This document shows, piece after piece, positions 1 to 64,000 of a DNA stretch of 64,000 nucleotides. How positions within the stretch are numbered: the first letter of the stretch is position 1; each line of letters opens with the position of its first letter. The stretch covers positions 1 through 64,000 of IMG/VR virus record IMGVR_UViG_3300018063_000001; one strand, written 5' to 3'. Both the position numbers and the translations under genes were made by a program. This DNA is from a virus. The notes under the pieces were generated by a model that saw only the letters and a list, made by a program, of their open reading frames with translations, did no database searches and was not told the origin of the DNA.

Positions 1-1
1 C

Positions 2-859
2 TTTAGCGGTGAATCGCCAATACTCGAACGGCTGTATGAGCGCGGTATTAAAGGTGAGAAGCTAGATTTAAGCTATACTGATGAAGCTGGCACTTACCAC
101 GACCTGGCTGATTTAGAGATATACCGTGACGGCCAAATGCTCATGCTGTGGAATACCGTACCTCGCTTACCATGGCAGACATCTGCTTATTACTCCCAAG
201 AGGAGTCTGTCCTTCTCCCTACTGAGTTTCGGCGCATGCATAAAAACGAGTGGGTCGGCTCAACTTCCAAGTTTGTTGAAAAAGTATGGTGGCAAAATTG
301 CTATGAGTCTTTGCCCGCATTGGATTCCCGTGAACCTTGCATCCTATCGGCTGATGCGGCGAAGGGCGGCGATTCTACCTCACCGGCTGATTGCTTCGCC
401 TTAGTCGTTATCACCCGTCACCCTAATCGGCGCGATGATGTAGCAGTGCGCTACTGTGGTATATGGCAAGCCGAAAAAGGGCAACTGCTAGACTATGGCC
501 CGATAGATACTGAGATACGTCGATTACTCGCCACATTCGCTATAGTCGAATTTACATACGATCCATATCAGCTTCACAGTATGGCGATGGATTATCGGCG
601 CGAGGGGCTGGTTAAAACCTTTGAGTTCAAGCAAACAGAACCACGCCTGAAAGCTGACAAACAACTTCGTGACTTCATCATAGCCAGACGAATAGCGCAC
701 GATGGGAATCCTATTCTGACTGAGCATATAGATAATGCTAATGTGACGAATCATGGGGAGGACGGTATACGTATTGTTAAGCGTTCTGCTAATCTAAAAG
801 TAGATTCAGCCATTGCTACTTCACAGGGGGTAGCAAGGTGTTTATACTACAACTTTTAA
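2..859 (+). CDS. terL: Terminase large subunit, C-terminal nuclease part (5' end outside window)
   Basis: Frame is open from nt 2, with no stop before the listed Met at 137. Lies directly upstream of portal/head genes. VEFTYDPYQ and LKVDSAIATSQG resemble the acidic RNase H-like nuclease motifs of phage TerL. Confidence 0.6.
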   Translation, partial: FSGESPILERLYERGIKGEKLDLSYTDEAGTYHDLADLEIYRDGQMLMLWNTVPRLPWQTSAYYSQEESVLLPTEFRRMHKNEWVGSTSKFVEKVWWQNCYESLPALDSREPCILSADAAKGGDSTSPADCFALVVITRHPNRRDDVAVRYCGIWQAEKGQLLDYGPIDTEIRRLLATFAIVEFTYDPYQLHSMAMDYRREGLVKTFEFKQTEPRLKADKQLRDFIIARRIAHDGNPILTEHIDNANVTNHGEDGIRIVKRSANLKVDSAIATSQGVARCLYYNF

Positions 860-874
860 TCTAAAGGGGATGAT

Positions 875-985
875 ATGAAATCTTTAGCTTGTTATTTCTT
901 TGGTCATCTTAGGCCGCTATTTGCTTTTGATAGACGCTATCGTTGTCGGCGTTGTGGTAGAATGGTAGTAGAGAGAAATGATTGA
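875..985 (+). CDS. Small Cys-rich ORF (36 aa, CRRCG zinc-ribbon-like)
   Basis: AAAGGGGA RBS 6 nt upstream of the ATG. Its 3' end overlaps the start of the next gene. Too short for the ORF track. Confidence 0.3.
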   Translation: MKSLACYFFGHLRPLFAFDRRYRCRRCGRMVVERND

Positions 986-1451
986 CGGAGTCCAACTTAA
1001 ACAACTCACTACCCACACTGACGAGCGCGGATTCTTCCGCGAGGTTCTGCGCGCTACTGATTCAATTATGCTTGATGGCTTTGCTCAATTGTCGCAAGCT
1101 AAAATGGATAACGATGTAATCAAAGCCTGGCATATTCACAGATTCCAAACTGACCTATGGCTAGTCCCCCTCGGCAAAATTAAAGCAGTGTTATGTGATA
1201 TGCGCCATACCTCATGGCCTGTGTTGCCGAATGAACTTATTGAACAATGTGAGTTTGTCGAATATCTCATGGGTGATGACTGTCAACCTTTCGTATTAAG
1301 AATTCCACCCGGTGTAGCACACGGCCTCAAAGTTCTGCAAGGGCCAGCGTATTTGTTCTATATTACCTCGCAGGTGTACAACCCAGAGGATGAAGGTAGG
1401 ATACCGTATGATGCGCTGGGATATGATTGGTTCAAACAAGACATAAAATAG
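978..1451 (+). CDS. rmlC: dTDP-4-dehydrorhamnose 3,5-epimerase-like cupin (RmlC family)
   Basis: DERGFFRE motif, WHIH...D..W cupin histidines, IPPGVAHG and the Y..EDE...YD..GYDW tail match the RmlC pattern. Length is 157 aa. Confidence 0.7.
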   Translation: MIDGVQLKQLTTHTDERGFFREVLRATDSIMLDGFAQLSQAKMDNDVIKAWHIHRFQTDLWLVPLGKIKAVLCDMRHTSWPVLPNELIEQCEFVEYLMGDDCQPFVLRIPPGVAHGLKVLQGPAYLFYITSQVYNPEDEGRIPYDALGYDWFKQDIK

Positions 1452-1632
1452 CTTATTGTAATTTATTGCAAAGTAGAGTAAAATGTTATTCATACCTAGA
1501 GACATCATCGAGAACATGCGCCGGTTAGTTATCCAATTTCTCAACCTACTCGACGATGCACTTGGATTACCGCGCACGATTCCAAGTAAAGAGGATCGGC
1601 GCAGGTTACGCGATTTAATAAAGTAGTTCCCA

Positions 1633-1682
1633 CCTTTTCGGCTAAAAGCTTAGCGGTGTAATCAGACACACTGCTATTTTTT
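1633..1682 (+). promoter_or_regulatory. Conserved leader cassette, copy 1 (CCTTTTCG box, AGCGG hairpin, U-tract abutting the start codon)
   Basis: CCTTTTCG at 1633-1640. Stem TAGCGGTGT (1651-1659) pairs with ACACTGCTA (1668-1676). TTTTTT runs directly into ATGCC at 1683 with no SD. Same architecture at 23632 and 27174. Confidence 0.6.
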
Positions 1683-3158
1683 ATGCCCGAATCTCACACT
1701 AATGGCACTAAAGCCTTAGACCCCATAGCCGAATTATCTTTACAACGCCGCGCAGAGGAATCTGCAACCGGTGGCGTCTACTCGTGGTGGTTTGCTCGCT
1801 ATGACGATGGCAGCGAGATAGCGCCCTGGTGGAGTCCACAGCGTGACTTCGACCTGCGCCTATTCACCTGGCGTGAAGGTAACGACATCTTACAGGGTGC
1901 GGTATCCTCTATGGTGAAATGGGGTAAGACACTGGCATGGGTATGCGAAGGGCCAGATAGGGTAGTTAACAGATACCAAAGCGTCCTATCCGAATCTGAG
2001 TTCGGTGATGGATGGGGAACACTAATCTCTAAAGCCCTCACTGACTACCTCACTCAGGACAAGGGCGCATCTATCGAAGTCATCGGCGCTGGTAATCCTG
2101 ATGGGCCAATACAGGGGCCGGTACTTGGCCTGGCTCACCTCGATGCGCAATACGTGCAGCCAACTGGCGATGTGAACTACCCCATATTATTCCATAATGT
2201 GAAATCCAAAACAACGCATAAGATACATACGACTCGTGTCATTCGCATAGTAGATATGCCCAGTCCTGATGAGCGGATGTTGGGGATTGGATTCTGTGCC
2301 GTTAGTCGTGTTATCGCTGCGTCCCAGGTTTTGCTTAAACTCGTAAGGTATAAAAACGAGAAGCTAAGCGACATGCCGGAAGCTGGTATACTCATCCTTA
2401 ACAATCTTATGCCGGCACAGTGGAAGGATGCACAGGCTAAACACCAGAAGGACCGGCGCAAGCTAGGTGCTGAGATATGGTCGAATATTATGACCTTATT
2501 CAGCATCGACCCGGCGCAACCGGCAACGGCTAACTTCGTATCCTTTGCTAATTTACCCGATGGCTTTAACGAGGAAGTGGCACTTGATACCTACCTCAAT
2601 ATTGTGGCGCTAGCTTTCGGTGTAGATAAGCGCGAGTTCTGGCCGGAGTCGAGCAGCGGCCTGGGTGGGAATCGCGAAGCAGCTGTCATGGCGCAAAAGG
2701 CCAGAGGTAAAGGTAAGGGTGACATCATAGCGGCCGTTGAACGCGCTATCAACTGGAAGGTGCTACCGGCGTCCGTGAACTTTAGATTCGATTTTAGAGA
2801 TGATGAGGAAGATAAACTTAAGGCTGAGATTAATGCTGCTAAAGTAGAAAGCATTATGAGTATGTGGAAGCCCGAACAAGTAGACAAAGGTATTCTGCCT
2901 CCCGTATCGGCTATCGAATTACGTCAGATGCTAGCTGATAATGTACCTGACTATTTCAAACAAGAGTTCTTGGAATTTGATGTATCAGGTGAGGAAGAGT
3001 TAACGGATACAGAGCGGGAGGACAAGGCGCTGAATCGTATTGTGGCTATGGCAGAGAAGAATTATCAGGATGGTAAGATAAGTTTAGATGACCTTATTGA
3101 GTTTCGATTAGGTACAGTGCTAGATGGGAGTCTATTGAATGAAAATCGTTTGTCTTAA
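1683..3158 (+). CDS. Portal protein (by position and size)
   Basis: 491-aa ORF, the first large gene after terL and followed by a MuF-like head morphogenesis gene. No specific motif verified. Confidence 0.55.
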   Translation: MPESHTNGTKALDPIAELSLQRRAEESATGGVYSWWFARYDDGSEIAPWWSPQRDFDLRLFTWREGNDILQGAVSSMVKWGKTLAWVCEGPDRVVNRYQSVLSESEFGDGWGTLISKALTDYLTQDKGASIEVIGAGNPDGPIQGPVLGLAHLDAQYVQPTGDVNYPILFHNVKSKTTHKIHTTRVIRIVDMPSPDERMLGIGFCAVSRVIAASQVLLKLVRYKNEKLSDMPEAGILILNNLMPAQWKDAQAKHQKDRRKLGAEIWSNIMTLFSIDPAQPATANFVSFANLPDGFNEEVALDTYLNIVALAFGVDKREFWPESSSGLGGNREAAVMAQKARGKGKGDIIAAVERAINWKVLPASVNFRFDFRDDEEDKLKAEINAAKVESIMSMWKPEQVDKGILPPVSAIELRQMLADNVPDYFKQEFLEFDVSGEEELTDTEREDKALNRIVAMAEKNYQDGKISLDDLIEFRLGTVLDGSLLNENRLS

Positions 3159-3351
3159 AAATGGCCCGTATCTGGTTACGGATGATACGTTATCTCAAGT
3201 TACTAACGAGGATGGCACAATTGATACACTCAAGGCCGGCCCCATTGCCCTATGTCGCTGTGGACATTCTGCCACCAAACCGTTTTGTGATGGTAAGCAT
3301 AAGGTAGTGAATTTTGAAGCTGAACAAGTTGAATTAGATGAGCGTATCTAG
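3139..3351 (+). CDS. CDGSH-type iron-sulfur domain protein
   Basis: CRCGHSATKPFCDGKH fits the CDGSH signature C-x-C-x2-S-x3-P-x-C-D-G-x-H. 70 aa, overlapping the portal 3' end by 20 nt. Confidence 0.7.
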   Translation: MKIVCLKNGPYLVTDDTLSQVTNEDGTIDTLKAGPIALCRCGHSATKPFCDGKHKVVNFEAEQVELDERI

Positions 3352-3907
3352 TTATCAGGCCGGCCTAAGATCAGCGACTAGGGGATTCTATAACGGGGTT
3401 CTAACTCAGGGGCAGTTCGTAGATTCCATGGAATCTACCATTCGCAGAGGTCTAACTCAAGCATTCATAGAGGGCGCAAAAGTCTGTAATGTAGCACAGG
3501 ACGAATTAACCGATAAGGAACTAGACGCACTCACGGAAGCTATCGAAAGTGAGTATGAATATATTAGCGACTTTGCAGCTGGTATAGAAGAGAGTGAGAA
3601 GTTAGCAGCATTGTATAGTCGGCTAGATAGGTGGACTCTGCGTTATACCGACATACTCAACCGTGCCAAGACGATGGCATGCGCCGATGAAAAACTAGAA
3701 TGGCGACTCGGCGCAACTGAGAAGCATTGCAATACTTGCCCTAGACTAAATGGTAAAGTCAAGCGCGGTAGCCAGTGGGATAGGCTAGGTATCCATCCGC
3801 AGCGACCTCCTAATTCGTGTTTAGATTGCGGCGGGTGGGAGTGTAAATGTGGTGTTTATCCGACCGATAAAGCGGTTAGTCGAGGGAGTTTAGGAGTAAG
3901 CTGTTGA
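3338..3907 (+). CDS. Head morphogenesis / minor capsid protein (Mu F / SPP1 gp7-like)
   Basis: Positioned after the portal. Cys-rich C-terminus (CNTCPRLNGKV...CLDCGGWECKC), as seen in MuF-like proteins. Confidence 0.45.
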   Translation: MSVSSYQAGLRSATRGFYNGVLTQGQFVDSMESTIRRGLTQAFIEGAKVCNVAQDELTDKELDALTEAIESEYEYISDFAAGIEESEKLAALYSRLDRWTLRYTDILNRAKTMACADEKLEWRLGATEKHCNTCPRLNGKVKRGSQWDRLGIHPQRPPNSCLDCGGWECKCGVYPTDKAVSRGSLGVSC

Positions 3908-4137
3908 AGGAACGATTAGCAGAATTATGCCATAGCCAATGGAGTGGATGGGTTAGATACATGTTCTCTAAAGGTATGCTCAATGAGGATGGTACTTGGA
4001 CTATGCCGGTTGAATTTGTCCAGCGTTGGACCAGGCAGATGAATACTCCCTATGCTGAATTATCAGACTCAGAACAGAATAGTGATAGGGATGAGGCCGA
4101 TAAGTTCATAAAGCTAGTTTATGGGGACGATGAATGA
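3904..4137 (+). CDS. Hypothetical protein
   Basis: Start overlaps the upstream stop and its own stop overlaps the next ATG (ATGA). Lies in the head operon. Confidence 0.5.
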   Translation: MKERLAELCHSQWSGWVRYMFSKGMLNEDGTWTMPVEFVQRWTRQMNTPYAELSDSEQNSDRDEADKFIKLVYGDDE

Positions 4138-6509
4138 AGTTTATTAACCTACCCAAACCGCACGGCTTCCTCATCTGGCGTGGTAAGCAAACGACTATCG
4201 CGTCGCCTACTGCTTTGCTTAGTGGTGAGAAGATGCTAGTCATCAGCGATGGTGAGCCATACGGTGAAGCTATCCTATCGCAACCCGTAGCCGTGAATCT
4301 AAGCGGCTTTGAGGATATGCAAGATTCCCACTGTGTCAGGCCGGAGGATCGCAAACTCTATTGGCCCGATGCTGATAAGTTCTTTGTCTACAAATTCAAA
4401 GACTGGCTCCCCTATGAGGATTTTGTACCGACTGGCAAATTCTATGATAACGAGGAAGTAGTCAAGCGCGTCTTACCTCGCAGGACTATCGAATTAAATG
4501 GTGATGAGGCAGAGGTACTCGACTTACCTGAGCCGACCAGCGAACAGCAGAAACTGCTAGAACAGGTTGAGCGTCTACCCAAAACGCTAATCCTGCTAGA
4601 TGAGGCAGTAAGGTTAGAGGATGGCAAGGCAGTATATTGTAGTGGGGTGGATTGCTCCAAACTAGAACCAGTATTGGCAGCGACATTAGACGGTGCTAAA
4701 TCGGCTGACTCCTTGCCATTATACCAACTTGCACTTGTCAGGATCCCACGGTTAGCATTTAGAGAAAAAAAAAGTAACACTCAGGAAGGTGATAAAGCTA
4801 TGCCATATTCAAAAGTTAAACGCGGTGATGAGTGGTGCGTTATCAAGTCGGACACAGAGGAAGTTGAGAAGTGCTATGATGACGAATCTAAAGCTGATGA
4901 TTACCTGGCAGCATTGCGTGCCAATGTGAATGAAGGTAAAAGCGTAAAGGAACTCATAGCTGAAGCGCGTAAATGTTACGATGAGGGTATGCCTATGTCA
5001 GTTATGTATGGCGGCCCGACCTCATTTGCTGAGTTTGAAGCTATAGAGGAGGAACACGAAAAGAGAATGGAAGTAAGAGAACTCACGTTTCGATTCCAAA
5101 CTCTGTCTAGCAACATTTTTAATTCACCTGATGTAGAAGATAAGGCATCGGCCTTAGCAGCTTTAGCGAATGAGTACGGCGGCTTGGTAGGCGAGGCTGT
5201 TAAGTCGGCTACTGTTGATGAGGATAACAAGGCCGGTGAAGGTTATCTCGTGCCAGATGGGAATCACCTGCCCACTCGAAAGGTTGGCAAGCTAGATCAC
5301 GGGCTTATGGGCAGTGCATGGGCTGCCTTGCATGGTGGCTATCGTGGTAACAAATACGAAGGGCCGAATAAGTCACAAGCTATAGCCAAGCTAAAGAAGC
5401 TCTACGAATCAGAAGGTATGGATACACCTAGTGAAAAGGGTGACACCGAAGTACCCGAAGGCGAGAAAGTCGGCAAGCGAATCCGGCAAAGTATGAAGGA
5501 TAGACTCAAGCAAGCATGGGAAACGATTAAGGAAGTGATGGACTGGGCAGAGCCAGTTGATGAGACTGCGCTGGATATGATGTCTAAGTCCATAGCTATC
5601 AAGCAGGTAAACGGCAAACCGTGGTTTATTGCCTACTCGACTAATGCCTTTGAGGATAGAGAACAAGAAATCTTTAGCACCAAATCCTTAGAGCAATATG
5701 TCCAAGAAGCTGAGACGAAAAAGGATAGGGGTACATTCAACTTCTGGCACATACCCGGCTCTGACTTTGCACAGAAGGAATGGCAAGCTGTAGTAGGACG
5801 CTTCTTGGTCGAAGCTGGCCCATTTCTCGATAACGAGTTAGGACAGGCAGCACTTAAATTCTTTAACGAATACCCTGACGGTCATCCCGATATAGCACCG
5901 GAAGGGTGGGGATGTTCCCCTGAATATAGATACTTGCCAGAAGAGCGCAAAAGTGGGGTGTATGAAAACATTTGGATAACACGAACATCAGCTCTGCCAC
6001 GGTTGGCAGCGGCTAATATATGGACGAAAGGAACTATCATGGCAGTAACAGAAGGGCAAGAAAAGGCAGGTAAGTTATTGTTTGGTGGGCCGTTGTATGA
6101 CAGACTCATTAAACCGGCAGAGGTCATGACTAAAGAGCTAGAGGAAGCGAATGTCAATCATAAGGAAGTAACAGCAGAGGTTACAGAACCAGCTACTATC
6201 GAAGTGCCGGTCAATGAAATCGCTAATGAGGTTGTCAAGCTAATCGACCTGGCAGCATTTGGTGAGGCGCTTACTCTGATGGGTCAACAGTTGGTTGAGT
6301 TGCAGGGTGAGATTAAGGCGCTTAAGAAAACAGAGGATATTAAGAATAACGAAGATACCCCGCGCCTTGTCTGGTCGATGGTACAACGGGCCAGCCAGGC
6401 GGAAGGCACTAAAGTTGCAGATGACGACGACTTAAAAGGTAAAAAACCTGTGGAAGCACAGGCAACAGATAAGTCGGGCGCTGCGGCCTTCTTCACAGCG
6501 CGAGGGTAA
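4134..6509 (+). CDS. Large head-assembly protein (scaffold / prohead-associated fusion) with N-terminal ASCH-like region
   Basis: 791 aa, immediately upstream of the capsid gene. Acidic coiled-coil C-terminus (LVELQGEIKALKKTEDIK). The N-terminal ~95 aa resemble an ASCH beta-barrel. The assignment is positional. Confidence 0.35.
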   Translation: MKFINLPKPHGFLIWRGKQTTIASPTALLSGEKMLVISDGEPYGEAILSQPVAVNLSGFEDMQDSHCVRPEDRKLYWPDADKFFVYKFKDWLPYEDFVPTGKFYDNEEVVKRVLPRRTIELNGDEAEVLDLPEPTSEQQKLLEQVERLPKTLILLDEAVRLEDGKAVYCSGVDCSKLEPVLAATLDGAKSADSLPLYQLALVRIPRLAFREKKSNTQEGDKAMPYSKVKRGDEWCVIKSDTEEVEKCYDDESKADDYLAALRANVNEGKSVKELIAEARKCYDEGMPMSVMYGGPTSFAEFEAIEEEHEKRMEVRELTFRFQTLSSNIFNSPDVEDKASALAALANEYGGLVGEAVKSATVDEDNKAGEGYLVPDGNHLPTRKVGKLDHGLMGSAWAALHGGYRGNKYEGPNKSQAIAKLKKLYESEGMDTPSEKGDTEVPEGEKVGKRIRQSMKDRLKQAWETIKEVMDWAEPVDETALDMMSKSIAIKQVNGKPWFIAYSTNAFEDREQEIFSTKSLEQYVQEAETKKDRGTFNFWHIPGSDFAQKEWQAVVGRFLVEAGPFLDNELGQAALKFFNEYPDGHPDIAPEGWGCSPEYRYLPEERKSGVYENIWITRTSALPRLAAANIWTKGTIMAVTEGQEKAGKLLFGGPLYDRLIKPAEVMTKELEEANVNHKEVTAEVTEPATIEVPVNEIANEVVKLIDLAAFGEALTLMGQQLVELQGEIKALKKTEDIKNNEDTPRLVWSMVQRASQAEGTKVADDDDLKGKKPVEAQATDKSGAAAFFTARG

Positions 6510-6511
6510 AA

Positions 6512-7936
6512 ATGGATGAAGTTAAATTTGCTCAAGAAATGGCTAAAGCGTTAGCGCCTATTCTAACACAGAATGGCGGTTACGCTTATGGCAAAAAGGC
6601 TACAGGTGTACCTACCTTAGCTAATTACCTATACGAGGAAGGTGGCTTGTTTGGCCGCTGCGATGGGTCTAGTACGCTCATCAATGCGCTAGTCGGCCCT
6701 ATCGGTTATGAGAAGGTTCTTACCTGGGTAGGTACGGATACCGAGCGAGAGTTTGTAGACGCCTGGAGTGACATCGACATTACTGCTGGCGAGCAGAGTA
6801 CGGTCTGCGGCAACTGTCAAACGGCTTCAATGCGAGCATGCGCTCAATTCTACTGCTTTGGCCGCTTCTGTCGCCAATCCCAAGAATTGCAGTTTGACCG
6901 CATCGGCTTACGTGCTAATAGTGGCGTGCCAATCAAGAACCTGTTTGGTAGTATCACCGGCCCCGATGGCGGCGTCCTTGTCCCACAAGGCGCACCACTC
7001 ACGGATGACTTCTATGTTCAAACGGCGCTTGTCGGCTATGCGCTACGGTTGCGAAATGCACAGCTCCTATGGAGTGGGAATCCCATCAACAATGCCGGCG
7101 CATACGCAGAGCATGCCGGTTTTCAGTTGCTAGTAAACACGGGTAAGTTTGATGCTTACACCCAACTTGCTTGTAACGCGCTGGATTCCTTCCTTCTCAA
7201 CTTTGCTAACAATGCGCCCGCCGCTGATGGCACGTATGCTATCCGTCAATGGTTTCACCGCATGATGAACCAGTTTAGAGTCCGTGCCGACAGAGCCGGA
7301 TTAGATTGGGATACGGCGGTGATGGATATTGTTATGACGCCTAACTTGTGGGATTGCATTGCACGGGTGTATGCTTGTGCGGGTGTTGATTTGTGTACCT
7401 TAACAAATGCACAGAACAACACGGTTCAGAACGCAGATCAGGCGCAAAGTCGTTACGAGAACTACCTGAGTACCATGCAATTGCCGATTGACGGCAAGCT
7501 CTACCCAGTAGTTTTGGACTCGCAAATACCCGAAATAACGGGGCAGGCTAACGGCATTTGCTCCGACATCTACTTCATCACCCGTGAGATTTCAGGACGC
7601 ACCATCACCTACGGCAACTATCAGGATTTTAACAAAACGTATGGCCGTACTCGTGCTGAGATGGTATCTATGTTCGGTAGTGATGATATTGCCATTACCG
7701 ATAATGGGCGCTTCTCACTGGTGCGCTCAAACGAACGCGGGTGTTTCGACATCCAGGCTTATACCAAACCGCGCATTGTTATGGAAATGCCGCAACTGAG
7801 CGGTCGGATTCGTAACGTGTGTTGTAACGTGTTAGGGAGTCCATTCCCAGACCCATCGGGTAGTGGCAGGGTTTACGAGTTGAGTGGGGGTCGCACACTG
7901 ACTCCGATTCCAGTTTTATACTCGGACAACTGCTAG
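6512..7936 (+). CDS. Major capsid protein (by position)
   Basis: 474-aa ORF directly after the scaffold-like gene, followed by strong hairpins. No motif verified. Confidence 0.5.
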   Translation: MDEVKFAQEMAKALAPILTQNGGYAYGKKATGVPTLANYLYEEGGLFGRCDGSSTLINALVGPIGYEKVLTWVGTDTEREFVDAWSDIDITAGEQSTVCGNCQTASMRACAQFYCFGRFCRQSQELQFDRIGLRANSGVPIKNLFGSITGPDGGVLVPQGAPLTDDFYVQTALVGYALRLRNAQLLWSGNPINNAGAYAEHAGFQLLVNTGKFDAYTQLACNALDSFLLNFANNAPAADGTYAIRQWFHRMMNQFRVRADRAGLDWDTAVMDIVMTPNLWDCIARVYACAGVDLCTLTNAQNNTVQNADQAQSRYENYLSTMQLPIDGKLYPVVLDSQIPEITGQANGICSDIYFITREISGRTITYGNYQDFNKTYGRTRAEMVSMFGSDDIAITDNGRFSLVRSNERGCFDIQAYTKPRIVMEMPQLSGRIRNVCCNVLGSPFPDPSGSGRVYELSGGRTLTPIPVLYSDNC

Positions 7937-7992
7937 ACAAATAGCAGAGGTTGTGTTATACTTTAAGTGGATTTGGATTGGATTTGAGGATA

Positions 7993-8025
7993 GGCTAGGG
8001 GTATCCAATGGTGGTATCCCTAGCC
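7993..8025 (+). other. Stable hairpin downstream of the capsid gene
   Basis: GGCTAGGGGTA (7993-8003) pairs with TATCCCTAGCC (8015-8025), with one G-U. No U-tract follows. Confidence 0.5.
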
Positions 8026-8100
8026 ACTCTCTAAAGCAGAGGACTAGATGAGAGTTTATCAAAGTATAGCGTATTCTTTTAGCATAATTTTCTTTGTAAT

Positions 8101-8142
8101 GGGACAGTACACTATCTGGTTTACGCTGGATAACACTGTCCC
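8101..8142 (+). other. Second hairpin in the capsid-GT intergenic region
   Basis: GGGACAGT (8101-8108) pairs with ACTGTCCC (8135-8142). The loop is 26 nt. Confidence 0.4.
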
Positions 8143-8202
8143 ATATTTATTGACATCTATTTTCTGGATTCTCACCGCGATATACTTACAGGGTTACGGA
8201 AA

Positions 8203-8982
8203 GTGAGAGATTATACCACTTTCGCTTATGTCGTATTACACTACGGAGTCGACTACCTTCCCTACAGCTTGAAATCTATTTTCAATTTGGTAGATAGAAT
8301 CTATATCATGTATACGCCACATCCCTCACACGGCCATAGAACCGATGTCCAGCCGATTGAATCGAGAGAGGAATTACTATCGGCGGCTTATTCAGTTTAT
8401 GAATCGCATCATAGCAGTAAGATACACTGGCTTGAAACTGACTTCTGGAACGAAGGCCAGCAGCGTGACTATGCTGTGCAAACACTTATGAATGATGGCG
8501 CGGATTTAATTCTCGTTTTAGATTATGACGAAATCTGGCATGAGCATGTACTAGACAAAGCCTTGCGCCATGTATGGGATATGAATGGCGCGCGTAACTG
8601 GCTGATAAATTTCTCGCATCTTTGGCGCTCGTTTAATTATGTCTGCCATGACCAAAACTGGCCTGTTCGCATCATTGATACTCGCCACAGTGGGGGGACT
8701 GGCTATGTGCCTAAAGAGTTAGGTGACATCTATCATCTAGGATATGCTGTGACAGACAAGGTAATGCGTTATAAGTGGGAGTGCCATGGCCATAAAGATG
8801 AATTGCGCCCTAACTGGTTTGAGGAAAAGTGGCAAGCATGGCCTCCAGTAGATGACTGTCACCCGACGAATGGTAAGAATGATGAGGGTATAGGCTGGTG
8901 GAATCCGGTGGCGTTTGATAGGAGAGAGTTACCTTATGTTATGCATAGTCACCCATATTGGGATAAGGAGCGCATAGATTAA
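8203..8982 (+). CDS. Glycosyltransferase, GT-A / GT2-like
   Basis: GTG start. LILVLDYDEIW DxD-type motif after an N-terminal beta-alpha region. First gene of the glycan island. Confidence 0.5.
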   Translation: MRDYTTFAYVVLHYGVDYLPYSLKSIFNLVDRIYIMYTPHPSHGHRTDVQPIESREELLSAAYSVYESHHSSKIHWLETDFWNEGQQRDYAVQTLMNDGADLILVLDYDEIWHEHVLDKALRHVWDMNGARNWLINFSHLWRSFNYVCHDQNWPVRIIDTRHSGGTGYVPKELGDIYHLGYAVTDKVMRYKWECHGHKDELRPNWFEEKWQAWPPVDDCHPTNGKNDEGIGWWNPVAFDRRELPYVMHSHPYWDKERID

Positions 8983-9105
8983 ATGTACTGTATCTTGAGT
9001 GGATGCGGTTCGGCGGTGGCTAATGCCTTAGCGGTATTCATTTTAGTGCTATTATTTGTAGCACTACTCATATTGATTGACTCACAAACTAAAAGAAAGG
9101 ATTGA
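8983..9105 (+). CDS. Small membrane peptide (40 aa, 1 TM)
   Basis: ATG immediately follows the stop of the upstream gene. Hydrophobic core ALAVFILVLLFVALLILI. Confidence 0.35.
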   Translation: MYCILSGCGSAVANALAVFILVLLFVALLILIDSQTKRKD

Positions 9106-9270
9106 ATGATGACTGTTTTGCTACCTTTACTTTTTGTTCTAATCGGCGGATTAGCATACCTATTAGCAGCTAATCCAAAGTATCAATATCTTGGTCTGGT
9201 TACTTTCGGCTGTGGGTTGCTGGCGTTCCTGCTAACGGGTGGGCAACAAGTAGTGAGCTTGTTTCAATGA
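9106..9270 (+). CDS. Small membrane protein (54 aa, 2 TM)
   Basis: Two hydrophobic segments (LLPLLFVLIGGLAYLL, LGLVTFGCGLLAFLL). Stop overlaps the next ATG (ATGA). Confidence 0.4.
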   Translation: MMTVLLPLLFVLIGGLAYLLAANPKYQYLGLVTFGCGLLAFLLTGGQQVVSLFQ

Positions 9271-9470
9271 AGTGGGAATATAGTGTACTAAATTTAGAGG
9301 AAATGCAGAAGCAATTCCACGATTCCTTTAAATCAATGCTAGACGTAAACGGCGTGGAAGGATGGGAACTTGTCTCAGTAGACAACGGTATAGCCTACTT
9401 CAAGCGTCCTATTGTTGAGCCTATTGCTATGTTTAAGTTGGACTTCTCATATAAAGGTACTTACGAATGA
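9267..9470 (+). CDS. DUF4177-like small protein, paralogue 1
   Basis: MKWEY...GWELVSV...AYFKRP matches the DUF4177 pattern. Confidence 0.6.
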   Translation: MKWEYSVLNLEEMQKQFHDSFKSMLDVNGVEGWELVSVDNGIAYFKRPIVEPIAMFKLDFSYKGTYE

Positions 9471-9715
9471 AGTGGGAGTACTTTGTCAAGGATTTATACA
9501 GCGCAACTGATGCTGAAAGTCATATGAGCATTCTTAACCACTTTGGCAATCAGGGGTGGAGGCTTGTGCAAATATTGGACATTCCAAATGTGCGCTATGC
9601 TTTCTTTGAGCGGCCTCTACCTGAAGTATCAACCGGTGAAATAGATGCGCTTAACAAATATTACAAGGATAGAAGTTCATTAAGGAAAGATGCGAGAGCA
9701 TGGAAGAAAATATAA
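9467..9715 (+). CDS. DUF4177-like small protein, paralogue 2
   Basis: MKWEY...GWRLVQI...AFFERP. ATGA overlap with paralogue 1. Confidence 0.55.
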   Translation: MKWEYFVKDLYSATDAESHMSILNHFGNQGWRLVQILDIPNVRYAFFERPLPEVSTGEIDALNKYYKDRSSLRKDARAWKKI

Positions 9716-9984
9716 TCCCTATACCTTATATTCACGATGTAGTCTCATGGGAATGTAGAAGTAATACTGAGTGCATTGTAAAGCTAAATAAGCTCGTTAG
9801 TACAGGATGGGAGCTTATCACTATCTATAATGGCTTGGCTTATTTTAGGCGTGTCAATCCTGATTATATAACATTTGTCAATCGCGAGAATGATAGAATG
9901 CTAAAACGTAGGCGCTCTAAGTCCGAAGCTGAGATACTGGCACACTTCGACTATCCACAACAGGATAGAAGTTCGGAAGTATGA
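9700..9984 (+). CDS. DUF4177-like small protein, paralogue 3 (divergent)
   Basis: SWEC...GWELITIYNGLAYFRRV core with an extended C-terminus. Confidence 0.45.
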   Translation: MEENIIPIPYIHDVVSWECRSNTECIVKLNKLVSTGWELITIYNGLAYFRRVNPDYITFVNRENDRMLKRRRSKSEAEILAHFDYPQQDRSSEV

Positions 9985-10817
9985 ACATAACCTTCGTCCG
10001 TACGCGCCATGTTTATGATAGCTATATTGATTTTATACGCTTGGCGGAGCTTTCCGACTTCCCCTTAATCTATAGCGATGAGGTTGACATAGCTAAAGAG
10101 GGTGTTTACATATTCATAACCATGAACGGCGACGTGGAAACGCACCTTATGAACGAGGTTAATTCTAGCAATGTACGTTATGCTCACTTGATTCTGTGGA
10201 ATCTAGAACGGCCAAGTGGTTCCGCTGGTAGTGTAGGTAATTACGCCAAGCGCCATAGACAGCTTATGTATGACAGGATATTTGATGAGGTATGGTGTTC
10301 AGATCGCCGTCTGGCCGAAGAAACTCAACTCCGCTTTGTCGTTCTAGGCAGCGATGAAGGACTCGGCAGTCCCGGTGATGAAAAGTTCTATGATTTTTGT
10401 CACATGTCCTATATTATACCCCGGCGCTCTAATGTCTATGCCAAATTCAATCCAGACCGCATCGGCCCTAACTGCTGGCCTCCAGAGCGTGATGAGGTGT
10501 TACGACACTCCAAGTTTGCACTTAACATTCATCAGGATATACACCCGTTTCAGGAACCACTACGCCTAGCCCTATTCGCTGCTTATGGCCTACCCGTTAT
10601 CAGTGAGACTATCTTTGACGCTTACCCATGGGATTCTGACATAGCTATATTTAGCGGGTATGACAGTATTGTGAGCCGGGTTAAGCAGGTGCTAGATGAA
10701 CCGTATGAAGTGTATAAGGAGATGGGATTGAGGGCGAGGGAGAAGATGACGCGAGATTACCAATTCGGCAAAGTGGTTAAACAGGCGGTTAGTGAAAGTT
10801 TGGACAATTGGCGATGA
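9981..10817 (+). CDS. Glycosyltransferase-like protein (GT-B / CgeB-like), paralogue A
   Basis: Clear paralogue of 18557..19372 (shared LERP, FDEVW.SD, GPNCW, RD.VLRH.KF.L..HQD, EPLRLALFA.Y.LP.ISE). Also resembles the C-terminal half of 20894..22711. Confidence 0.5.
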   Translation: MNITFVRTRHVYDSYIDFIRLAELSDFPLIYSDEVDIAKEGVYIFITMNGDVETHLMNEVNSSNVRYAHLILWNLERPSGSAGSVGNYAKRHRQLMYDRIFDEVWCSDRRLAEETQLRFVVLGSDEGLGSPGDEKFYDFCHMSYIIPRRSNVYAKFNPDRIGPNCWPPERDEVLRHSKFALNIHQDIHPFQEPLRLALFAAYGLPVISETIFDAYPWDSDIAIFSGYDSIVSRVKQVLDEPYEVYKEMGLRAREKMTRDYQFGKVVKQAVSESLDNWR

Positions 10818-10954
10818 TTGAATCAAATCTGATTGCACTTATACTTGGCATTGGTACTGGCTTAGTGACTGGCAAGGTTGTTTCTCAATGGCTGCTTATA
10901 AGATATAAATCTCAGATTGATAGATTTCTTAGAGAGTTGGTAAATGAAGATTAG
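10814..10954 (+). CDS. Small membrane peptide (46 aa)
   Basis: ATGA overlap with the upstream stop. TM segment LIALILGIGTGLVTG. Confidence 0.35.
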   Translation: MIESNLIALILGIGTGLVTGKVVSQWLLIRYKSQIDRFLRELVNED

Positions 10955-11675
10955 CGGCTTTACATTTGGACACGACCTAATTTCCGGTGGCTATCCATTC
11001 TGCGAATCCATTCAAGCCGTCCGGCCCTATGTCGATGAAATCATAGCTGTTGATATTGAATCTACCGATGGCACATTTAGAGTCCTTGATCTGCTATGCG
11101 ATAAGGTACTCACCTCAACCTGGGATGGTAGAGATACCACACCACGCGCATTTATGAAGCATGTCGAATGTAAGGGTGATATTATCATCTTCTTTGAGGC
11201 TGATGAGGTATATGACGATAGCTTGCTGAGTGAGGCGCTATGGGCCATCGAGAGAGGGTATAATCACATCGGCGTATGGCGGTTGCAGATTGAATGTAAC
11301 TTTCAAAAAGTGAGACAATATCCGATTCCCGTGCATCGTATCTTTCCTAAAGGTGAAGGGAGTTACCACATTCATCCGACTAACTTACCGGACTTTCCAG
11401 TTCATATCCTATCACCAAGCGCGGGTTATCTATGGGATTGCTCAGGATGCTTCCGCGATTCGTGGTTTGCACGTAAGCGGAATCAAGCTGAAATATGGGG
11501 GGAGCCACGTAGCTTGATGGTAGCAGAACACTTCACCGAACCAACTGAGATAAGCAGGATTGAGGAAGAGAACAGGTTGAATCAACCCTGTTGGCAATGG
11601 ACAAATACACCGTTAAATATTCCTTCGATTCTGATTCCGTTGGTTGGTAAAGTACGCTATCAGGTAAATATTTAG
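10944..11675 (+). CDS. Glycosyltransferase, GT2-like
   Basis: N-terminal FTFG...ESIQAV...IAVDIESTDGT and IIFFEADEVYDD (DxD-type). Paralogous in layout to 14871..15788. Confidence 0.55.
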   Translation: MKISGFTFGHDLISGGYPFCESIQAVRPYVDEIIAVDIESTDGTFRVLDLLCDKVLTSTWDGRDTTPRAFMKHVECKGDIIIFFEADEVYDDSLLSEALWAIERGYNHIGVWRLQIECNFQKVRQYPIPVHRIFPKGEGSYHIHPTNLPDFPVHILSPSAGYLWDCSGCFRDSWFARKRNQAEIWGEPRSLMVAEHFTEPTEISRIEEENRLNQPCWQWTNTPLNIPSILIPLVGKVRYQVNI

Positions 11676-11676
11676 T

Positions 11677-11850
11677 ATGTTGAATAATCTCCGTGATAGG
11701 TGGATTGAGTTTGTCATAACGTATATACTCATTTTTGCTGTTGTATTTTGTGCTTGCGGTAAAGATGTTAAAATGGGAATTATCTGGGCAATAATAATAG
11801 CATCAGTTAATGGCCTAATTCTTCTGTACAGGATAAAAAACGATATATGA
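11677..11850 (+). CDS. Small membrane protein (57 aa, 2 TM)
   Basis: Hydrophobic segments FVITYILIFAVVFCAC and IIWAIIIASVNGLILL. ATGA overlap with the HNH gene. Confidence 0.4.
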   Translation: MLNNLRDRWIEFVITYILIFAVVFCACGKDVKMGIIWAIIIASVNGLILLYRIKNDI

Positions 11851-12197
11851 AATGGGGCGCATACTATCGCCAGTCACCCAAAACTGTCCAGTATCGCATC
11901 CACAAACGCCGCACTCAATCAATCGGCTACTTCACGTCTGAACAGTGGCAAACGCTATGCGCCTTATTTGATGGCAAATGTGCGAGGTGTGGGAAGAAGG
12001 GGTACTTGTCGCCAGACCATATCATACCGGCTAGTAGGGGAGGGAGTACGTGGATTATCAATATTCAATGTCTCTGTTCTGGTTGTAACATTCGCAAAAG
12101 TAACATCTATACTACTGACTATCGGCCTGAGCATGTCAAGGAATGGGCTAGACAGGAAATGATAAAGATGGGAATTGAAAATGAATTGGCTAAATAA
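11847..12197 (+). CDS. HNH endonuclease
   Basis: CARCGKKGYLSPDHIIPASRGGS...CLCSGCNIRKSN is a classic HNH/zinc-finger motif. Confidence 0.8.
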   Translation: MKWGAYYRQSPKTVQYRIHKRRTQSIGYFTSEQWQTLCALFDGKCARCGKKGYLSPDHIIPASRGGSTWIINIQCLCSGCNIRKSNIYTTDYRPEHVKEWARQEMIKMGIENELAK

Positions 12198-12411
12198 CTT
12201 TGACGAAAGACAACGGAAGGAAATTGAGTTCAGTATCGTTTACCTAAACCAATTTGAACATGGCACAGATGGACATAATGCAAAGGTTATCATTGCTAAG
12301 ATGGCTGATATGTTAAACAAGATTCACTATGCGCTTGCCCCTATCGGCGGCGATGCCGTGTTTGCCATAGCATCTAGGGATAAGATTGCTAAAATTATGG
12401 GATTTGAATGA
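12175..12411 (+). CDS. Hypothetical protein
   Basis: In-operon ORF overlapping both neighbours. No motif. Confidence 0.45.
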   Translation: MKMNWLNNFDERQRKEIEFSIVYLNQFEHGTDGHNAKVIIAKMADMLNKIHYALAPIGGDAVFAIASRDKIAKIMGFE

Positions 12412-12713
12412 CAATTACAAAGCAAACTACGTTAAAATGCAATCATTGTAAAAAGGTAGCATCCTTTATAGGAGAACGACCTGAATTACCCGGCCCATTT
12501 CATATCGAAGGACTATCGCCACCTAACCCACCAAGAAACTGGTATAGGATTGACCCAAACTATATAAATAGTATTTGGATGTCAAGTGATTTTGTAGTCG
12601 GTGGTGATTTCTGCTCACCCGAATGTATGCGAGATTATATCATAGAGAAGATTGGCGAGCGTGATAATCCTAAGCCTATGTGGGCTGGTGGTTTGTTTTC
12701 CAAGGTTAAATGA
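12408..12713 (+). CDS. Hypothetical Cys-containing protein
   Basis: ATGA overlap with the upstream gene. CNHC...CSPEC pairs suggest zinc binding. Confidence 0.45.
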   Translation: MTITKQTTLKCNHCKKVASFIGERPELPGPFHIEGLSPPNPPRNWYRIDPNYINSIWMSSDFVVGGDFCSPECMRDYIIEKIGERDNPKPMWAGGLFSKVK

Positions 12714-12858
12714 GTATCATTCTTTATCTATGCTAGAATCAACGGTAAGAATTACAAAGCCTTGCGTCATGTTGGCAGCTTGCTAGTTGAGTCATTAGAT
12801 TCTAACGATGAAGTAACTGAAGAAGTTTAAACTGTTTTAATATTCTAAACTATAAACT

Positions 12859-13587
12859 ATGCCTACAGTCACATTAGCGACTCATTGCCATGCCCGTGAC
12901 TTACCACGACTCCATGCGCCGGGTGTTTTGGAAGAGTTGATAAGCTGCCACGGATTCCCATTTGATGAAATACTTGTCATTCATCAGCGGTGCGGAGAAG
13001 CAACAACGGCATTTCGGCCTTACCCATCGGGTGTTGTAGTATTTAGTATTGAGGATGAAAACTATCCAGATATTTTAGGTTCATTCGGCATACCTCACAA
13101 GGACCCTACTGGAATCGAATTAACTCATGGATGGGATGCGCCGCACTATTATGAACATCACTGCGTAAATCATTGCAAAGAAATTATTGCGGCTCAATCT
13201 GATTACATCGTATTTACTGATGCTGATTGCTGCATCGTAGCCCAGCCCGATAGTTGGATAACTAAAGGGATTGAGATGCTCGAAAAGTATCCTGAAGCTT
13301 TTATTGTAGCACCAAGCGATGGCGGGCATGAGTTTAACTTTATGGCCGATGGTTGTCGGTTTACTCAAACGGTTAGCCAGCAAATATTTATGGGAAGGAC
13401 TAAGCAACTTAAGGTATTGGACTTCACTGACCTGCAATGGGATGGTAAGTTTGATGCACCTTATGGGCCATTTCAAGAATTTTATATGTTATTTGAGGGT
13501 TGGATGTTTCGGCATATGAGGGCTAATGGTTTGTATAGGGCTGTGCTACCTGAGGCTTATCGCTACTGGCACCTGGCTTACCACTGA
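12859..13587 (+). CDS. Glycosyltransferase-like protein (GT-A-like)
   Basis: YIVFTDADCCIV DxD-type motif after an N-terminal beta-alpha region. Lies in the glycan island. Confidence 0.4.
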   Translation: MPTVTLATHCHARDLPRLHAPGVLEELISCHGFPFDEILVIHQRCGEATTAFRPYPSGVVVFSIEDENYPDILGSFGIPHKDPTGIELTHGWDAPHYYEHHCVNHCKEIIAAQSDYIVFTDADCCIVAQPDSWITKGIEMLEKYPEAFIVAPSDGGHEFNFMADGCRFTQTVSQQIFMGRTKQLKVLDFTDLQWDGKFDAPYGPFQEFYMLFEGWMFRHMRANGLYRAVLPEAYRYWHLAYH

Positions 13588-13763
13588 TGAAAGTCGGCCA
13601 AATATTTGACCTACCCCCTGACATCCTCTACCCGCTCGGTCACATCGGCAAGCTAAAGGATGCTACTGAGACCAAGCTCATGGGTAAATATGAAGTGATA
13701 GAAGTCGAAGGCAAGTTAAAGGGTAGGGTTATTGTGACGTATGGACATAAGAGGCATAGGTGA
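13587..13763 (+). CDS. Small hypothetical protein (58 aa)
   Basis: Start overlaps the upstream TGA and its stop overlaps the GTG of the next gene. Confidence 0.35.
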   Translation: MKVGQIFDLPPDILYPLGHIGKLKDATETKLMGKYEVIEVEGKLKGRVIVTYGHKRHR

Positions 13764-14620
13764 AGGTACTTCTAACAGGCGGTTCAGGCTTACTCGGTAA
13801 GGCGCTTACGGAATCGTGTCCTGATAATATTGACTTAAACTCAACTTGGTTCACGCGCTATATACCTGCTTGCACTTATCTAATGGATGTGCGCAATGCA
13901 TCCCAAGTAGCCTATGTGTTTGAACAGGCTAAGCCCGATGTTGTTATTCATTGCGCTGCCGTTGGCAGTGTGGATTATACCGAATCCCACTTCACCGAAA
14001 CACGCAATGTCAATGTACTGGGTACTGAGAATGTGCTAAAAGCAGCGCAGGACGCTAAAGCCTTATTCGTGTATATTAGCACTAACGCCGTATTCGATGG
14101 CAGCGCACCGCCGTATGATGAGGCACGGGATAGACAACCGGTAAACAGATACGGCAGCATCAAAAGGGAAGCTGAGAACATTGTTATGGCAAGTCGCGAC
14201 TGGCTTATCATTCGGCCTTTTATGCTTTACGGCTATCCATATCCAGGTGGTAGAGGTAACTGGTTCACGGCGATTCTATCTCTCTTAAGCGGAGGTGAGA
14301 CGGCCAGGCTAGTTGATGATACCTATTGGCAACCGTCACTGGCTTGGGATGTGGCACAGGCTATCTGGCGATTGATAGAACTGGGTAAGCGAGACGAGGT
14401 GTACCATGTGGCCGGCGACGAAAGATTAACCCTATTCTGGTTTGGTATGATGATTGCTAGATTGTGGGGTTATAGTTCTGACTTGATTGTACCTATTTCG
14501 AGTAGTAGCTTAAAGGGTATAGCGCCACGGCCTAGAGATACGACGTTTAAGCTGGATAAGATACACGAATTAGGGATTCAGTTGAGAAGTGTAGAGGAAG
14601 GGCTAAAGGTGCTAAAGTGA
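13760..14620 (+). CDS. rmlD: dTDP-4-dehydrorhamnose reductase-like SDR (RmlD family)
   Basis: KVLLTGGSGLLGKAL Rossmann motif, YGSIK (YxxxK) catalytic pair, 286 aa as is typical of RmlD. GTG start. Confidence 0.6.
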   Translation: MKVLLTGGSGLLGKALTESCPDNIDLNSTWFTRYIPACTYLMDVRNASQVAYVFEQAKPDVVIHCAAVGSVDYTESHFTETRNVNVLGTENVLKAAQDAKALFVYISTNAVFDGSAPPYDEARDRQPVNRYGSIKREAENIVMASRDWLIIRPFMLYGYPYPGGRGNWFTAILSLLSGGETARLVDDTYWQPSLAWDVAQAIWRLIELGKRDEVYHVAGDERLTLFWFGMMIARLWGYSSDLIVPISSSSLKGIAPRPRDTTFKLDKIHELGIQLRSVEEGLKVLK

Positions 14621-14874
14621 AAGTACTAGGTAGGACACTGGAGGGTGGTAATATCATTGAACTAAGCCCCCAGGAGGTTTCACTGCTTATTGAGTTACAG
14701 GACGCTATAGAAGGTGCTAGTTGGATACCCGGCCCGCCTCGCCAGTATCCAGCTGATGGTAATTTGGATAGGATATTTCTAGCTATTATCCACTTTGTTA
14801 ATACTAAGTTTGCTATAAATAGTCTAAAAATATTAGTAGATGAACTTAACGAAAAGGTAACAGGTGAGAAGTGA
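14617..14874 (+). CDS. Hypothetical protein
   Basis: GTGA overlaps on both sides. No motif. Confidence 0.45.
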   Translation: MKVLGRTLEGGNIIELSPQEVSLLIELQDAIEGASWIPGPPRQYPADGNLDRIFLAIIHFVNTKFAINSLKILVDELNEKVTGEK

Positions 14875-15788
14875 CTTATCCCGTTTCGGCTTGCTGTTTC
14901 ATCCGTAACAACTCTGTAGGATTCGCATTGTTCGAGTCAATGGCTTCACTATTGCCACTCTGCCAGCAAATGGTAATTATGGACTTGGGAAGTGATGACG
15001 GTACACTTCAAACCCTATATGATATTTCCAGACATAATCCAAGGGTTGACATTATCACAGCAGGTAGCTTCCCCTTTGCCGATGCTAACGTATTCGCTAC
15101 ACTTGCCAACGACTTAATAGCTATGTGCAAATGCGATAACGTCCTCTACTGGCAAGCCGACGAAATATGGCATGAGGATTTACTTAAGCTGATGGCTCAG
15201 CGTTTTGAGCGTGGCGAGTTTGATTTAAGTTTCTGGCGTATTCAGTACGCTAACAACTTTCAGTATGTTAAATGGTTTCCTCAGTTAGTGCATCGTGTAG
15301 GTATTAGAGGTACTGGCTTAAACGAAGGTAAAAATAACTTCGAGTTTGACGGCGATGGTATGAACACTACGCGCATGTGGGATGCTAAGATATGCTCTAA
15401 TTATGGCGGTGAATACTTCCCTCAATGGGGTAGTTTTGGACAAGACGGTATTAAGCCATACGTCAATGAGATGATAACCGATGTGAGTCTGCTAGGTGGC
15501 TTTAGGGATAACATACCTGAACGCCGGCGCATGCACGCTCCATTCTGGCATGAAGAACCTGACATACCTTACTTTGATAAAGTAACCAAGAAGCAGCCTA
15601 GAACGAGTGAATCCCAATGGCTGCAAACGGCTATGCAAGATGAGGACTGGACTAAGACTGAATCGCCATACAACCTACCGGCTATCTTGCGGTATCATGT
15701 TGGTAAGACTAAGTATGAATTGCGCCCTGAATTACTGCAAGCATTAAAAGAGGATAGGAACTTTGTCCAACAAATCGCCTCTCCCTAA
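14871..15788 (+). CDS. Glycosyltransferase, GT2-like
   Basis: VSACCFIRN...MVIMDLGSDDGT and LYWQADEIWHED (DxD-type). Confidence 0.55.
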   Translation: MTYPVSACCFIRNNSVGFALFESMASLLPLCQQMVIMDLGSDDGTLQTLYDISRHNPRVDIITAGSFPFADANVFATLANDLIAMCKCDNVLYWQADEIWHEDLLKLMAQRFERGEFDLSFWRIQYANNFQYVKWFPQLVHRVGIRGTGLNEGKNNFEFDGDGMNTTRMWDAKICSNYGGEYFPQWGSFGQDGIKPYVNEMITDVSLLGGFRDNIPERRRMHAPFWHEEPDIPYFDKVTKKQPRTSESQWLQTAMQDEDWTKTESPYNLPAILRYHVGKTKYELRPELLQALKEDRNFVQQIASP

Positions 15789-15954
15789 GCTAGTTATGCT
15801 ACCAATAAACGGCGAATATAAAATCATACCTCTGCCTAAAAAGCAGAGTCTACTCGAATCTATCCTGAGCTTTGCAGTTGTTTGGATAACTTTAATCCTT
15901 TGCGGTTCGTTCTGCTTTCACATAATCTATGTTACCAATTCACGATTACCCTAA
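15763..15954 (+). CDS. Small membrane protein
   Basis: TM segment FAVVWITLILCGSFCFHIIYV. Overlaps both neighbours. Confidence 0.35.
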   Translation: MSNKSPLPKLVMLPINGEYKIIPLPKKQSLLESILSFAVVWITLILCGSFCFHIIYVTNSRLP

Positions 15955-16207
15955 TTGCAAACGTGTCTATCTTCATCTAATGATTGAGTGTCTAGCCAAG
16001 CTTGGATACGAATCCACCGAAGGAAAATTAGCGGCATTGGTAGACGAGAGGGAACGCGCTATACTAGCTTTGCGTTCCAGGTATGATAAATGGCCCAAAG
16101 CTTTAGACTTGGCTGATGCGATTGAGTTAGTATTTAAGGAATTTGAAAGAGAATTGATTAAAGATTTTAGTAGTGAGATGGCCGATGCAAGAAGCTCTGA
16201 ACTTTGA
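15929..16207 (+). CDS. Hypothetical protein
   Basis: In-operon ORF. No motif. Confidence 0.45.
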   Translation: MLPIHDYPNCKRVYLHLMIECLAKLGYESTEGKLAALVDERERAILALRSRYDKWPKALDLADAIELVFKEFERELIKDFSSEMADARSSEL

Positions 16208-16574
16208 ACTTAGACTCATCCTGGCCGTTCTCGCCTGCTACCGTCTGGCGCGCATGCTGGCCCTAGAAGACGGGCCGTTATTCATATTCAAGCGAGCAAG
16301 GTATTGGGTAAAGGATAGGGCTTGGCTAGAAGCTGACAAACAGTCTGGCGTTGGCAGGATAGGCGTAGGTAAAATAGAGATTAGTGACCAACACTTCGGC
16401 AAGTGGCACAACTTAGCCGAAGGTATCACCTGCCCTTATTGCGTAGGTATCTGGCTATCCTTACCTCTATTCGCATTGCTGATATGGCCTATATATTATG
16501 GTGATTTGTTTTTATTGTTGATGACTATTAGTGGGGGGCAAGCGTTTCTGCAGAGCTTGGGGAAAGGAGATTAA
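16173..16574 (+). CDS. Integral membrane protein (possibly DUF1360-like)
   Basis: Hydrophobic N-terminus LILAVLACYRLARMLALEDGP and two C-terminal TM segments. The family name is tentative. Confidence 0.45.
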   Translation: MRWPMQEALNFELRLILAVLACYRLARMLALEDGPLFIFKRARYWVKDRAWLEADKQSGVGRIGVGKIEISDQHFGKWHNLAEGITCPYCVGIWLSLPLFALLIWPIYYGDLFLLLMTISGGQAFLQSLGKGD

Positions 16575-16576
16575 CT

Positions 16577-16882
16577 ATGCCAAGTGATGAAGAATTAGTG
16601 AGTTTAAAAGTAGCATTGCAAGTACAAAGTGACGCGCAGTTAAAAAAACAACTAGATAGACAAGGTATGTTTAGACTTATGGAGAGATGTCTAGCCGAAA
16701 TTAAAGGCGATAGACCTAATGACCGTAGTGAGATTGATAGACGCTACGCTATAACTATTACTGACTTTGAAAAGGTTATGGCTTATTTCAAAACCTATAT
16801 TGTGGATGAATACTTGCTGAGCGGTACTAGCCAGTCTCTGACTAAAACCTTCACTCTCTCCGACATTCAAACCTTAGAATGA
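16577..16882 (+). CDS. Hypothetical protein
   Basis: ATG 3 nt after the upstream stop. No motif. Confidence 0.5.
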   Translation: MPSDEELVSLKVALQVQSDAQLKKQLDRQGMFRLMERCLAEIKGDRPNDRSEIDRRYAITITDFEKVMAYFKTYIVDEYLLSGTSQSLTKTFTLSDIQTLE

Positions 16883-17142
16883 GTAAAACATTAGGCCACT
16901 TCGTTTTGGAAACTGATATACCGGCAGGCGTATCTATGAGTTTCACAGTACTGGGCCACAGGATAATGACTCAAGCTAAAGTAGATTTGCATCCCGGCGA
17001 TGAGTGTGTGATTAGATTATCCGATGCTGAGATTCTAGTTATTAGACAGGGTGATAATTTCATCATTTATCCAGCAGCAAGGGAACATTTAACAGAGGAT
17101 TTTTATAAAGAACTTGGAACGAAATGGAAGATGTATGAATGA
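16879..17142 (+). CDS. Hypothetical protein
   Basis: ATGA overlap with the upstream gene. Confidence 0.5.
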   Translation: MSKTLGHFVLETDIPAGVSMSFTVLGHRIMTQAKVDLHPGDECVIRLSDAEILVIRQGDNFIIYPAAREHLTEDFYKELGTKWKMYE

Positions 17143-17794
17143 TTTCACCTTAGATGATATTCGCAAGCTAGTCGATGAGTCCCTACTCGAAGTCCCCACC
17201 GGCAACCTCTGGTTAGATGCTCGTTATGATGAGCAAGTAGCTATCATCGGTCATACGAATCCCTATTATCGGCTATTCTACCGCATTGCACAGCAGCTTA
17301 AACCTGAGTTCGTGGTAGAGTTGGGAAGCTGGAGAGCTATAGCTGCTAGTCATTTCGCATTAGGGAATCCGGACTCAACTGTCATAACTATAGACATTCA
17401 TCGAGAGGATAAATTAGCTCAACAGTTATGTATCGAAGCAGCTAACTATATCCCTAATCTTACTTATATCAATGCTTGGTCATGGGATGCAATAGAGGCC
17501 GTTAAATTAGTAGATATACCCCTCTCGATTCTCTTTGTAGATGCGTGGCACGATGGCAAGTATGTTAGAAGGGAATGGGAGCTATATAGTCCTTTGTTAT
17601 CAGATTCAGCATTAGTAATTTGCGATGACATTACTGCTGCTTACAATTTCGAGGGTATGATAGACTTTTGGGAAGAGTTACCTTATGAGAAATTCCTAAA
17701 TAACGATATTCACCCAGGCGTTCCGATGGGACTGGTACGCTTTGAGCGAAGGAAAGCTGAACCTGTAAAGCGTAGAGGTAGAAAGCCTAAGTGA
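17135..17794 (+). CDS. Class I SAM-dependent methyltransferase (CmcI / O-MTase-like), copy 1
   Basis: FVVELGSWRAIAASH (motif I), VITIDIH, ILFVDAWHDG, LVICDDI. ATG at 17135 preferred over the TTG at 17114. Confidence 0.6.
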   Translation: MNDFTLDDIRKLVDESLLEVPTGNLWLDARYDEQVAIIGHTNPYYRLFYRIAQQLKPEFVVELGSWRAIAASHFALGNPDSTVITIDIHREDKLAQQLCIEAANYIPNLTYINAWSWDAIEAVKLVDIPLSILFVDAWHDGKYVRREWELYSPLLSDSALVICDDITAAYNFEGMIDFWEELPYEKFLNNDIHPGVPMGLVRFERRKAEPVKRRGRKPK

Positions 17795-18012
17795 ATCTAG
17801 TTTCCTGTGAAGATTGCGGTCATCCCTATGGCGATGATGATTGGATGGATGTTGGTATCCCGAATGAACAGTGGTCATTGATTACTGGACGCTACGGTGC
17901 TGATCGTGAAGGTGGCATACTTTGTGCTGGTTGTATTGTCAAACGGGCTGCTAGGTTAGAAAAATCACCTGGTATTTCAATGTTTCATTGTGGCAAGTTG
18001 GTATTTGAATGA
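17791..18012 (+). CDS. Small Cys-rich protein
   Basis: CEDCGH...CAGC zinc-ribbon spacing. GTGA and ATGA overlaps. Confidence 0.45.
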   Translation: MNLVSCEDCGHPYGDDDWMDVGIPNEQWSLITGRYGADREGGILCAGCIVKRAARLEKSPGISMFHCGKLVFE

Positions 18013-18560
18013 ACCTTAAACGCCTAGTCAATAAAACCGTTAAATCCAAGCCGCTCCCTTCCTTATCATGGCTATATGGCGACTACTACTCGCCTTATTA
18101 TAGCCTTATGTACCTTCTAGCTGGCACGATTCAGGATGGCTTGCTAGTTGAGTTGGGTGTAGAGAAGGGACGTGGATTAGCCTCGCTAGCAGCGGCTAAC
18201 CGTAGTAACTGGGTTGTTGGTTTAGATACTACCTGGTGGGATGGGTTAGGAAGCGTTATAAATATGTTTCCTAACGTGTGGTTCCTGAATGAGCCTAGTA
18301 TGCCTGTACCATCTTACATTAGTGAATATTTCCGAAAGATTAACCTTCTTCACATCGACACCGAACACTCCTACTCTATGGCTAAGGCTGAATTTGAAGC
18401 ATATCAACCCTATCTGGCTAAAGGTGCTTATGTCTTATTTGACGATTTGCACGCTATCGAGGATGAGGTATTGACTTACTTTAACGAGTTACCTTACGAG
18501 AAAATACAGGATGATAGGTTACATCCTAGTTGTGGGTATGGGGTGATGATTTACGAATGA
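18009..18560 (+). CDS. Class I SAM-dependent methyltransferase (CmcI-like), copy 2
   Basis: LLVELGVEKGRGLASLA, VVGLDT, LLHIDTEHSY, VLFDDL. Same motif order as 17135 and 20137. Confidence 0.6.
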   Translation: MNLKRLVNKTVKSKPLPSLSWLYGDYYSPYYSLMYLLAGTIQDGLLVELGVEKGRGLASLAAANRSNWVVGLDTTWWDGLGSVINMFPNVWFLNEPSMPVPSYISEYFRKINLLHIDTEHSYSMAKAEFEAYQPYLAKGAYVLFDDLHAIEDEVLTYFNELPYEKIQDDRLHPSCGYGVMIYE

Positions 18561-19372
18561 GTCTTTGGCATACTACTTTAGATATTGTTTTTGTTAAGCC
18601 TAGATATTATTATCAGAGCTATACCGACTTTTGGGAGCTAGTTAGATTATCCAATTTCCGACAATGCTATATTGACCAGATTGACTTGAAGAGTAGTGAT
18701 ACCTACATCATAACAATGGTTGACCCCAAGCGCGATAAATGGCACTTATCATGGTGGCAGAAGCGACGTAAGCAAGCAAGACTTATCTTTTGGGACCTGG
18801 AACGGCCTAAGCCTAGAGGTGGTGTAGAAGCTGATAAGAGGTTTTTAGACAGACAAAACTTTGATGAAGTTTGGCATAGTGATTATCAATTAGCTAAAGA
18901 GCTAGGTACTAGATACGTCATTCTAGGCTCTGATGTTAGGTTAGGAAATGAACCAGCGATTAAGAAAAAGTATGACGTTGCTCATATGAGTTTTACCAAC
19001 GATAGACGGCGTAATTTACTGGACAGGATAAAGGTGAAGATAGGGCCGAATTGTTGGGGTAAAAAGAGAGATAAGGTACTTCGTCATGCTAAATTTGGCC
19101 TAACCGTTCATCAGGACGACGATTTCTATATTGAACCTTTGCGGCTGGCCTTATTTGCAAGCTATGAGTTGCCAATTATCTCTGAGAGGTCTTATAGTCT
19201 CTTTCCATTAAGTGATATTATGCTACAGACCACTTATAGCAATTTGGTATCCTTTGTGCCTGAGTGTGTTGAGGATTATTCTAGTCTGAAAGAATTGGGT
19301 AAAGAGATAAAACAACGTTTATGCGTTGATTATCAATTTGGCAATGTAGTTAGATATACGGTGAGGAATTGA
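18557..19372 (+). CDS. Glycosyltransferase-like protein (GT-B / CgeB-like), paralogue B
   Basis: Paralogue of 9981..10817. ATG at 18557 forms an ATGA overlap with the upstream stop. Confidence 0.5.
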   Translation: MSLWHTTLDIVFVKPRYYYQSYTDFWELVRLSNFRQCYIDQIDLKSSDTYIITMVDPKRDKWHLSWWQKRRKQARLIFWDLERPKPRGGVEADKRFLDRQNFDEVWHSDYQLAKELGTRYVILGSDVRLGNEPAIKKKYDVAHMSFTNDRRRNLLDRIKVKIGPNCWGKKRDKVLRHAKFGLTVHQDDDFYIEPLRLALFASYELPIISERSYSLFPLSDIMLQTTYSNLVSFVPECVEDYSSLKELGKEIKQRLCVDYQFGNVVRYTVRN

Positions 19373-19947
19373 GTAACCCCTGGCTTCCCTATCTCGTAAC
19401 TGAATACATAAAACAACTTAAGCCCCAACGGGTATTCGAGTGGGGGAGTGGGGAGAGTACGCTGTTTTGGTTTGAGATAGGAGTACCTTATCTGAGGTCA
19501 GTAGAACATGACTCAGACTGGTACTTCAAAGTTGAGAAGCAACTAATTGAGTTACACACGCAGGGTTATCATTTAATACCTTTCGAGGATGGTACAATTG
19601 GCTCTAATCCTGCCAACCCTATCTACTACAAGAGCGCCTCAACTGAATTAGGTGAAGTCAATTTCAAGCGGTATGCCTCATTTATAGATGAGTTTGAAGG
19701 TAACAAATTTGACCTCATCCTCATAGACGGCATGGCCCGTGCATCCTGTCTCTACCATGCCGCAAGTCACGTTGCCGAAAACGGTTGCATAGTACTGGAT
19801 AATGCCGAACGAGAGTATTACATGCAAAATGTAGCTTTCTTATTTGAGGGATGGGAGCGGATATTGCTTGAGGGATACGGGCCGATATTGGATTATCAAT
19901 GGAAAACGCTGATATTGATAAATAAACGGAAGAGGCATTATGAGTAA
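19369..19947 (+). CDS. Class I SAM-dependent methyltransferase-like protein, copy 3 (different subfamily)
   Basis: VFEWGSGESTLFW (motif I), VEHD, LILIDGMAR, IVLDNAERE. TTG start overlaps the upstream stop. Confidence 0.5.
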   Translation: MSNPWLPYLVTEYIKQLKPQRVFEWGSGESTLFWFEIGVPYLRSVEHDSDWYFKVEKQLIELHTQGYHLIPFEDGTIGSNPANPIYYKSASTELGEVNFKRYASFIDEFEGNKFDLILIDGMARASCLYHAASHVAENGCIVLDNAEREYYMQNVAFLFEGWERILLEGYGPILDYQWKTLILINKRKRHYE

Positions 19948-20140
19948 CCTAGCTGAAACAAAAGCCATTGAATTATGGAAACGTTGTCTCAACCGACGCG
20001 GATTCCCGTATGCGATTGAAAGTCTAGGTATGGAGCGGTGTTTCTTTTGTGATAAATATGCTGGTATTCACGCGGAGAATTGCATTTATATCGCTGCTAA
20101 AGAACTCGTTAGCTTGGATGAAAAAGACGAATTAGGATGA
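19940..20140 (+). CDS. Hypothetical protein
   Basis: Overlaps both neighbours. No motif. Confidence 0.45.
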   Translation: MSNLAETKAIELWKRCLNRRGFPYAIESLGMERCFFCDKYAGIHAENCIYIAAKELVSLDEKDELG

Positions 20141-20697
20141 ATGAATTTACCTTACGCGCCCTAGCCCAGCAAGCCCTACTCGATTCTGTCTACCCCTCCC
20201 TCCTATTCCCTCCCTCGCCTTACTACCGCTTTCTCAAACGCCTGGCAGAACATCTACAGCCTGGCTTATCCGTTGTTCTCGGAGTTTGCGGCGGTGGATG
20301 CTGCTTGCACTTGGCACTAGGGAATCCGCAAGGCAGAGTTGTCGGTGTGGATTTCGCTTACGATCACGACGAACAGATAAAACACATCTATAGCGTGTGT
20401 CCCAACTTCACCTTCTGGCATGGCGATTCCGTATTCGATGTAGGCCAGATAGTCAGCGATTTTGGTAAGCCTCAAATTGTGTTTGTGGATACGACGCATA
20501 CCTACCATCAAACTATGACAGAGTTTAACACGTGGTGTGATTATCTGGCCGATGATTGGATTATGTGCTTTGATGATTTATTCAGGCCGGGTATGGAACA
20601 AGCGTGGAATGAATTACCAAGTCCAAAGGTGAGGCTTGATGCGTTGCATACAGGCGCGGAAGAAGGGGGAGGGTTTGGGGTGGTATGGACGAGTTAA
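20137..20697 (+). CDS. Class I SAM-dependent methyltransferase (CmcI-like), copy 4
   Basis: SVVLGVCGGGCCLHLA, VVGVDF, IVFVDTTHTY, IMCFDDL. Confidence 0.6.
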   Translation: MNEFTLRALAQQALLDSVYPSLLFPPSPYYRFLKRLAEHLQPGLSVVLGVCGGGCCLHLALGNPQGRVVGVDFAYDHDEQIKHIYSVCPNFTFWHGDSVFDVGQIVSDFGKPQIVFVDTTHTYHQTMTEFNTWCDYLADDWIMCFDDLFRPGMEQAWNELPSPKVRLDALHTGAEEGGGFGVVWTS

Positions 20698-20909
20698 GGC
20701 GAGAAAGTAACTTAGATGACTTAAAGGAATTAGATAATACTAAAGTATGGGTTGACCAAATGATAAGTGGCGACTTAAAAGAGGCTATTAACTTGTTCAT
20801 CTGGCGTTGGGGACATCCTCAATTGACATTAGCGCAAGCTGAGAAAATATCAGTAGATATGTTTAACATGCTAGCTGAGACATATACAGATAAATGGACA
20901 TCTCAATAG
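20685..20909 (+). CDS. Hypothetical protein
   Basis: Overlaps both neighbours. No motif. Confidence 0.45.
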   Translation: MDELRRESNLDDLKELDNTKVWVDQMISGDLKEAINLFIWRWGHPQLTLAQAEKISVDMFNMLAETYTDKWTSQ

Positions 20910-22711
20910 TAACCGGCACTTACAACCGACTCCGCTCCTTGCAACGCATGGTAAACTCTACTAGACGTTCATTCATTGGCTTGCACGGCCTCGCCTACCA
21001 GGTGGTAATCACGGATGGCGGCTCACAGGATGGCACTCAGGAATGGTGTTTAGCGCAACCTGATATACACCTGATAGAACACGGTAGCTTGCTAGGCGCT
21101 GTCAAGGCGTTTAACGATGGTGCGTTTGCTGCTAGTGGCGAGTATGTTATTCTGGCTAACGATGATATAGAGTTTGTAGGCGATTCTGTTTTAACTGCTT
21201 ATGTCTATATGCAAGCCAATAACGATTGTGGCATAGGGTGCTTCTACCAGAATCGCAATGGACGCGATTGGCATGTTGAGGAAATGCCGTGCGTAGATGA
21301 CGAGCAACAGGTATCACGGCCTTACGGTCAGGTGTGTATTGTTCCGCGCTGGTTAGGTGATTATGTCGGCTGGTGGTACAGGGAGAGTGATTATGAAAAT
21401 AGAGGAATTGAACCTAGATTAGAGAATGGTGTATGGACATACCTACATACCTATGGGGGCGATAATGAGCTATCGGCTAAAGTATATGAGTTGGGATTCA
21501 AGGTATCGCCTGTACCAAATGCTAAGATAGCCGATCATGAGTTACAGGATGATTTGCGTAAAATAAATAATTTGGGACATGGTGGTGATCCAAGGAAGTA
21601 TCGTGGTCATCATCCTGACTCGTGGAATTGGGGTAGACGTTGGAAACATATGGATATGTCACCTCAATACGTCGGCCCCATCGTTCGCCACTTTCCCCTA
21701 ATGGAGAATCCCACACCTAAAAAGCAGCGGGTAGTTTACCTGCCAATTTACGAGCAAGGATACCCCATTCAAAAGGAACAAAAGCGCGGCTTACGCGAGG
21801 CGCTAGCTAAAGTTGCTGTAGTGGCTGAGTATGATTATGTTTCGCGCTTTGCTGAGGTAGGTAAAGATAGGATGCTAATTGAGTTAAGGACGACTATAGA
21901 GAGAATCCAGCCAACTATCCTCCTAACTCAATTACACAACGGCACTGAGATAAACGCAACGGATATTCAGGCGCTTGGCAACAACTGGCCTGATATGAAG
22001 CGAGTCAATTGGAATGGCGATTTCTGGCCTGAGAACTTACTGAGTGAAGACGGTATCAAACTAGCTAAAGCTTTCAATCTACAACTAACGGTGAATCGAG
22101 ATGCGCTGGACAAGTACAAAACAATGGGTGTTATGGCTGAATATTGGCAGATTGGCTATGAGCCTGACGGTTTATGTGATGAAGTTCACGATTCTAGTGA
22201 TATTGTTTTTCTTGCCAGCGGTTATAGTAAGGCAAGGCAAGAACTTGTTAAGCAGTTACGCTCACTTAATCTCAGTTTTTCTCTCTACGGTAACGGCTGG
22301 CCTAAAGGCTGGACAAGCGGAGACACTTTATACAATTTTAGCGAAGGCTGTAGAATCTACCGAGGCGCAAAAATAAGCATCGGCGATTCCCAATGGCCTG
22401 ATACCGGCTTTGTGTCTAATCGCGTTTTTCAGGCTTTAGTTGCTGGCGGTTCAGCGTTGGCACATCAGTGGTTCAGGGATATGGATAAACTAGGCTTAGT
22501 CGATGGTGAGACGTGTATCATCTGGCGTGATTTTGCTGAGTTAGAAAAGAAGATTAGGTACTACCTTGCGCGCGAGAAAGAACGTAAGATTATAGCCGAT
22601 GCTGGTGAGAAGTTGGCACTTAAACGTCATTCGTTTGATGTGCGAGTACAGGAATTGCTAGGGATGTTGGATGGTGAGAAGGTGGCAATGGAGGATGGCT
22701 GGCGATGGTAA
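20894..22711 (+). CDS. Two-domain glycosyltransferase (N-terminal GT2, C-terminal GT-B / CgeB-like)
   Basis: ISIVTGTYNR...VVITDGGSQDGT...VILANDDIEF is a GT2 N-terminus. The C-terminal 200 aa (GNGWP...SNRVFQALVAGG...RHSFDVRV) resemble CgeB/GT1-type domains and the paralogues at 9981 and 18557. Confidence 0.65.
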   Translation: MDISIVTGTYNRLRSLQRMVNSTRRSFIGLHGLAYQVVITDGGSQDGTQEWCLAQPDIHLIEHGSLLGAVKAFNDGAFAASGEYVILANDDIEFVGDSVLTAYVYMQANNDCGIGCFYQNRNGRDWHVEEMPCVDDEQQVSRPYGQVCIVPRWLGDYVGWWYRESDYENRGIEPRLENGVWTYLHTYGGDNELSAKVYELGFKVSPVPNAKIADHELQDDLRKINNLGHGGDPRKYRGHHPDSWNWGRRWKHMDMSPQYVGPIVRHFPLMENPTPKKQRVVYLPIYEQGYPIQKEQKRGLREALAKVAVVAEYDYVSRFAEVGKDRMLIELRTTIERIQPTILLTQLHNGTEINATDIQALGNNWPDMKRVNWNGDFWPENLLSEDGIKLAKAFNLQLTVNRDALDKYKTMGVMAEYWQIGYEPDGLCDEVHDSSDIVFLASGYSKARQELVKQLRSLNLSFSLYGNGWPKGWTSGDTLYNFSEGCRIYRGAKISIGDSQWPDTGFVSNRVFQALVAGGSALAHQWFRDMDKLGLVDGETCIIWRDFAELEKKIRYYLAREKERKIIADAGEKLALKRHSFDVRVQELLGMLDGEKVAMEDGWRW

Positions 22712-22935
22712 TGAATTATGCAGTGTCGGTTCTGAAAAAGGCAGCTTATGAACTTGGTGGCGAAATCTTATCAGACCAAGCATTTGAGATACATGTTGAA
22801 TCGGCTGACGAAATCTCAAAAATGGCTTATCAGATATTAACTGGTAGTTTCACAGAAAAGGCCAAAGGCGAAAAGTTAGATAGATTCATTGAATTATTGA
22901 AAGCTATGAGCGTACTAAGTGAACATACCCAATAA
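22705..22935 (+). CDS. Hypothetical protein
   Basis: In-operon ORF. No motif. Confidence 0.45.
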   Translation: MVMNYAVSVLKKAAYELGGEILSDQAFEIHVESADEISKMAYQILTGSFTEKAKGEKLDRFIELLKAMSVLSEHTQ

Positions 22936-23356
22936 CCTCTACTATCAAATTATTTCATCCTTCCCTATCGCCTGCGTAGATGTAGCCATTATCGCCAGAG
23001 GCAGTGTCCTCCTAGTCAAGCGCAACGACCTACCCGCTAAAGGTGAATGGTGGTCTCCAGGTGGTAGGGTTTACAAAGGCGAGTTGATGAAGGAAACGGC
23101 TAAGCGTAAAGCATTAGAGGAAGTGGGAATCGAGTGTCACGTCGGGCCGATTATTCACACGGCTGAGACTATTTTTCCAGACGGGCCAAATGGGATTCCA
23201 GTTCACAGTATCAATTCGTGCTTTATGCTTTATCCTGTGGGTGATTTTACGGTTAGGCTAGACAGTCATCACGATTCGTATGAGTGGATTAACCATATTT
23301 ATGAAGGATTACACCCGTATGTGGTTAAGTGCTTATTAGGTGCGGGTATTGAATGA
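22919..23356 (+). CDS. Nudix hydrolase
   Basis: GGRVYKGELMKETAKRKALEEVGI matches the Nudix box Gx5Ex7REUxEExGU with a single E-to-K deviation. Confidence 0.8.
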   Translation: MNIPNNLYYQIISSFPIACVDVAIIARGSVLLVKRNDLPAKGEWWSPGGRVYKGELMKETAKRKALEEVGIECHVGPIIHTAETIFPDGPNGIPVHSINSCFMLYPVGDFTVRLDSHHDSYEWINHIYEGLHPYVVKCLLGAGIE

Positions 23357-23376
23357 TACTCGGTTAGGTGGTATAA

Positions 23377-23607
23377 TTGGTTAGCGGTGAATTTTTTGCA
23401 TCTTACCCGGCCAGAGAACAAGGGATATGGTGTTCAACCTGCCTAGAATCCACAGACCAAATTGCCGGCATAGTAGTTAATTATAGAGGCATCATTCGTG
23501 CTTATACGTGTAAGGTATGTCAATCCAGAACCTATGCCAAAGATGAAGATAATCCATTTGAGGAAATTAACGAAAAGTTAGATAAGATACTTCGTAAGTT
23601 TGGCTAA
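23377..23607 (+). CDS. Small Cys-rich protein
   Basis: CSTC...CKVC zinc-ribbon spacing. TTG/GTG-type start. Confidence 0.4.
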   Translation: MVSGEFFASYPAREQGIWCSTCLESTDQIAGIVVNYRGIIRAYTCKVCQSRTYAKDEDNPFEEINEKLDKILRKFG

Positions 23608-23631
23608 GATGTATAGCTAAAAACACCTAAT

Positions 23632-23689
23632 AAGCCTTTTCGTCATCTGACTAGCGGCGCAATCTCATAAGATTCGTCGCTTTTTGTTT
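23632..23689 (+). promoter_or_regulatory. Conserved leader cassette, copy 2
   Basis: AAGCCTTTTCGTCAT is identical to copy 3. Hairpin AGCGGCGCAATCT (23653-23665) pairs with AGATTCGTCGCT (23670-23681), followed by TTTTTGTTT. GGAG RBS and ATGCC at 23699. Confidence 0.6.
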
Positions 23690-23698
23690 GGAGTCAAC

Positions 23699-24301
23699 AT
23701 GCCTGACAAAGTAACAACCTATCAATCCGTAGAGTTCTCCCGCATGGAGTCGGGTCAGATTGAACGGGAACGCGCGGGTAATCGGGTACAATTAGAGGAT
23801 AATACTGGACAGCCCTATACGGCATTAAGTAGTTTACCTGTTGCTTCGCTCGCTTTAGGTGCGCTGACTGACTCAGAGGCATTGACTGGCAACGGCTCAA
23901 TGATTGCTTTACTCAAAGCATTGCGTAGCCTTACCACTGACCTAAAGTCTTTACTTGGTGGTACACTTACCACATCTGGAAATCTACAACCCAACGTATT
24001 CAAGCCACTTTCGGCGCTTGATATTTCATCGGAGGCTACACTTTGGACTCCAACAGCGGGTACAAAGTTTCGTCTAATGGGTGGATTGCTATCAGTCACA
24101 GGTGCGGCGGGTAGTGTGACCCTAAAAGATGGTAATAGCGGAGCAACTATATTCAGTATACCTAATGCGGTTGTTGGAACGGCTTTATCGTTTAATTTAG
24201 GTGATGGAATATTAAGCGCAGCGGCTAACAACAATCTAAGGGCATTAGGGGGAGCGTTGCAAATTATGAATGGGACGGTCTGGGGAAGAGAGAGCGCCTG
24301 A
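23699..24301 (+). CDS. Virion-associated hypothetical protein (beta-rich, Gly/Ala/Ser/Thr-rich)
   Basis: ATG at 23699 with a GGAG RBS is preferred over the TTG at 23684. Stop overlaps the start of a GT2 gene (TGATG). Confidence 0.45.
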   Translation: MPDKVTTYQSVEFSRMESGQIERERAGNRVQLEDNTGQPYTALSSLPVASLALGALTDSEALTGNGSMIALLKALRSLTTDLKSLLGGTLTTSGNLQPNVFKPLSALDISSEATLWTPTAGTKFRLMGGLLSVTGAAGSVTLKDGNSGATIFSIPNAVVGTALSFNLGDGILSAAANNNLRALGGALQIMNGTVWGRESA

Positions 24302-25428
24302 TGATTAGTATTATTACCCCTGCTTACATAGACACTATCGAAAAATTAGAATGGCTAAACGAGATGGTATCATCCGTTCGTGTCCAAACTATGACCGATT
24401 GGGAACTCATCATTATGGATGATACCTCACCTATGCCGATTAACTTACATGACTCTGACCCCAGAGTCCGCACCTTGCGAATGGTGAATCGTACTGGCCC
24501 GGCCCTATGCCGTAATACCGCCGTAGCTCTGGCTAGATACCAAGCTATCCTACCCATTGACGCTGATGACGTGTTACCATCAAATGAAGTCCTGAATAAG
24601 CTTTATCAAGCTTGGCTGGATGACCGAACAAAGATTGTGTATGGTGACTTGCAACGCCTAGAAGTATTTGAAGGTAATTGGCGACGTGGCAGGATACACG
24701 AATTACCTGAGTACAAATTCACGCGGCCTGATTTTGGTATAAACGGCACGGTGCTAGACCCGGCTGGTACTATACCCGTAACTGCCTTACACTCAATCGA
24801 ATGTCATCACAAGGCCGGTGGCTGGAAAGCTGAATTAGAGTTCGGTTTGGAAGATGTTGAGTATTGGGTAGCGGCCGGCAAGGGTGGCTGCTGCGGCAAG
24901 CACGTAGACATAATTGCGCTGCTTTATCGTAAGCATGAAGAGAGTCGTAGTTCTCTTCTCAGACGAAACAAACAAGAAACAAGCATGCGGAATCGCATCC
25001 GCCAGATGCATCAGGATGTATATGAAGGGAGATATCCCATGGGATGTTGCGGAGGTGGTGCGTCCTATGTACCACCCGAAAGTTATAATCAAGCAAATAT
25101 TTCAGCGCCACTTACTTTAGATATGTATCCAGCCAGTGAGAAGGTGTGGGTTGAATATGTCGGGAATCGGCAAGGTAGTTTTGGCGCGGTAGGGCAGTTT
25201 ACTAACGTTGCCTATACGGTAGACGGGCCGGGGCATAAGATAGAGGTACACGTTAGCGACTTGCCCAAGTTTAGACAGTCAGGACGTGGGATAGATTTCA
25301 AGGTAGGTGTACCAGCGCCTAATGGCTATGCGCCACCCGTTGTAACTGGCCCGAAACCGTTTGAGGCACAAGCGCCTGAGCTAGCACAGATTCTACAGTT
25401 GGATGAGGTGGCACTTGCTGGCAATTAA
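24301..25428 (+). CDS. Glycosyltransferase family 2 with C-terminal extension
   Basis: ISIITPAY...WELIIMDDTS...LPIDADDVL are GT2 hallmarks. Embedded among structural genes. Confidence 0.7.
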   Translation: MISIITPAYIDTIEKLEWLNEMVSSVRVQTMTDWELIIMDDTSPMPINLHDSDPRVRTLRMVNRTGPALCRNTAVALARYQAILPIDADDVLPSNEVLNKLYQAWLDDRTKIVYGDLQRLEVFEGNWRRGRIHELPEYKFTRPDFGINGTVLDPAGTIPVTALHSIECHHKAGGWKAELEFGLEDVEYWVAAGKGGCCGKHVDIIALLYRKHEESRSSLLRRNKQETSMRNRIRQMHQDVYEGRYPMGCCGGGASYVPPESYNQANISAPLTLDMYPASEKVWVEYVGNRQGSFGAVGQFTNVAYTVDGPGHKIEVHVSDLPKFRQSGRGIDFKVGVPAPNGYAPPVVTGPKPFEAQAPELAQILQLDEVALAGN

Positions 25429-25569
25429 AGGCAAAGCACAGTATAAAGAGTTTCGCAAAGATAGCTGGCCCCTATGCCCTAGCTGTGGACGGTGATAAGC
25501 CAACATTAGAGAAGTTTATCGATAGCAATGTTACTGGTGTCAGTGGCATAGTTCGGAGATGAGGTTTTA

Positions 25570-25860
25570 ATGGTGGATACTAACATAATCAATTGGGATT
25601 ATAACCCTAACCACAAATCTAATATTGTTGAGGTAATGCATTCTATATGGCAGGCTATGAAGAGACACGCTGAGGAAGAAGAACGCAAGTCAAAAGACCC
25701 CGACTATGAGTACCAACGTGTCCATATTGCCAGCCGTGAAATAGCCGAAATGATGCTGTCACCTGATACGCCACTAGAAATCAAGCGGCAATTGGAATGG
25801 GCTACATTTACGGGTTATCAATGGGTTTATGTTGGGAGTGGTGATAATGGGCCGCTCTGA
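25570..25860 (+). CDS. Hypothetical (head-tail region)
   Basis: In-operon ORF. No motif. Confidence 0.45.
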   Translation: MVDTNIINWDYNPNHKSNIVEVMHSIWQAMKRHAEEEERKSKDPDYEYQRVHIASREIAEMMLSPDTPLEIKRQLEWATFTGYQWVYVGSGDNGPL

Positions 25861-27031
25861 TACGATTACGATTCTACCTATGGATTTATATTCAAAAATA
25901 ATGCAGCTTCACCCTTCGCATTTCAATGGCATGAACAGTGCCAAAGCGCCGATGCGTCAAGGGTGCGATGAAGTATGGGATCAGGACGCCAGAGACTTGT
26001 TAGCCTGGACTATGCAACAGGCAGAACAACTCATAGCTATCGAATTGGGATTCCAGCCTGCACCAGCATTCGTAACTAACGAGCGAATCCCATTCGCCTT
26101 AACCGGTGTTAGAAGTGATTGGCTAAATGCCGAATTAGAGACGGCTTACGGCTATGTTGAGTCCTACGGCACTGAAACTTTAACGCTTGTGCAAGCCGGC
26201 GCCACCGTTGAATATCTCGACTTGGATAACGATCCAAACGAAAGAGAAGAAACGGCTGAAATTGGCAACCTTATCTATGATGATTTAGGTGCTTGTGCTG
26301 ACCCGTGCAATGTGGCTGTGTTTTTTCGAGTAGCTGACGGTGCTGAAGATGCGGCTGATTCGCGGTGGGAAATCAGGCCGATTAAAGTTGATATTGACGG
26401 CTCTACTATGCGAATTAGGGCAGAGAGTAGCCTATTCGTGCGTCCTGAATTGTGGGATTTAACCCGGCTGGATTGTCTCGGTTCAGGCGATCCTAACCTG
26501 TGGCGTAGAGATTTTTCTTTAACCAACTTGGTATCTAACGTGGATGTCTATTGTCGCACTGTGAACACGACTCTACCTGCTACCCTGCTATGGGATGGCC
26601 GTTGTCGCTGTACTGGCACGTGTAGCCATGAGACGCAAACGGCATGCGCTTACGAGACCGACCTTAAACACGGATTTTTTATACCGCGTCCTGCTAGTGG
26701 TGCTAACGTAGAATCCGCTCCTACCTGGTGGAAGCCACCGGAAGCGGTACGAGTAAATTACCGTGCTGGATTCCCACTTGACCAGAATTGTCGCATGAAT
26801 GCGAATCTAGAACGCGCTATCGTTAAGCTAACCAATGTCCTGCTACCTGAACCACCGTGCAACTTTTGCGATGCGGCAAAAGTAAGATGGGATAAGGATA
26901 GAAAATTCATTGACCCGCTCACGCCGGAAGCGGCCTCTATGCCGTGGGATTTGTACAGCATGGGTGCGTTAGAGGCGTGGCGAATTGTGAAGCGGTACGC
27001 AATGGGTAGAGGGGGGAAGATGGGAAGATGA
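25847..27031 (+). CDS. Structural-module hypothetical protein (Cys-rich)
   Basis: ATG at 25847 lies downstream of a GGGAG. 394 aa. Position suggests a head-tail joining or structural role. Confidence 0.45.
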   Translation: MGRSDTITILPMDLYSKIMQLHPSHFNGMNSAKAPMRQGCDEVWDQDARDLLAWTMQQAEQLIAIELGFQPAPAFVTNERIPFALTGVRSDWLNAELETAYGYVESYGTETLTLVQAGATVEYLDLDNDPNEREETAEIGNLIYDDLGACADPCNVAVFFRVADGAEDAADSRWEIRPIKVDIDGSTMRIRAESSLFVRPELWDLTRLDCLGSGDPNLWRRDFSLTNLVSNVDVYCRTVNTTLPATLLWDGRCRCTGTCSHETQTACAYETDLKHGFFIPRPASGANVESAPTWWKPPEAVRVNYRAGFPLDQNCRMNANLERAIVKLTNVLLPEPPCNFCDAAKVRWDKDRKFIDPLTPEAASMPWDLYSMGALEAWRIVKRYAMGRGGKMGR

Positions 27032-27129
27032 TAATAGTTTTCGGATTAGTAATAATCGGTATCATTGAAATAACCCTGATTATTCGTGCTATAAGATATT
27101 ATGCCAGGTTCAGACATTGGGATAGATAG
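27028..27129 (+). CDS. Small membrane peptide (33 aa)
   Basis: ATGA overlap with the upstream stop. IIVFGLVIIGIIEITLII TM segment. Confidence 0.3.
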   Translation: MIIVFGLVIIGIIEITLIIRAIRYYARFRHWDR

Positions 27130-27173
27130 ACAAGCAAGCAATTTTATGTTACAATGTACCTAGTTAAATAAAC

Positions 27174-27233
27174 AAGCCTTTTCGTCATTAGACCAGCGGC
27201 GCAGATTCTATCTGTGACCGCTGTTTTTATTTT
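27174..27233 (+). promoter_or_regulatory. Conserved leader cassette, copy 3
   Basis: AAGCCTTTTCGTCAT box. Stem CAGCGG (27194-27199) pairs with CCGCTG (27218-27223), with an inner CAGA/TCTG stem. TTTTTATTTT runs directly into ATGCC at 27234 with no SD. Confidence 0.6.
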
Positions 27234-27761
27234 ATGCCTATCCTACTTCGGAATATCCGTTCAAAGAAACGCAAAGCTGAAATACTTAATCTTGACTACT
27301 TAGCACGTAAGGCGCTAGAAGCGGCGCTAAAAAGTCAGGTAGCACCTGTCTTAATCAAGTCTCACAATCTAGTCGTAGCTGATTGGAAAAACAAGCCGAC
27401 GTTTGAAACGCGCATCGCTGTCAGACCAGAAAAGATAAGTATGACCGTGTTTCCATCAGGTGATAATGCTGGCATTTACGAGATAGTAGACCAGGGGAGT
27501 CCACCGCATATTATCAAGCCAGTGAAAGCTGAGTTTTTGGTATTTAGAACGGGATACCAGCCTAAGACTCTAGCACGACCAGCCAGAACGGTATCAGGCG
27601 GCGGTAAGACTACAGGGCCGTTAGTATTCGCTAAGTTAGTACACCATCCCGGCAGCGAAGGTCGGTTTTTCTCCAGGCAAATTGCAGAGGACATTAAACC
27701 AGATTTCAAACGAATAATTGACAATACATTTAAGAAAGTGTCTAAGCAATTAGAGGAGTAA
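27234..27761 (+). CDS. Tail-module hypothetical protein
   Basis: 175-aa ORF upstream of the putative major tail protein. No motif. Confidence 0.45.
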   Translation: MPILLRNIRSKKRKAEILNLDYLARKALEAALKSQVAPVLIKSHNLVVADWKNKPTFETRIAVRPEKISMTVFPSGDNAGIYEIVDQGSPPHIIKPVKAEFLVFRTGYQPKTLARPARTVSGGGKTTGPLVFAKLVHHPGSEGRFFSRQIAEDIKPDFKRIIDNTFKKVSKQLEE

Positions 27762-27764
27762 GCA

Positions 27765-29273
27765 ATGGCTGACGAACTATTATTACAACGTAAATGGGGC
27801 AACGTGGATGTCCAAATAGGAGGGCCAGGTAACAACTGGCAATATCTTTCAAGCTGTGCGGCTATGACCGGCCCTGAAGTACCTTTCGGTGATACTGAGA
27901 CGCGGTGGTGTCAAGACCCTAAAGTGGCCGGTGGATTTAGACGATCAAGCAAAATCCGCACTGCCCCTGACCTGATTACATTCGATCTTACAACCAAGCT
28001 TAACAAAATCAATCACCTCAAGCGTCTCAACTGTCCTTTCTCACAACGTGCGCGGTATAACATTTGTGGAGAACGCGAAGACGTATCTCAGTACGACCCA
28101 CTGATGTTGACTTATTGTAGTGTAGAGCTTAACTCCAAATCCTATGAGGATTTGGTAATTACTAGTCAAGAGAACGATGATGAAATCATTATTACTGCCA
28201 GCGCCAGTGCGGATTATGAGTACATTGTCGAGAAAATCATGCCCGCCCGTACCGGCTCCCTCGCTACGCTTGGCGACCAACCGATAAACGATATTGAGTT
28301 CTGCGATTCACCCGATTGCGGCGGCTATTGTGGCGATCCCTCGGATGGCTGTACGATTCAATTCGGTGTGACTGATGCGGATACTACACCTTACACGAAT
28401 CCCAACTTGGTAAAGGGTGTCAAGAATCTAAACACGGGTGCTATCACCTGGACTAACTTGCCTATCATGGGGTTGAATGGCAATGCTGAGAATATCGAGT
28501 GCGCTGGTAAGCGCATCGGAGTCACGTCTAGTGCTGATGCTGTGTTCGCTTACAACGATGATCCGAATCAGGATCAGGATGAATGGAACGTTGTTGCCTT
28601 AACTCGCACACCTAGCACGAATCACAATGCTTTACACGCTCGTACATCGCGTGAATGGTGGCTAGCCTGTAACGGTGGATATATTCTCAAGAGTGTTGAT
28701 GGTGGGGTTACCTGGAGTGAAGTTCACTCAGCAACTATTACCACGCAGAACATTCTCAGTGTTTACGCTTATGATAAAGATTTGGTTGTAGCCGGTGGCG
28801 CTGTTGGCGTGATGCTAATCTCCAAGGATGGTGGGCAGACGTGGGCAGACATTACCGAGGTTGCTACCACAGCGGCTAGTATCCTTGACATCGTTATTCC
28901 TCCGAATAGAAGCAAAGAGATTTACATCGGCACAAACAACGGACGCATCTATCGCTCAACTAATCAAGGTGATACGTTTAGTCGTGTCTCATTCGATGGC
29001 GATTCGGTTGGCACGGTGGATGACATCGACTTTTGCGGGCCATGCGCCGGTGATGTCATGTTCATCCTACATAATGACGCTGGCCCACGTGCTAGAATCC
29101 TACGCGATTTAAGCGGTGGCGCAGGTGGTAGTGATATTGAGGTAATAATGGACTACACGCAAGTCATTGGCGGTGGTATTGACCTAAACGCGATGGCTTG
29201 CTGTGGTGAGAATGAGCTAATCGCGGCTGGCGAGAATCAAGGCGGGTTCCCAGTTGTAGTTAGGGCATCATAA
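27765..29273 (+). CDS. Putative major tail protein with C-terminal BNR/Asp-box beta-propeller-like region
   Basis: Last large gene before the chaperone/tape-measure genes. SVDGGVTWSEV and SKDGGQTWADI fit the SxDxGxTW Asp-box; STNQGDTFSRV is a degenerate third copy. Confidence 0.45.
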   Translation: MADELLLQRKWGNVDVQIGGPGNNWQYLSSCAAMTGPEVPFGDTETRWCQDPKVAGGFRRSSKIRTAPDLITFDLTTKLNKINHLKRLNCPFSQRARYNICGEREDVSQYDPLMLTYCSVELNSKSYEDLVITSQENDDEIIITASASADYEYIVEKIMPARTGSLATLGDQPINDIEFCDSPDCGGYCGDPSDGCTIQFGVTDADTTPYTNPNLVKGVKNLNTGAITWTNLPIMGLNGNAENIECAGKRIGVTSSADAVFAYNDDPNQDQDEWNVVALTRTPSTNHNALHARTSREWWLACNGGYILKSVDGGVTWSEVHSATITTQNILSVYAYDKDLVVAGGAVGVMLISKDGGQTWADITEVATTAASILDIVIPPNRSKEIYIGTNNGRIYRSTNQGDTFSRVSFDGDSVGTVDDIDFCGPCAGDVMFILHNDAGPRARILRDLSGGAGGSDIEVIMDYTQVIGGGIDLNAMACCGENELIAAGENQGGFPVVVRAS

Positions 29274-29296
29274 ATAAAAAACTCCCCGAAGGGAGT
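29272..29296 (-). terminator. Intrinsic terminator (hairpin shared by convergent genes)
   Basis: ACTCCC-CGAA-GGGAGT hairpin (29281-29296) is preceded by an A-run on the plus strand, which is a U-tract on the minus-strand transcript. Confidence 0.65.
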
Positions 29297-29469
29297 TAGA
29301 TGTTATGAGAGGTGATTGTTACTTTTTGGGAAGGTATATCCTTGAACCATTCCCGTAATTCTGAAGCGCGTCTTTTAGCTTCAGTCTCAGTTCGGAAGTA
29401 GTAGTCTTGATTAGAACCATAACGACTGCCTGAGGTTAAATGAACGATGTAGGTAGTTTGGATTTTCAT
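29296..29469 (-). CDS. Small hypothetical protein (57 aa)
   Basis: ATGA overlap with the upstream RHH gene stop. Ends in the terminator hairpin. Not in the ORF track (<60 aa). Confidence 0.45.
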   Translation of the reverse strand: MKIQTTYIVHLTSGSRYGSNQDYYFRTETEAKRRASELREWFKDIPSQKVTITSHNI

Positions 29470-29639
29470 AGTGTCTGCCTTTCAAAATATTCTATGAGTA
29501 ACCTTTGAATGAGTTTACTTCTATTGCCTTGCAGTTTTGCTAATAGTTCAGGTGGGAGGGTTATCATTACCTTTTTGAACTTTGTTTCAGAGGGCTTAGG
29601 CTTGCGCCCTTGCCCCCTGTTTAGACCACCTCTAGGCAT
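29466..29639 (-). CDS. Ribbon-helix-helix (CopG/Arc-like) DNA-binding protein
   Basis: KKVMITLPPELLAKLQGNRSKLIQRLLIEYFERQ has a beta-strand/helix/helix pattern. The internal Met (MPRGG) is chosen because the first 35 codons of the listed ORF overlap the upstream gene. Confidence 0.5.
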   Translation of the reverse strand: MPRGGLNRGQGRKPKPSETKFKKVMITLPPELLAKLQGNRSKLIQRLLIEYFERQTL

Positions 29640-29853
29640 TTTCCGGCTCGCTGATGGTAGAGAATTGTCGAAATCTACGAGCCATATAATTGAACTTTCG
29701 CAACTGCTTGTAGGTTTCCATAACAACCGTGATATAACTTTCATCTAGTCGGTTGTCTGGATTGATAACAAAGTTTCGGTAAAGTTCCTGCTCTAGTTTG
29801 ACTGATTTCTCTAGGGCGATTTCTAAATTTGATGCATCTAAAACGGTTGACAT
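29632..29853 (-). CDS. Hypothetical protein, first gene of the reverse-oriented mini-operon
   Basis: 73-aa ORF on the minus strand inside the plus-strand tail module. Confidence 0.45.
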   Translation of the reverse strand: MSTVLDASNLEIALEKSVKLEQELYRNFVINPDNRLDESYITVVMETYKQLRKFNYMARRFRQFSTISEPENA

Positions 29854-29956
29854 TCCGTTTTCCCTTCGTAACTAAATGATTGATTTGATTGAATACAGTA
29901 TATACCATATTCAAAGTAATTGATATAGTACTTTTAGCTATAATTTAAGGACAAGC

Positions 29957-30529
29957 ATGGCAAAAGCTAGAGAGGTACAAAAGTTCATAGGCGAATCTAA
30001 AACCCTATCCAGTGGGGTGACGGTTACGGTTATCCCGTTTCCCCCTGGACTCTTGCAGCGCATAAATTCAGACCATCCCGATCCTGAACCACCAAAGAAG
30101 ACAATTGAGGTACTTGGCGGTACTGAGGAAATAGATGACCTGAAAGATGAGGGTTATCTAGCTGAAAAAGAATCTGTCACCACACAGCGTAACTCCCTAC
30201 TTGGTGAAGCGGTTATCGAATTGTGCGTTGAGTTAGACTTAAAACTCTATGCCAAAGAGATTAAGAAGTTAGAACGTTTCACCTCTCCCTATCCTGATGA
30301 TACCGATGAACGGCGTATGCGCTTTCTGCAAGAGTACGCACTACGCACGCGCGGGGATTATGAAGTCGTTATCACCTCTGCCATAACTCAAATTGCCATA
30401 TCAGATGAGGAGGTAGCGGAGCGGATAGCCACGTTTCAAACCGACATGGCACGGGGTAGCTCTAACGGACATAAAGCATCCGGCGCTAATGAAGTCGAGC
30501 GGGTGGCAGTGGAACTCCCGCAAGCGTGA
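29957..30529 (+). CDS. Tail assembly chaperone (G-like)
   Basis: Acidic 190-aa ORF immediately upstream of the tape measure gene, overlapped at its 3' end by a second ORF. Confidence 0.55.
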   Translation: MAKAREVQKFIGESKTLSSGVTVTVIPFPPGLLQRINSDHPDPEPPKKTIEVLGGTEEIDDLKDEGYLAEKESVTTQRNSLLGEAVIELCVELDLKLYAKEIKKLERFTSPYPDDTDERRMRFLQEYALRTRGDYEVVITSAITQIAISDEEVAERIATFQTDMARGSSNGHKASGANEVERVAVELPQA

Positions 30530-30707
30530 TGCTGATGCTGCCAGGTGGGCAGGGTTCAAATTACTGAGTGAGTTTGAGGCGTTGCCAAAAGAGGATAAGT
30601 TAGATTTACTGGCTTTGTATGAAATAGATTGGAAAGTGCAAGCTATCAATTCGTATGAAGCTAATCAGGAAATGCAAAGGTCAGTTAGAAAGCCTAGACG
30701 GAAATGA
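30489..30707 (+). CDS. Tail assembly chaperone extension ORF (T-like; possibly expressed by frameshift)
   Basis: This frame is open from 30429 and overlaps the 3' end of 29957..30529. It lies +1 (or -2) relative to the upstream gene. Confidence 0.4.
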   Translation: MKSSGWQWNSRKRDADAARWAGFKLLSEFEALPKEDKLDLLALYEIDWKVQAINSYEANQEMQRSVRKPRRK

Positions 30708-30736
30708 GTTTAGGCTTTATTTTTGAGGTATAGATT

Positions 30737-33700
30737 TTGGCCCTTCCGCAAGTCGGCTTAGAAGCCGTTATCGCCAACTTAGGCAACTTCTCAGCCGGTG
30801 CTAAAACCATTACAAATGCCTATAACGATATTAACGTTAAGGCCGGCGCTGTAGAAAAGGCTACAGGCGCTTTAGGCACTTCGTTAGTTGGCCTGGGTAG
30901 TCACCTACTCAGCATAGGTGCTATCGCTGGTGGTGCGGCCTTAGCCGGTGTCACTGCGCTTGGTGCTGGACTGGCTACGTTTGCAGTAGTGGGTATCAAT
31001 AAAGCTATTGATTTAGACGCGCAAATGGCGACTATTGCCGCTACAATGAATACCACGAAAGAGGCAGTCGGGCCGCTGAAGGATTTAATTTTAGACCTCG
31101 CTTTAGACCCTAATCTCACAGTAAATACAACACAAGCAGCCGATGCGATTCAGTTGTTGGCGCAGAATGGTGCTACAGCAGACCAGATTATCGGCGGTTT
31201 GGCTGCTTCAACCGTAGCACTAGCTAATGCAACCGGCTCTGATTTTGGCGTAGCTGCTAATGTCGCCTCTGGCATTATGAAGGTGTTTAACCTCGAAGCC
31301 AAAGATATGGGTATTGCCGTTGACGGTATAACCGGCGTGGTTAATCAGAGTAAGTTCACTATAGATGACTATGCCCAAGCTTTTGCCCAGGCGGGTAGCG
31401 TTGCGGCGGGTATGGGTGTCAGTTTGCAGGATTTTAACACAGTCATAACAGCGACTTCGGATAGCTTTACCAGTGGTTCAGATGCGGGTACTAGCTTTAA
31501 GACTCTGTTGCAACGATTAGCTAATCCAACCGATGAAGTAAGAGCCGTAACTGAGAAATACGGTATATCCCTATTCGATGCAACTGGCAATATGCGGCCA
31601 TTATCCGAGGTAGCAGGACAGCTTAATAACGTTCTGCAAGGCACTGCCACTATTACCGAAACCGCAGGCGGGGCTACCAAAAAGATGACGGCGGCGGCGG
31701 AAAAAGCACAAAAGGCTATACCTAATCTGACAACTAGCATCGGGCAACAGGAATCTAAGCTAAAACTTCTGCAAGACGAATTAGGCGCAATCGCTTTTCA
31801 CTATGGCGCGGATTCGCTTAGAGCCAGGAAGGCGCAATTAGCTATTGATAATCTCACTATCAGTATCGACCAGAATAAAACTAAACTATCGGATTATCAG
31901 GGTGCTATTTCTGCTGTAACCGGGGCGCAAGAGCAACAGATAACCAGTGCCAAGACTCTAACTGAGGCTGAGAAAGCAGAATTAGCAGCTGTTATCGGCG
32001 GTGCTGATGCGGCCAGAATCGTACTCGCTTTATCTCAAACCACGGCGGCTGAATTTGATACGTTATCGGGTAAGGTTAACGATGTGGGGCAAGCCTTTAG
32101 AAGCGCGGCGACTCGCGTTGATTCTGTATCAGGTGCGTTTGAGATATTCAGGGGGATAGTCGAAGCAGTTCAAATTCAAGTAGGTGATAAGTTCCTGCCG
32201 ATTCTGCGAGGGGTGACAGTTGGCTTTACTGACCTGGCAAGCAAAGCGGGGCCGGTGGTGGTAGACTTTTTCGGTAAAATAGCAGATACCATAGCTACTT
32301 TGGTAGATAAGGCAAGAGGCATAATTGATGTATTTGGTGATAAAGGCTTAGCGGGTGTATTTGCTAAACTAGGTCTAAAAGGTAGTGCTTTATTCCTTAA
32401 AAAGCTAACTGAATTAGGTAGCAAATTTGGCTTTGTAGAGGATGGTGCTTCTTCATTGGGTGACGCGATAAAAGATGCTTTCAAGTGGATAGGGGATAAT
32501 CTTTTCCCGATGTTATCAGATGGACTGACTCGTATTAACAGCTTCATTGATACGGCAAAGGACTTAGTTACCACGTTTCAAGCGGGTGGTTTGTTCGGTT
32601 CGCGTTCCGGCTCGTTTGGCAGCGAGGGGCTACTGGCAGCGCTTGGGATACCCCCTGACATAATTGACACGGTTCAAGGTGTGCTTGATAGCATTACCGA
32701 AAAAGTCAATGCTTTTATGACAGGTGGTCTATTTGGCACGATGAAGGAAACGCCAGGGGGGATGCAAGAAACCGGGGGGCTACTGGCAGCGCTGGGAATA
32801 AATGAGGACTTTCCCACCATACTCGAAAACTGGGCAGGGCAGGTGATTGCAGCCATCCCTGACGTTTTAACCGACATACTATCATCCATTGCTACCTTTG
32901 CGGCTGATAACTGGCCTATAATTTCTGAGGCTTTAGCGGATTGGACAACTAAATTTTGGGACTGGGCCAAGGATGCGGCGGCTGGTGTAGGTGCGGGTAT
33001 GGCAGTTTTGGGTATTGCCCTGCTAGCCTGGGCCACCTCCGAAGAGGCTCTGGCGTCTATGACACTGCTTGGTCAAACGATTGGCACGATGCTAACCGAT
33101 GCCATCAAGTTGAGTTTTGAGGGAGGTGAGGGAATCGGTACATCAATGGGTTCTTTGATGACTGGCATGGGTATCGTCATTGCCTCTCTTGTGGGTAGCC
33201 TGATCGTCCTGGGTGGTCAGATTGTCGCCGGCATCCTGTCTGGCATCCTGGAAAGCCTTGGGATCGACCTGGAGCCAACCACCTTTGCCGAACTGGGTGG
33301 CATCTTGACCAGAATTGGCACAGACATCAAAACCATTGCCAGCGTTGTCGGCAACAACATCATAAAGGGGATTAAAACCGGTTGGGATAACACCGTTGAA
33401 ACCGTTACCACTGCGTTTCAAACCGGGGTTGACTCCTGGATGAAGATCATCACTGAGACGGAATGGGTTGATATTGGTAAGGGTATTATTGACGGTATTC
33501 TCAAAGGCATTAAGGATAATGCTGGTAAAGTCCTGGAGAAGCTTAAAGACCTCATGGATGATTTTCTATCAACAGCAGCTAGTGCTGTTGGCTATGGCTC
33601 ACCTGCTGCTGAGTTTATTCCCATCGGCGCAAGTATACCAGAAGCCCTGATTGCCGGTATCAATTCGGGTGCGCCGGGTGTAATGGCTGCATTGGGGAAT

Positions 33701-34765
33701 ATAACCCAAGCAACTATTGATAAGTTGCTAGGTGTCACTCGCAACGTAGCCAACACTCGTGGCGTCATCGGTGCGGCGGCTGATGACGTCGAAAAGTTCC
33801 TCGATAGGATTGGAGCTAAGGGAGCGAAGGGAGATCTTACGCTACAAATCCTAAAGGATGCTTTTCGGGATAACGCCGATGAGATTCTAAATGCGACTGA
33901 CCGAGCGGCCAAGTTTGAGGAAGTTGTTAATCGAACCGGCGTAAATTGGGAGCGGATTTTTGCGGGCGGTAGCGTTAATCCGTTTGCTGGTAAAGGCGGT
34001 GGGGCGTTCGGTGTTTTTATCAACGCCTTTGATAAGCGCAAGAAGGAATTAGAGAGACTACAACAGCAGATATTTATTGAGGCTGGTAAGACGGCGCTCG
34101 CCATCGGCAATAAGCTGAATGACATCGTGCAGGGCAGCGTAGATGTGCTAGATCAACGAGTCGAGACCTTACAGGGGTTGATAGATTCGGGTTTAACTGA
34201 GGTTAACTTTGAGGGGCTGATTATTAGCCAGACGCAGGCGCAGGATTTACTCAATGCAGCCCTGCAAGAACAAGCTGATATTCAGGATGACATTTTACAG
34301 CTTAAGCAGAATGAACAAAAGTTGGGCTTTCTCGAAAAACAGCTTGCCTTAATTGATACGCTTAACGCTGCCGGCTTGAATGTGCAGGATATTCTGGGTG
34401 GTATAACGCTTGGTTTGGATGCTTCTATACCTGACATGATTGAGGCTACGAATCGCCTGGTTATGGCGATGATTGAGCAAGTGAATGCAGATTTGCAGCT
34501 AGGTAGTCCATCTAAGGTTATGGTGAAGAAGGGTGGTTTTGCAGGGAAGGGCTTGGGGCAAGGTTTTGTGCAAGGACTTATGGCACAAATACCTAACATA
34601 ACAAGTGCGATGCAACAGGCCATAGTAGGGCCGGTAAGTGGGCCGGTACTGAGCGGTGGGAGTAGTTCACGGGTAACAAATAACAACTTTAATATGGCAG
34701 TGACAACGGGCGCTTCTCCGCAAAACGTTATCAATCAATTTGAAATTGCACGGTCAATGGTATGA
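30737..34765 (+). CDS. Tape measure protein
   Basis: 1342 aa, Ala/Gly/Leu-rich with long helical stretches and internal GGLFG / GGLLAALGI repeats. Follows the chaperone pair. TTG start. Confidence 0.85.
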   Translation: MALPQVGLEAVIANLGNFSAGAKTITNAYNDINVKAGAVEKATGALGTSLVGLGSHLLSIGAIAGGAALAGVTALGAGLATFAVVGINKAIDLDAQMATIAATMNTTKEAVGPLKDLILDLALDPNLTVNTTQAADAIQLLAQNGATADQIIGGLAASTVALANATGSDFGVAANVASGIMKVFNLEAKDMGIAVDGITGVVNQSKFTIDDYAQAFAQAGSVAAGMGVSLQDFNTVITATSDSFTSGSDAGTSFKTLLQRLANPTDEVRAVTEKYGISLFDATGNMRPLSEVAGQLNNVLQGTATITETAGGATKKMTAAAEKAQKAIPNLTTSIGQQESKLKLLQDELGAIAFHYGADSLRARKAQLAIDNLTISIDQNKTKLSDYQGAISAVTGAQEQQITSAKTLTEAEKAELAAVIGGADAARIVLALSQTTAAEFDTLSGKVNDVGQAFRSAATRVDSVSGAFEIFRGIVEAVQIQVGDKFLPILRGVTVGFTDLASKAGPVVVDFFGKIADTIATLVDKARGIIDVFGDKGLAGVFAKLGLKGSALFLKKLTELGSKFGFVEDGASSLGDAIKDAFKWIGDNLFPMLSDGLTRINSFIDTAKDLVTTFQAGGLFGSRSGSFGSEGLLAALGIPPDIIDTVQGVLDSITEKVNAFMTGGLFGTMKETPGGMQETGGLLAALGINEDFPTILENWAGQVIAAIPDVLTDILSSIATFAADNWPIISEALADWTTKFWDWAKDAAAGVGAGMAVLGIALLAWATSEEALASMTLLGQTIGTMLTDAIKLSFEGGEGIGTSMGSLMTGMGIVIASLVGSLIVLGGQIVAGILSGILESLGIDLEPTTFAELGGILTRIGTDIKTIASVVGNNIIKGIKTGWDNTVETVTTAFQTGVDSWMKIITETEWVDIGKGIIDGILKGIKDNAGKVLEKLKDLMDDFLSTAASAVGYGSPAAEFIPIGASIPEALIAGINSGAPGVMAALGNITQATIDKLLGVTRNVANTRGVIGAAADDVEKFLDRIGAKGAKGDLTLQILKDAFRDNADEILNATDRAAKFEEVVNRTGVNWERIFAGGSVNPFAGKGGGAFGVFINAFDKRKKELERLQQQIFIEAGKTALAIGNKLNDIVQGSVDVLDQRVETLQGLIDSGLTEVNFEGLIISQTQAQDLLNAALQEQADIQDDILQLKQNEQKLGFLEKQLALIDTLNAAGLNVQDILGGITLGLDASIPDMIEATNRLVMAMIEQVNADLQLGSPSKVMVKKGGFAGKGLGQGFVQGLMAQIPNITSAMQQAIVGPVSGPVLSGGSSSRVTNNNFNMAVTTGASPQNVINQFEIARSMV

Positions 34766-34777
34766 AAGCAGAGGGCA

Positions 34778-37357
34778 ATGAGAAAGTTATTAGCAGTTAT
34801 TCTGTTTTTGATTCTAGTTGGTACAAGCTACGCACAAGAACCTCATAAGGTATATCTACCAATTATCATGTTAAAAGACCCACCCGTAAACACGTGGCAG
34901 ATTGTTAAGCCGATAGCGACAACGAATTATGTCCTGAATCCTTCAGCCGAAACAACTGGCAACTTTGTGGCGATTGGAAGCGCGACGGTTACGAGGGTAA
35001 GTACTTACGCGAAATATGGATTAAATAGTTTTAGAATCCAAACCTTCGCAACTAACACCGGCCTATCTCTAACCACTGGCACGCTGACAAATGCCACCCA
35101 CTGGATGACAGCGCGTATCCGTGGCAGATTACCCCGCGAGTTACGCTTCAGCATCGGCCCTGATTCTAAAAAGGCTATCTTCATCGAAAAGATAGATGAC
35201 GCATGGGATTTATATGGCGCGTTATTCGGTGCGGCTGAATCTAATGGCAGGACAGCAGCAAGTATTACTCAGTTTGGTACAGGTAGTGGTGATTTCTATG
35301 TCGATGGGATTCAAGTTGAGCCACAACCCGACTGGACAACCTACGTTGACGGGACGCAAGATGGCTGCGAGTGGAATGGCGCTGATAATGCTTCGACATC
35401 TAGCCGTAGTGGTGAGAGTAGCGCCGGTGGAATCCCACAGGATTTATATCAAGAGTATCGCTTCTTTGTCACCAAAATCATCGGCGCGGGTGCTTCTACA
35501 CAAGAATTAAACGTGGATTCATATGCGCTTCTACCTGGTGGTGAGATGAATAGCTTAAAGGTTCAGCCTCGCCAGTTTACACTTATAGGCAAATTCATCA
35601 CCGATACTGAAATGGAGTTGCACGATAACCGGCAAGAGTTGATTAAGCTGCTTAAAACTAACACGTCGGACCAGCCGCTCAAGTTGAGATTTAACAACGC
35701 ACGGGTAGAGAAGGAGATAGGCGTCTTTTATCAGGGGGGATTAGAGGGTGACTTGGCAGCCTTCTATGAGAACCTTGAACCTATCGAGGATAACCAGTGG
35801 GGTGAGGTAAAGCAGTTTGTTGAGAAAGCACCCATTCAATTTCTAGCACCTGATCCGTATTGGTATGAAGTGGGCGAGAGTGCGGCGAGTCTGACTGCCA
35901 CGGATGGGGGGTTGTACGCTGACGCCAGTGACAGCGCCACATTCAGGCTAGTAGCGGGTAGGTTGAGGAGTACGGGGCAGTGGAGTCCACTTGGGCCGCC
36001 AGGTGCGGGTGGGACTTATACCTCAGTAAATACTATCGCTGAGGATGCGACCTATCTCTATATCGGCGGCAATTTTCTAAACTTCGATGGCATTGCCAAC
36101 GCTGACAGAATCGTAAGATACGACAAACAAACTGGCGTATATTCGGCAATGGGAACAGGGACGAATGGCATTGTTCATACCATTGTTGTTGGACCAGACG
36201 GTTCGGTATATGTCGGTGGGTTTTTTACCCTGGCCGGGGGTGTAGCCAATACAGCTTACATTGCACGGTGGGACGGCACGGCCTGGAGCGCTCTAGGTAC
36301 GGGGATGGACTTCACGGTAAATCGTCTTATCGTTGGCTTAGATGGCACACTCTACGCCGGAGGTGACTTTACCTTGGCCGGGGGTGTAGCCAATACCGTA
36401 AGAATCGCCGCATGGAATGGGACGGCATGGAGTGCGTTAAGTACAGGGGCAAACGGTATCGTTCGGGCTTTTGCTATTGGCCCAGATGGGACGCTTTACG
36501 CGGGTGGTGCGTTTACAACAATCGGCGGGGTAGCTGCTAATCGTATCGCATCCTGGGATGGTACAGCATTCACTGCCCTATCCAGTGGCGCGGCGGTTTC
36601 AATATTCGCTCTTGCTATTGCCCCCAACGGAATACTGTACGCGGGCGGTTCATTTACGACAATTGGTGGTGTGGCAGCGAATCGTATTGCATCATGGAAT
36701 GGTACAACATTTAGCGCCCTGGGAGACGGGGCAAATAGTGGCGTTGTCTCCACTATAGCCATTGGAGCGGATGGATTCGTTTATGCTGGCGGAACTTTTA
36801 CATCAGCCGGTGGTATCACTCTGGCAGATAGAGCAGCAAGATGGAACGGTTATACCTGGGCGCATTTGGATGTTGATTTGCCCGGTTCTCCCGATGTAAC
36901 CGCTATTTTAGCCAGCAAGTATGTTGACCCGGTTATCAAGCAAAAATACAACCTCTTTCTCGGATTCGATACTACCGGCACAGGTACTTTTGCTGACCTA
37001 TTCACTGTTACCAACAGTGGCAATGTGCCAGTCTTCCCCAAGATTACATACAATCGCGTGGGTGGCCTTACTGCCATTATCGAAACACTGAAGAATGAAA
37101 GGACGGGTAAAGAGTTACTGTTTGATTACTCTCTACTCAGTGGCGAAACGCTGGGGATTGATTTAACGCCAACGAATAAGACTATCATATCTAGTTTCTT
37201 TGGTTCAAGACTAGATGCTGTTTTAGCTAATTCGGACTTCGGTTCGTGGCAGTTGTTGCCGGGTGATAATGACGTGACTACATTTGTAGCTGTCTCAGGT
37301 GGGCCACAGCTTACGGCATATATGCTATGGAGGGACACGTTTGATTCATGGGATTAA
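34778..37357 (+). CDS. Distal tail protein-like (Dit) with N-terminal signal-peptide-like sequence and inserted 6-blade beta-propeller repeat
   Basis: First gene after the tape measure. Dit-like C-terminus (FPKITYNR...LLPGDNDVT). N-terminus MRKLLAVILFLILVGTSYA. Six ~48-aa GGxFTxxGGxxxNxIAxWxGTxWSALG repeats. Confidence 0.5.
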   Translation: MRKLLAVILFLILVGTSYAQEPHKVYLPIIMLKDPPVNTWQIVKPIATTNYVLNPSAETTGNFVAIGSATVTRVSTYAKYGLNSFRIQTFATNTGLSLTTGTLTNATHWMTARIRGRLPRELRFSIGPDSKKAIFIEKIDDAWDLYGALFGAAESNGRTAASITQFGTGSGDFYVDGIQVEPQPDWTTYVDGTQDGCEWNGADNASTSSRSGESSAGGIPQDLYQEYRFFVTKIIGAGASTQELNVDSYALLPGGEMNSLKVQPRQFTLIGKFITDTEMELHDNRQELIKLLKTNTSDQPLKLRFNNARVEKEIGVFYQGGLEGDLAAFYENLEPIEDNQWGEVKQFVEKAPIQFLAPDPYWYEVGESAASLTATDGGLYADASDSATFRLVAGRLRSTGQWSPLGPPGAGGTYTSVNTIAEDATYLYIGGNFLNFDGIANADRIVRYDKQTGVYSAMGTGTNGIVHTIVVGPDGSVYVGGFFTLAGGVANTAYIARWDGTAWSALGTGMDFTVNRLIVGLDGTLYAGGDFTLAGGVANTVRIAAWNGTAWSALSTGANGIVRAFAIGPDGTLYAGGAFTTIGGVAANRIASWDGTAFTALSSGAAVSIFALAIAPNGILYAGGSFTTIGGVAANRIASWNGTTFSALGDGANSGVVSTIAIGADGFVYAGGTFTSAGGITLADRAARWNGYTWAHLDVDLPGSPDVTAILASKYVDPVIKQKYNLFLGFDTTGTGTFADLFTVTNSGNVPVFPKITYNRVGGLTAIIETLKNERTGKELLFDYSLLSGETLGIDLTPTNKTIISSFFGSRLDAVLANSDFGSWQLLPGDNDVTTFVAVSGGPQLTAYMLWRDTFDSWD
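36050..36880 (+). repeat. Tandem ~144-nt coding repeats (6 copies) inside the Dit-like gene
   Basis: Adjacent copies are recognisable at DNA level, e.g. ...accttggccgggggtgtagccaatac... occurs twice, and ggtgcgtttacaacaatcggcgg vs ggttcatttacgacaattggtgg. Confidence 0.8.
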
Positions 37358-37381
37358 TCCAGAATATATAGGGTGTAATAG

Positions 37382-39796
37382 TTGAGTCTCAGCAGCAAAG
37401 TTGGAAGCTTTAATACCGGTGTAGGAATCATCGGTTCGACTGTTGTAGTGGCCGGACTCGGTTTTACTCCGAAGGTTCTCATATTATGGTGGTCAGGCCG
37501 AACTGAAGCCGTAGATACTATAGGCCGGGCATCGCTATTTAGAGGTATAGGTTTTGCTGATGGGGCAACGGCGCGTTGTTCTGTTGGCAATTCTATTGAC
37601 GCACAAGCTGCTGGCGATTCAAGTCGTGGCATGCAAGCAACCCCAACCATAATAGCTACACTGGATGCAGCCGGAGCGTTTGATGGACTCATTGATTGGA
37701 CTTCATTTGATGCGGATGGATTTACCCTAACTGTTGCGGATGTAATGCCTCTTGATCTTCGCGTTCACTATCTAGCCCTTGGTGGGCTAGATATAACAGA
37801 TGTTGACACGGGTATCATCACTGAGGCAGCGGCAACAGGAAATCAGGCTACAACTGGAGTGGGATTCCAACCTGATCTAGTATTATTTTCCAGTGGTAAT
37901 GAAGCTGGCACTTTACCTCAGTCTGCCTCTACCGGTGGCGTGCTGATGTTCGGTGCGGCTAAATCATCGACCAGTCGTTATGTATGGTGTGCTGGTACAG
38001 ATGAAGCAAGCGCCACAATGGATTCATCCTCTTACTGTATAGATGACGGCTGTATCGCCTTAATGCCAAATGCTATTGGCGATGTGATAGATGCACGGGC
38101 TGATTTTGTATCCATGGATGCGGATGGATTTACCGTCAATTGGCTAGAGAGGGCCGCGCTTCGCAGGGTGCTATACCTGGCAATTAAGGGTGGTTCATAT
38201 CTACTCGGCGACTTACTAACACAAACGGATATTACAACTAGCATTGTCGAGAGTGGATTCGGCTTCTCACCTACATCAGTAATGTTTGTATCTCATTGCC
38301 AAACTAAAAGCACATCTGATACAGGGCAAGCGCACGATAGAATGAGCATCGGCGCTTTCAGTGATGCAACTACACGCGGCGCTCAGGCTACATTGGATGA
38401 GGACGCTGTACTAGATTCCGAGGTAACAACCGCCATTGAATTTGATGGAGTCTATGTAAATATCAGCCTCACTTCGACTATAGATGGCGAGATGGATGTT
38501 GTCAGTGTGGATAGTGACGGCTTCACCTGCATTATGGATAATGCCGACCCGGCGCAGGCATTTGTCTGGTATATTGCGCTTGGGTCGACTGTTGTCCCAC
38601 CCGTACCACCACCCACACCCAGTACAGTTACGATAGCACCGTCTATCCGACCATCTAGCAGAGTCGGCGCGGGTAGTTATGAGATATGGCTGACAAGCGA
38701 TACCGGTTCACGGTTAGCGCACCTCACAACTATCACGACCTTAACAGCTTCACGTGTTGTCAATGGTGTAGGCTGGTTTGCGCTGAAACTCCCCCTGTCA
38801 TTCGATATTAACATGATTGGCGTAGACAGGATGGTTCAAATATGGAGACAGCCACGCGGCGGGGTGATGTCACTATGGCGACCATACTTTTTGCGTAAGT
38901 GGGTATTTTCAACTGAGGGAAGTCGAGAGGTAGTCACATTGGAAGGGCCGTGTATAAACGATGTGTTGCGGCGTAGAATCGTTGCAGCTTATAGTGGCAC
39001 GGCACAAGCATCTAAAACGGACTTCGCCGATGATATGATGAAGGAAGTCGTTACGCAATCCATTGCTGATGGTGTAGCGCCTTTGCCAGCCGCAGGTACG
39101 CGGGTATGGAGTAATTTGAGTATTCAGGCTGATGCAAGCGCAGGACCGACTATTACCAAGACATTCCCGTTTGACACACTTTTAACCTCATCAGGCAACG
39201 GCGTGTTAGCCGTATTAGCACAGGCAGCAAGGGAGGCTGGTACTGAGGTATTCTTTAGCATCGAACCTAACGTGGTGACAGGTAGTAGCTTAACCTTACA
39301 ATTTCAAACCAAGGTAAACCAACCGGGGCAGGATGTAACTAGCTTTGTAGTATTCGATCAGGCGCGCGGCAACATGCGTGAACCGTCACTTGAATATGAC
39401 TACTCAGAGGAAGAGAATTATATCTATGCTGCTGGGCAGGGCGAAGGAGCGGCGCGTAATATCCAGCAGGTTAGCGATTCTACTCGCTACAGTGCAAGCA
39501 TATGGAATCGCTGTGAGGGATTCGCTGACGCGAGAAATCAAACGGCTGATAATGGAGTAATAGCGGCCGGTAATTCGGCACTAGAACAGGAACGGCCACG
39601 CATCAGATTTACCGCTATACCAGTGGATACAGCTGGCACTCGATTCGGCATTGATTGGAACTTTGGCGATAAGGTGAGAAGTCGGTATAAGAATGTGGAA
39701 TTTGATACGATTATCCGTGCGGTAACTATCTCGCTTGATGGGAATAGGCGAGAGACAATTCAGGCCAGATTAGACTTTGAGGGACTCGTAACCTAA
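37382..39796 (+). CDS. Tail-associated (Tal-like) structural protein with triplicated N-terminal module
   Basis: Second gene after the tape measure, 804 aa. Three ~130-aa repeats each contain GF.P, D(A/S)DGFT and Y.A(L/I)(G/K)G. TTG start. Confidence 0.45.
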   Translation: MSLSSKVGSFNTGVGIIGSTVVVAGLGFTPKVLILWWSGRTEAVDTIGRASLFRGIGFADGATARCSVGNSIDAQAAGDSSRGMQATPTIIATLDAAGAFDGLIDWTSFDADGFTLTVADVMPLDLRVHYLALGGLDITDVDTGIITEAAATGNQATTGVGFQPDLVLFSSGNEAGTLPQSASTGGVLMFGAAKSSTSRYVWCAGTDEASATMDSSSYCIDDGCIALMPNAIGDVIDARADFVSMDADGFTVNWLERAALRRVLYLAIKGGSYLLGDLLTQTDITTSIVESGFGFSPTSVMFVSHCQTKSTSDTGQAHDRMSIGAFSDATTRGAQATLDEDAVLDSEVTTAIEFDGVYVNISLTSTIDGEMDVVSVDSDGFTCIMDNADPAQAFVWYIALGSTVVPPVPPPTPSTVTIAPSIRPSSRVGAGSYEIWLTSDTGSRLAHLTTITTLTASRVVNGVGWFALKLPLSFDINMIGVDRMVQIWRQPRGGVMSLWRPYFLRKWVFSTEGSREVVTLEGPCINDVLRRRIVAAYSGTAQASKTDFADDMMKEVVTQSIADGVAPLPAAGTRVWSNLSIQADASAGPTITKTFPFDTLLTSSGNGVLAVLAQAAREAGTEVFFSIEPNVVTGSSLTLQFQTKVNQPGQDVTSFVVFDQARGNMREPSLEYDYSEEENYIYAAGQGEGAARNIQQVSDSTRYSASIWNRCEGFADARNQTADNGVIAAGNSALEQERPRIRFTAIPVDTAGTRFGIDWNFGDKVRSRYKNVEFDTIIRAVTISLDGNRRETIQARLDFEGLVT

Positions 39797-40254
39797 TGGA
39801 TTTAGTCAAGGAAATTGTGCTTTTGCAGAGGCGGGTTGATGGCCTGATTAAGCCGGAAGTGGGTCGGTGGGTAGACTGGATGCCAACAGTGACGCAATCG
39901 GGCGCGGTAGCGGTAACGGTGAATTATGCCCGATACGTTGTTATGGCGAATATGGTTGTCGGTCAGGCGCGGCTAACGGTGACTGGCAGCGGAACAGCGG
40001 GAAATGCGATTATCATTGGTGGGATGCCGGTGCTAGACCAGCCGGTGCGGAATGGGTCAAACGTGGATATTATGGGATCGATGCTGGTACTTGATAGTGG
40101 ATTAGCATTCTACCACGGAGCACTTGTTGCCGTTGGCGGGGCCGATTGGCGGGGGATTGCCCACAATCTCGCCAATTACATCGGGATAACCCCAAGCTTT
40201 GGACTGGTTGCTACCGATGTAATTGGGATTGAGTTTGCTTACGAGCGGGCCTAA
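39796..40254 (+). CDS. Tail/baseplate-region hypothetical protein
   Basis: ATG overlaps the upstream stop. Last plus-strand gene of the structural block. Confidence 0.45.
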   Translation: MDLVKEIVLLQRRVDGLIKPEVGRWVDWMPTVTQSGAVAVTVNYARYVVMANMVVGQARLTVTGSGTAGNAIIIGGMPVLDQPVRNGSNVDIMGSMLVLDSGLAFYHGALVAVGGADWRGIAHNLANYIGITPSFGLVATDVIGIEFAYERA

Positions 40255-40291
40255 AAGGATTAGCTACATGCCCCAGTGCTCTACGGTGGAT

Positions 40292-40489
40292 TCACATCTC
40301 GCTCAACTTGGGGCAATCCGATAGTAGTTTAATCTTACGTTGCTTTAAGTCAGCGAAGATAACCAGTGAACGTTCTTCACTGAAGCACAAGTTGAAGTAT
40401 TCCTTAAGCTCTAAAGCGTGGGGTTGTCTAGCGGATGACTTGGCAAGTGCTTCGATTTCAGCTTTTAATAGTGGCGTCTTTCCAGCCAT
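40292..40489 (-). CDS. Hypothetical protein
   Basis: Last gene of the minus-strand block. Overlaps the MazG-like gene 3' end. Confidence 0.4.
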   Translation of the reverse strand: MAGKTPLLKAEIEALAKSSARQPHALELKEYFNLCFSEERSLVIFADLKQRKIKLLSDCPKLSEM

Positions 40490-41078
40490 TTTGGGACTCC
40501 GTGTCTAGCTTGCGATAGTTTAATTCGAGTAGGTGAGATAGGGAGCAATCGAGCTTGTGAAGGATGGCTAGAAGAATGTAAGTACAATATTGCAAGTGAC
40601 CTATTTCGATAATGCCATCACTCACAAAGTCATCTAGTACGGTAAATGAATCCTCCCCCAAGCTCATGAGTAACAATAGCATGCTATCATCTTTATATGT
40701 CTCAGGCATAAAGTCTTTACAGAGTAACTCAAATGTTACCCCCTTCTGATAAGCCAGTATCCTTAAGTAATATGAAATGTCGCCGAGTTCGTCCAGGACT
40801 TTGGGGGTGTAGTCATTACACTCGCATACTTTGAATTTATATACTCTTTGCGTCAAGTCATCTTTGGGATAATACTTTCCGCAATGCTTACAATTCCACC
40901 ATGAGAAGTTAGGCTTGTATTCATCCTTAGCGTAGCAATCCAGCAACTCCCCACATTCCCCTGCTAACTTAATGCAAGGTTGATGTGGGTTAAGGTGTAA
41001 GGGACTATCTACAGGATACCACGTCGTCAGAACCATTTCGATTGCTTTATCTGGCTGGTATTTTCCAGGATTCTCCAT
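40458..41078 (-). CDS. MazG-like nucleotide pyrophosphohydrolase with inserted Cys4 element
   Basis: LAGECGELLD and LDELGDISYYL helices fit the MazG EExxE/D pattern. Insertion is CKHCGKY...CEC. Confidence 0.5.
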   Translation of the reverse strand: MENPGKYQPDKAIEMVLTTWYPVDSPLHLNPHQPCIKLAGECGELLDCYAKDEYKPNFSWWNCKHCGKYYPKDDLTQRVYKFKVCECNDYTPKVLDELGDISYYLRILAYQKGVTFELLCKDFMPETYKDDSMLLLLMSLGEDSFTVLDDFVSDGIIEIGHLQYCTYILLAILHKLDCSLSHLLELNYRKLDTESQNGWKDATIKS

Positions 41079-41204
41079 TTACTATTTTCCTCATGTGACC
41101 TTTATCTATATCAAACATAGCAGCTAAAACGTCAACTGTGTATTTGTCAGTCGAGTATAACAATCTAATAGCATCGACTTCTACTTGACACGGGGTGTAA
41201 AATT
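41047..41204 (-). pseudogene. Possible remnant of an HNH-endonuclease C-terminal HTH domain
   Basis: Open frame without a canonical start encodes VDAIRLLYSTDKYTVDVLAAMFDIDKGHMRKIVNGESWKIP. This parallels the C-terminal HTH of 51288..51896 and 52990..53652. Confidence 0.3.
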
Positions 41205-41206
41205 AG

Positions 41207-41470
41207 TCATCTTGCTGGCCTCAACTTATCTAACACTTCACTGCCAACATCACCCAACGCAAGGTTTAAGCTTCCTTGCCACTCCGTTTTCATAGCCTCA
41301 TTCGCTTGTAAGGCTAAGTCAAGGATATTGAGCCAGAGTTCTTTATTAAGTGTAGTGACTACTAGATTATCCTGTTCGGTATACAGATCTATGCCAGTAA
41401 TCTCACCTGTAGTCATCTTGCCTTTAATGCGCTCAACTTCCCTTTGCTCAGCCGGTGTTAGGATTCTCAT
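41207..41470 (-). CDS. Hypothetical protein
   Basis: ATGA overlap with the upstream methyltransferase gene. Confidence 0.5.
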   Translation of the reverse strand: MRILTPAEQREVERIKGKMTTGEITGIDLYTEQDNLVVTTLNKELWLNILDLALQANEAMKTEWQGSLNLALGDVGSEVLDKLRPAR

Positions 41471-42945
41471 ATCAATCCTCCCTGAGTTGTAGCTATTTCA
41501 GCCTCGATTAAGTTATTTACTTGAGTACGCCAATATTCGGGTTTAAGTTCACTAGCAATAGCCTTACGTCCTAGCTTGATAGCTTCGTAAGGTTCGCTCC
41601 CGACTCCACCATAGGGGGAGTAGACTATCTCACCTATACCCGTATACTCTAGAATTAGTCTTTCTATTAAGTCTAATTGGAGGGGGCAGATATGCTTGCT
41701 GGCTTGATCTTCCTTAACCCCCTTCGCATTTAACACGTTAGTTTGCGCTATATCCATCCAACAATTAGGATGATTACTTGGCAAGCCTTCCAAGTCAAAC
41801 CATACCGGACTTGCGTATCTCTGCCAAGTTAGAATCGAGTAATAGCCCTGATCTCGCCAGCCAATGGGAGGATTAGTACCTACATAATCGGGGTGTACTT
41901 CATTGCCTCTAAGTATCGGCTCTCGCCACGTTTCCGTATGTTCCTCTATAACTTCCAATTCACCGTCAACCTGTTTAGTAAATCGCTCGACTATTTCAAA
42001 CTTCTGATAGTCTACATCGGGCGGCTGGATGTGATGATGAACTACGTTATTCTCAAATTCACCTGTCCAGTTACGGAAGGTTACGAGATATGAACCATCG
42101 GTTAAACTGCAACGACTATGAAATTTCCAGCCTAGTACATTCTCAAACCTCTGGACAATATCTATCATCATTTGAGCGGTACAATGGACAGTGGTTTCGC
42201 GGCCGGGAGTCGTTGAGCTTTGCACTTGATGAATGAATGGAGTTGTATACTCAGGTAAACTCCAAAATGAGTATTGAACTGGCCTACTCAGCAGCATGAC
42301 CTCATCTCGATTTCGTATGCCGTAGCTTAACGGAGTATGGATATATTCACCTTCATTCGTCCACTGTTGTACACACCGCTCTATTACCTGCGTATTGATA
42401 GATGGCAGTTCCTGCTGAGGTACTCCTATATCCTTGCCTAGAATCAGGATATAATCGGCGCATCCTTGCCGTGTCACTTCGGCACGTTCCCTAAAACTCT
42501 TGTGAAGTAACCCATAGGTTTTGGTGCGTTGCATCTCGATTACAGGGTCTTTCCAGATTGTTACCCAACGCGCTAGAGTAAAACCAACCTCTTGACATAG
42601 GCGAATGATATGACCTGGAAAGTCGAATAAGCCAGCGTAGCTATGACTGGACATGTAGCGCATGGTATCTTTGCAATGGATAGCCATATACTTGCCAGAT
42701 TTCAGCACGCGGTACATTTCTTCCAAGTGAAATTTATATCCATCCATAAACTGAAGTTCGGAGTCAGTGTTACCCAAGTCGGCAACGGAGTCCGTGTAAA
42801 TATATAAATTGATAAATGGAGGCGAGTACGGGATAAAGTCAATCGAGTTGTCAGGTAAGTTTCGCATCACATAAACGCAATCCCCATTGTAACTTGCCCA
42901 ATTGTTACCAAATCTTTGATTGATTATTTGTGACCGTTTAGCCAT
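41467..42945 (-). CDS. DNA methyltransferase (beta-class N4/N6 type)
   Basis: DFIPYSPPFINLY (motif IV, SPPF) lies near the N-terminus. HICPLQLDLIERLILEYTG.GEIVYSPYGGVGS...GRKAIASE (motif X/I region) lies near the C-terminus. Confidence 0.65.
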   Translation of the reverse strand: MAKRSQIINQRFGNNWASYNGDCVYVMRNLPDNSIDFIPYSPPFINLYIYTDSVADLGNTDSELQFMDGYKFHLEEMYRVLKSGKYMAIHCKDTMRYMSSHSYAGLFDFPGHIIRLCQEVGFTLARWVTIWKDPVIEMQRTKTYGLLHKSFRERAEVTRQGCADYILILGKDIGVPQQELPSINTQVIERCVQQWTNEGEYIHTPLSYGIRNRDEVMLLSRPVQYSFWSLPEYTTPFIHQVQSSTTPGRETTVHCTAQMMIDIVQRFENVLGWKFHSRCSLTDGSYLVTFRNWTGEFENNVVHHHIQPPDVDYQKFEIVERFTKQVDGELEVIEEHTETWREPILRGNEVHPDYVGTNPPIGWRDQGYYSILTWQRYASPVWFDLEGLPSNHPNCWMDIAQTNVLNAKGVKEDQASKHICPLQLDLIERLILEYTGIGEIVYSPYGGVGSEPYEAIKLGRKAIASELKPEYWRTQVNNLIEAEIATTQGGLI

Positions 42946-44384
42946 TCCGGACTCCTCATTTCCATATCACCAAAGAAGTTACTCAGCACTTTTCTATCTG
43001 TACGCCATAGACCAAATTTATCGTAAATACTTTTAACCCAGGCGTGCATACTCCTATCCTGATTTTCCTTACGCTTGATTGCGTTTACGATTCCTTGTTC
43101 CGTTTCGGTAGCTATCATATCTACTCGCGTCTGCCTCTTGTTGCCATAGCGGTTAGTTCTGGCTATCATCTGTGCAAATTTCTCCCAAGAGTAATTGACA
43201 CTTACCATCGTTTGATGGTTGCAGTGTTGCCAGTTTAGACCGAGTCCGGCTATTTTGCTCTTGGTTACGATTCGCCGTGTGTCACCTCTGCTGAAAGCGT
43301 CTAGTTTAGCTTCCTTATCCTCTAGCTTATCATCCCCCCTGACTTCGACTCCCCAGTCCTTGCCATATTTATCCTCTAGGCTTCTAGCTAATAGTTCGGA
43401 TTCGTCATTCAAGTCACACCATAAGATGTGATAATCGTTGCACTCTTCGTCCAACTCTATAGCCTTGCATACTCTATCTTTATAGGTCATTTGCTTCTCT
43501 CGCCACATATCAGTTGACGAAGGGTTATCGGGTAGAAAGAGAAGATGCTGACCTCTTTTATCGGTTAATTCCCATGCGCGGGTGTGGTCAACTGCCAGGT
43601 GATGAAAGCGCATATCAAGAGGAGGTAAGATGTAACCCTCATCACTTCCACCGATAACCGAGGGAGTATCTACAACTAATGCCCACGTTGTAACCCAACG
43701 CCAAAAGTCCTCTTCCCCTAGTGGTTTAATCTTGTACTTACCAGCAACAATCTCGCCTGTCTTTACCTTGCCTTGCGTCATAAACCAGTTAGCTAGCATT
43801 TGATTGCTAGGCATAACCCCTAGTGCCTCTGCTTGATTCCCTATTTCCATGTAATCGTTACGAGTAAAAGTGCCAGAAGCGCATAAGCCATAGCGGACTT
43901 GGTTCATGAAGGGAATGACAAACTTTTTAGTCTCGCCCTGGTAAGAAGCCAAAATTGAACATTCATCTATGATTAGCGCACCCTTACGCCACATATCAGG
44001 GGTGAATTTTCGTCTAAACATATCAAAGTTGATTATGGTTATGGGGGAGTCAGCTAACTTGACGTTATCCATTGAACGGATTTGTTCAATAACTACATCT
44101 AACTTTTGTGCCTCGCGGATAGTCTGCTTGGCAACTGCGAGAGGACAGACGATTAAAGATGGTTGTCCGGTATACTTATGCACTAATCTGGCAAACTCAA
44201 CTTGAGCTACCGTCTTACCGAGTCCCATTTTCCAGCCCATTAAAGCCTTGCCTAGCTTCAATGACCACTGGACTCCTAACGCTTGCCAATCGAACAGCAT
44301 CGGGTGGACTTCACTTAGGTCAATGTCGAAACCGCTAGGCGTAGCTGATATTTGCTTGGAGAGTAGATAATCTTCGTAGGTCAA
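42924..44384 (-). CDS. SNF2/DEAD-like helicase
   Basis: MGLGKT (motif I), LIIDECS (motif II), C-terminal GLGLNWQ...ARTNRYGNKRQTRV (motifs V/VI). TTG start preceded by GGAGGG. Confidence 0.75.
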   Translation of the reverse strand: MTYEDYLLSKQISATPSGFDIDLSEVHPMLFDWQALGVQWSLKLGKALMGWKMGLGKTVAQVEFARLVHKYTGQPSLIVCPLAVAKQTIREAQKLDVVIEQIRSMDNVKLADSPITIINFDMFRRKFTPDMWRKGALIIDECSILASYQGETKKFVIPFMNQVRYGLCASGTFTRNDYMEIGNQAEALGVMPSNQMLANWFMTQGKVKTGEIVAGKYKIKPLGEEDFWRWVTTWALVVDTPSVIGGSDEGYILPPLDMRFHHLAVDHTRAWELTDKRGQHLLFLPDNPSSTDMWREKQMTYKDRVCKAIELDEECNDYHILWCDLNDESELLARSLEDKYGKDWGVEVRGDDKLEDKEAKLDAFSRGDTRRIVTKSKIAGLGLNWQHCNHQTMVSVNYSWEKFAQMIARTNRYGNKRQTRVDMIATETEQGIVNAIKRKENQDRSMHAWVKSIYDKFGLWRTDRKVLSNFFGDMEMRSPEWLNGHK

Positions 44385-44521
44385 GCTTCCCTCCTATCTA
44401 TAGCTCTCTTCATCAACTGTAACCCTCTCTTGCCTGTAGCATATATGGTTAATTCCTCGTCACCTTTAATAGCAGTGACGCTAGTGGGAGCGGTGTGGAT
44501 AGTCCAGCCTTTGTAAGTCAT
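44381..44521 (-). CDS. Small hypothetical protein (46 aa)
   Basis: ATGA overlap upstream, and its TGA overlaps the helicase TTG start. Confidence 0.35.
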   Translation of the reverse strand: MTYKGWTIHTAPTSVTAIKGDEELTIYATGKRGLQLMKRAIDRREA

Positions 44522-44733
44522 TTACTGCTTACCTTTAGATTGCAACTTTCGAGTAACCACATGATTTCCTCTCCCCATCCATTACCCAAGCGCCAATTGG
44601 CTACACTCTTAAAAGCGGTTACTGGGTCAATTGTATCTATGTCGTTATCTCTTGAAGTATCATTTTCGTCAAGGTCATATACCCTTTGACGTAAATCACG
44701 CATAATGTGTTTTGGATAATGCTTGTTTGCCAT
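44518..44733 (-). CDS. Hypothetical protein (71 aa)
   Basis: Internal ATG at 44733 is preceded by AGGAG. The upstream part of the listed ORF is Arg-rich and probably non-coding. Confidence 0.45.
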   Translation of the reverse strand: MANKHYPKHIMRDLRQRVYDLDENDTSRDNDIDTIDPVTAFKSVANWRLGNGWGEEIMWLLESCNLKVSSK

Positions 44734-44937
44734 TTTTCGACTCCTTATATTTCCTCTGAATATCCAACGCCAAACTTTTATAAAACGACTTCGCCGGTAG
44801 CACCTTGCCCGATTCCTGTTCGTATCGGGTGACATCGGATAGGATGGTGGATTCGGCGGTAGTCATTCTGCTCAACCATTCTTTCTATTTCAAAAGCTGT
44901 TATCTGTAAACTTGCAACATAATCTAACAATTCTTGT

Positions 44938-45156
44938 TTAAGCATTTAGAATCTCCTCAATCTCACCTCGCGTAACTTCACCTTTGATGAAGCTGATTAG
45001 CTTGTCCAGTTTGGCTTGATTGTGGGAGAGGCCAGCGACGAAGCCAGCACTGAATCCAGCGCGGGTATTTGGCTTGCTAAATAGAGTATCATTTTCGTAT
45101 TCTAATCTGGCCTGGGTAAATGCTTGATGTTCGCTATCGGTTAGTTGTTTAGTCAT
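44938..45156 (-). CDS. Hypothetical protein
   Basis: In-operon ORF. No motif. Confidence 0.45.
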   Translation of the reverse strand: MTKQLTDSEHQAFTQARLEYENDTLFSKPNTRAGFSAGFVAGLSHNQAKLDKLISFIKGEVTRGEIEEILNA

Positions 45157-45159
45157 TTT

Positions 45160-45330
45160 TCACCGCCCGTCAATCTTACTTTTAACTTCTTTCAAGGCGA
45201 CTTTGGCATTCTTACCTCTGGCGCTTATTCGACGGCCGGCTACAATAGCCACCGCTAATACCTCGCAGCGGCCATTGATCTTACCTCTAATAATTTCTAT
45301 TTCGTAACCTCTGTACTTTAGTTTAGTCAT
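45160..45330 (-). CDS. Small hypothetical protein (56 aa)
   Basis: Start overlaps the 3' end of the upstream gene and fills the otherwise empty 45157-45322 gap. Confidence 0.35.
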   Translation of the reverse strand: MTKLKYRGYEIEIIRGKINGRCEVLAVAIVAGRRISARGKNAKVALKEVKSKIDGR

Positions 45331-45931
45331 TGTTTATAACTCCGTAACAAAATCCTGATTCCCCAACTAGCTTAATTAAGATTCCGGCGCTCTTCAGTGC
45401 ATTAGCCAGCGTCTTAGCCGTTCTCAGCGTCTTACCTTGCGCCTTCACAACTGCCCTGACACCGCTTAGTGAGTGCTGACATAGCGTATGGCAGTGACCG
45501 TTACCTTTGCAAGCGACTAAGCCAGTAGCTAGAATCTGCTCACATTTGACGCTGTAAGTGATGATCTTATGACCATCAATTTCTGTCTTGCCAGTGGGGA
45601 TAATCGTTTGCTGATAGTTTAGTTCGGGTGAAGTGAGTGACCGGCATGCGGTGACGTGCTTGTGCTGGCAACCGTTGGTCAGGCAGATGGTGGTTTGAAT
45701 GTGCTTAGCTTTGTTGGATTGATTGACCAGAGATGGTATTCTATTTCGCTTGTTCAGTTTGAATAACTTGATACACTTAGGACAATCAATACTACCAGGT
45801 AGCTTATTATCGTTTGAATAGACTAATATGAATGGTTCATTATTGAACTTAGTCACACCACATAAGCCAGTGAAGTTACCCGTAACATCAGCATGGGTAT
45901 GCTTGGTGGATTGATTTTGGAGAGGTGTCAT
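45323..45931 (-). CDS. Cys/His-rich hypothetical protein
   Basis: ATG at 45931 is preceded by AAAGGA. Multiple C/H pairs (CPKC, CQHKH, CKGNGHCH). Confidence 0.45.
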   Translation of the reverse strand: MTPLQNQSTKHTHADVTGNFTGLCGVTKFNNEPFILVYSNDNKLPGSIDCPKCIKLFKLNKRNRIPSLVNQSNKAKHIQTTICLTNGCQHKHVTACRSLTSPELNYQQTIIPTGKTEIDGHKIITYSVKCEQILATGLVACKGNGHCHTLCQHSLSGVRAVVKAQGKTLRTAKTLANALKSAGILIKLVGESGFCYGVINND

Positions 45932-46000
45932 AGTTTTTATCCTTTGCCTCGTCAGTACCGATTTAGTTCGGTAGACTCCCACGCGGGAGTTTCGGCTTAA

Positions 46001-46213
46001 TTAGTTTTCTACTTTGTAGGATATAACATCGGGATTAGAATCGAGTGCTAGTTCAGTGGCTATGCTGGTATCATTACCGTCAAAGCTGATAGTGATTGTG
46101 CCTGAACCGTCCTCCCGGTAGCTTTCGTCCTCCACTGACCAGCCCATACCGCGCGGTAGGGTGCTAATGAGTCCTTCACATTCGGGTGTTACTTCGACAA
46201 TTAGAGTAGCCAT
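46001..46213 (-). CDS. Hypothetical acidic protein
   Basis: 70-aa ORF with an upstream GGAGA RBS. Confidence 0.5.
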   Translation of the reverse strand: MATLIVEVTPECEGLISTLPRGMGWSVEDESYREDGSGTITISFDGNDTSIATELALDSNPDVISYKVEN

Positions 46214-46335
46214 TTTTCAATCTCCTTTGTGAGTGATAATCTAAACTTATGAGTAAAGTATAAGCGATATTGCTAAAATCCGTTAGCTGAATCGATGGGA
46301 TTCTAGCTCAATTTTTTGTTGATAGACACGAGTTT

Positions 46336-47067
46336 TCAGTGATTTGTCACCGTTTCAACAGAAGCTGATTCTGTAATAAACTCAACCAGCTTATCGGCCA
46401 TTAAAATATATTGCTCTTTTCTAGCAGCAGCATAAGCAGCATAAGCAGCAGCAGCATAAGCAGCAGCAGCAGCAGCAGCATAAGCAGCAGCATAAGCAGC
46501 AGCATAAGCAGCAGCAGCAGCAGCGTCAGCAGCAGCAGCAGCAGCATAAGCAGCAGCAGCAGCAGCAGCAGCGTCAGCATAAGCAACAGCAGCACGCCAA
46601 GTTTCAGATTCAATCACTATGCCTGCTAATTGCTGAGCGTACAAGTCCGCTACTCTTTGAATTGCTTTTCGCTGCTGATCCGTTTTTGCATATTTGATTA
46701 CGCCATCTTTTTCATCAACTAGCCGCCAAATAATCCAGTGCGGCCAAACAGGAGAAAGATCAATCCCGACTGGTACATTGGTAAAAAACCGTAATGCAAA
46801 TTCGCGTCCCAAATCAGGATCATAGCCAGATAATCGCTCAAAAATTCCATCAGCTAATTTTGATATGATTCGCGGTAGGCCAATTTCTGCCTCAACAATA
46901 CCGTGTGGTGATTCGCTTCTCATATAGCAACCCCACATACAACCCTTCCAGCCACCATTTGCTTGCTCACCATATGAACCGGCAATGAGCCTATCTCTGG
47001 CAATATCGGCCTCAATCCAGGCCAGATGTTGCGCTTTTAATTCGTGCAAGCCATGATACGATAACAT
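46336..47067 (-). CDS. Hypothetical protein with 57-residue Ala/Tyr low-complexity tract
   Basis: Globular N-terminal ~155 aa, then AAVAYADAAAAAAAAYAAAAAADAAAAAAYAAAYAAAYAAAAAAAYAAAAYAAYAAA, then a 28-aa tail. Confidence 0.55.
   Translation of the reverse strand: MLSYHGLHELKAQHLAWIEADIARDRLIAGSYGEQANGGWKGCMWGCYMRSESPHGIVEAEIGLPRIISKLADGIFERLSGYDPDLGREFALRFFTNVPVGIDLSPVWPHWIIWRLVDEKDGVIKYAKTDQQRKAIQRVADLYAQQLAGIVIESETWRAAVAYADAAAAAAAAYAAAAAADAAAAAAYAAAYAAAYAAAAAAAYAAAAYAAYAAARKEQYILMADKLVEFITESASVETVTNH
46423..46593 (-). repeat. Trinucleotide (GCT)n tract interrupted by TAT/GAC codons
   Basis: On the coding strand, Ala is GCT almost throughout (the lone Val is GTT), Tyr is always TAT and Asp is always GAC. 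Confidence 0.85.
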
Positions 47068-47207
47068 TTTAGATTCTCCTTTGTTAATTGTTTAACTAAT
47101 TCACGCTCTTGTAAGCGCAAGTTGATAATTTTGAGCCTCAATTTGCATAGCTTATCTTGCAGGGGGTGGGCATGAACTTGTTGGCAGAGAGGGCAGACGG
47201 TCATCAT
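47037..47207 (-). CDS. Small Cys-containing protein (56 aa)
   Basis: ATGATG start overlaps the upstream TGA. CPLC motif. The 3' end overlaps the next gene start. Confidence 0.35.
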   Translation of the reverse strand: MMTVCPLCQQVHAHPLQDKLCKLRLKIINLRLQERELVKQLTKENLKCYRIMACTN

Positions 47208-47488
47208 TTAGCTACTCGCCTTCTGACCACTGTGAAGTTTTTACTGTTGAAATCATCTAAGTCAGCGTAGAGCTCATTACGAAAATCCTGTCTAATATAC
47301 CGCGATAGCCTTTTAGCCATTGACATATCATCTTGGCCACTTAGAATAACGTGTGCTTTATTTTCATCACCGCTTATGGTAACAATAAGGTTAAGTTTGT
47401 CGCTATCAGTTAAAACTTGGCGTATGTACTCTGTGACTATTTGGGTTACGTTAGCAATCATTTCAAATCTTACTTTTGAAACTATCAT
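47204..47488 (-). CDS. Hypothetical protein
   Basis: 94-aa in-operon ORF. Confidence 0.5.
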   Translation of the reverse strand: MIVSKVRFEMIANVTQIVTEYIRQVLTDSDKLNLIVTISGDENKAHVILSGQDDMSMAKRLSRYIRQDFRNELYADLDDFNSKNFTVVRRRVAK

Positions 47489-47609
47489 ATCACATATCCC
47501 GAAAATCAGTTAGTTGAATCGGTGGGAAAACAGGCCAATTAAATGTTGGCAAGCGCCAACTTTCGGGGAAAGTGCCACGAATCAACACTTCTAGTACTTC
47601 TAGGATATT

Positions 47610-48839
47610 CTAGGAGTATTTTTCCACAATTCTATCTATCTTTTTGTTGTAAAACTGTCCAAACTTACCCTCTCCCCATATCGTTTGGCTTATGGCCTGA
47701 TATGGAGTACCACCTTTAACCATATCCAGAATGGCTTGTTCTTCATCGGTTGTTGGCTGAATAACTAAATCAGGTAACAATAATTGATTGCCCGTTCCAC
47801 CAAACAGCGCCACTCGCTTCCTATCCTTTTTCGACTGGCCTGGATAAAGTACATATCCAACATTGCGACTCCTATCAATCAAGCCGGCCTCGTTCATCCC
47901 CGGCTCGATAAACAGCTTATAAAAGTTCTGATGCAATGCCGCGCCAACTTTGCCAACCCCCCAAGCGTTAGCCGTGTCAAGGTGAATCATGAAGTATAGG
48001 ATGATATTCACGCTGGCATAAAGGGTGGTTGCGTCCAGAATAAACGCCTCGGATTCGTCTAGCAGATGAGCACGAATCGCTGTCCAATCATCAAAGAATA
48101 TCGGCTGGATAGGATGCTGTTTATGGCTTAGATTCTCATTAGTGTGTCTATCCTGTGCGAGCTGCTTAACAATCCTCATGCCACGTGATACCTGTTCAAA
48201 ATTGTACTGACCACCGAACAAAACACATCCTTCCCACTCGCCCTTATCCCACTTGGGGCCGATAACTACTGGCTTACTACCGGTGCTAATCCAGTGCTGT
48301 GCAATGCGCCGAGCCTGGAATGTTTTACCAACGTGTTGGCCGGCTATGATTGCATAACTTTGCGTAGATTGCGTAAAGATGGTGAGTAAGTCAAGGCTAG
48401 ATTCACCCTGTAGCGCCACCGTACTGGCCTGTAAGGCGATTTGTCGCGGTGCGTGTTCAATGATATGCGCTTGCGTCTCAAACGGCTCTGGCTGGCGTAG
48501 ATGCGAGTTGACGCGCCATAGGGGTTTGGTTCTATCTAGTAGGACAAACTCAGTAGTTCGTTTGCCGTTCTCGCCAGTAACTTCCTCGCGAATCCAGACA
48601 TCGGCGTGGATGATATTAGCATCTAATTCGGCGCGTCTGCGAGATGCTTTTTTAGTTAATAGAACTTCCTTAGCTAAAAGGCCAGCTAATACTGCAAATA
48701 CGATTAACGATATTGCTAAAATGCCTAACACAAGCCTGGCGAATATAGTAAACTCGCTCTGCGTAGCTGGCAATATGCCAAAGGATAGCAATAAGGCCAA
48801 TCCAAATATTAAGATGCAGGTTCTTGTCTGCCAACTCAT
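47610..48839 (-). CDS. Membrane-anchored P-loop NTPase (FtsK/VirD4/Zot-like?)
   Basis: Two N-terminal TM segments, Walker A AGQHVGKT, Walker B-like PIFFDDW. Met at 48839 is chosen over the listed 48953. Confidence 0.5.
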   Translation of the reverse strand: MSWQTRTCILIFGLALLLSFGILPATQSEFTIFARLVLGILAISLIVFAVLAGLLAKEVLLTKKASRRRAELDANIIHADVWIREEVTGENGKRTTEFVLLDRTKPLWRVNSHLRQPEPFETQAHIIEHAPRQIALQASTVALQGESSLDLLTIFTQSTQSYAIIAGQHVGKTFQARRIAQHWISTGSKPVVIGPKWDKGEWEGCVLFGGQYNFEQVSRGMRIVKQLAQDRHTNENLSHKQHPIQPIFFDDWTAIRAHLLDESEAFILDATTLYASVNIILYFMIHLDTANAWGVGKVGAALHQNFYKLFIEPGMNEAGLIDRSRNVGYVLYPGQSKKDRKRVALFGGTGNQLLLPDLVIQPTTDEEQAILDMVKGGTPYQAISQTIWGEGKFGQFYNKKIDRIVEKYS

Positions 48840-49137
48840 CAGGGTAATTACCCCGTTCCCAATACGAGATACGCTGTTTGCGTTGCATGTAATCGAGTAG
48901 CACCATGCCCGGAAAAGCAAATAGGAATATAAAGCCGATGTCGAATATGACATGTTGTACCAGCATTGACGTATCCCATCTTAACCATGCCTCAGCTAAT
49001 CCTATCCACATGACTAGCTGCTGGCCGATTAGACTCCATACCTGAAAATACACGGGTAGGCGTATGATGACTAACGCCAGAATGATGCTTGCTACTCCAA
49101 AGAATGTTGCTACACCCAATAGCGACATATCTAACAT
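48670..49137 (-). CDS. Integral membrane protein
   Basis: Met at 49137 is preceded by GGGGAG. 3-4 TM segments. The 3' ~170 nt overlap the next gene out of frame. Confidence 0.4.
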   Translation of the reverse strand: MLDMSLLGVATFFGVASIILALVIIRLPVYFQVWSLIGQQLVMWIGLAEAWLRWDTSMLVQHVIFDIGFIFLFAFPGMVLLDYMQRKQRISYWERGNYPDELADKNLHLNIWIGLIAILWHIASYAERVYYIRQACVRHFSNIVNRICSISWPFS

Positions 49138-49211
49138 TTTTAATCTCCCCATTCGGTTTAATTTTAATAGCCTCCCCAAGTATAAACTAGTGCCTAGTTT
49201 TAATGCAATTA

Positions 49212-49499
49212 TTACCTAAATGTAACTATGTTGTTAACGTCTATCCCTAGCTCTAATTGCCATAGCACATTAATACATACTGATGCAATTTGAATTAGCT
49301 CTAGCTCAGGTGAGTCATCATGCTTGCCACGGAAAGCCAGAATCATCTCGGCAACTTCCTCTAGTATCGTTGTAACTTTTGGCCTTTTGTATCTGTTTTT
49401 TATTGCCTCATCTACAACCCTGTTAGCCGCTTCGTCAAATGCCTGAACTTCCACAAAGCTTAAGTCTTTATACATGGAATCTAGTCCGTGGTTATTCAT
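49212..49499 (-). CDS. Hypothetical protein (possibly small MazG-like helical protein)
   Basis: EEVAEMILA...ELELIQIASVCI helices. Weak resemblance only. Confidence 0.3.
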   Translation of the reverse strand: MNNHGLDSMYKDLSFVEVQAFDEAANRVVDEAIKNRYKRPKVTTILEEVAEMILAFRGKHDDSPELELIQIASVCINVLWQLELGIDVNNIVTFR

Positions 49500-49692
49500 T
49501 CCTTGACTCCCTTTGCCAGTCCTCTACACATGAGGGGCATAGCGTTTCAGCGTTCACGATTGCCCATCCTAGCTGATAGAAAAAACGCGCTGCCTCAAAA
49601 CGGGTATAGCTAGCGGCTGATAAGTCGAAGTTGGATTTACAGATAGAACAAATTACACGGTGATAGGTTTGAATTGCCTCTAATAGTGTCAT
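49492..49692 (-). CDS. Small Cys4 protein
   Basis: CSIC...CPSC zinc-ribbon spacing. Confidence 0.45.
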   Translation of the reverse strand: MTLLEAIQTYHRVICSICKSNFDLSAASYTRFEAARFFYQLGWAIVNAETLCPSCVEDWQRESRNE

Positions 49693-49883
49693 ACCGTTAT
49701 CGATTCACGTTCACGTATAAATTGCGCTAATCTCGATACTAGGTCGGCTGTTTCCAAAAAGAACTCCCTGCGTTCCCTTTTAGGGGCATGTACTGCCCAC
49801 TTGCGCCGCTCATCTGCCATCTGTTCTAGTAGTAAAGCGCATGCCTCACGCTCATCTAACTTTGCTTGCTCAACTTCTGACAC
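49689..49883 (-). CDS. Hypothetical protein
   Basis: ATGA-type overlap. No motif. Confidence 0.45.
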   Translation of the reverse strand: MSEVEQAKLDEREACALLLEQMADERRKWAVHAPKRERREFFLETADLVSRLAQFIRERESITV

Positions 49884-49906
49884 GATCCTTTCATCTTTCT
49901 ACCCCA

Positions 49907-50182
49907 CTACCACGCATTATAAAACCTGATAATTGTCACTTCTTTTGGAAGCCTTGATAATTCAAGCTGATAACCATCCCTGCTATCATCTCCCCATTCT
50001 TGCAGGATGTTATCAATATCAATTTCGACTCCACTTTCGTCTGGCTCCTCACCATTAAAAAAATCCTCTACTTCATCGGGAATAGAAATATGAGCCAGTA
50101 AGCAAGCGTCGTAAATCGCTTTCATCTTGTGCCACCTTTCATCAGGTGGTCTAAATGCAACTACATGTGTACTCATGCTCAT
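49907..50182 (-). CDS. Hypothetical acidic protein
   Basis: In-operon ORF. Confidence 0.45.
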   Translation of the reverse strand: MSMSTHVVAFRPPDERWHKMKAIYDACLLAHISIPDEVEDFFNGEEPDESGVEIDIDNILQEWGDDSRDGYQLELSRLPKEVTIIRFYNAW

Positions 50183-50484
50183 AAATTACTTGTCCTTTCT
50201 ACGCTGTTAGCTCCCCCAAGATATTTATCCCTTGCATCTAAAATACAGTCTGCTATTACCCCAATGGACAGAACCAAATTATCATCCCGTACCATCTCCC
50301 GTTCATATTCCATTGCACTGTCGTGCGCGGTTACTAAATCAGGCGCTAGAACAAATAAATCATACCCCGGTAATACTGATTCCCGCTTACCCATTTTAAC
50401 CTTCCAAACGATAAAACTGTCCGGTAAGAATTTAACTATCATTGATATTTCTCCTTTATACTTTGAATTTATAAGCTGCTTCAA
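50179..50484 (-). CDS. Hypothetical protein
   Basis: In-operon ORF overlapping the downstream start. Confidence 0.45.
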   Translation of the reverse strand: MKQLINSKYKGEISMIVKFLPDSFIVWKVKMGKRESVLPGYDLFVLAPDLVTAHDSAMEYEREMVRDDNLVLSIGVIADCILDARDKYLGGANSVERTSNL

Positions 50485-50507
50485 AAGCTTTTGTTAGCTT
50501 CCCCAAG

Positions 50508-50786
50508 CTATACCTCTATTTTGTATTGTTGCCCCTGTAATACCTTCTCAAACTCTTCCTTGTTACGTGGTAGGTCGTGAAGAGTTAAAACCAACTTATT
50601 CCCATCTGGTCTATGTAGTAAAATCTCAGTATCCCCGTCTGCAATTTGTATAATATCAGACCAATATATACCGTCTAGGTAACTGAGTGGATGCCTAAAG
50701 CGTAGGGTAATCTGAGGACTTCCCCAAAAAGAAGGGGTAACAATCGCTTCCTCTATAGGATTCCAGTCGTTCTTGTATATCTTCAT
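50508..50786 (-). CDS. Hypothetical protein
   Basis: ATGA-type overlap with the upstream gene. Confidence 0.45.
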   Translation of the reverse strand: MKIYKNDWNPIEEAIVTPSFWGSPQITLRFRHPLSYLDGIYWSDIIQIADGDTEILLHRPDGNKLVLTLHDLPRNKEEFEKVLQGQQYKIEV

Positions 50787-51295
50787 GCCTTAAACTCCCA
50801 TGCTTTACGCCAAGCCTTGTCCCATCCCTTATGTTTACCCAGTACCACTTTTAACGCTGCCACCGTCTCACCTTGTCTAGCGTTTAGCTTGAATTGGAAG
50901 CATTGTTGTAAAAAGGCGCTAGAGCGAGGGATGTATTTACGCTGTCCATTTTCAAACAAGTATACCTGAACGTCAGGATTGCAACCCCCCGCTAGAATCG
51001 CACACTTATAACCAAGCTGAGATAAAGCGCGTATTTTTGCGTACTCATTTACAGTTGGCGGCGTTGGCTTAATCTCTAGGTAATTATAGTTACAGGATAG
51101 CAAGCCGAAATCAGGAGTGTACATGTGAATATCAGTCCCATAGTATTCAGGAAAGAAGAATCGCTTAGGTTCATAAGTGGCTACAATTCCAAGTGTAGTA
51201 AGAAATATGTACCAACGTACTTCCAGCTTGCTCCTAAAACGAATCCCGCAATAGTCAACAGATTCATAGGGTATTGAGTATGTTCTATCACCCAT
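50783..51295 (-). CDS. PD-(D/E)XK-type nuclease (TnsA-N / Vsr / DUF1064-like)
   Basis: FRSKLEVRWYIFL...YEPK...YTPDF...YLEIKP gives the S..E / PD / ExK arrangement of restriction-endonuclease-fold proteins. Confidence 0.45.
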   Translation of the reverse strand: MGDRTYSIPYESVDYCGIRFRSKLEVRWYIFLTTLGIVATYEPKRFFFPEYYGTDIHMYTPDFGLLSCNYNYLEIKPTPPTVNEYAKIRALSQLGYKCAILAGGCNPDVQVYLFENGQRKYIPRSSAFLQQCFQFKLNARQGETVAALKVVLGKHKGWDKAWRKAWEFKA

Positions 51296-51896
51296 ATGTT
51301 AAATCCTTAGTAAGCCACTCCCATGCTTTTCTGCTTTGTATCCTGCTAACGTATCCGCTACTAATACCATAGCGATTAGCGGTTATACGTCTAGATTCTT
51401 TACCTCGTAAGCTGAAAATTTCTATTACCTGTAGCTTAGTTAGTCTAGCCAAGCCATGATTTTCACCTCGATTATCTGGTATCTTTCCTCTGCCTTTTTT
51501 ATCTCTGTCTACCATATTGTCTCTATGCGTACCCAGAAATAAGTGATTAGGATTCACGCAAGTAGGATTGTCGCAAGTATGGCAAACATCCATACTATCT
51601 GAAAGATAGCCATGTTCTAGTTCATAAGACAAACGATGGGCTAGAACATCTTTAGTACCATTCCAAATCGTTCCATATCCCGTTGTTTTACCGGCCAGCC
51701 ATAACCAGCACTCATCGGGATTACGTCTATCTACTCTTTCCCAAAATCGTTGTTCTAGTAAACTTGTCTTTTTCCTTTGACATGCTCTTTTACATGGCCT
51801 ACTACAGAACTTGCTTCCTTTAAGGGCTTTATTTAGTGGTCTATAATACTCATTCCCGCACTCGGTACATAGCAATTTAACTGACATTATTATCAC
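51288..51896 (-). CDS. HNH homing endonuclease (HNH_3 type) with C-terminal HTH
   Basis: AHRLSYEL...CHTCDNPTCVNPNHLFLGTHRDNMVD. C-terminal VIEIFSLRG...ISSGYVSRIQSRKAW. Confidence 0.75.
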   Translation of the reverse strand: MIIMSVKLLCTECGNEYYRPLNKALKGSKFCSRPCKRACQRKKTSLLEQRFWERVDRRNPDECWLWLAGKTTGYGTIWNGTKDVLAHRLSYELEHGYLSDSMDVCHTCDNPTCVNPNHLFLGTHRDNMVDRDKKGRGKIPDNRGENHGLARLTKLQVIEIFSLRGKESRRITANRYGISSGYVSRIQSRKAWEWLTKDLTYG

Positions 51897-51978
51897 CTAC
51901 TCATTAAAAGGATTCTCCATGCTATCCAACGCCAATGTTGCCAGCAGGAATGACATAGCAGCCAGGAATAGGATTAAG

Positions 51979-52566
51979 CTAGTTATGTCCATTTGGCCTC
52001 TTTTCACAATACCTCATATGGATACTATACTTTTGAGGCTTAATCAAGTCCTCATTACAATATGGACATATATACATACGTTTATACGTCGTAGGATTCG
52101 TAGTAGAGTAGCCAGCCTTAGCCTTGCGAACTTCAGCGTTAATCCTTTTCGTCTCAGCATTGATTAGCTGAATCTGCGCTTCCGTCTCACTTACCTTTTC
52201 GACTATCTCAGTTTCCATACTTCGCAGAATAGCATAGGCAAAGTAAGAAAATGGTGCCAGGATGAAGAATATCAGAATAGCTGTATTGTGTAGTACCAGA
52301 TAGCCACTACCGATATAAGCCGCAATTCCAACCAGTGATACATAGAACTCAATGCCATAATTGCGCTGGCGATGTAGCTTGACTACGGCATAGCAACTAG
52401 CACCCCCTATAGCTTCTATACCGATGAAAGCACCGATAGCAGCAAGCCAGGCTAATGCAAGACTTTGATTCACAAAGTATAAATAAGCTTGCAAGGCCAC
52501 GCCTAAAGCCGATGGTATGGGTGCGGATAGGGGAGCGGCTAAAGCTTGAATTTTAGGTAGATTCAT
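51979..52566 (-). CDS. Membrane protein with coiled-coil and C-terminal zinc ribbon
   Basis: Four TM-like segments, then ETEAQIQLINAETKRINAEVRKAKA, then CPYC...H..YC. Confidence 0.45.
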   Translation of the reverse strand: MNLPKIQALAAPLSAPIPSALGVALQAYLYFVNQSLALAWLAAIGAFIGIEAIGGASCYAVVKLHRQRNYGIEFYVSLVGIAAYIGSGYLVLHNTAILIFFILAPFSYFAYAILRSMETEIVEKVSETEAQIQLINAETKRINAEVRKAKAGYSTTNPTTYKRMYICPYCNEDLIKPQKYSIHMRYCEKRPNGHN

Positions 52567-52699
52567 TTTCTACAAACTCTATTGTGATAGTAAATTCAGT
52601 CTCACACTTTGGGCAAATAATTTCTAACTCAGTAGTGGGCTGTAAGGCGATTGCCTCTATATCAGATTCTTCACCGCAAGCTGGACAATAAAATTTCAT
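52553..52699 (-). CDS. Small zinc-ribbon protein (48 aa)
   Basis: CPAC...CPKC. ATGA overlap upstream, and the 3' end overlaps the next start. Confidence 0.4.
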   Translation of the reverse strand: MKFYCPACGEESDIEAIALQPTTELEIICPKCETEFTITIEFVENEST

Positions 52700-52899
52700 T
52701 CCTCACCCATTAACCATTTAACAGCTTCCTCTTCATCCTGAGTAATACAAAGGAGTTTTCCTATGGCGTTACCGTCATCTTTCCTCACCATATAGTTATT
52801 GTTATATATTTCTACGTTAGATGTATCGAAAATAAGCCATCTACTACCAACTTCAATGCGATGTATCTTTTTAGCTTTCAGTGCTTCTACTATTGTCAT
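52696..52899 (-). CDS. Hypothetical protein
   Basis: 67-aa in-operon ORF. Confidence 0.45.
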   Translation of the reverse strand: MTIVEALKAKKIHRIEVGSRWLIFDTSNVEIYNNNYMVRKDDGNAIGKLLCITQDEEEAVKWLMGEE

Positions 52900-52989
52900 G
52901 CAAAATCCCCTTTATGACACTCACTACATATCCACTTACCGCATCTGAGTATCATGTCTACCCATTTTTGACAGTTTAGACAGTAGCCT

Positions 52990-53652
52990 TTAGTCATCGA
53001 TTCTAACATGTGTCCATATCTTCTCTCTATAAATTTCACTGATAAGCGAAGCACTTACCCTAAAATGCCTTGCTAGAAATGCTTGTGATACCTGTTGCTT
53101 AAGTAGTTTTTTTATTTCTATAACTTGGCTTGTAATGAGTTTCGAATTTCCATTTACCTCACCCTTAGCCGCGCGGCCCTTACGTTTCATATCTGCTACA
53201 TTGTCTAAATGTGTACCCAAGAATAAGTGATTAGGATTCACGCAGATACGATTGTCACATTTATGAAGTACAAAGTCGGGACTATTGATAGGCCATTCTG
53301 GATGATGTAAATGGTAAGATAGCCTATGCGCTGTCCACGTCCTATTTATTTTCACGCTCCCATAGTCGCCAGTCTTGCCGCCTATCCACTCCCAACATTC
53401 ATCAGGTTTACCCGCTTTAACATTAGGCCAAAATCTTTGTTCAATTGGCTTACTACTGAGTGTTTGACCTTGCTTCCTGCATTTGGCCTGTTGTCTTTGT
53501 TCTCTTGTAGTGTGTTTACCGAGAATTGTATTTATGGTAGTATTATGACATCCATATTCACTAGCTAAAGTTCTAATTGTCTCCCTGGTAGTTAGTAATC
53601 TTTCAACTATTTCTAATTCTGGTAATGGTAGTTTTTTAGCCATCTTTTTCAT
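52990..53652 (-). CDS. HNH homing endonuclease (HNH_3 type), paralogue 2
   Basis: AHRLSYHL...LHKCDNRICVNPNHLFLGTHLDNVAD. Shares a ~47-nt near-identical DNA stretch with 51288..51896 (53213-53259 vs 51529-51575). Confidence 0.75.
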   Translation of the reverse strand: MKKMAKKLPLPELEIVERLLTTRETIRTLASEYGCHNTTINTILGKHTTREQRQQAKCRKQGQTLSSKPIEQRFWPNVKAGKPDECWEWIGGKTGDYGSVKINRTWTAHRLSYHLHHPEWPINSPDFVLHKCDNRICVNPNHLFLGTHLDNVADMKRKGRAAKGEVNGNSKLITSQVIEIKKLLKQQVSQAFLARHFRVSASLISEIYREKIWTHVRIDD

Positions 53653-53776
53653 CTTTCAATTCCCCGCTCCCATAACACACCATACACATCCCAGTGTTAG
53701 CGCACTCCTTGCAGCCCTTACCTCTACACTTGGGATGCTTACCAGTGCCATTGCACTCAAAGCATTTCCGCTTCAT
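53636..53776 (-). CDS. DnaJ-type CxxCxGxG zinc-finger mini-protein (46 aa)
   Basis: CFECNGTG ... CKEC ... CMVCYGSG repeats. Overlaps both neighbours. Not in the ORF track. Confidence 0.4.
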   Translation of the reverse strand: MKRKCFECNGTGKHPKCRGKGCKECANTGMCMVCYGSGELKDEKDG

Positions 53777-53939
53777 CTCGCTTCTTTCGCCTCATCTCAG
53801 CTATCCTCTCTGAGATAACTTGTAGGATAGTTAGAGCACCGTGCGTCTTGCAGAGGTAGCCGGTGGGAGTCGGTAACGTAGGTTCAAAGCAGGATGGGCA
53901 GTAGAAGCGAGGGATTTGATATTTCGTTTCGGTAGTCAT
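53757..53939 (-). CDS. Small zinc-ribbon protein
   Basis: CPSC...C..H spacing. ATGA overlap with the upstream gene. Confidence 0.45.
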   Translation of the reverse strand: MTTETKYQIPRFYCPSCFEPTLPTPTGYLCKTHGALTILQVISERIAEMRRKKRDEAEML

Positions 53940-54193
53940 CCTGCTGTCTTCATCTTTCTAGCAGCTTCATGTATCTCAGTCACCCAGTTCTCATTATCAA
54001 ACAATTCAAGGACTGTGGCATGTGCCATAGCTGCCATTTGCGCATTAGCATACCAGTTCTCACCAAATAATTGGCGACATAAGCGGAGACATTCAAGTCC
54101 TTGCCGTACTATATATGACTTGTTCCCCTTATTTAGTGAACTGGCATACTCGAAAAGCTCATCCGACACCGTACTATTTATACGCTTGGTCAT
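53936..54193 (-). CDS. Putative ribbon-helix-helix regulator, first gene of the leftward operon
   Basis: MTKRINSTVSDELFEYASSLNKGNKSYIVRQGLE fits a beta-strand/helix/helix N-terminus. Lies immediately downstream of the leftward promoter. Confidence 0.4.
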   Translation of the reverse strand: MTKRINSTVSDELFEYASSLNKGNKSYIVRQGLECLRLCRQLFGENWYANAQMAAMAHATVLELFDNENWVTEIHEAARKMKTAG

Positions 54194-54220
54194 AGTAAAC
54201 CCTAAACTTAAGATGACCTT

Positions 54221-54249
54221 ATCTTATCACAGTAGGTATATAGTGTCAA
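54221..54249 (-). promoter_or_regulatory. Leftward sigma70-type promoter
   Basis: On the minus strand: TTGACA (54249-54244), a 17-nt spacer ending in TGTGA, then TAAGAT (54226-54221). ATG at 54193. Confidence 0.55.
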
Positions 54250-54291
54250 GTGCATTTATGGCAGTTATGCACAATTTTAAGGTTGGATATA

Positions 54292-54321
54292 TTGACAACC
54301 GACGTTGGTATGTGATATAGT
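54292..54321 (+). promoter_or_regulatory. Rightward sigma70-type promoter
   Basis: TTGACA (54292-54297), an 18-nt spacer ending in TGTGA, then TATAGT (54316-54321), giving an extended -10 TGn. The first ORF starts at 54399 with an AAAGGAG RBS. Confidence 0.6.
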
Positions 54322-54398
54322 ATCTTTAGCTGGCAGAACCACTAGCCAAACAGTAAGTACCCGTGAAAGATGTTTACGTATTAAAAAGGAGTCCGAAA

Positions 54399-54539
54399 AT
54401 GTCAAAGCCACTTAGAAGTATGTCAGATGTTGAGCGCAAACAAGCTATTGCCCGCCGTTTAGCGAGTCAGTCAAAGGGACTCGGCTATTGGGCCGCTGTT
54501 GATGCGGATAGAAAGTATGTGCAAAAGGAGTCAAAATGA
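54399..54539 (+). CDS. Small basic protein (46 aa)
   Basis: AAAGGAG RBS. Stop overlaps the next ATG (ATGA). Confidence 0.45.
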   Translation: MSKPLRSMSDVERKQAIARRLASQSKGLGYWAAVDADRKYVQKESK

Positions 54540-54688
54540 CCTGTTCTATTTGCGGTGATAAAACTGATGGCGCTCGCTTGTTATGCGCTAAACACTACAG
54601 CGTTGCCAAAGTTCCCAATACTAGCCCTGTACCTGCTGAGGATATGAGTAAGCGGAGGGAAGGTAGGGAACGGGAGATGAAGAAGTGA
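54536..54688 (+). CDS. Small Cys protein (50 aa)
   Basis: CSICGD...LCAKH. Coupled on both sides. Confidence 0.4.
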   Translation: MTCSICGDKTDGARLLCAKHYSVAKVPNTSPVPAEDMSKRREGREREMKK

Positions 54689-54966
54689 AATCAGAACTTG
54701 ATAAGTACCAAAACTTAAGCCTTGCCAGGATTAAAGGCGGTCATTTTTGCATTGACAATCAACGCTTTATTAAGGATCGTCCTATGTCAAAATCTATAGA
54801 TGACCTGGACAGGCTATTAGATTCAAGTGATAAATTAGCTTCAGAAGCAATTGAGGCTGGCGACATTGGCTTACTTGGTAAGGCAGATACTTTCAGTAAC
54901 AGCTTAGATTCGCTAGAGGCTAAAATAGAATTGAACTTGGCAGGCGCAAGTTTCTTATCGAATTAA
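54685..54966 (+). CDS. Hypothetical protein
   Basis: GTGA overlap start. 93 aa. Confidence 0.5.
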   Translation: MKSELDKYQNLSLARIKGGHFCIDNQRFIKDRPMSKSIDDLDRLLDSSDKLASEAIEAGDIGLLGKADTFSNSLDSLEAKIELNLAGASFLSN

Positions 54967-54987
54967 ACTAACGAAAGGAGAATCGAC

Positions 54988-55113
54988 ATGGACAAGAAGA
55001 TTTACCACAAGCCTAGACTCATTAAGCACGCTCAGTTAAAAAACATCACCTTCTCTGAGCCAAAATGTGACAAATGGGATGACGAAGGGGACGACGGCGG
55101 GAGTGAGGGATAA
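54988..55113 (+). CDS. 41-aa peptide with lasso/RRE-type leader-like N-terminus and acidic C-terminus
   Basis: AAAGGAG RBS 7 nt upstream. MDKKIYHKPRLIKHAQLKNITF-SEPKCDKWDDEGDDGGSEG. Confidence 0.5.
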   Translation: MDKKIYHKPRLIKHAQLKNITFSEPKCDKWDDEGDDGGSEG

Positions 55114-55324
55114 CCTAGCTGGTAAACGGTGACGCCTCATTGAGGATAGTGCTAGACACTTGACCATTAACTGGCTAGTTCAAATGAAAGGATAACTTGC
55201 CTAGTGAATAGAAATCAGACGTTATGTACTAGAAGGCTTGTCAGATAGGCAAGCTAATCAATGCCGTATACGGCAACAAGCCGACGTATGGCCTTAGACA
55301 ATCATTCAAGATGAAAGGTAAAAA

Positions 55325-62748: not shown

Positions 62749-62784
62749 GGCAGCTACTTTTTAGGTAGACTGCCTTTTATCTTT
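62749..62784 (+). terminator. Intrinsic terminator (second)
   Basis: GGCAGCTAC / GTAGACTGCC stem with one bulge and a 7-nt loop, followed by TTTTATCTTT. Confidence 0.6.
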
Positions 62785-62966
62785 CAAGTGACCGGACTCA
62801 GTTTCCCCACCTATCCGGTCTGACCGACATCACAGAACTAAATTCAATGAATGAATTTAAGCCCTTAACATTTATTGTAGTCAGTTAGGGTTATATGTCA
62901 AATAGTTAGAAAGAATGTCAGAGGACACCTGTTAAACATTTTCAGGTAACTTATAGGAGCCAGAAA

Positions 62967-63974
62967 TTGAATCCCGATACCATCGAAGATTTTGACCTTT
63001 TAATCTCACCACCCGAAACCATGCGCCAGTCATTTAGCACAGCCAAGAAGTGGGCTGACTACGCCAAAGAATACTATAATCTCAACTGGCATGAGCAATA
63101 CGACATAAGACACCAAGAACTTAAACAAATATGGACTGAGTATAAGCAAAAGCGGATAAAGAACTGTAGCACTCATTGTATGGAGGTTATTGAGAATCCG
63201 CTTGATGGTGATAGTATGTATCGTTTGCCCCGCTGTGGTGAAGCTGAGTGTGACTTTTGCGGGCCGTATGAGATGGCGCAAGCTAGAGAGAATCTAAAGC
63301 AAGCTATAGCTAGCAATAGCGGTGAGTTGAAAAGGATTATTGTTGAGACGGATAGCGATAGGGCTAAAGCCATGCGTAAGTATGGTAAGAATCTAGCGTC
63401 ATTTACGGCTATCGAGATAGATGGTAAAGTAGTTTTTGAAGGTTTAATAGCTACTAAGGATGACATAGGCGAATCCTACACGGCTGATGACCTGGAGAGG
63501 GATAATATGACCAAGTGGGTTAAAACTGTTTACGGCCATAACAAGTCAGGCGCGTTGCATACCAAGCCGATTAAGGTATCACCGAAGTTAGATGAGGATG
63601 TACCTACCGATGACGGGGCCGAAATAGTCACCGAGAAGTGGACAGTAGATTTTAACAAGTCCAATGCTAAAACCGGACTAAATCTGACTAACGAGGATTG
63701 GGCTGGCTTTGCTATAAATAAATCCATTATGTTAACGTCGGATTTGCGCCCGACTGACCTAACTGACCTGAAGGATGCTTTACGTAAACGTAGAGAAGCA
63801 AGACGGTTGGTTATTGAATCGGTGGGCGGTGTCATTTTTGACGTACAATACAGGAAAAAGAGAATCGAATTAAACGACATGGACTGGTCAGTAAGTGACG
63901 ATAGGGTTAAAAAACTAGAGAGAGAGGGGTATTTTGCACAAATTAGACCGTCAATACCAACAATCCACCTATGA
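62967..63974 (+). CDS. Hypothetical protein with Cys cluster (possible replication-associated)
   Basis: TTG start 7 nt after AGGAG. CSTHC...CGEAECDFC cluster. No family recognised. Confidence 0.5.
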   Translation: MNPDTIEDFDLLISPPETMRQSFSTAKKWADYAKEYYNLNWHEQYDIRHQELKQIWTEYKQKRIKNCSTHCMEVIENPLDGDSMYRLPRCGEAECDFCGPYEMAQARENLKQAIASNSGELKRIIVETDSDRAKAMRKYGKNLASFTAIEIDGKVVFEGLIATKDDIGESYTADDLERDNMTKWVKTVYGHNKSGALHTKPIKVSPKLDEDVPTDDGAEIVTEKWTVDFNKSNAKTGLNLTNEDWAGFAINKSIMLTSDLRPTDLTDLKDALRKRREARRLVIESVGGVIFDVQYRKKRIELNDMDWSVSDDRVKKLEREGYFAQIRPSIPTIHL

Positions 63975-64000
63975 ATCGATAGTAGAATCCAAACAAAAGT

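Follow-up and report, generated by a model that had tools for sequence, protein, structure and literature searches.

An island of sugar-transfer, sugar-methylation and deoxy-sugar enzymes between the capsid and tail genes of a tailed phage

What does an uncultured tailed phage build with a large set of sugar enzymes encoded among its structural genes, and on which acceptor? The question is raised by positions 8048-25428 of the window analysed here, a stretch of 64,000 nucleotides from a siphovirus contig of ~74 kb, about 10 kb of which lies beyond the limits of the window. The segment is confirmed as an island of sugar-transfer, sugar-methylation and deoxy-sugar enzymes, and it accounts for about 23% (about a quarter) of the contig.

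Overall organization of the island

The island contains 38 open reading frames of at least 40 amino acids, all in the same orientation on the + strand. Overlaps are found at 31 of the 40 gene junctions counted from the capsid gene to 25829, in agreement with the preliminary description of this DNA (about 40 co-oriented, mostly overlapping frames between the capsid and tail genes). The island sits within the late structural gene string and interrupts it after the head genes and ahead of the genes for the neck and the siphovirus tail. Promoter-like and terminator-like sites occur in it at chance frequency. The features are listed in Table 1, and genes are referred to by their start positions.

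The AF2 model of the capsid protein (pLDDT 62.6, built on a 32-sequence alignment) has the SU10, Sf14 and HK97 capsid proteins as its best Foldseek matches in the PDB (E 2e-9), and the top matches there are phage capsid proteins or encapsulins without exception. Its homologs make up at least 177 clusters. The C-terminal tail (residues 441-474) is conserved but has low pLDDT. On the other side of the island, the first three conserved genes have syntenic orthologs (64-93% identity) in relatives L010-L014 and L021, and the third, which occupies the tail-tube position, encodes a propeller protein of the BNR/sortilin kind (Pfam BNR and Sortilin). Tail chaperone-like frames follow, and then the tape measure gene.

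Table 1. Features of the island and of neighboring genes
Feature	Position	Strand	Evidence
RmlC-like dTDP-4-dehydrorhamnose 3,5-epimerase	978-1451	+	Pfam dTDP_sugar_isom, E 9e-15
Major capsid protein, HK97 fold	6512-7936	+	AF2 and Foldseek; upstream island boundary
Clade-core GT-A, invariant D107xD109-E110	8203-8982	+	AF2 fold, hhalign
Tiny membrane peptides (five)	8983-9105, 9106-9270, 10808-10954, 11677-11850, 15763-15954	+ (first two)	Kyte-Doolittle
DUF4177-like paralogs (three)	9267-9470, 9467-9715, 9700-9984	+	Pfam DUF4177, blastp
PF13524 (Glyco_trans_1_2, CgeB-like) GT	9981-10817	+	Pfam E 3.7e-7, above cutoff
GT2 (GT-A), invariant D87-E88	10944-11675	+	Pfam GT2, E 1.8e-6
HNH homing endonuclease, mobile insert in island	11847-12197	+	Pfam HNH, E 8e-10
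Putative GT-A-like protein, invariant D121xD123	12859-13587	+	Pfam GT2, E 2e-3, below cutoff
RmlD-like NAD(P)H-dependent 4-keto-6-deoxyhexose reductase	13760-14620	+	Pfam RmlD_sub_bind, E 2.8e-51
GT2 (GT-A), paralog of 10944	14871-15788	+	blastp and joint family profile
DUF1360 integral membrane protein	16173-16574	+	Pfam DUF1360, E 2.6e-7
SAM methyltransferase, CmcI/rhamnosyl O-methyltransferase-like	17114-17794, likely start 17135	+	Methyltransf_24, E 2e-8; RMNT_CmcI, E 1.3e-5
SAM methyltransferase, CmcI-like	18009-18560	+	Pfam Methyltransf_24, E 1.3e-11
Second CgeB-like GT, paralog of 9981	18530-19372, likely start 18557	+	41% identity, E 5e-63
Methyltransferase-like, separate family, EWGSGEST motif	19369-19947	+	Family profile against PDB 3cvo
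SAM methyltransferase, CmcI-like	20137-20697	+	Pfam Methyltransf_24, E 3.7e-7
Bifunctional GT, N-terminal GT2 and C-terminal PF13524	20894-22711	+	Pfam
Nudix hydrolase	22919-23356	+	Pfam NUDIX, E 2e-14
Accessory 205-aa protein, variable slot	23684-24301	+	Homologs and shared C-terminal module
Terminal GT2 with C-terminal ~145-aa domain	24301-25428	+	Pfam GT2, E 7e-18, residues 3-157
First conserved post-island genes	25829-27031, 27234-27761, 27765-29273	+	Jointly downstream boundary
Tape measure	30737-34765		
Dit	34778-37357		
Gp37-like	37382-39796		

Glycosyltransferases

Eight glycosyltransferase (GT) domains are confirmed, five GT-A and three PF13524 (CgeB-like), and 12859 encodes a putative ninth. 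Six GT-A/GT2-like genes and three paralogous CgeB-like domains had been proposed earlier. Five of the six are upheld by Pfam matches, paralogy or AF2 and hhalign comparisons, and the sixth, 12859, has only its Pfam GT2 match. The DxD-type motifs quoted for the six genes are all present in the sequences and are invariant across the family alignments. Among the CgeB-like domains, paralogy is supported for 9981 and 18557 but not for the C-terminal half of 20894, which has no direct hhalign link to 9981 or 18530 and has the Pfam family alone in common with them.

The 8203 protein has no Pfam match. Its AF2 model (pLDDT 93.5) shows a GT-A fold, for which SunS/ThuS, SpsA, COLGALT1 and GalNAc-T2 are the best Foldseek matches in the PDB, and Fringe-like and GT17-like phage proteins are found in BFVD (TM 0.62-0.68). 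The protein is linked by hhalign to the 10944 family with 95.5% probability. The best PDB match for the profile of that family is GmaR (E 9.8e-9), a flagellin O-GlcNAc transferase, and heparosan synthase, SpsA and SunS rank next. The 14871 protein shares 24% identity with 10944 (blastp, E 2e-18); its own Pfam GT2 match (E 4e-4) is below the cutoff, and the family profile that includes it (A5) matches GmaR at E 1e-8. The 12859 protein, with neither a PDB match nor an hhalign link, is kept in six relatives.

Orthologs of 9981 are found in L001, L003, L004 and L006-L009 (47-89% identity). Its paralog 18530/18557 has no match in Pfam and no ortholog slot in L012, and is missing from the closest relative. 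In the bifunctional protein, the GT2 domain covers residues 4-123 (Pfam E 9e-16) and the PF13524 domain residues 448-589 (E 7e-19), and the orthologs in L012-L014 are 65-81% identical. The orthologs of 24301 are 53-87% identical, and its C-terminal domain, with a GCCGGG motif, is invariant and has no Pfam match. All the GT and methyltransferase proteins of the island are free of transmembrane segments and look soluble.

Methyltransferases and sugar-nucleotide enzymes

Four class I SAM methyltransferases had been described. Three of them (17114/17135, 18009 and 20137) are confirmed by Pfam as members of the Methyltransf_24/RMNT_CmcI group and are paralogous to one another. The assignment of 19369 is weaker, as the protein has no match in Pfam or NCBIfam and the one match that points to this function is that of its family profile to PDB 3cvo, a 'methyltransferase-like protein' (E 1.8e-4).

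The RmlD-like reductase 13760 and the Nudix hydrolase 22919, both recognized before, are borne out by Pfam. The former has the GxxGxxG and YxxxK motifs and scores 162 bits with NCBIfam rmlD, below the equivalog cutoff of 224 bits. The nearest relative of the latter is GDP-mannose mannosyl hydrolase (PDB 1rya/2i8t, E 5e-10), with an NCBIfam score of 42 bits that is below the 146-bit cutoff. An RmlC-like gene is located outside the island, with the terminase on one side and a putative portal gene on the other, and it has the identical position in L001, L003, L007, L019 and L020. Its product matches PDB RmlC structures at E 2e-9, and its NCBIfam rmlC score (42.7 bits) is also below the equivalog cutoff (155.75 bits). 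In some relatives a GDP-L-fucose-synthase-like gene is swapped in. Because of these scores and this swap, rhamnose is not a secure assignment for the product sugar.

Membrane and accessory genes

Several tiny membrane peptides had been noted, and five small proteins do have transmembrane-like segments (19-residue Kyte-Doolittle windows reach 1.7-3.2); 9106 and 15763 are conserved at 95% and 94% in L001. The DUF1360 protein has three such segments and is found in L001, L006, L011 and L020. The DUF4177 matches (E 4e-5 and 3.5e-4) are each below the Pfam cutoff, the genes 9267 and 9700 are linked by blastp, and homologs are present in several relatives. The island also has many orphan small frames.

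As described before, 24301 is joined to the preceding gene (23684; 23699 in the earlier annotation) by TGATG coupling. The structural-type character claimed for this gene is supported only indirectly. Residues 103-203 of its product share 52-53% identity with the C-terminal ends of P0269 and P0270, P0269 being positioned directly after the tail-terminator gene of an unrelated phage, and this C-terminal module of ~100 residues is common to virion-module proteins of other phages. Homologs of the gene number 17; they all belong to the closest members of the clade and occupy the identical slot. It is missing from L012-L014, and the closest relative has a different gene in this slot.

Conservation and divergence

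The island is present in all 14 related contigs examined. It is a signature feature kept throughout a large metagenomic siphovirus clade, newly recognized here. Each of the 14 contigs has a homolog of 8203 downstream of its capsid gene, even where capsid identity is as low as 56%. The recurrent core order is 8203-like, CgeB-like, GT2, 12859-like, RmlD, GT2, DUF1360, methyltransferases, bifunctional GT and terminal GT2, and an ordered core of GT, RmlD, DUF1360 and methyltransferase genes is retained from 96% to about 60% capsid identity.

Divergence is much more rapid in the island than in the capsid gene. In the closest relative the capsid protein is 96% identical, compared to 37-68% for the island genes; the values are 68% for 8203, 63-69% for 17114 and only 37% for 12859, and the RmlC-like protein encoded outside the island is 66% identical. 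This conservation, the RmlC-like gene, the HNH endonuclease and the three DUF4177-like genes were absent from the preliminary description.

Proposed function

The enzyme set (8-9 GT domains, 3-4 methyltransferases, RmlC-like and RmlD-like proteins) fits a multi-sugar, O-methylated, 6-deoxyhexose glycan, as had been proposed. That this glycan is built 'largely autonomously' is not upheld. Pfam and NCBIfam scans found no RmlA, RmlB or any sugar-nucleotidyltransferase within the window, so the host would have to provide activated sugars and dTDP-4-keto-6-deoxyglucose.

We propose, with a probability of roughly 0.55, that the late-expressed island builds this glycan directly on the virion proteins of the phage, in the host cytoplasm. 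The capsid protein is the likely candidate for the acceptor, possibly together with tail-tube or neck proteins. Co-orientation, overlapping frames and the lack of a terminator excess suggest that the island is co-transcribed with the head and tail genes. Judging from homology, the RmlC-like and RmlD-like proteins would convert dTDP-4-keto-6-deoxyglucose to a dTDP-6-deoxy-L-hexose, most likely L-rhamnose, and the Gmm-like Nudix hydrolase may trim GDP-sugar pools. The first sugar would be added by 8203, the clade-core neighbor of the capsid gene, and seven or eight more soluble GT domains would extend the chain, with roughly one linkage apiece. Three CmcI-like O-methyltransferases and the methyltransferase-like protein would then cap it, sugar being their presumed substrate. 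The divergence observed among relatives, together with gene exchange, could place different glycans on related phages, as in an O-antigen locus. The role of the glycan may be that of a shield, or of a layer for adhesion or stability.

Proteins, peptides or spore coats are the substrates of the nearest characterized relatives of the island GTs. The GT-A and PF13524 folds do not in themselves tell the acceptor. The mycobacteriophage Corndog has an O-methyltransferase and three GTs within its structural operon (PMC4351075), of which the island would be an expanded analogue if virion proteins are glycosylated. Such a strategy has so far been demonstrated in no more than a few mycobacteriophages, and the island would then represent it on a much larger scale. 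The number of GTs and methyltransferases had been called 'far beyond' the usual, which is fair for siphoviruses such as this one of ~74 kb; however, the cyanomyovirus P-SSM2 has a large cargo as well, of 24 sugar ('LPS') genes (PMC1079782).

Virion proteins are the probable target, and remodelling of the host envelope is a serious rival, if a rather unlikely one. The soluble GTs would act on host undecaprenyl-linked intermediates at the inner membrane, with the priming enzyme, flippase and ligase of the host, and the altered LPS, capsule, S-layer or EPS would block superinfection or prevent new virions from binding to debris. O-antigen and capsule transferases, too, are for the most part soluble and use lipid-linked intermediates made by host enzymes. 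The conserved DUF1360 protein and the small membrane peptides hint at membrane-associated chemistry, 20894 and 24301 have EPS, teichuronic acid and colanic acid transferases as their closest NCBIfam families, and the Nudix hydrolase is similar to Gmm/WcaH of the colanic acid pathway. The P-SSM2 genes, a lytic-phage cluster, have been interpreted in this way (PMC1079782). On the other hand, Pfam and NCBIfam scans of the window found no flippase (Wzx), polymerase (Wzy), priming transferase, ligase, acetyltransferase, membrane-embedded GT or GtrA/GtrB-type module. No integrase was detected, and no prophage copies of the capsid family were found among 185,579 species genomes. The island lies in the late structural string and not by a lysogeny module, and its core GT-A remains linked to the capsid gene throughout the clade.

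Position alone is weak evidence of function, because in distant relatives the post-capsid slot is also occupied by genes of other kinds, namely homing endonucleases, a DNA N6/N4 methylase, IS605 TnpB, Ro60/TROVE and a phosphatase-like gene. A permissive insertion hot-spot, whose sugar enzymes have several targets or none in common, would account for this cargo, as well as for the HNH endonuclease and orphan frames found here. It is a doubtful explanation for the island as a whole, given the ordered core that survives across the clade and the chemical coherence of its enzymes (deoxyhexose synthesis, transfer and O-methylation).

Sugar hypermodification of DNA, with the GTs decorating hydroxymethylated phage bases for restriction evasion, is very improbable: phage GT-A and GT-B kin of LPS and teichoic acid enzymes do glycosylate 5hmC, and some of their clusters are near structural genes, but Pfam finds no 5mYOX/TET, thymidylate-synthase-like hydroxymethylase or C5-cytosine methyltransferase among the window frames, and in the abstract of the preprint on these systems the reconstituted DNA glycans are mono- to trisaccharides of hexose, N-acetylhexosamine or heptose, with deoxyhexose synthesis and sugar O-methyltransferases not among the pathways reported there (bioRxiv 10.1101/2023.12.21.572611). 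The sole DNA methylase from the Pfam scans of the window frames, at 41467-42945, is of the N6/N4 type.

Overall organization of the virion gene string

The window covers most of a 74,128-bp metagenomic contig from a tailed phage. Among 50,697 GenBank phage records, no megablast match was found for the sugar-enzyme gene block (the island) or the head genes, and no tblastn match for the capsid and portal-position proteins. Judged by sequence, the phage is without a cultured relative.

The 474-aa protein ending at 7936 is the major capsid protein. Its AlphaFold2 model (32 homologs, pLDDT 62.6) matches only HK97-fold capsid proteins and encapsulins in the Protein Data Bank (PDB), the best matches being those of SU10, Sf14, Bas63 and HK97 (E 2e-9 to 5e-7). 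The tape measure, Dit and Gp37-like tail genes identify the phage as a siphovirus. With the HK97-fold capsid gene upstream and the neck and siphovirus tail genes downstream, the region therefore truly lies between capsid and tail genes, and its location inside the virion structural string, as proposed in the preliminary description, is upheld. The estimate of about 40 co-oriented, mostly overlapping ORFs was also close, as 38 co-oriented ORFs are located in the island and 31 of the 40 junctions from the capsid gene to 25829 overlap. The largest gaps along this stretch are 111, 145 and 141 bp. Promoter and terminator scans gave sites no commoner than in shuffled sequence, and they are therefore uninformative on operon structure.

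A search of the PHROGs returned almost nothing for the structural or island proteins. The neck-region proteins, the C-terminal domain of 24301 (island genes are named by their start coordinates), 23684, the 791-aa protein and the portal-position protein have no Pfam match at E values up to 1.

Virion gene string and the island. Rows follow gene order.
Feature	Coordinates	Strand	Basis
Gene string	1 to ~40.2 kb	+	ORF/Pfam annotation
Terminase large subunit nuclease domain	137-859	+	First in string
RmlC-like gene	978-1451	+	Gene order
491-aa portal-position protein		+	Gene order
Weak Mu-F-like protein		+	Gene order
791-aa protein		+	Gene order
Major capsid protein, 474 aa	6512-7936	+	HK97 fold in AlphaFold2 model
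Island	8048-25428	+	ORF annotation
Neck-position genes without annotation	downstream of 25.5 kb	+	Position
502-aa BNR/sortilin-propeller protein, tail-tube position	27765-29273	+	After neck-position genes
Chaperone-like ORFs		+	Next in order
Tape measure		+	Next in order; PhageMin_Tail, E 1e-35
Dit	34778-37357	+	Next in order
Gp37-like protein		+	Next in order

Glycosyltransferase domains of the island

The island encodes eight confirmed glycosyltransferase (GT) domains and a putative ninth, three confirmed methyltransferases (MTases) and a probable fourth, and three nucleotide-sugar enzymes. Six GT-A/GT2-like genes had been proposed, of which 8203, 10944, 14871, the N-terminal half of 20894 and 24301 stand. 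The sixth, 12859, is unproven: it has an invariant DxD motif and a Pfam GT2 match under threshold, while hhalign linked it to neither the 8203 nor the 10944 family and a profile search of the PDB gave no match. The Pfam GT2 match is above the cutoff for 10944, the N-terminal half of 20894 and 24301, and below it for 14871 as well as 12859. The 14871 protein is a paralog of 10944 (E 2e-18), and PDB matches of the joint profile of their family are Listeria GmaR (E 9.8e-9), heparosan synthase, SpsA and SunS.

The first transferase gene, 8203, has no match in Pfam, PHROGs or NCBIfam. It is identified as a GT-A enzyme by its AlphaFold2 model (pLDDT 93.5, pTM 0.91), which shows the GT-A fold. The nearest PDB structures found with Foldseek are SunS/ThuS, SpsA, COLGALT1 and GalNAc-T2, and the nearest viral structures (TM 0.62-0.68) are labeled 'Fringe-like', 'GT family 17' and Gordonia phage transferase, the similarity to the GT of Gordonia phage GMA2 (TM 0.62) being at the level of the fold. 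The DxDE motif is invariant in the family, which hhalign aligns to the 10944/14871 profile with 95.5% probability. With 331 representative clusters at 50% identity, of which 84 have E below 1e-30, it is a new GT-A family without annotation or a Pfam model. At 90% identity, the protein is represented by 229 clusters, on the same contigs as the capsid homologs. Some members (P0330, P0349, P0358, P0411 and P0417) are fusions of 466-809 aa with the GT-A domain at the C-terminus, and a 32%-identical member is located within another epimerase-plus-GT cluster on a further contig (L026).

Three paralogous CgeB-like domains had also been described. Both 9981 (30.6 bits) and the C-terminal half of 20894 (68.6 bits) are above the 25-bit gathering score of PF13524, and 18530 (18557 with the alternative start) has no Pfam match and is 41% identical to 9981. 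No link between 9981/18530 and the C-terminal half of 20894 is found with hhalign, and the set is therefore best described as two paralogs and one member of the same Pfam family.

The last transferase, 24301, overlaps the preceding gene 23684 through a TGATG sequence, and this translational coupling is real, as had been noted. Its GT2 core has a weak generic PHROG match ('GtrB-like', E 3e-4). The C-terminal domain of about 145 aa (24988-25428) is conserved and marked by an invariant GCCGGG and a block of the form VWVEY...FTN...HKxEVHV; it has no Pfam match and could be an acceptor-recognition domain.

Methyltransferases and nucleotide-sugar enzymes

Of the four class I SAM MTases proposed, three hold (17114, also called 17135 from an alternative start, 18009 and 20137). 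They are mutual paralogs, all above the Methyltransf_24 cutoff, and resemble CmcI and rhamnosyl-O-methyltransferases; 17114 is also above the cutoff of RMNT_CmcI (PF04989). The fourth, 19369, is of another family and only probable, its sole support being a PDB match labeled 'methyltransferase-like' (E 1.8e-4).

The RmlD-like reductase 13760 and the Nudix hydrolase 22919 were identified correctly. The former matches Pfam RmlD_sub_bind with E 2.8e-51 and scores 162 bits with NCBIfam rmlD, against an equivalog cutoff of 224 bits; its product could be another 6-deoxy-L-hexose instead of rhamnose. The closest match of the Nudix domain is GDP-mannose mannosyl hydrolase. Absent from the preliminary list were the RmlC-like gene, an HNH homing endonuclease (11847-12197) and three DUF4177-like small genes. 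The RmlC-like protein is above the Pfam cutoff and matches RmlC structures in the PDB (E 2e-9), with an NCBIfam score of 42.7 bits, under the equivalog cutoff of 155.75 bits. About 90 ORFs of the 64-kb window were scanned with Pfam and NCBIfam, and neither RmlA, RmlB nor any nucleotidyltransferase was found.

Conservation and divergence of the island

Homologs of the capsid protein form at least 177 clusters in metagenomes. In a set of 14 related contigs, with capsid identities from 96% down to 56%, a homolog of 8203 is located downstream of the capsid gene in every one. The order in most relatives is 8203-like, DUF4177-like, CgeB-like, GT2, 12859-like, RmlD, GT2 and DUF1360, followed by a run of Methyltransf_24 genes, the bifunctional GT2+PF13524 gene, a variable slot, the terminal GT2 and the neck genes. 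The RmlC-like gene is found between the terminase and portal-position genes in five relatives as well (L001, L003, L007, L019 and L020), and inside the island in another (L004).

The closest relative, a 71.4-kb IMG/VR contig, has an island of about 18.3 kb. Its head genes are close to those of the window (capsid 96%, terminase 92% and portal-position protein 88% identity), and its sugar genes are far less so (8203 68%, RmlC 66%, first MTase 63-69%, and 12859 only 37%). There is no counterpart of 18530. Between the bifunctional GT and the last GT2, the window and one relative (L021) have the Nudix gene and 23684, a second (L012) has the Nudix gene and other small genes, and two more (L013 and L014) have a GDP-L-fucose-synthase-like gene. 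The shared order, the uneven divergence and the swapped slot genes indicate, therefore, a locus that is conserved as a whole and mosaic in detail. The island is a hallmark of the clade instead of a one-off.

A genome scan with the 20894 family gave only a 1.7-kb contig of an Anaerolineae MAG (35% identity), plus two weak N-terminal matches in Chloroflexia and Spartobacteria MAGs, a signal too faint to point to a host.

Proposed target of the glycan

Our analysis puts direct cytoplasmic glycosylation of the phage's own virion proteins at a probability of about 0.55. This reading is favoured because the enzymes look soluble, genes for export or priming were not found, several neighbours of the GT-A domains are protein-directed, and the mycobacteriophage Corndog provides an analogue. 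There are no hydrophobic segments in any island transferase or MTase. Nor did Pfam and NCBIfam, run on about 90 ORFs of the window, detect a priming phosphoglycosyl transferase, Wzx, Wzy, ligase or Gtr-type membrane protein. The best-characterised neighbours of the three GT-A families include several enzymes acting on proteins or peptides (GmaR, SunS/ThuS, COLGALT1 and GalNAc-T) or on spore coats (SpsA), although these targets are suggestive only, because the common element is the GT-A core.

Most O-antigen transferases are soluble too, a conserved membrane protein is located within the island, and the 'LPS' genes of cyanophage P-SSM2 are a precedent (PMC1079782), all of which would suit a remodelling of the host envelope, an alternative that we consider unlikely. 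Remodelling of the lysogenic-conversion type (GtrABC, Oac or Wzy) is disfavoured by the GTs having no transmembrane (TM) segments, by the Pfam/NCBIfam scans of the approximately 90 window ORFs, which found no integrase, and by the scan of 185,579 species genomes with the capsid profile, in which no prophage copies were found. The site could instead be an insertion hot-spot for genes without a common pathway. Distant relatives (103-105 kb) do carry unrelated cargo there, the slot before their 8203-like gene having added homing endonucleases, a DNA methylase, TnpB and a Ro60-like gene, but the ordered core is conserved and we regard this explanation as very unlikely. Hypermodification of DNA with glycans is rated highly improbable because neither a TET/5mYOX gene nor a thymidylate-synthase-like hydroxymethylase was found (Pfam/NCBIfam, about 90 window ORFs), nor a C5-MTase detected in the 64-kb window, whereas bioRxiv 10.1101/2023.12.21.572611 describes clusters in which a GT lies beside one of these defining partners (5mYOX/TET or a hydroxymethylase of the ThyS-like type), and a C5-MTase may or may not accompany them.

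For virion glycosylation, dTDP-4-keto-6-deoxyglucose would be supplied by the host and completed by the RmlC- and RmlD-like enzymes of the phage. The initiator would be 8203, with the remaining GT domains as elongators, and the CmcI-like enzymes, judging their substrate by family likeness, would be sugar O-methylases. The C-terminal tail of the capsid protein (residues 441-474), which is conserved and of low confidence in the model, is a candidate acceptor region by analogy with mycobacteriophages, whose glycosylation sites are C-terminal according to PMC12619734, which quotes Freeman.

A more elaborate form of virion glycosylation, which we consider quite unlikely, is an O-antigen-like, fast-diversifying 'virion serotype locus' in a widespread siphovirus lineage. 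A strain-specific coat of methylated deoxyhexose heteroglycan, with up to about 8-9 sugars, would be assembled on protein in the cytoplasm and started by the capsid-linked GT-A, perhaps S-linked to some of the 11 invariant Cys residues of the capsid protein. The S-linked initiation is suggested because the S-glycosyltransferases SunS/ThuS are the top structural neighbours of 8203. Such a locus would be more elaborate than every other protein-glycosylation system known from tailed phages.

Comparison with known systems

The closest documented analogue of the island is the cassette of mycobacteriophage Corndog (cluster O), whose structural operon includes genes for one O-methyltransferase and three transferases. 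None of the four proteins is a virion component, and in 2015 they were proposed to modify the capsid (PMC4351075). Mycobacteriophage enzymes add glycans to the capsid and tail tube and weaken recognition by antibodies, according to PMC11600133 and PMC12363180, which cite Freeman et al. 2023. As in Corndog, Che8 and Myrna, GTs and an O-methyltransferase lie within a siphovirus structural gene string. In Corndog, however, four genes are located between portal and protease, while the island fills 17.4 kb from the capsid gene to the neck genes with 38 ORFs, which encode 8-9 GT domains, 3-4 MTases and enzymes that tailor nucleotide sugars. A tblastn search of the 50,697 phage records with 20894 gave only weak partial matches among cultured phages, none of them to an actinophage.

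In chlorovirus PBCV-1, a virus-encoded cytoplasmic multi-GT system with methyltransferase activity produces methylated rhamnose-containing glycans on the major capsid protein Vp54. PBCV-1 is a giant virus of eukaryotes, its capsid is of the double-jelly-roll type, and the likeness of its system to the island is functional only. The Bacillus spore-surface toolkit (SpsA, CgeB, SpsI-L and exosporium methyl-rhamnose) shares SpsA-like GT-A, PF13524/CgeB-like and rhamnose-pathway families with the island, and DUF1360 is also counted as a likeness. These families decorate a proteinaceous shell in Bacillus, but the toolkit is cellular, without a capsid, and the similarity is at the family level only.

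The T4-like cyanophage P-SSM2, a 252-kb myovirus, has 24 'LPS' genes in two clusters, hypothesised to act on host LPS (PMC1079782). Like the island, these are large epimerase/transferase/synthase gene clusters of a tailed phage, in this case a lytic one; unlike the island, they are not reported to be embedded between capsid and neck genes (PMC1079782). They are not a clade hallmark, because the sister phage P-SSM4 is without them. Listeria GmaR and SunS/ThuS are the best sequence or structure matches of the 10944/14871 and 8203 families, but the E values and TM-scores of 0.37-0.48 reflect a shared GT-A core only, and acceptor specificity is not transferable.

A phage-encoded glycosylation cassette within a structural operon is already known in kind. 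New are the scale (17.4 kb, or some 23% of the genome, for 8-9 GT domains, 3-4 MTases and the tailoring of deoxyhexose), the status as a hallmark that a large clade of uncultured siphoviruses conserves yet diversifies fast, and a GT-A family without annotation that is tied to the capsid gene. If the virion is the target, glycosylated capsids in tailed phages would cease to be a curiosity of actinophages involving one to four genes. It would be a genome-shaping trait occupying about 23% of a 74-kb genome, kept across a large environmental clade and diversifying like a bacterial O-antigen locus. This would raise the question of what selects glycan variation on phage particles outside animals. 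Glycans might guard the particle against proteases or grazers, help it adhere to exopolymers, mask it from host receptors or defence, or keep it stable. Whatever the target, the compact soluble transferases, some possibly protein-directed, and the sugar O-methyltransferases may be of use for glycoengineering.

Other virion-module proteins and mobile elements

Small hydrophobic peptides are present in the island, as first described, together with a DUF1360 protein with three TM segments. For 23684, a structural-type protein was proposed. Two longer proteins end in a stretch with 52-53% identity to its C-terminal 100 residues or so. The gene of one of them lies directly after a tail-terminator gene and upstream of a large tape-measure-sized ORF, in an unrelated phage whose capsid gene is of the SU10 type. 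This kinship lends only indirect support to a virion-associated module. A core structural protein is ruled out, and 23684 is considered accessory, because it is missing from L012-L014. It has 17 homologs, and those looked up are in the same slot of close relatives.

The unrelated phage (L022, a 43-kb contig, JGI 3300048804), with its SU10-type capsid gene, has two to three GT-like genes shortly downstream, after one 99-aa ORF. These genes (1334-4255) have DxD motifs, a motif resembling that of GT4 and a faint match to Pfam GT2, and transferase genes beside the capsid gene may be a wider pattern. The protein in the tail-tube position of this contig (6001-6720) carries the 23684 C-terminal module. 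The window protein at 27234-27761 was considered as kin of its tail terminator and has no detectable relationship to it.

Several virion-module proteins are unusually rich in cysteine: 15 in the capsid protein, 12 in 25829-27031, 15 in 27765-29273 and 9 in 3338-3907. Of those in the capsid protein, 11 do not vary among 32 homologs, and a CGxC...C...C...C cluster at residues 99-120 is part of this invariant set. The cysteines could stabilise the particles through disulfides or metals, or could be linked to S-glycosylation. A 70-aa ORF (3139-3351), between the portal-position and Mu-F-like genes, contains CRCGHSATKPFCDGKH, which we take to resemble the CDGSH iron-sulfur domain signature. The propellers of the tail-tube-position protein (BNR/sortilin-type) and Dit (Rax2/DUF5122-type) may both be carbohydrate-binding decorations.

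No tRNA genes were found in the 64-kb window. Its coding strand and GC skew are flipped in a minus-strand block at about 40.3-53.7 kb, which carries an N6/N4 DNA methylase (41467-42945) and an SNF2-type helicase (42924-44384), and the plus strand is used again from about 54 kb. Besides the HNH endonuclease in the island, three others are located at 51288-51896, 52990-53652 and 61616-62338, making four. The clade is dense in selfish elements, those among the relatives L015, L018 and L019 comprising GIY-YIG/NUMOD3 endonucleases after the capsid gene, an intein in the terminase of L018, and an IS605 TnpB and a Ro60/TROVE-vWA gene in L019. L018 also encodes a protein resembling ADP-ribosyltransferase exotoxins (ADPrib_exo_Tox, 6752-7093), between the portal-region genes and a large scaffold-position gene.
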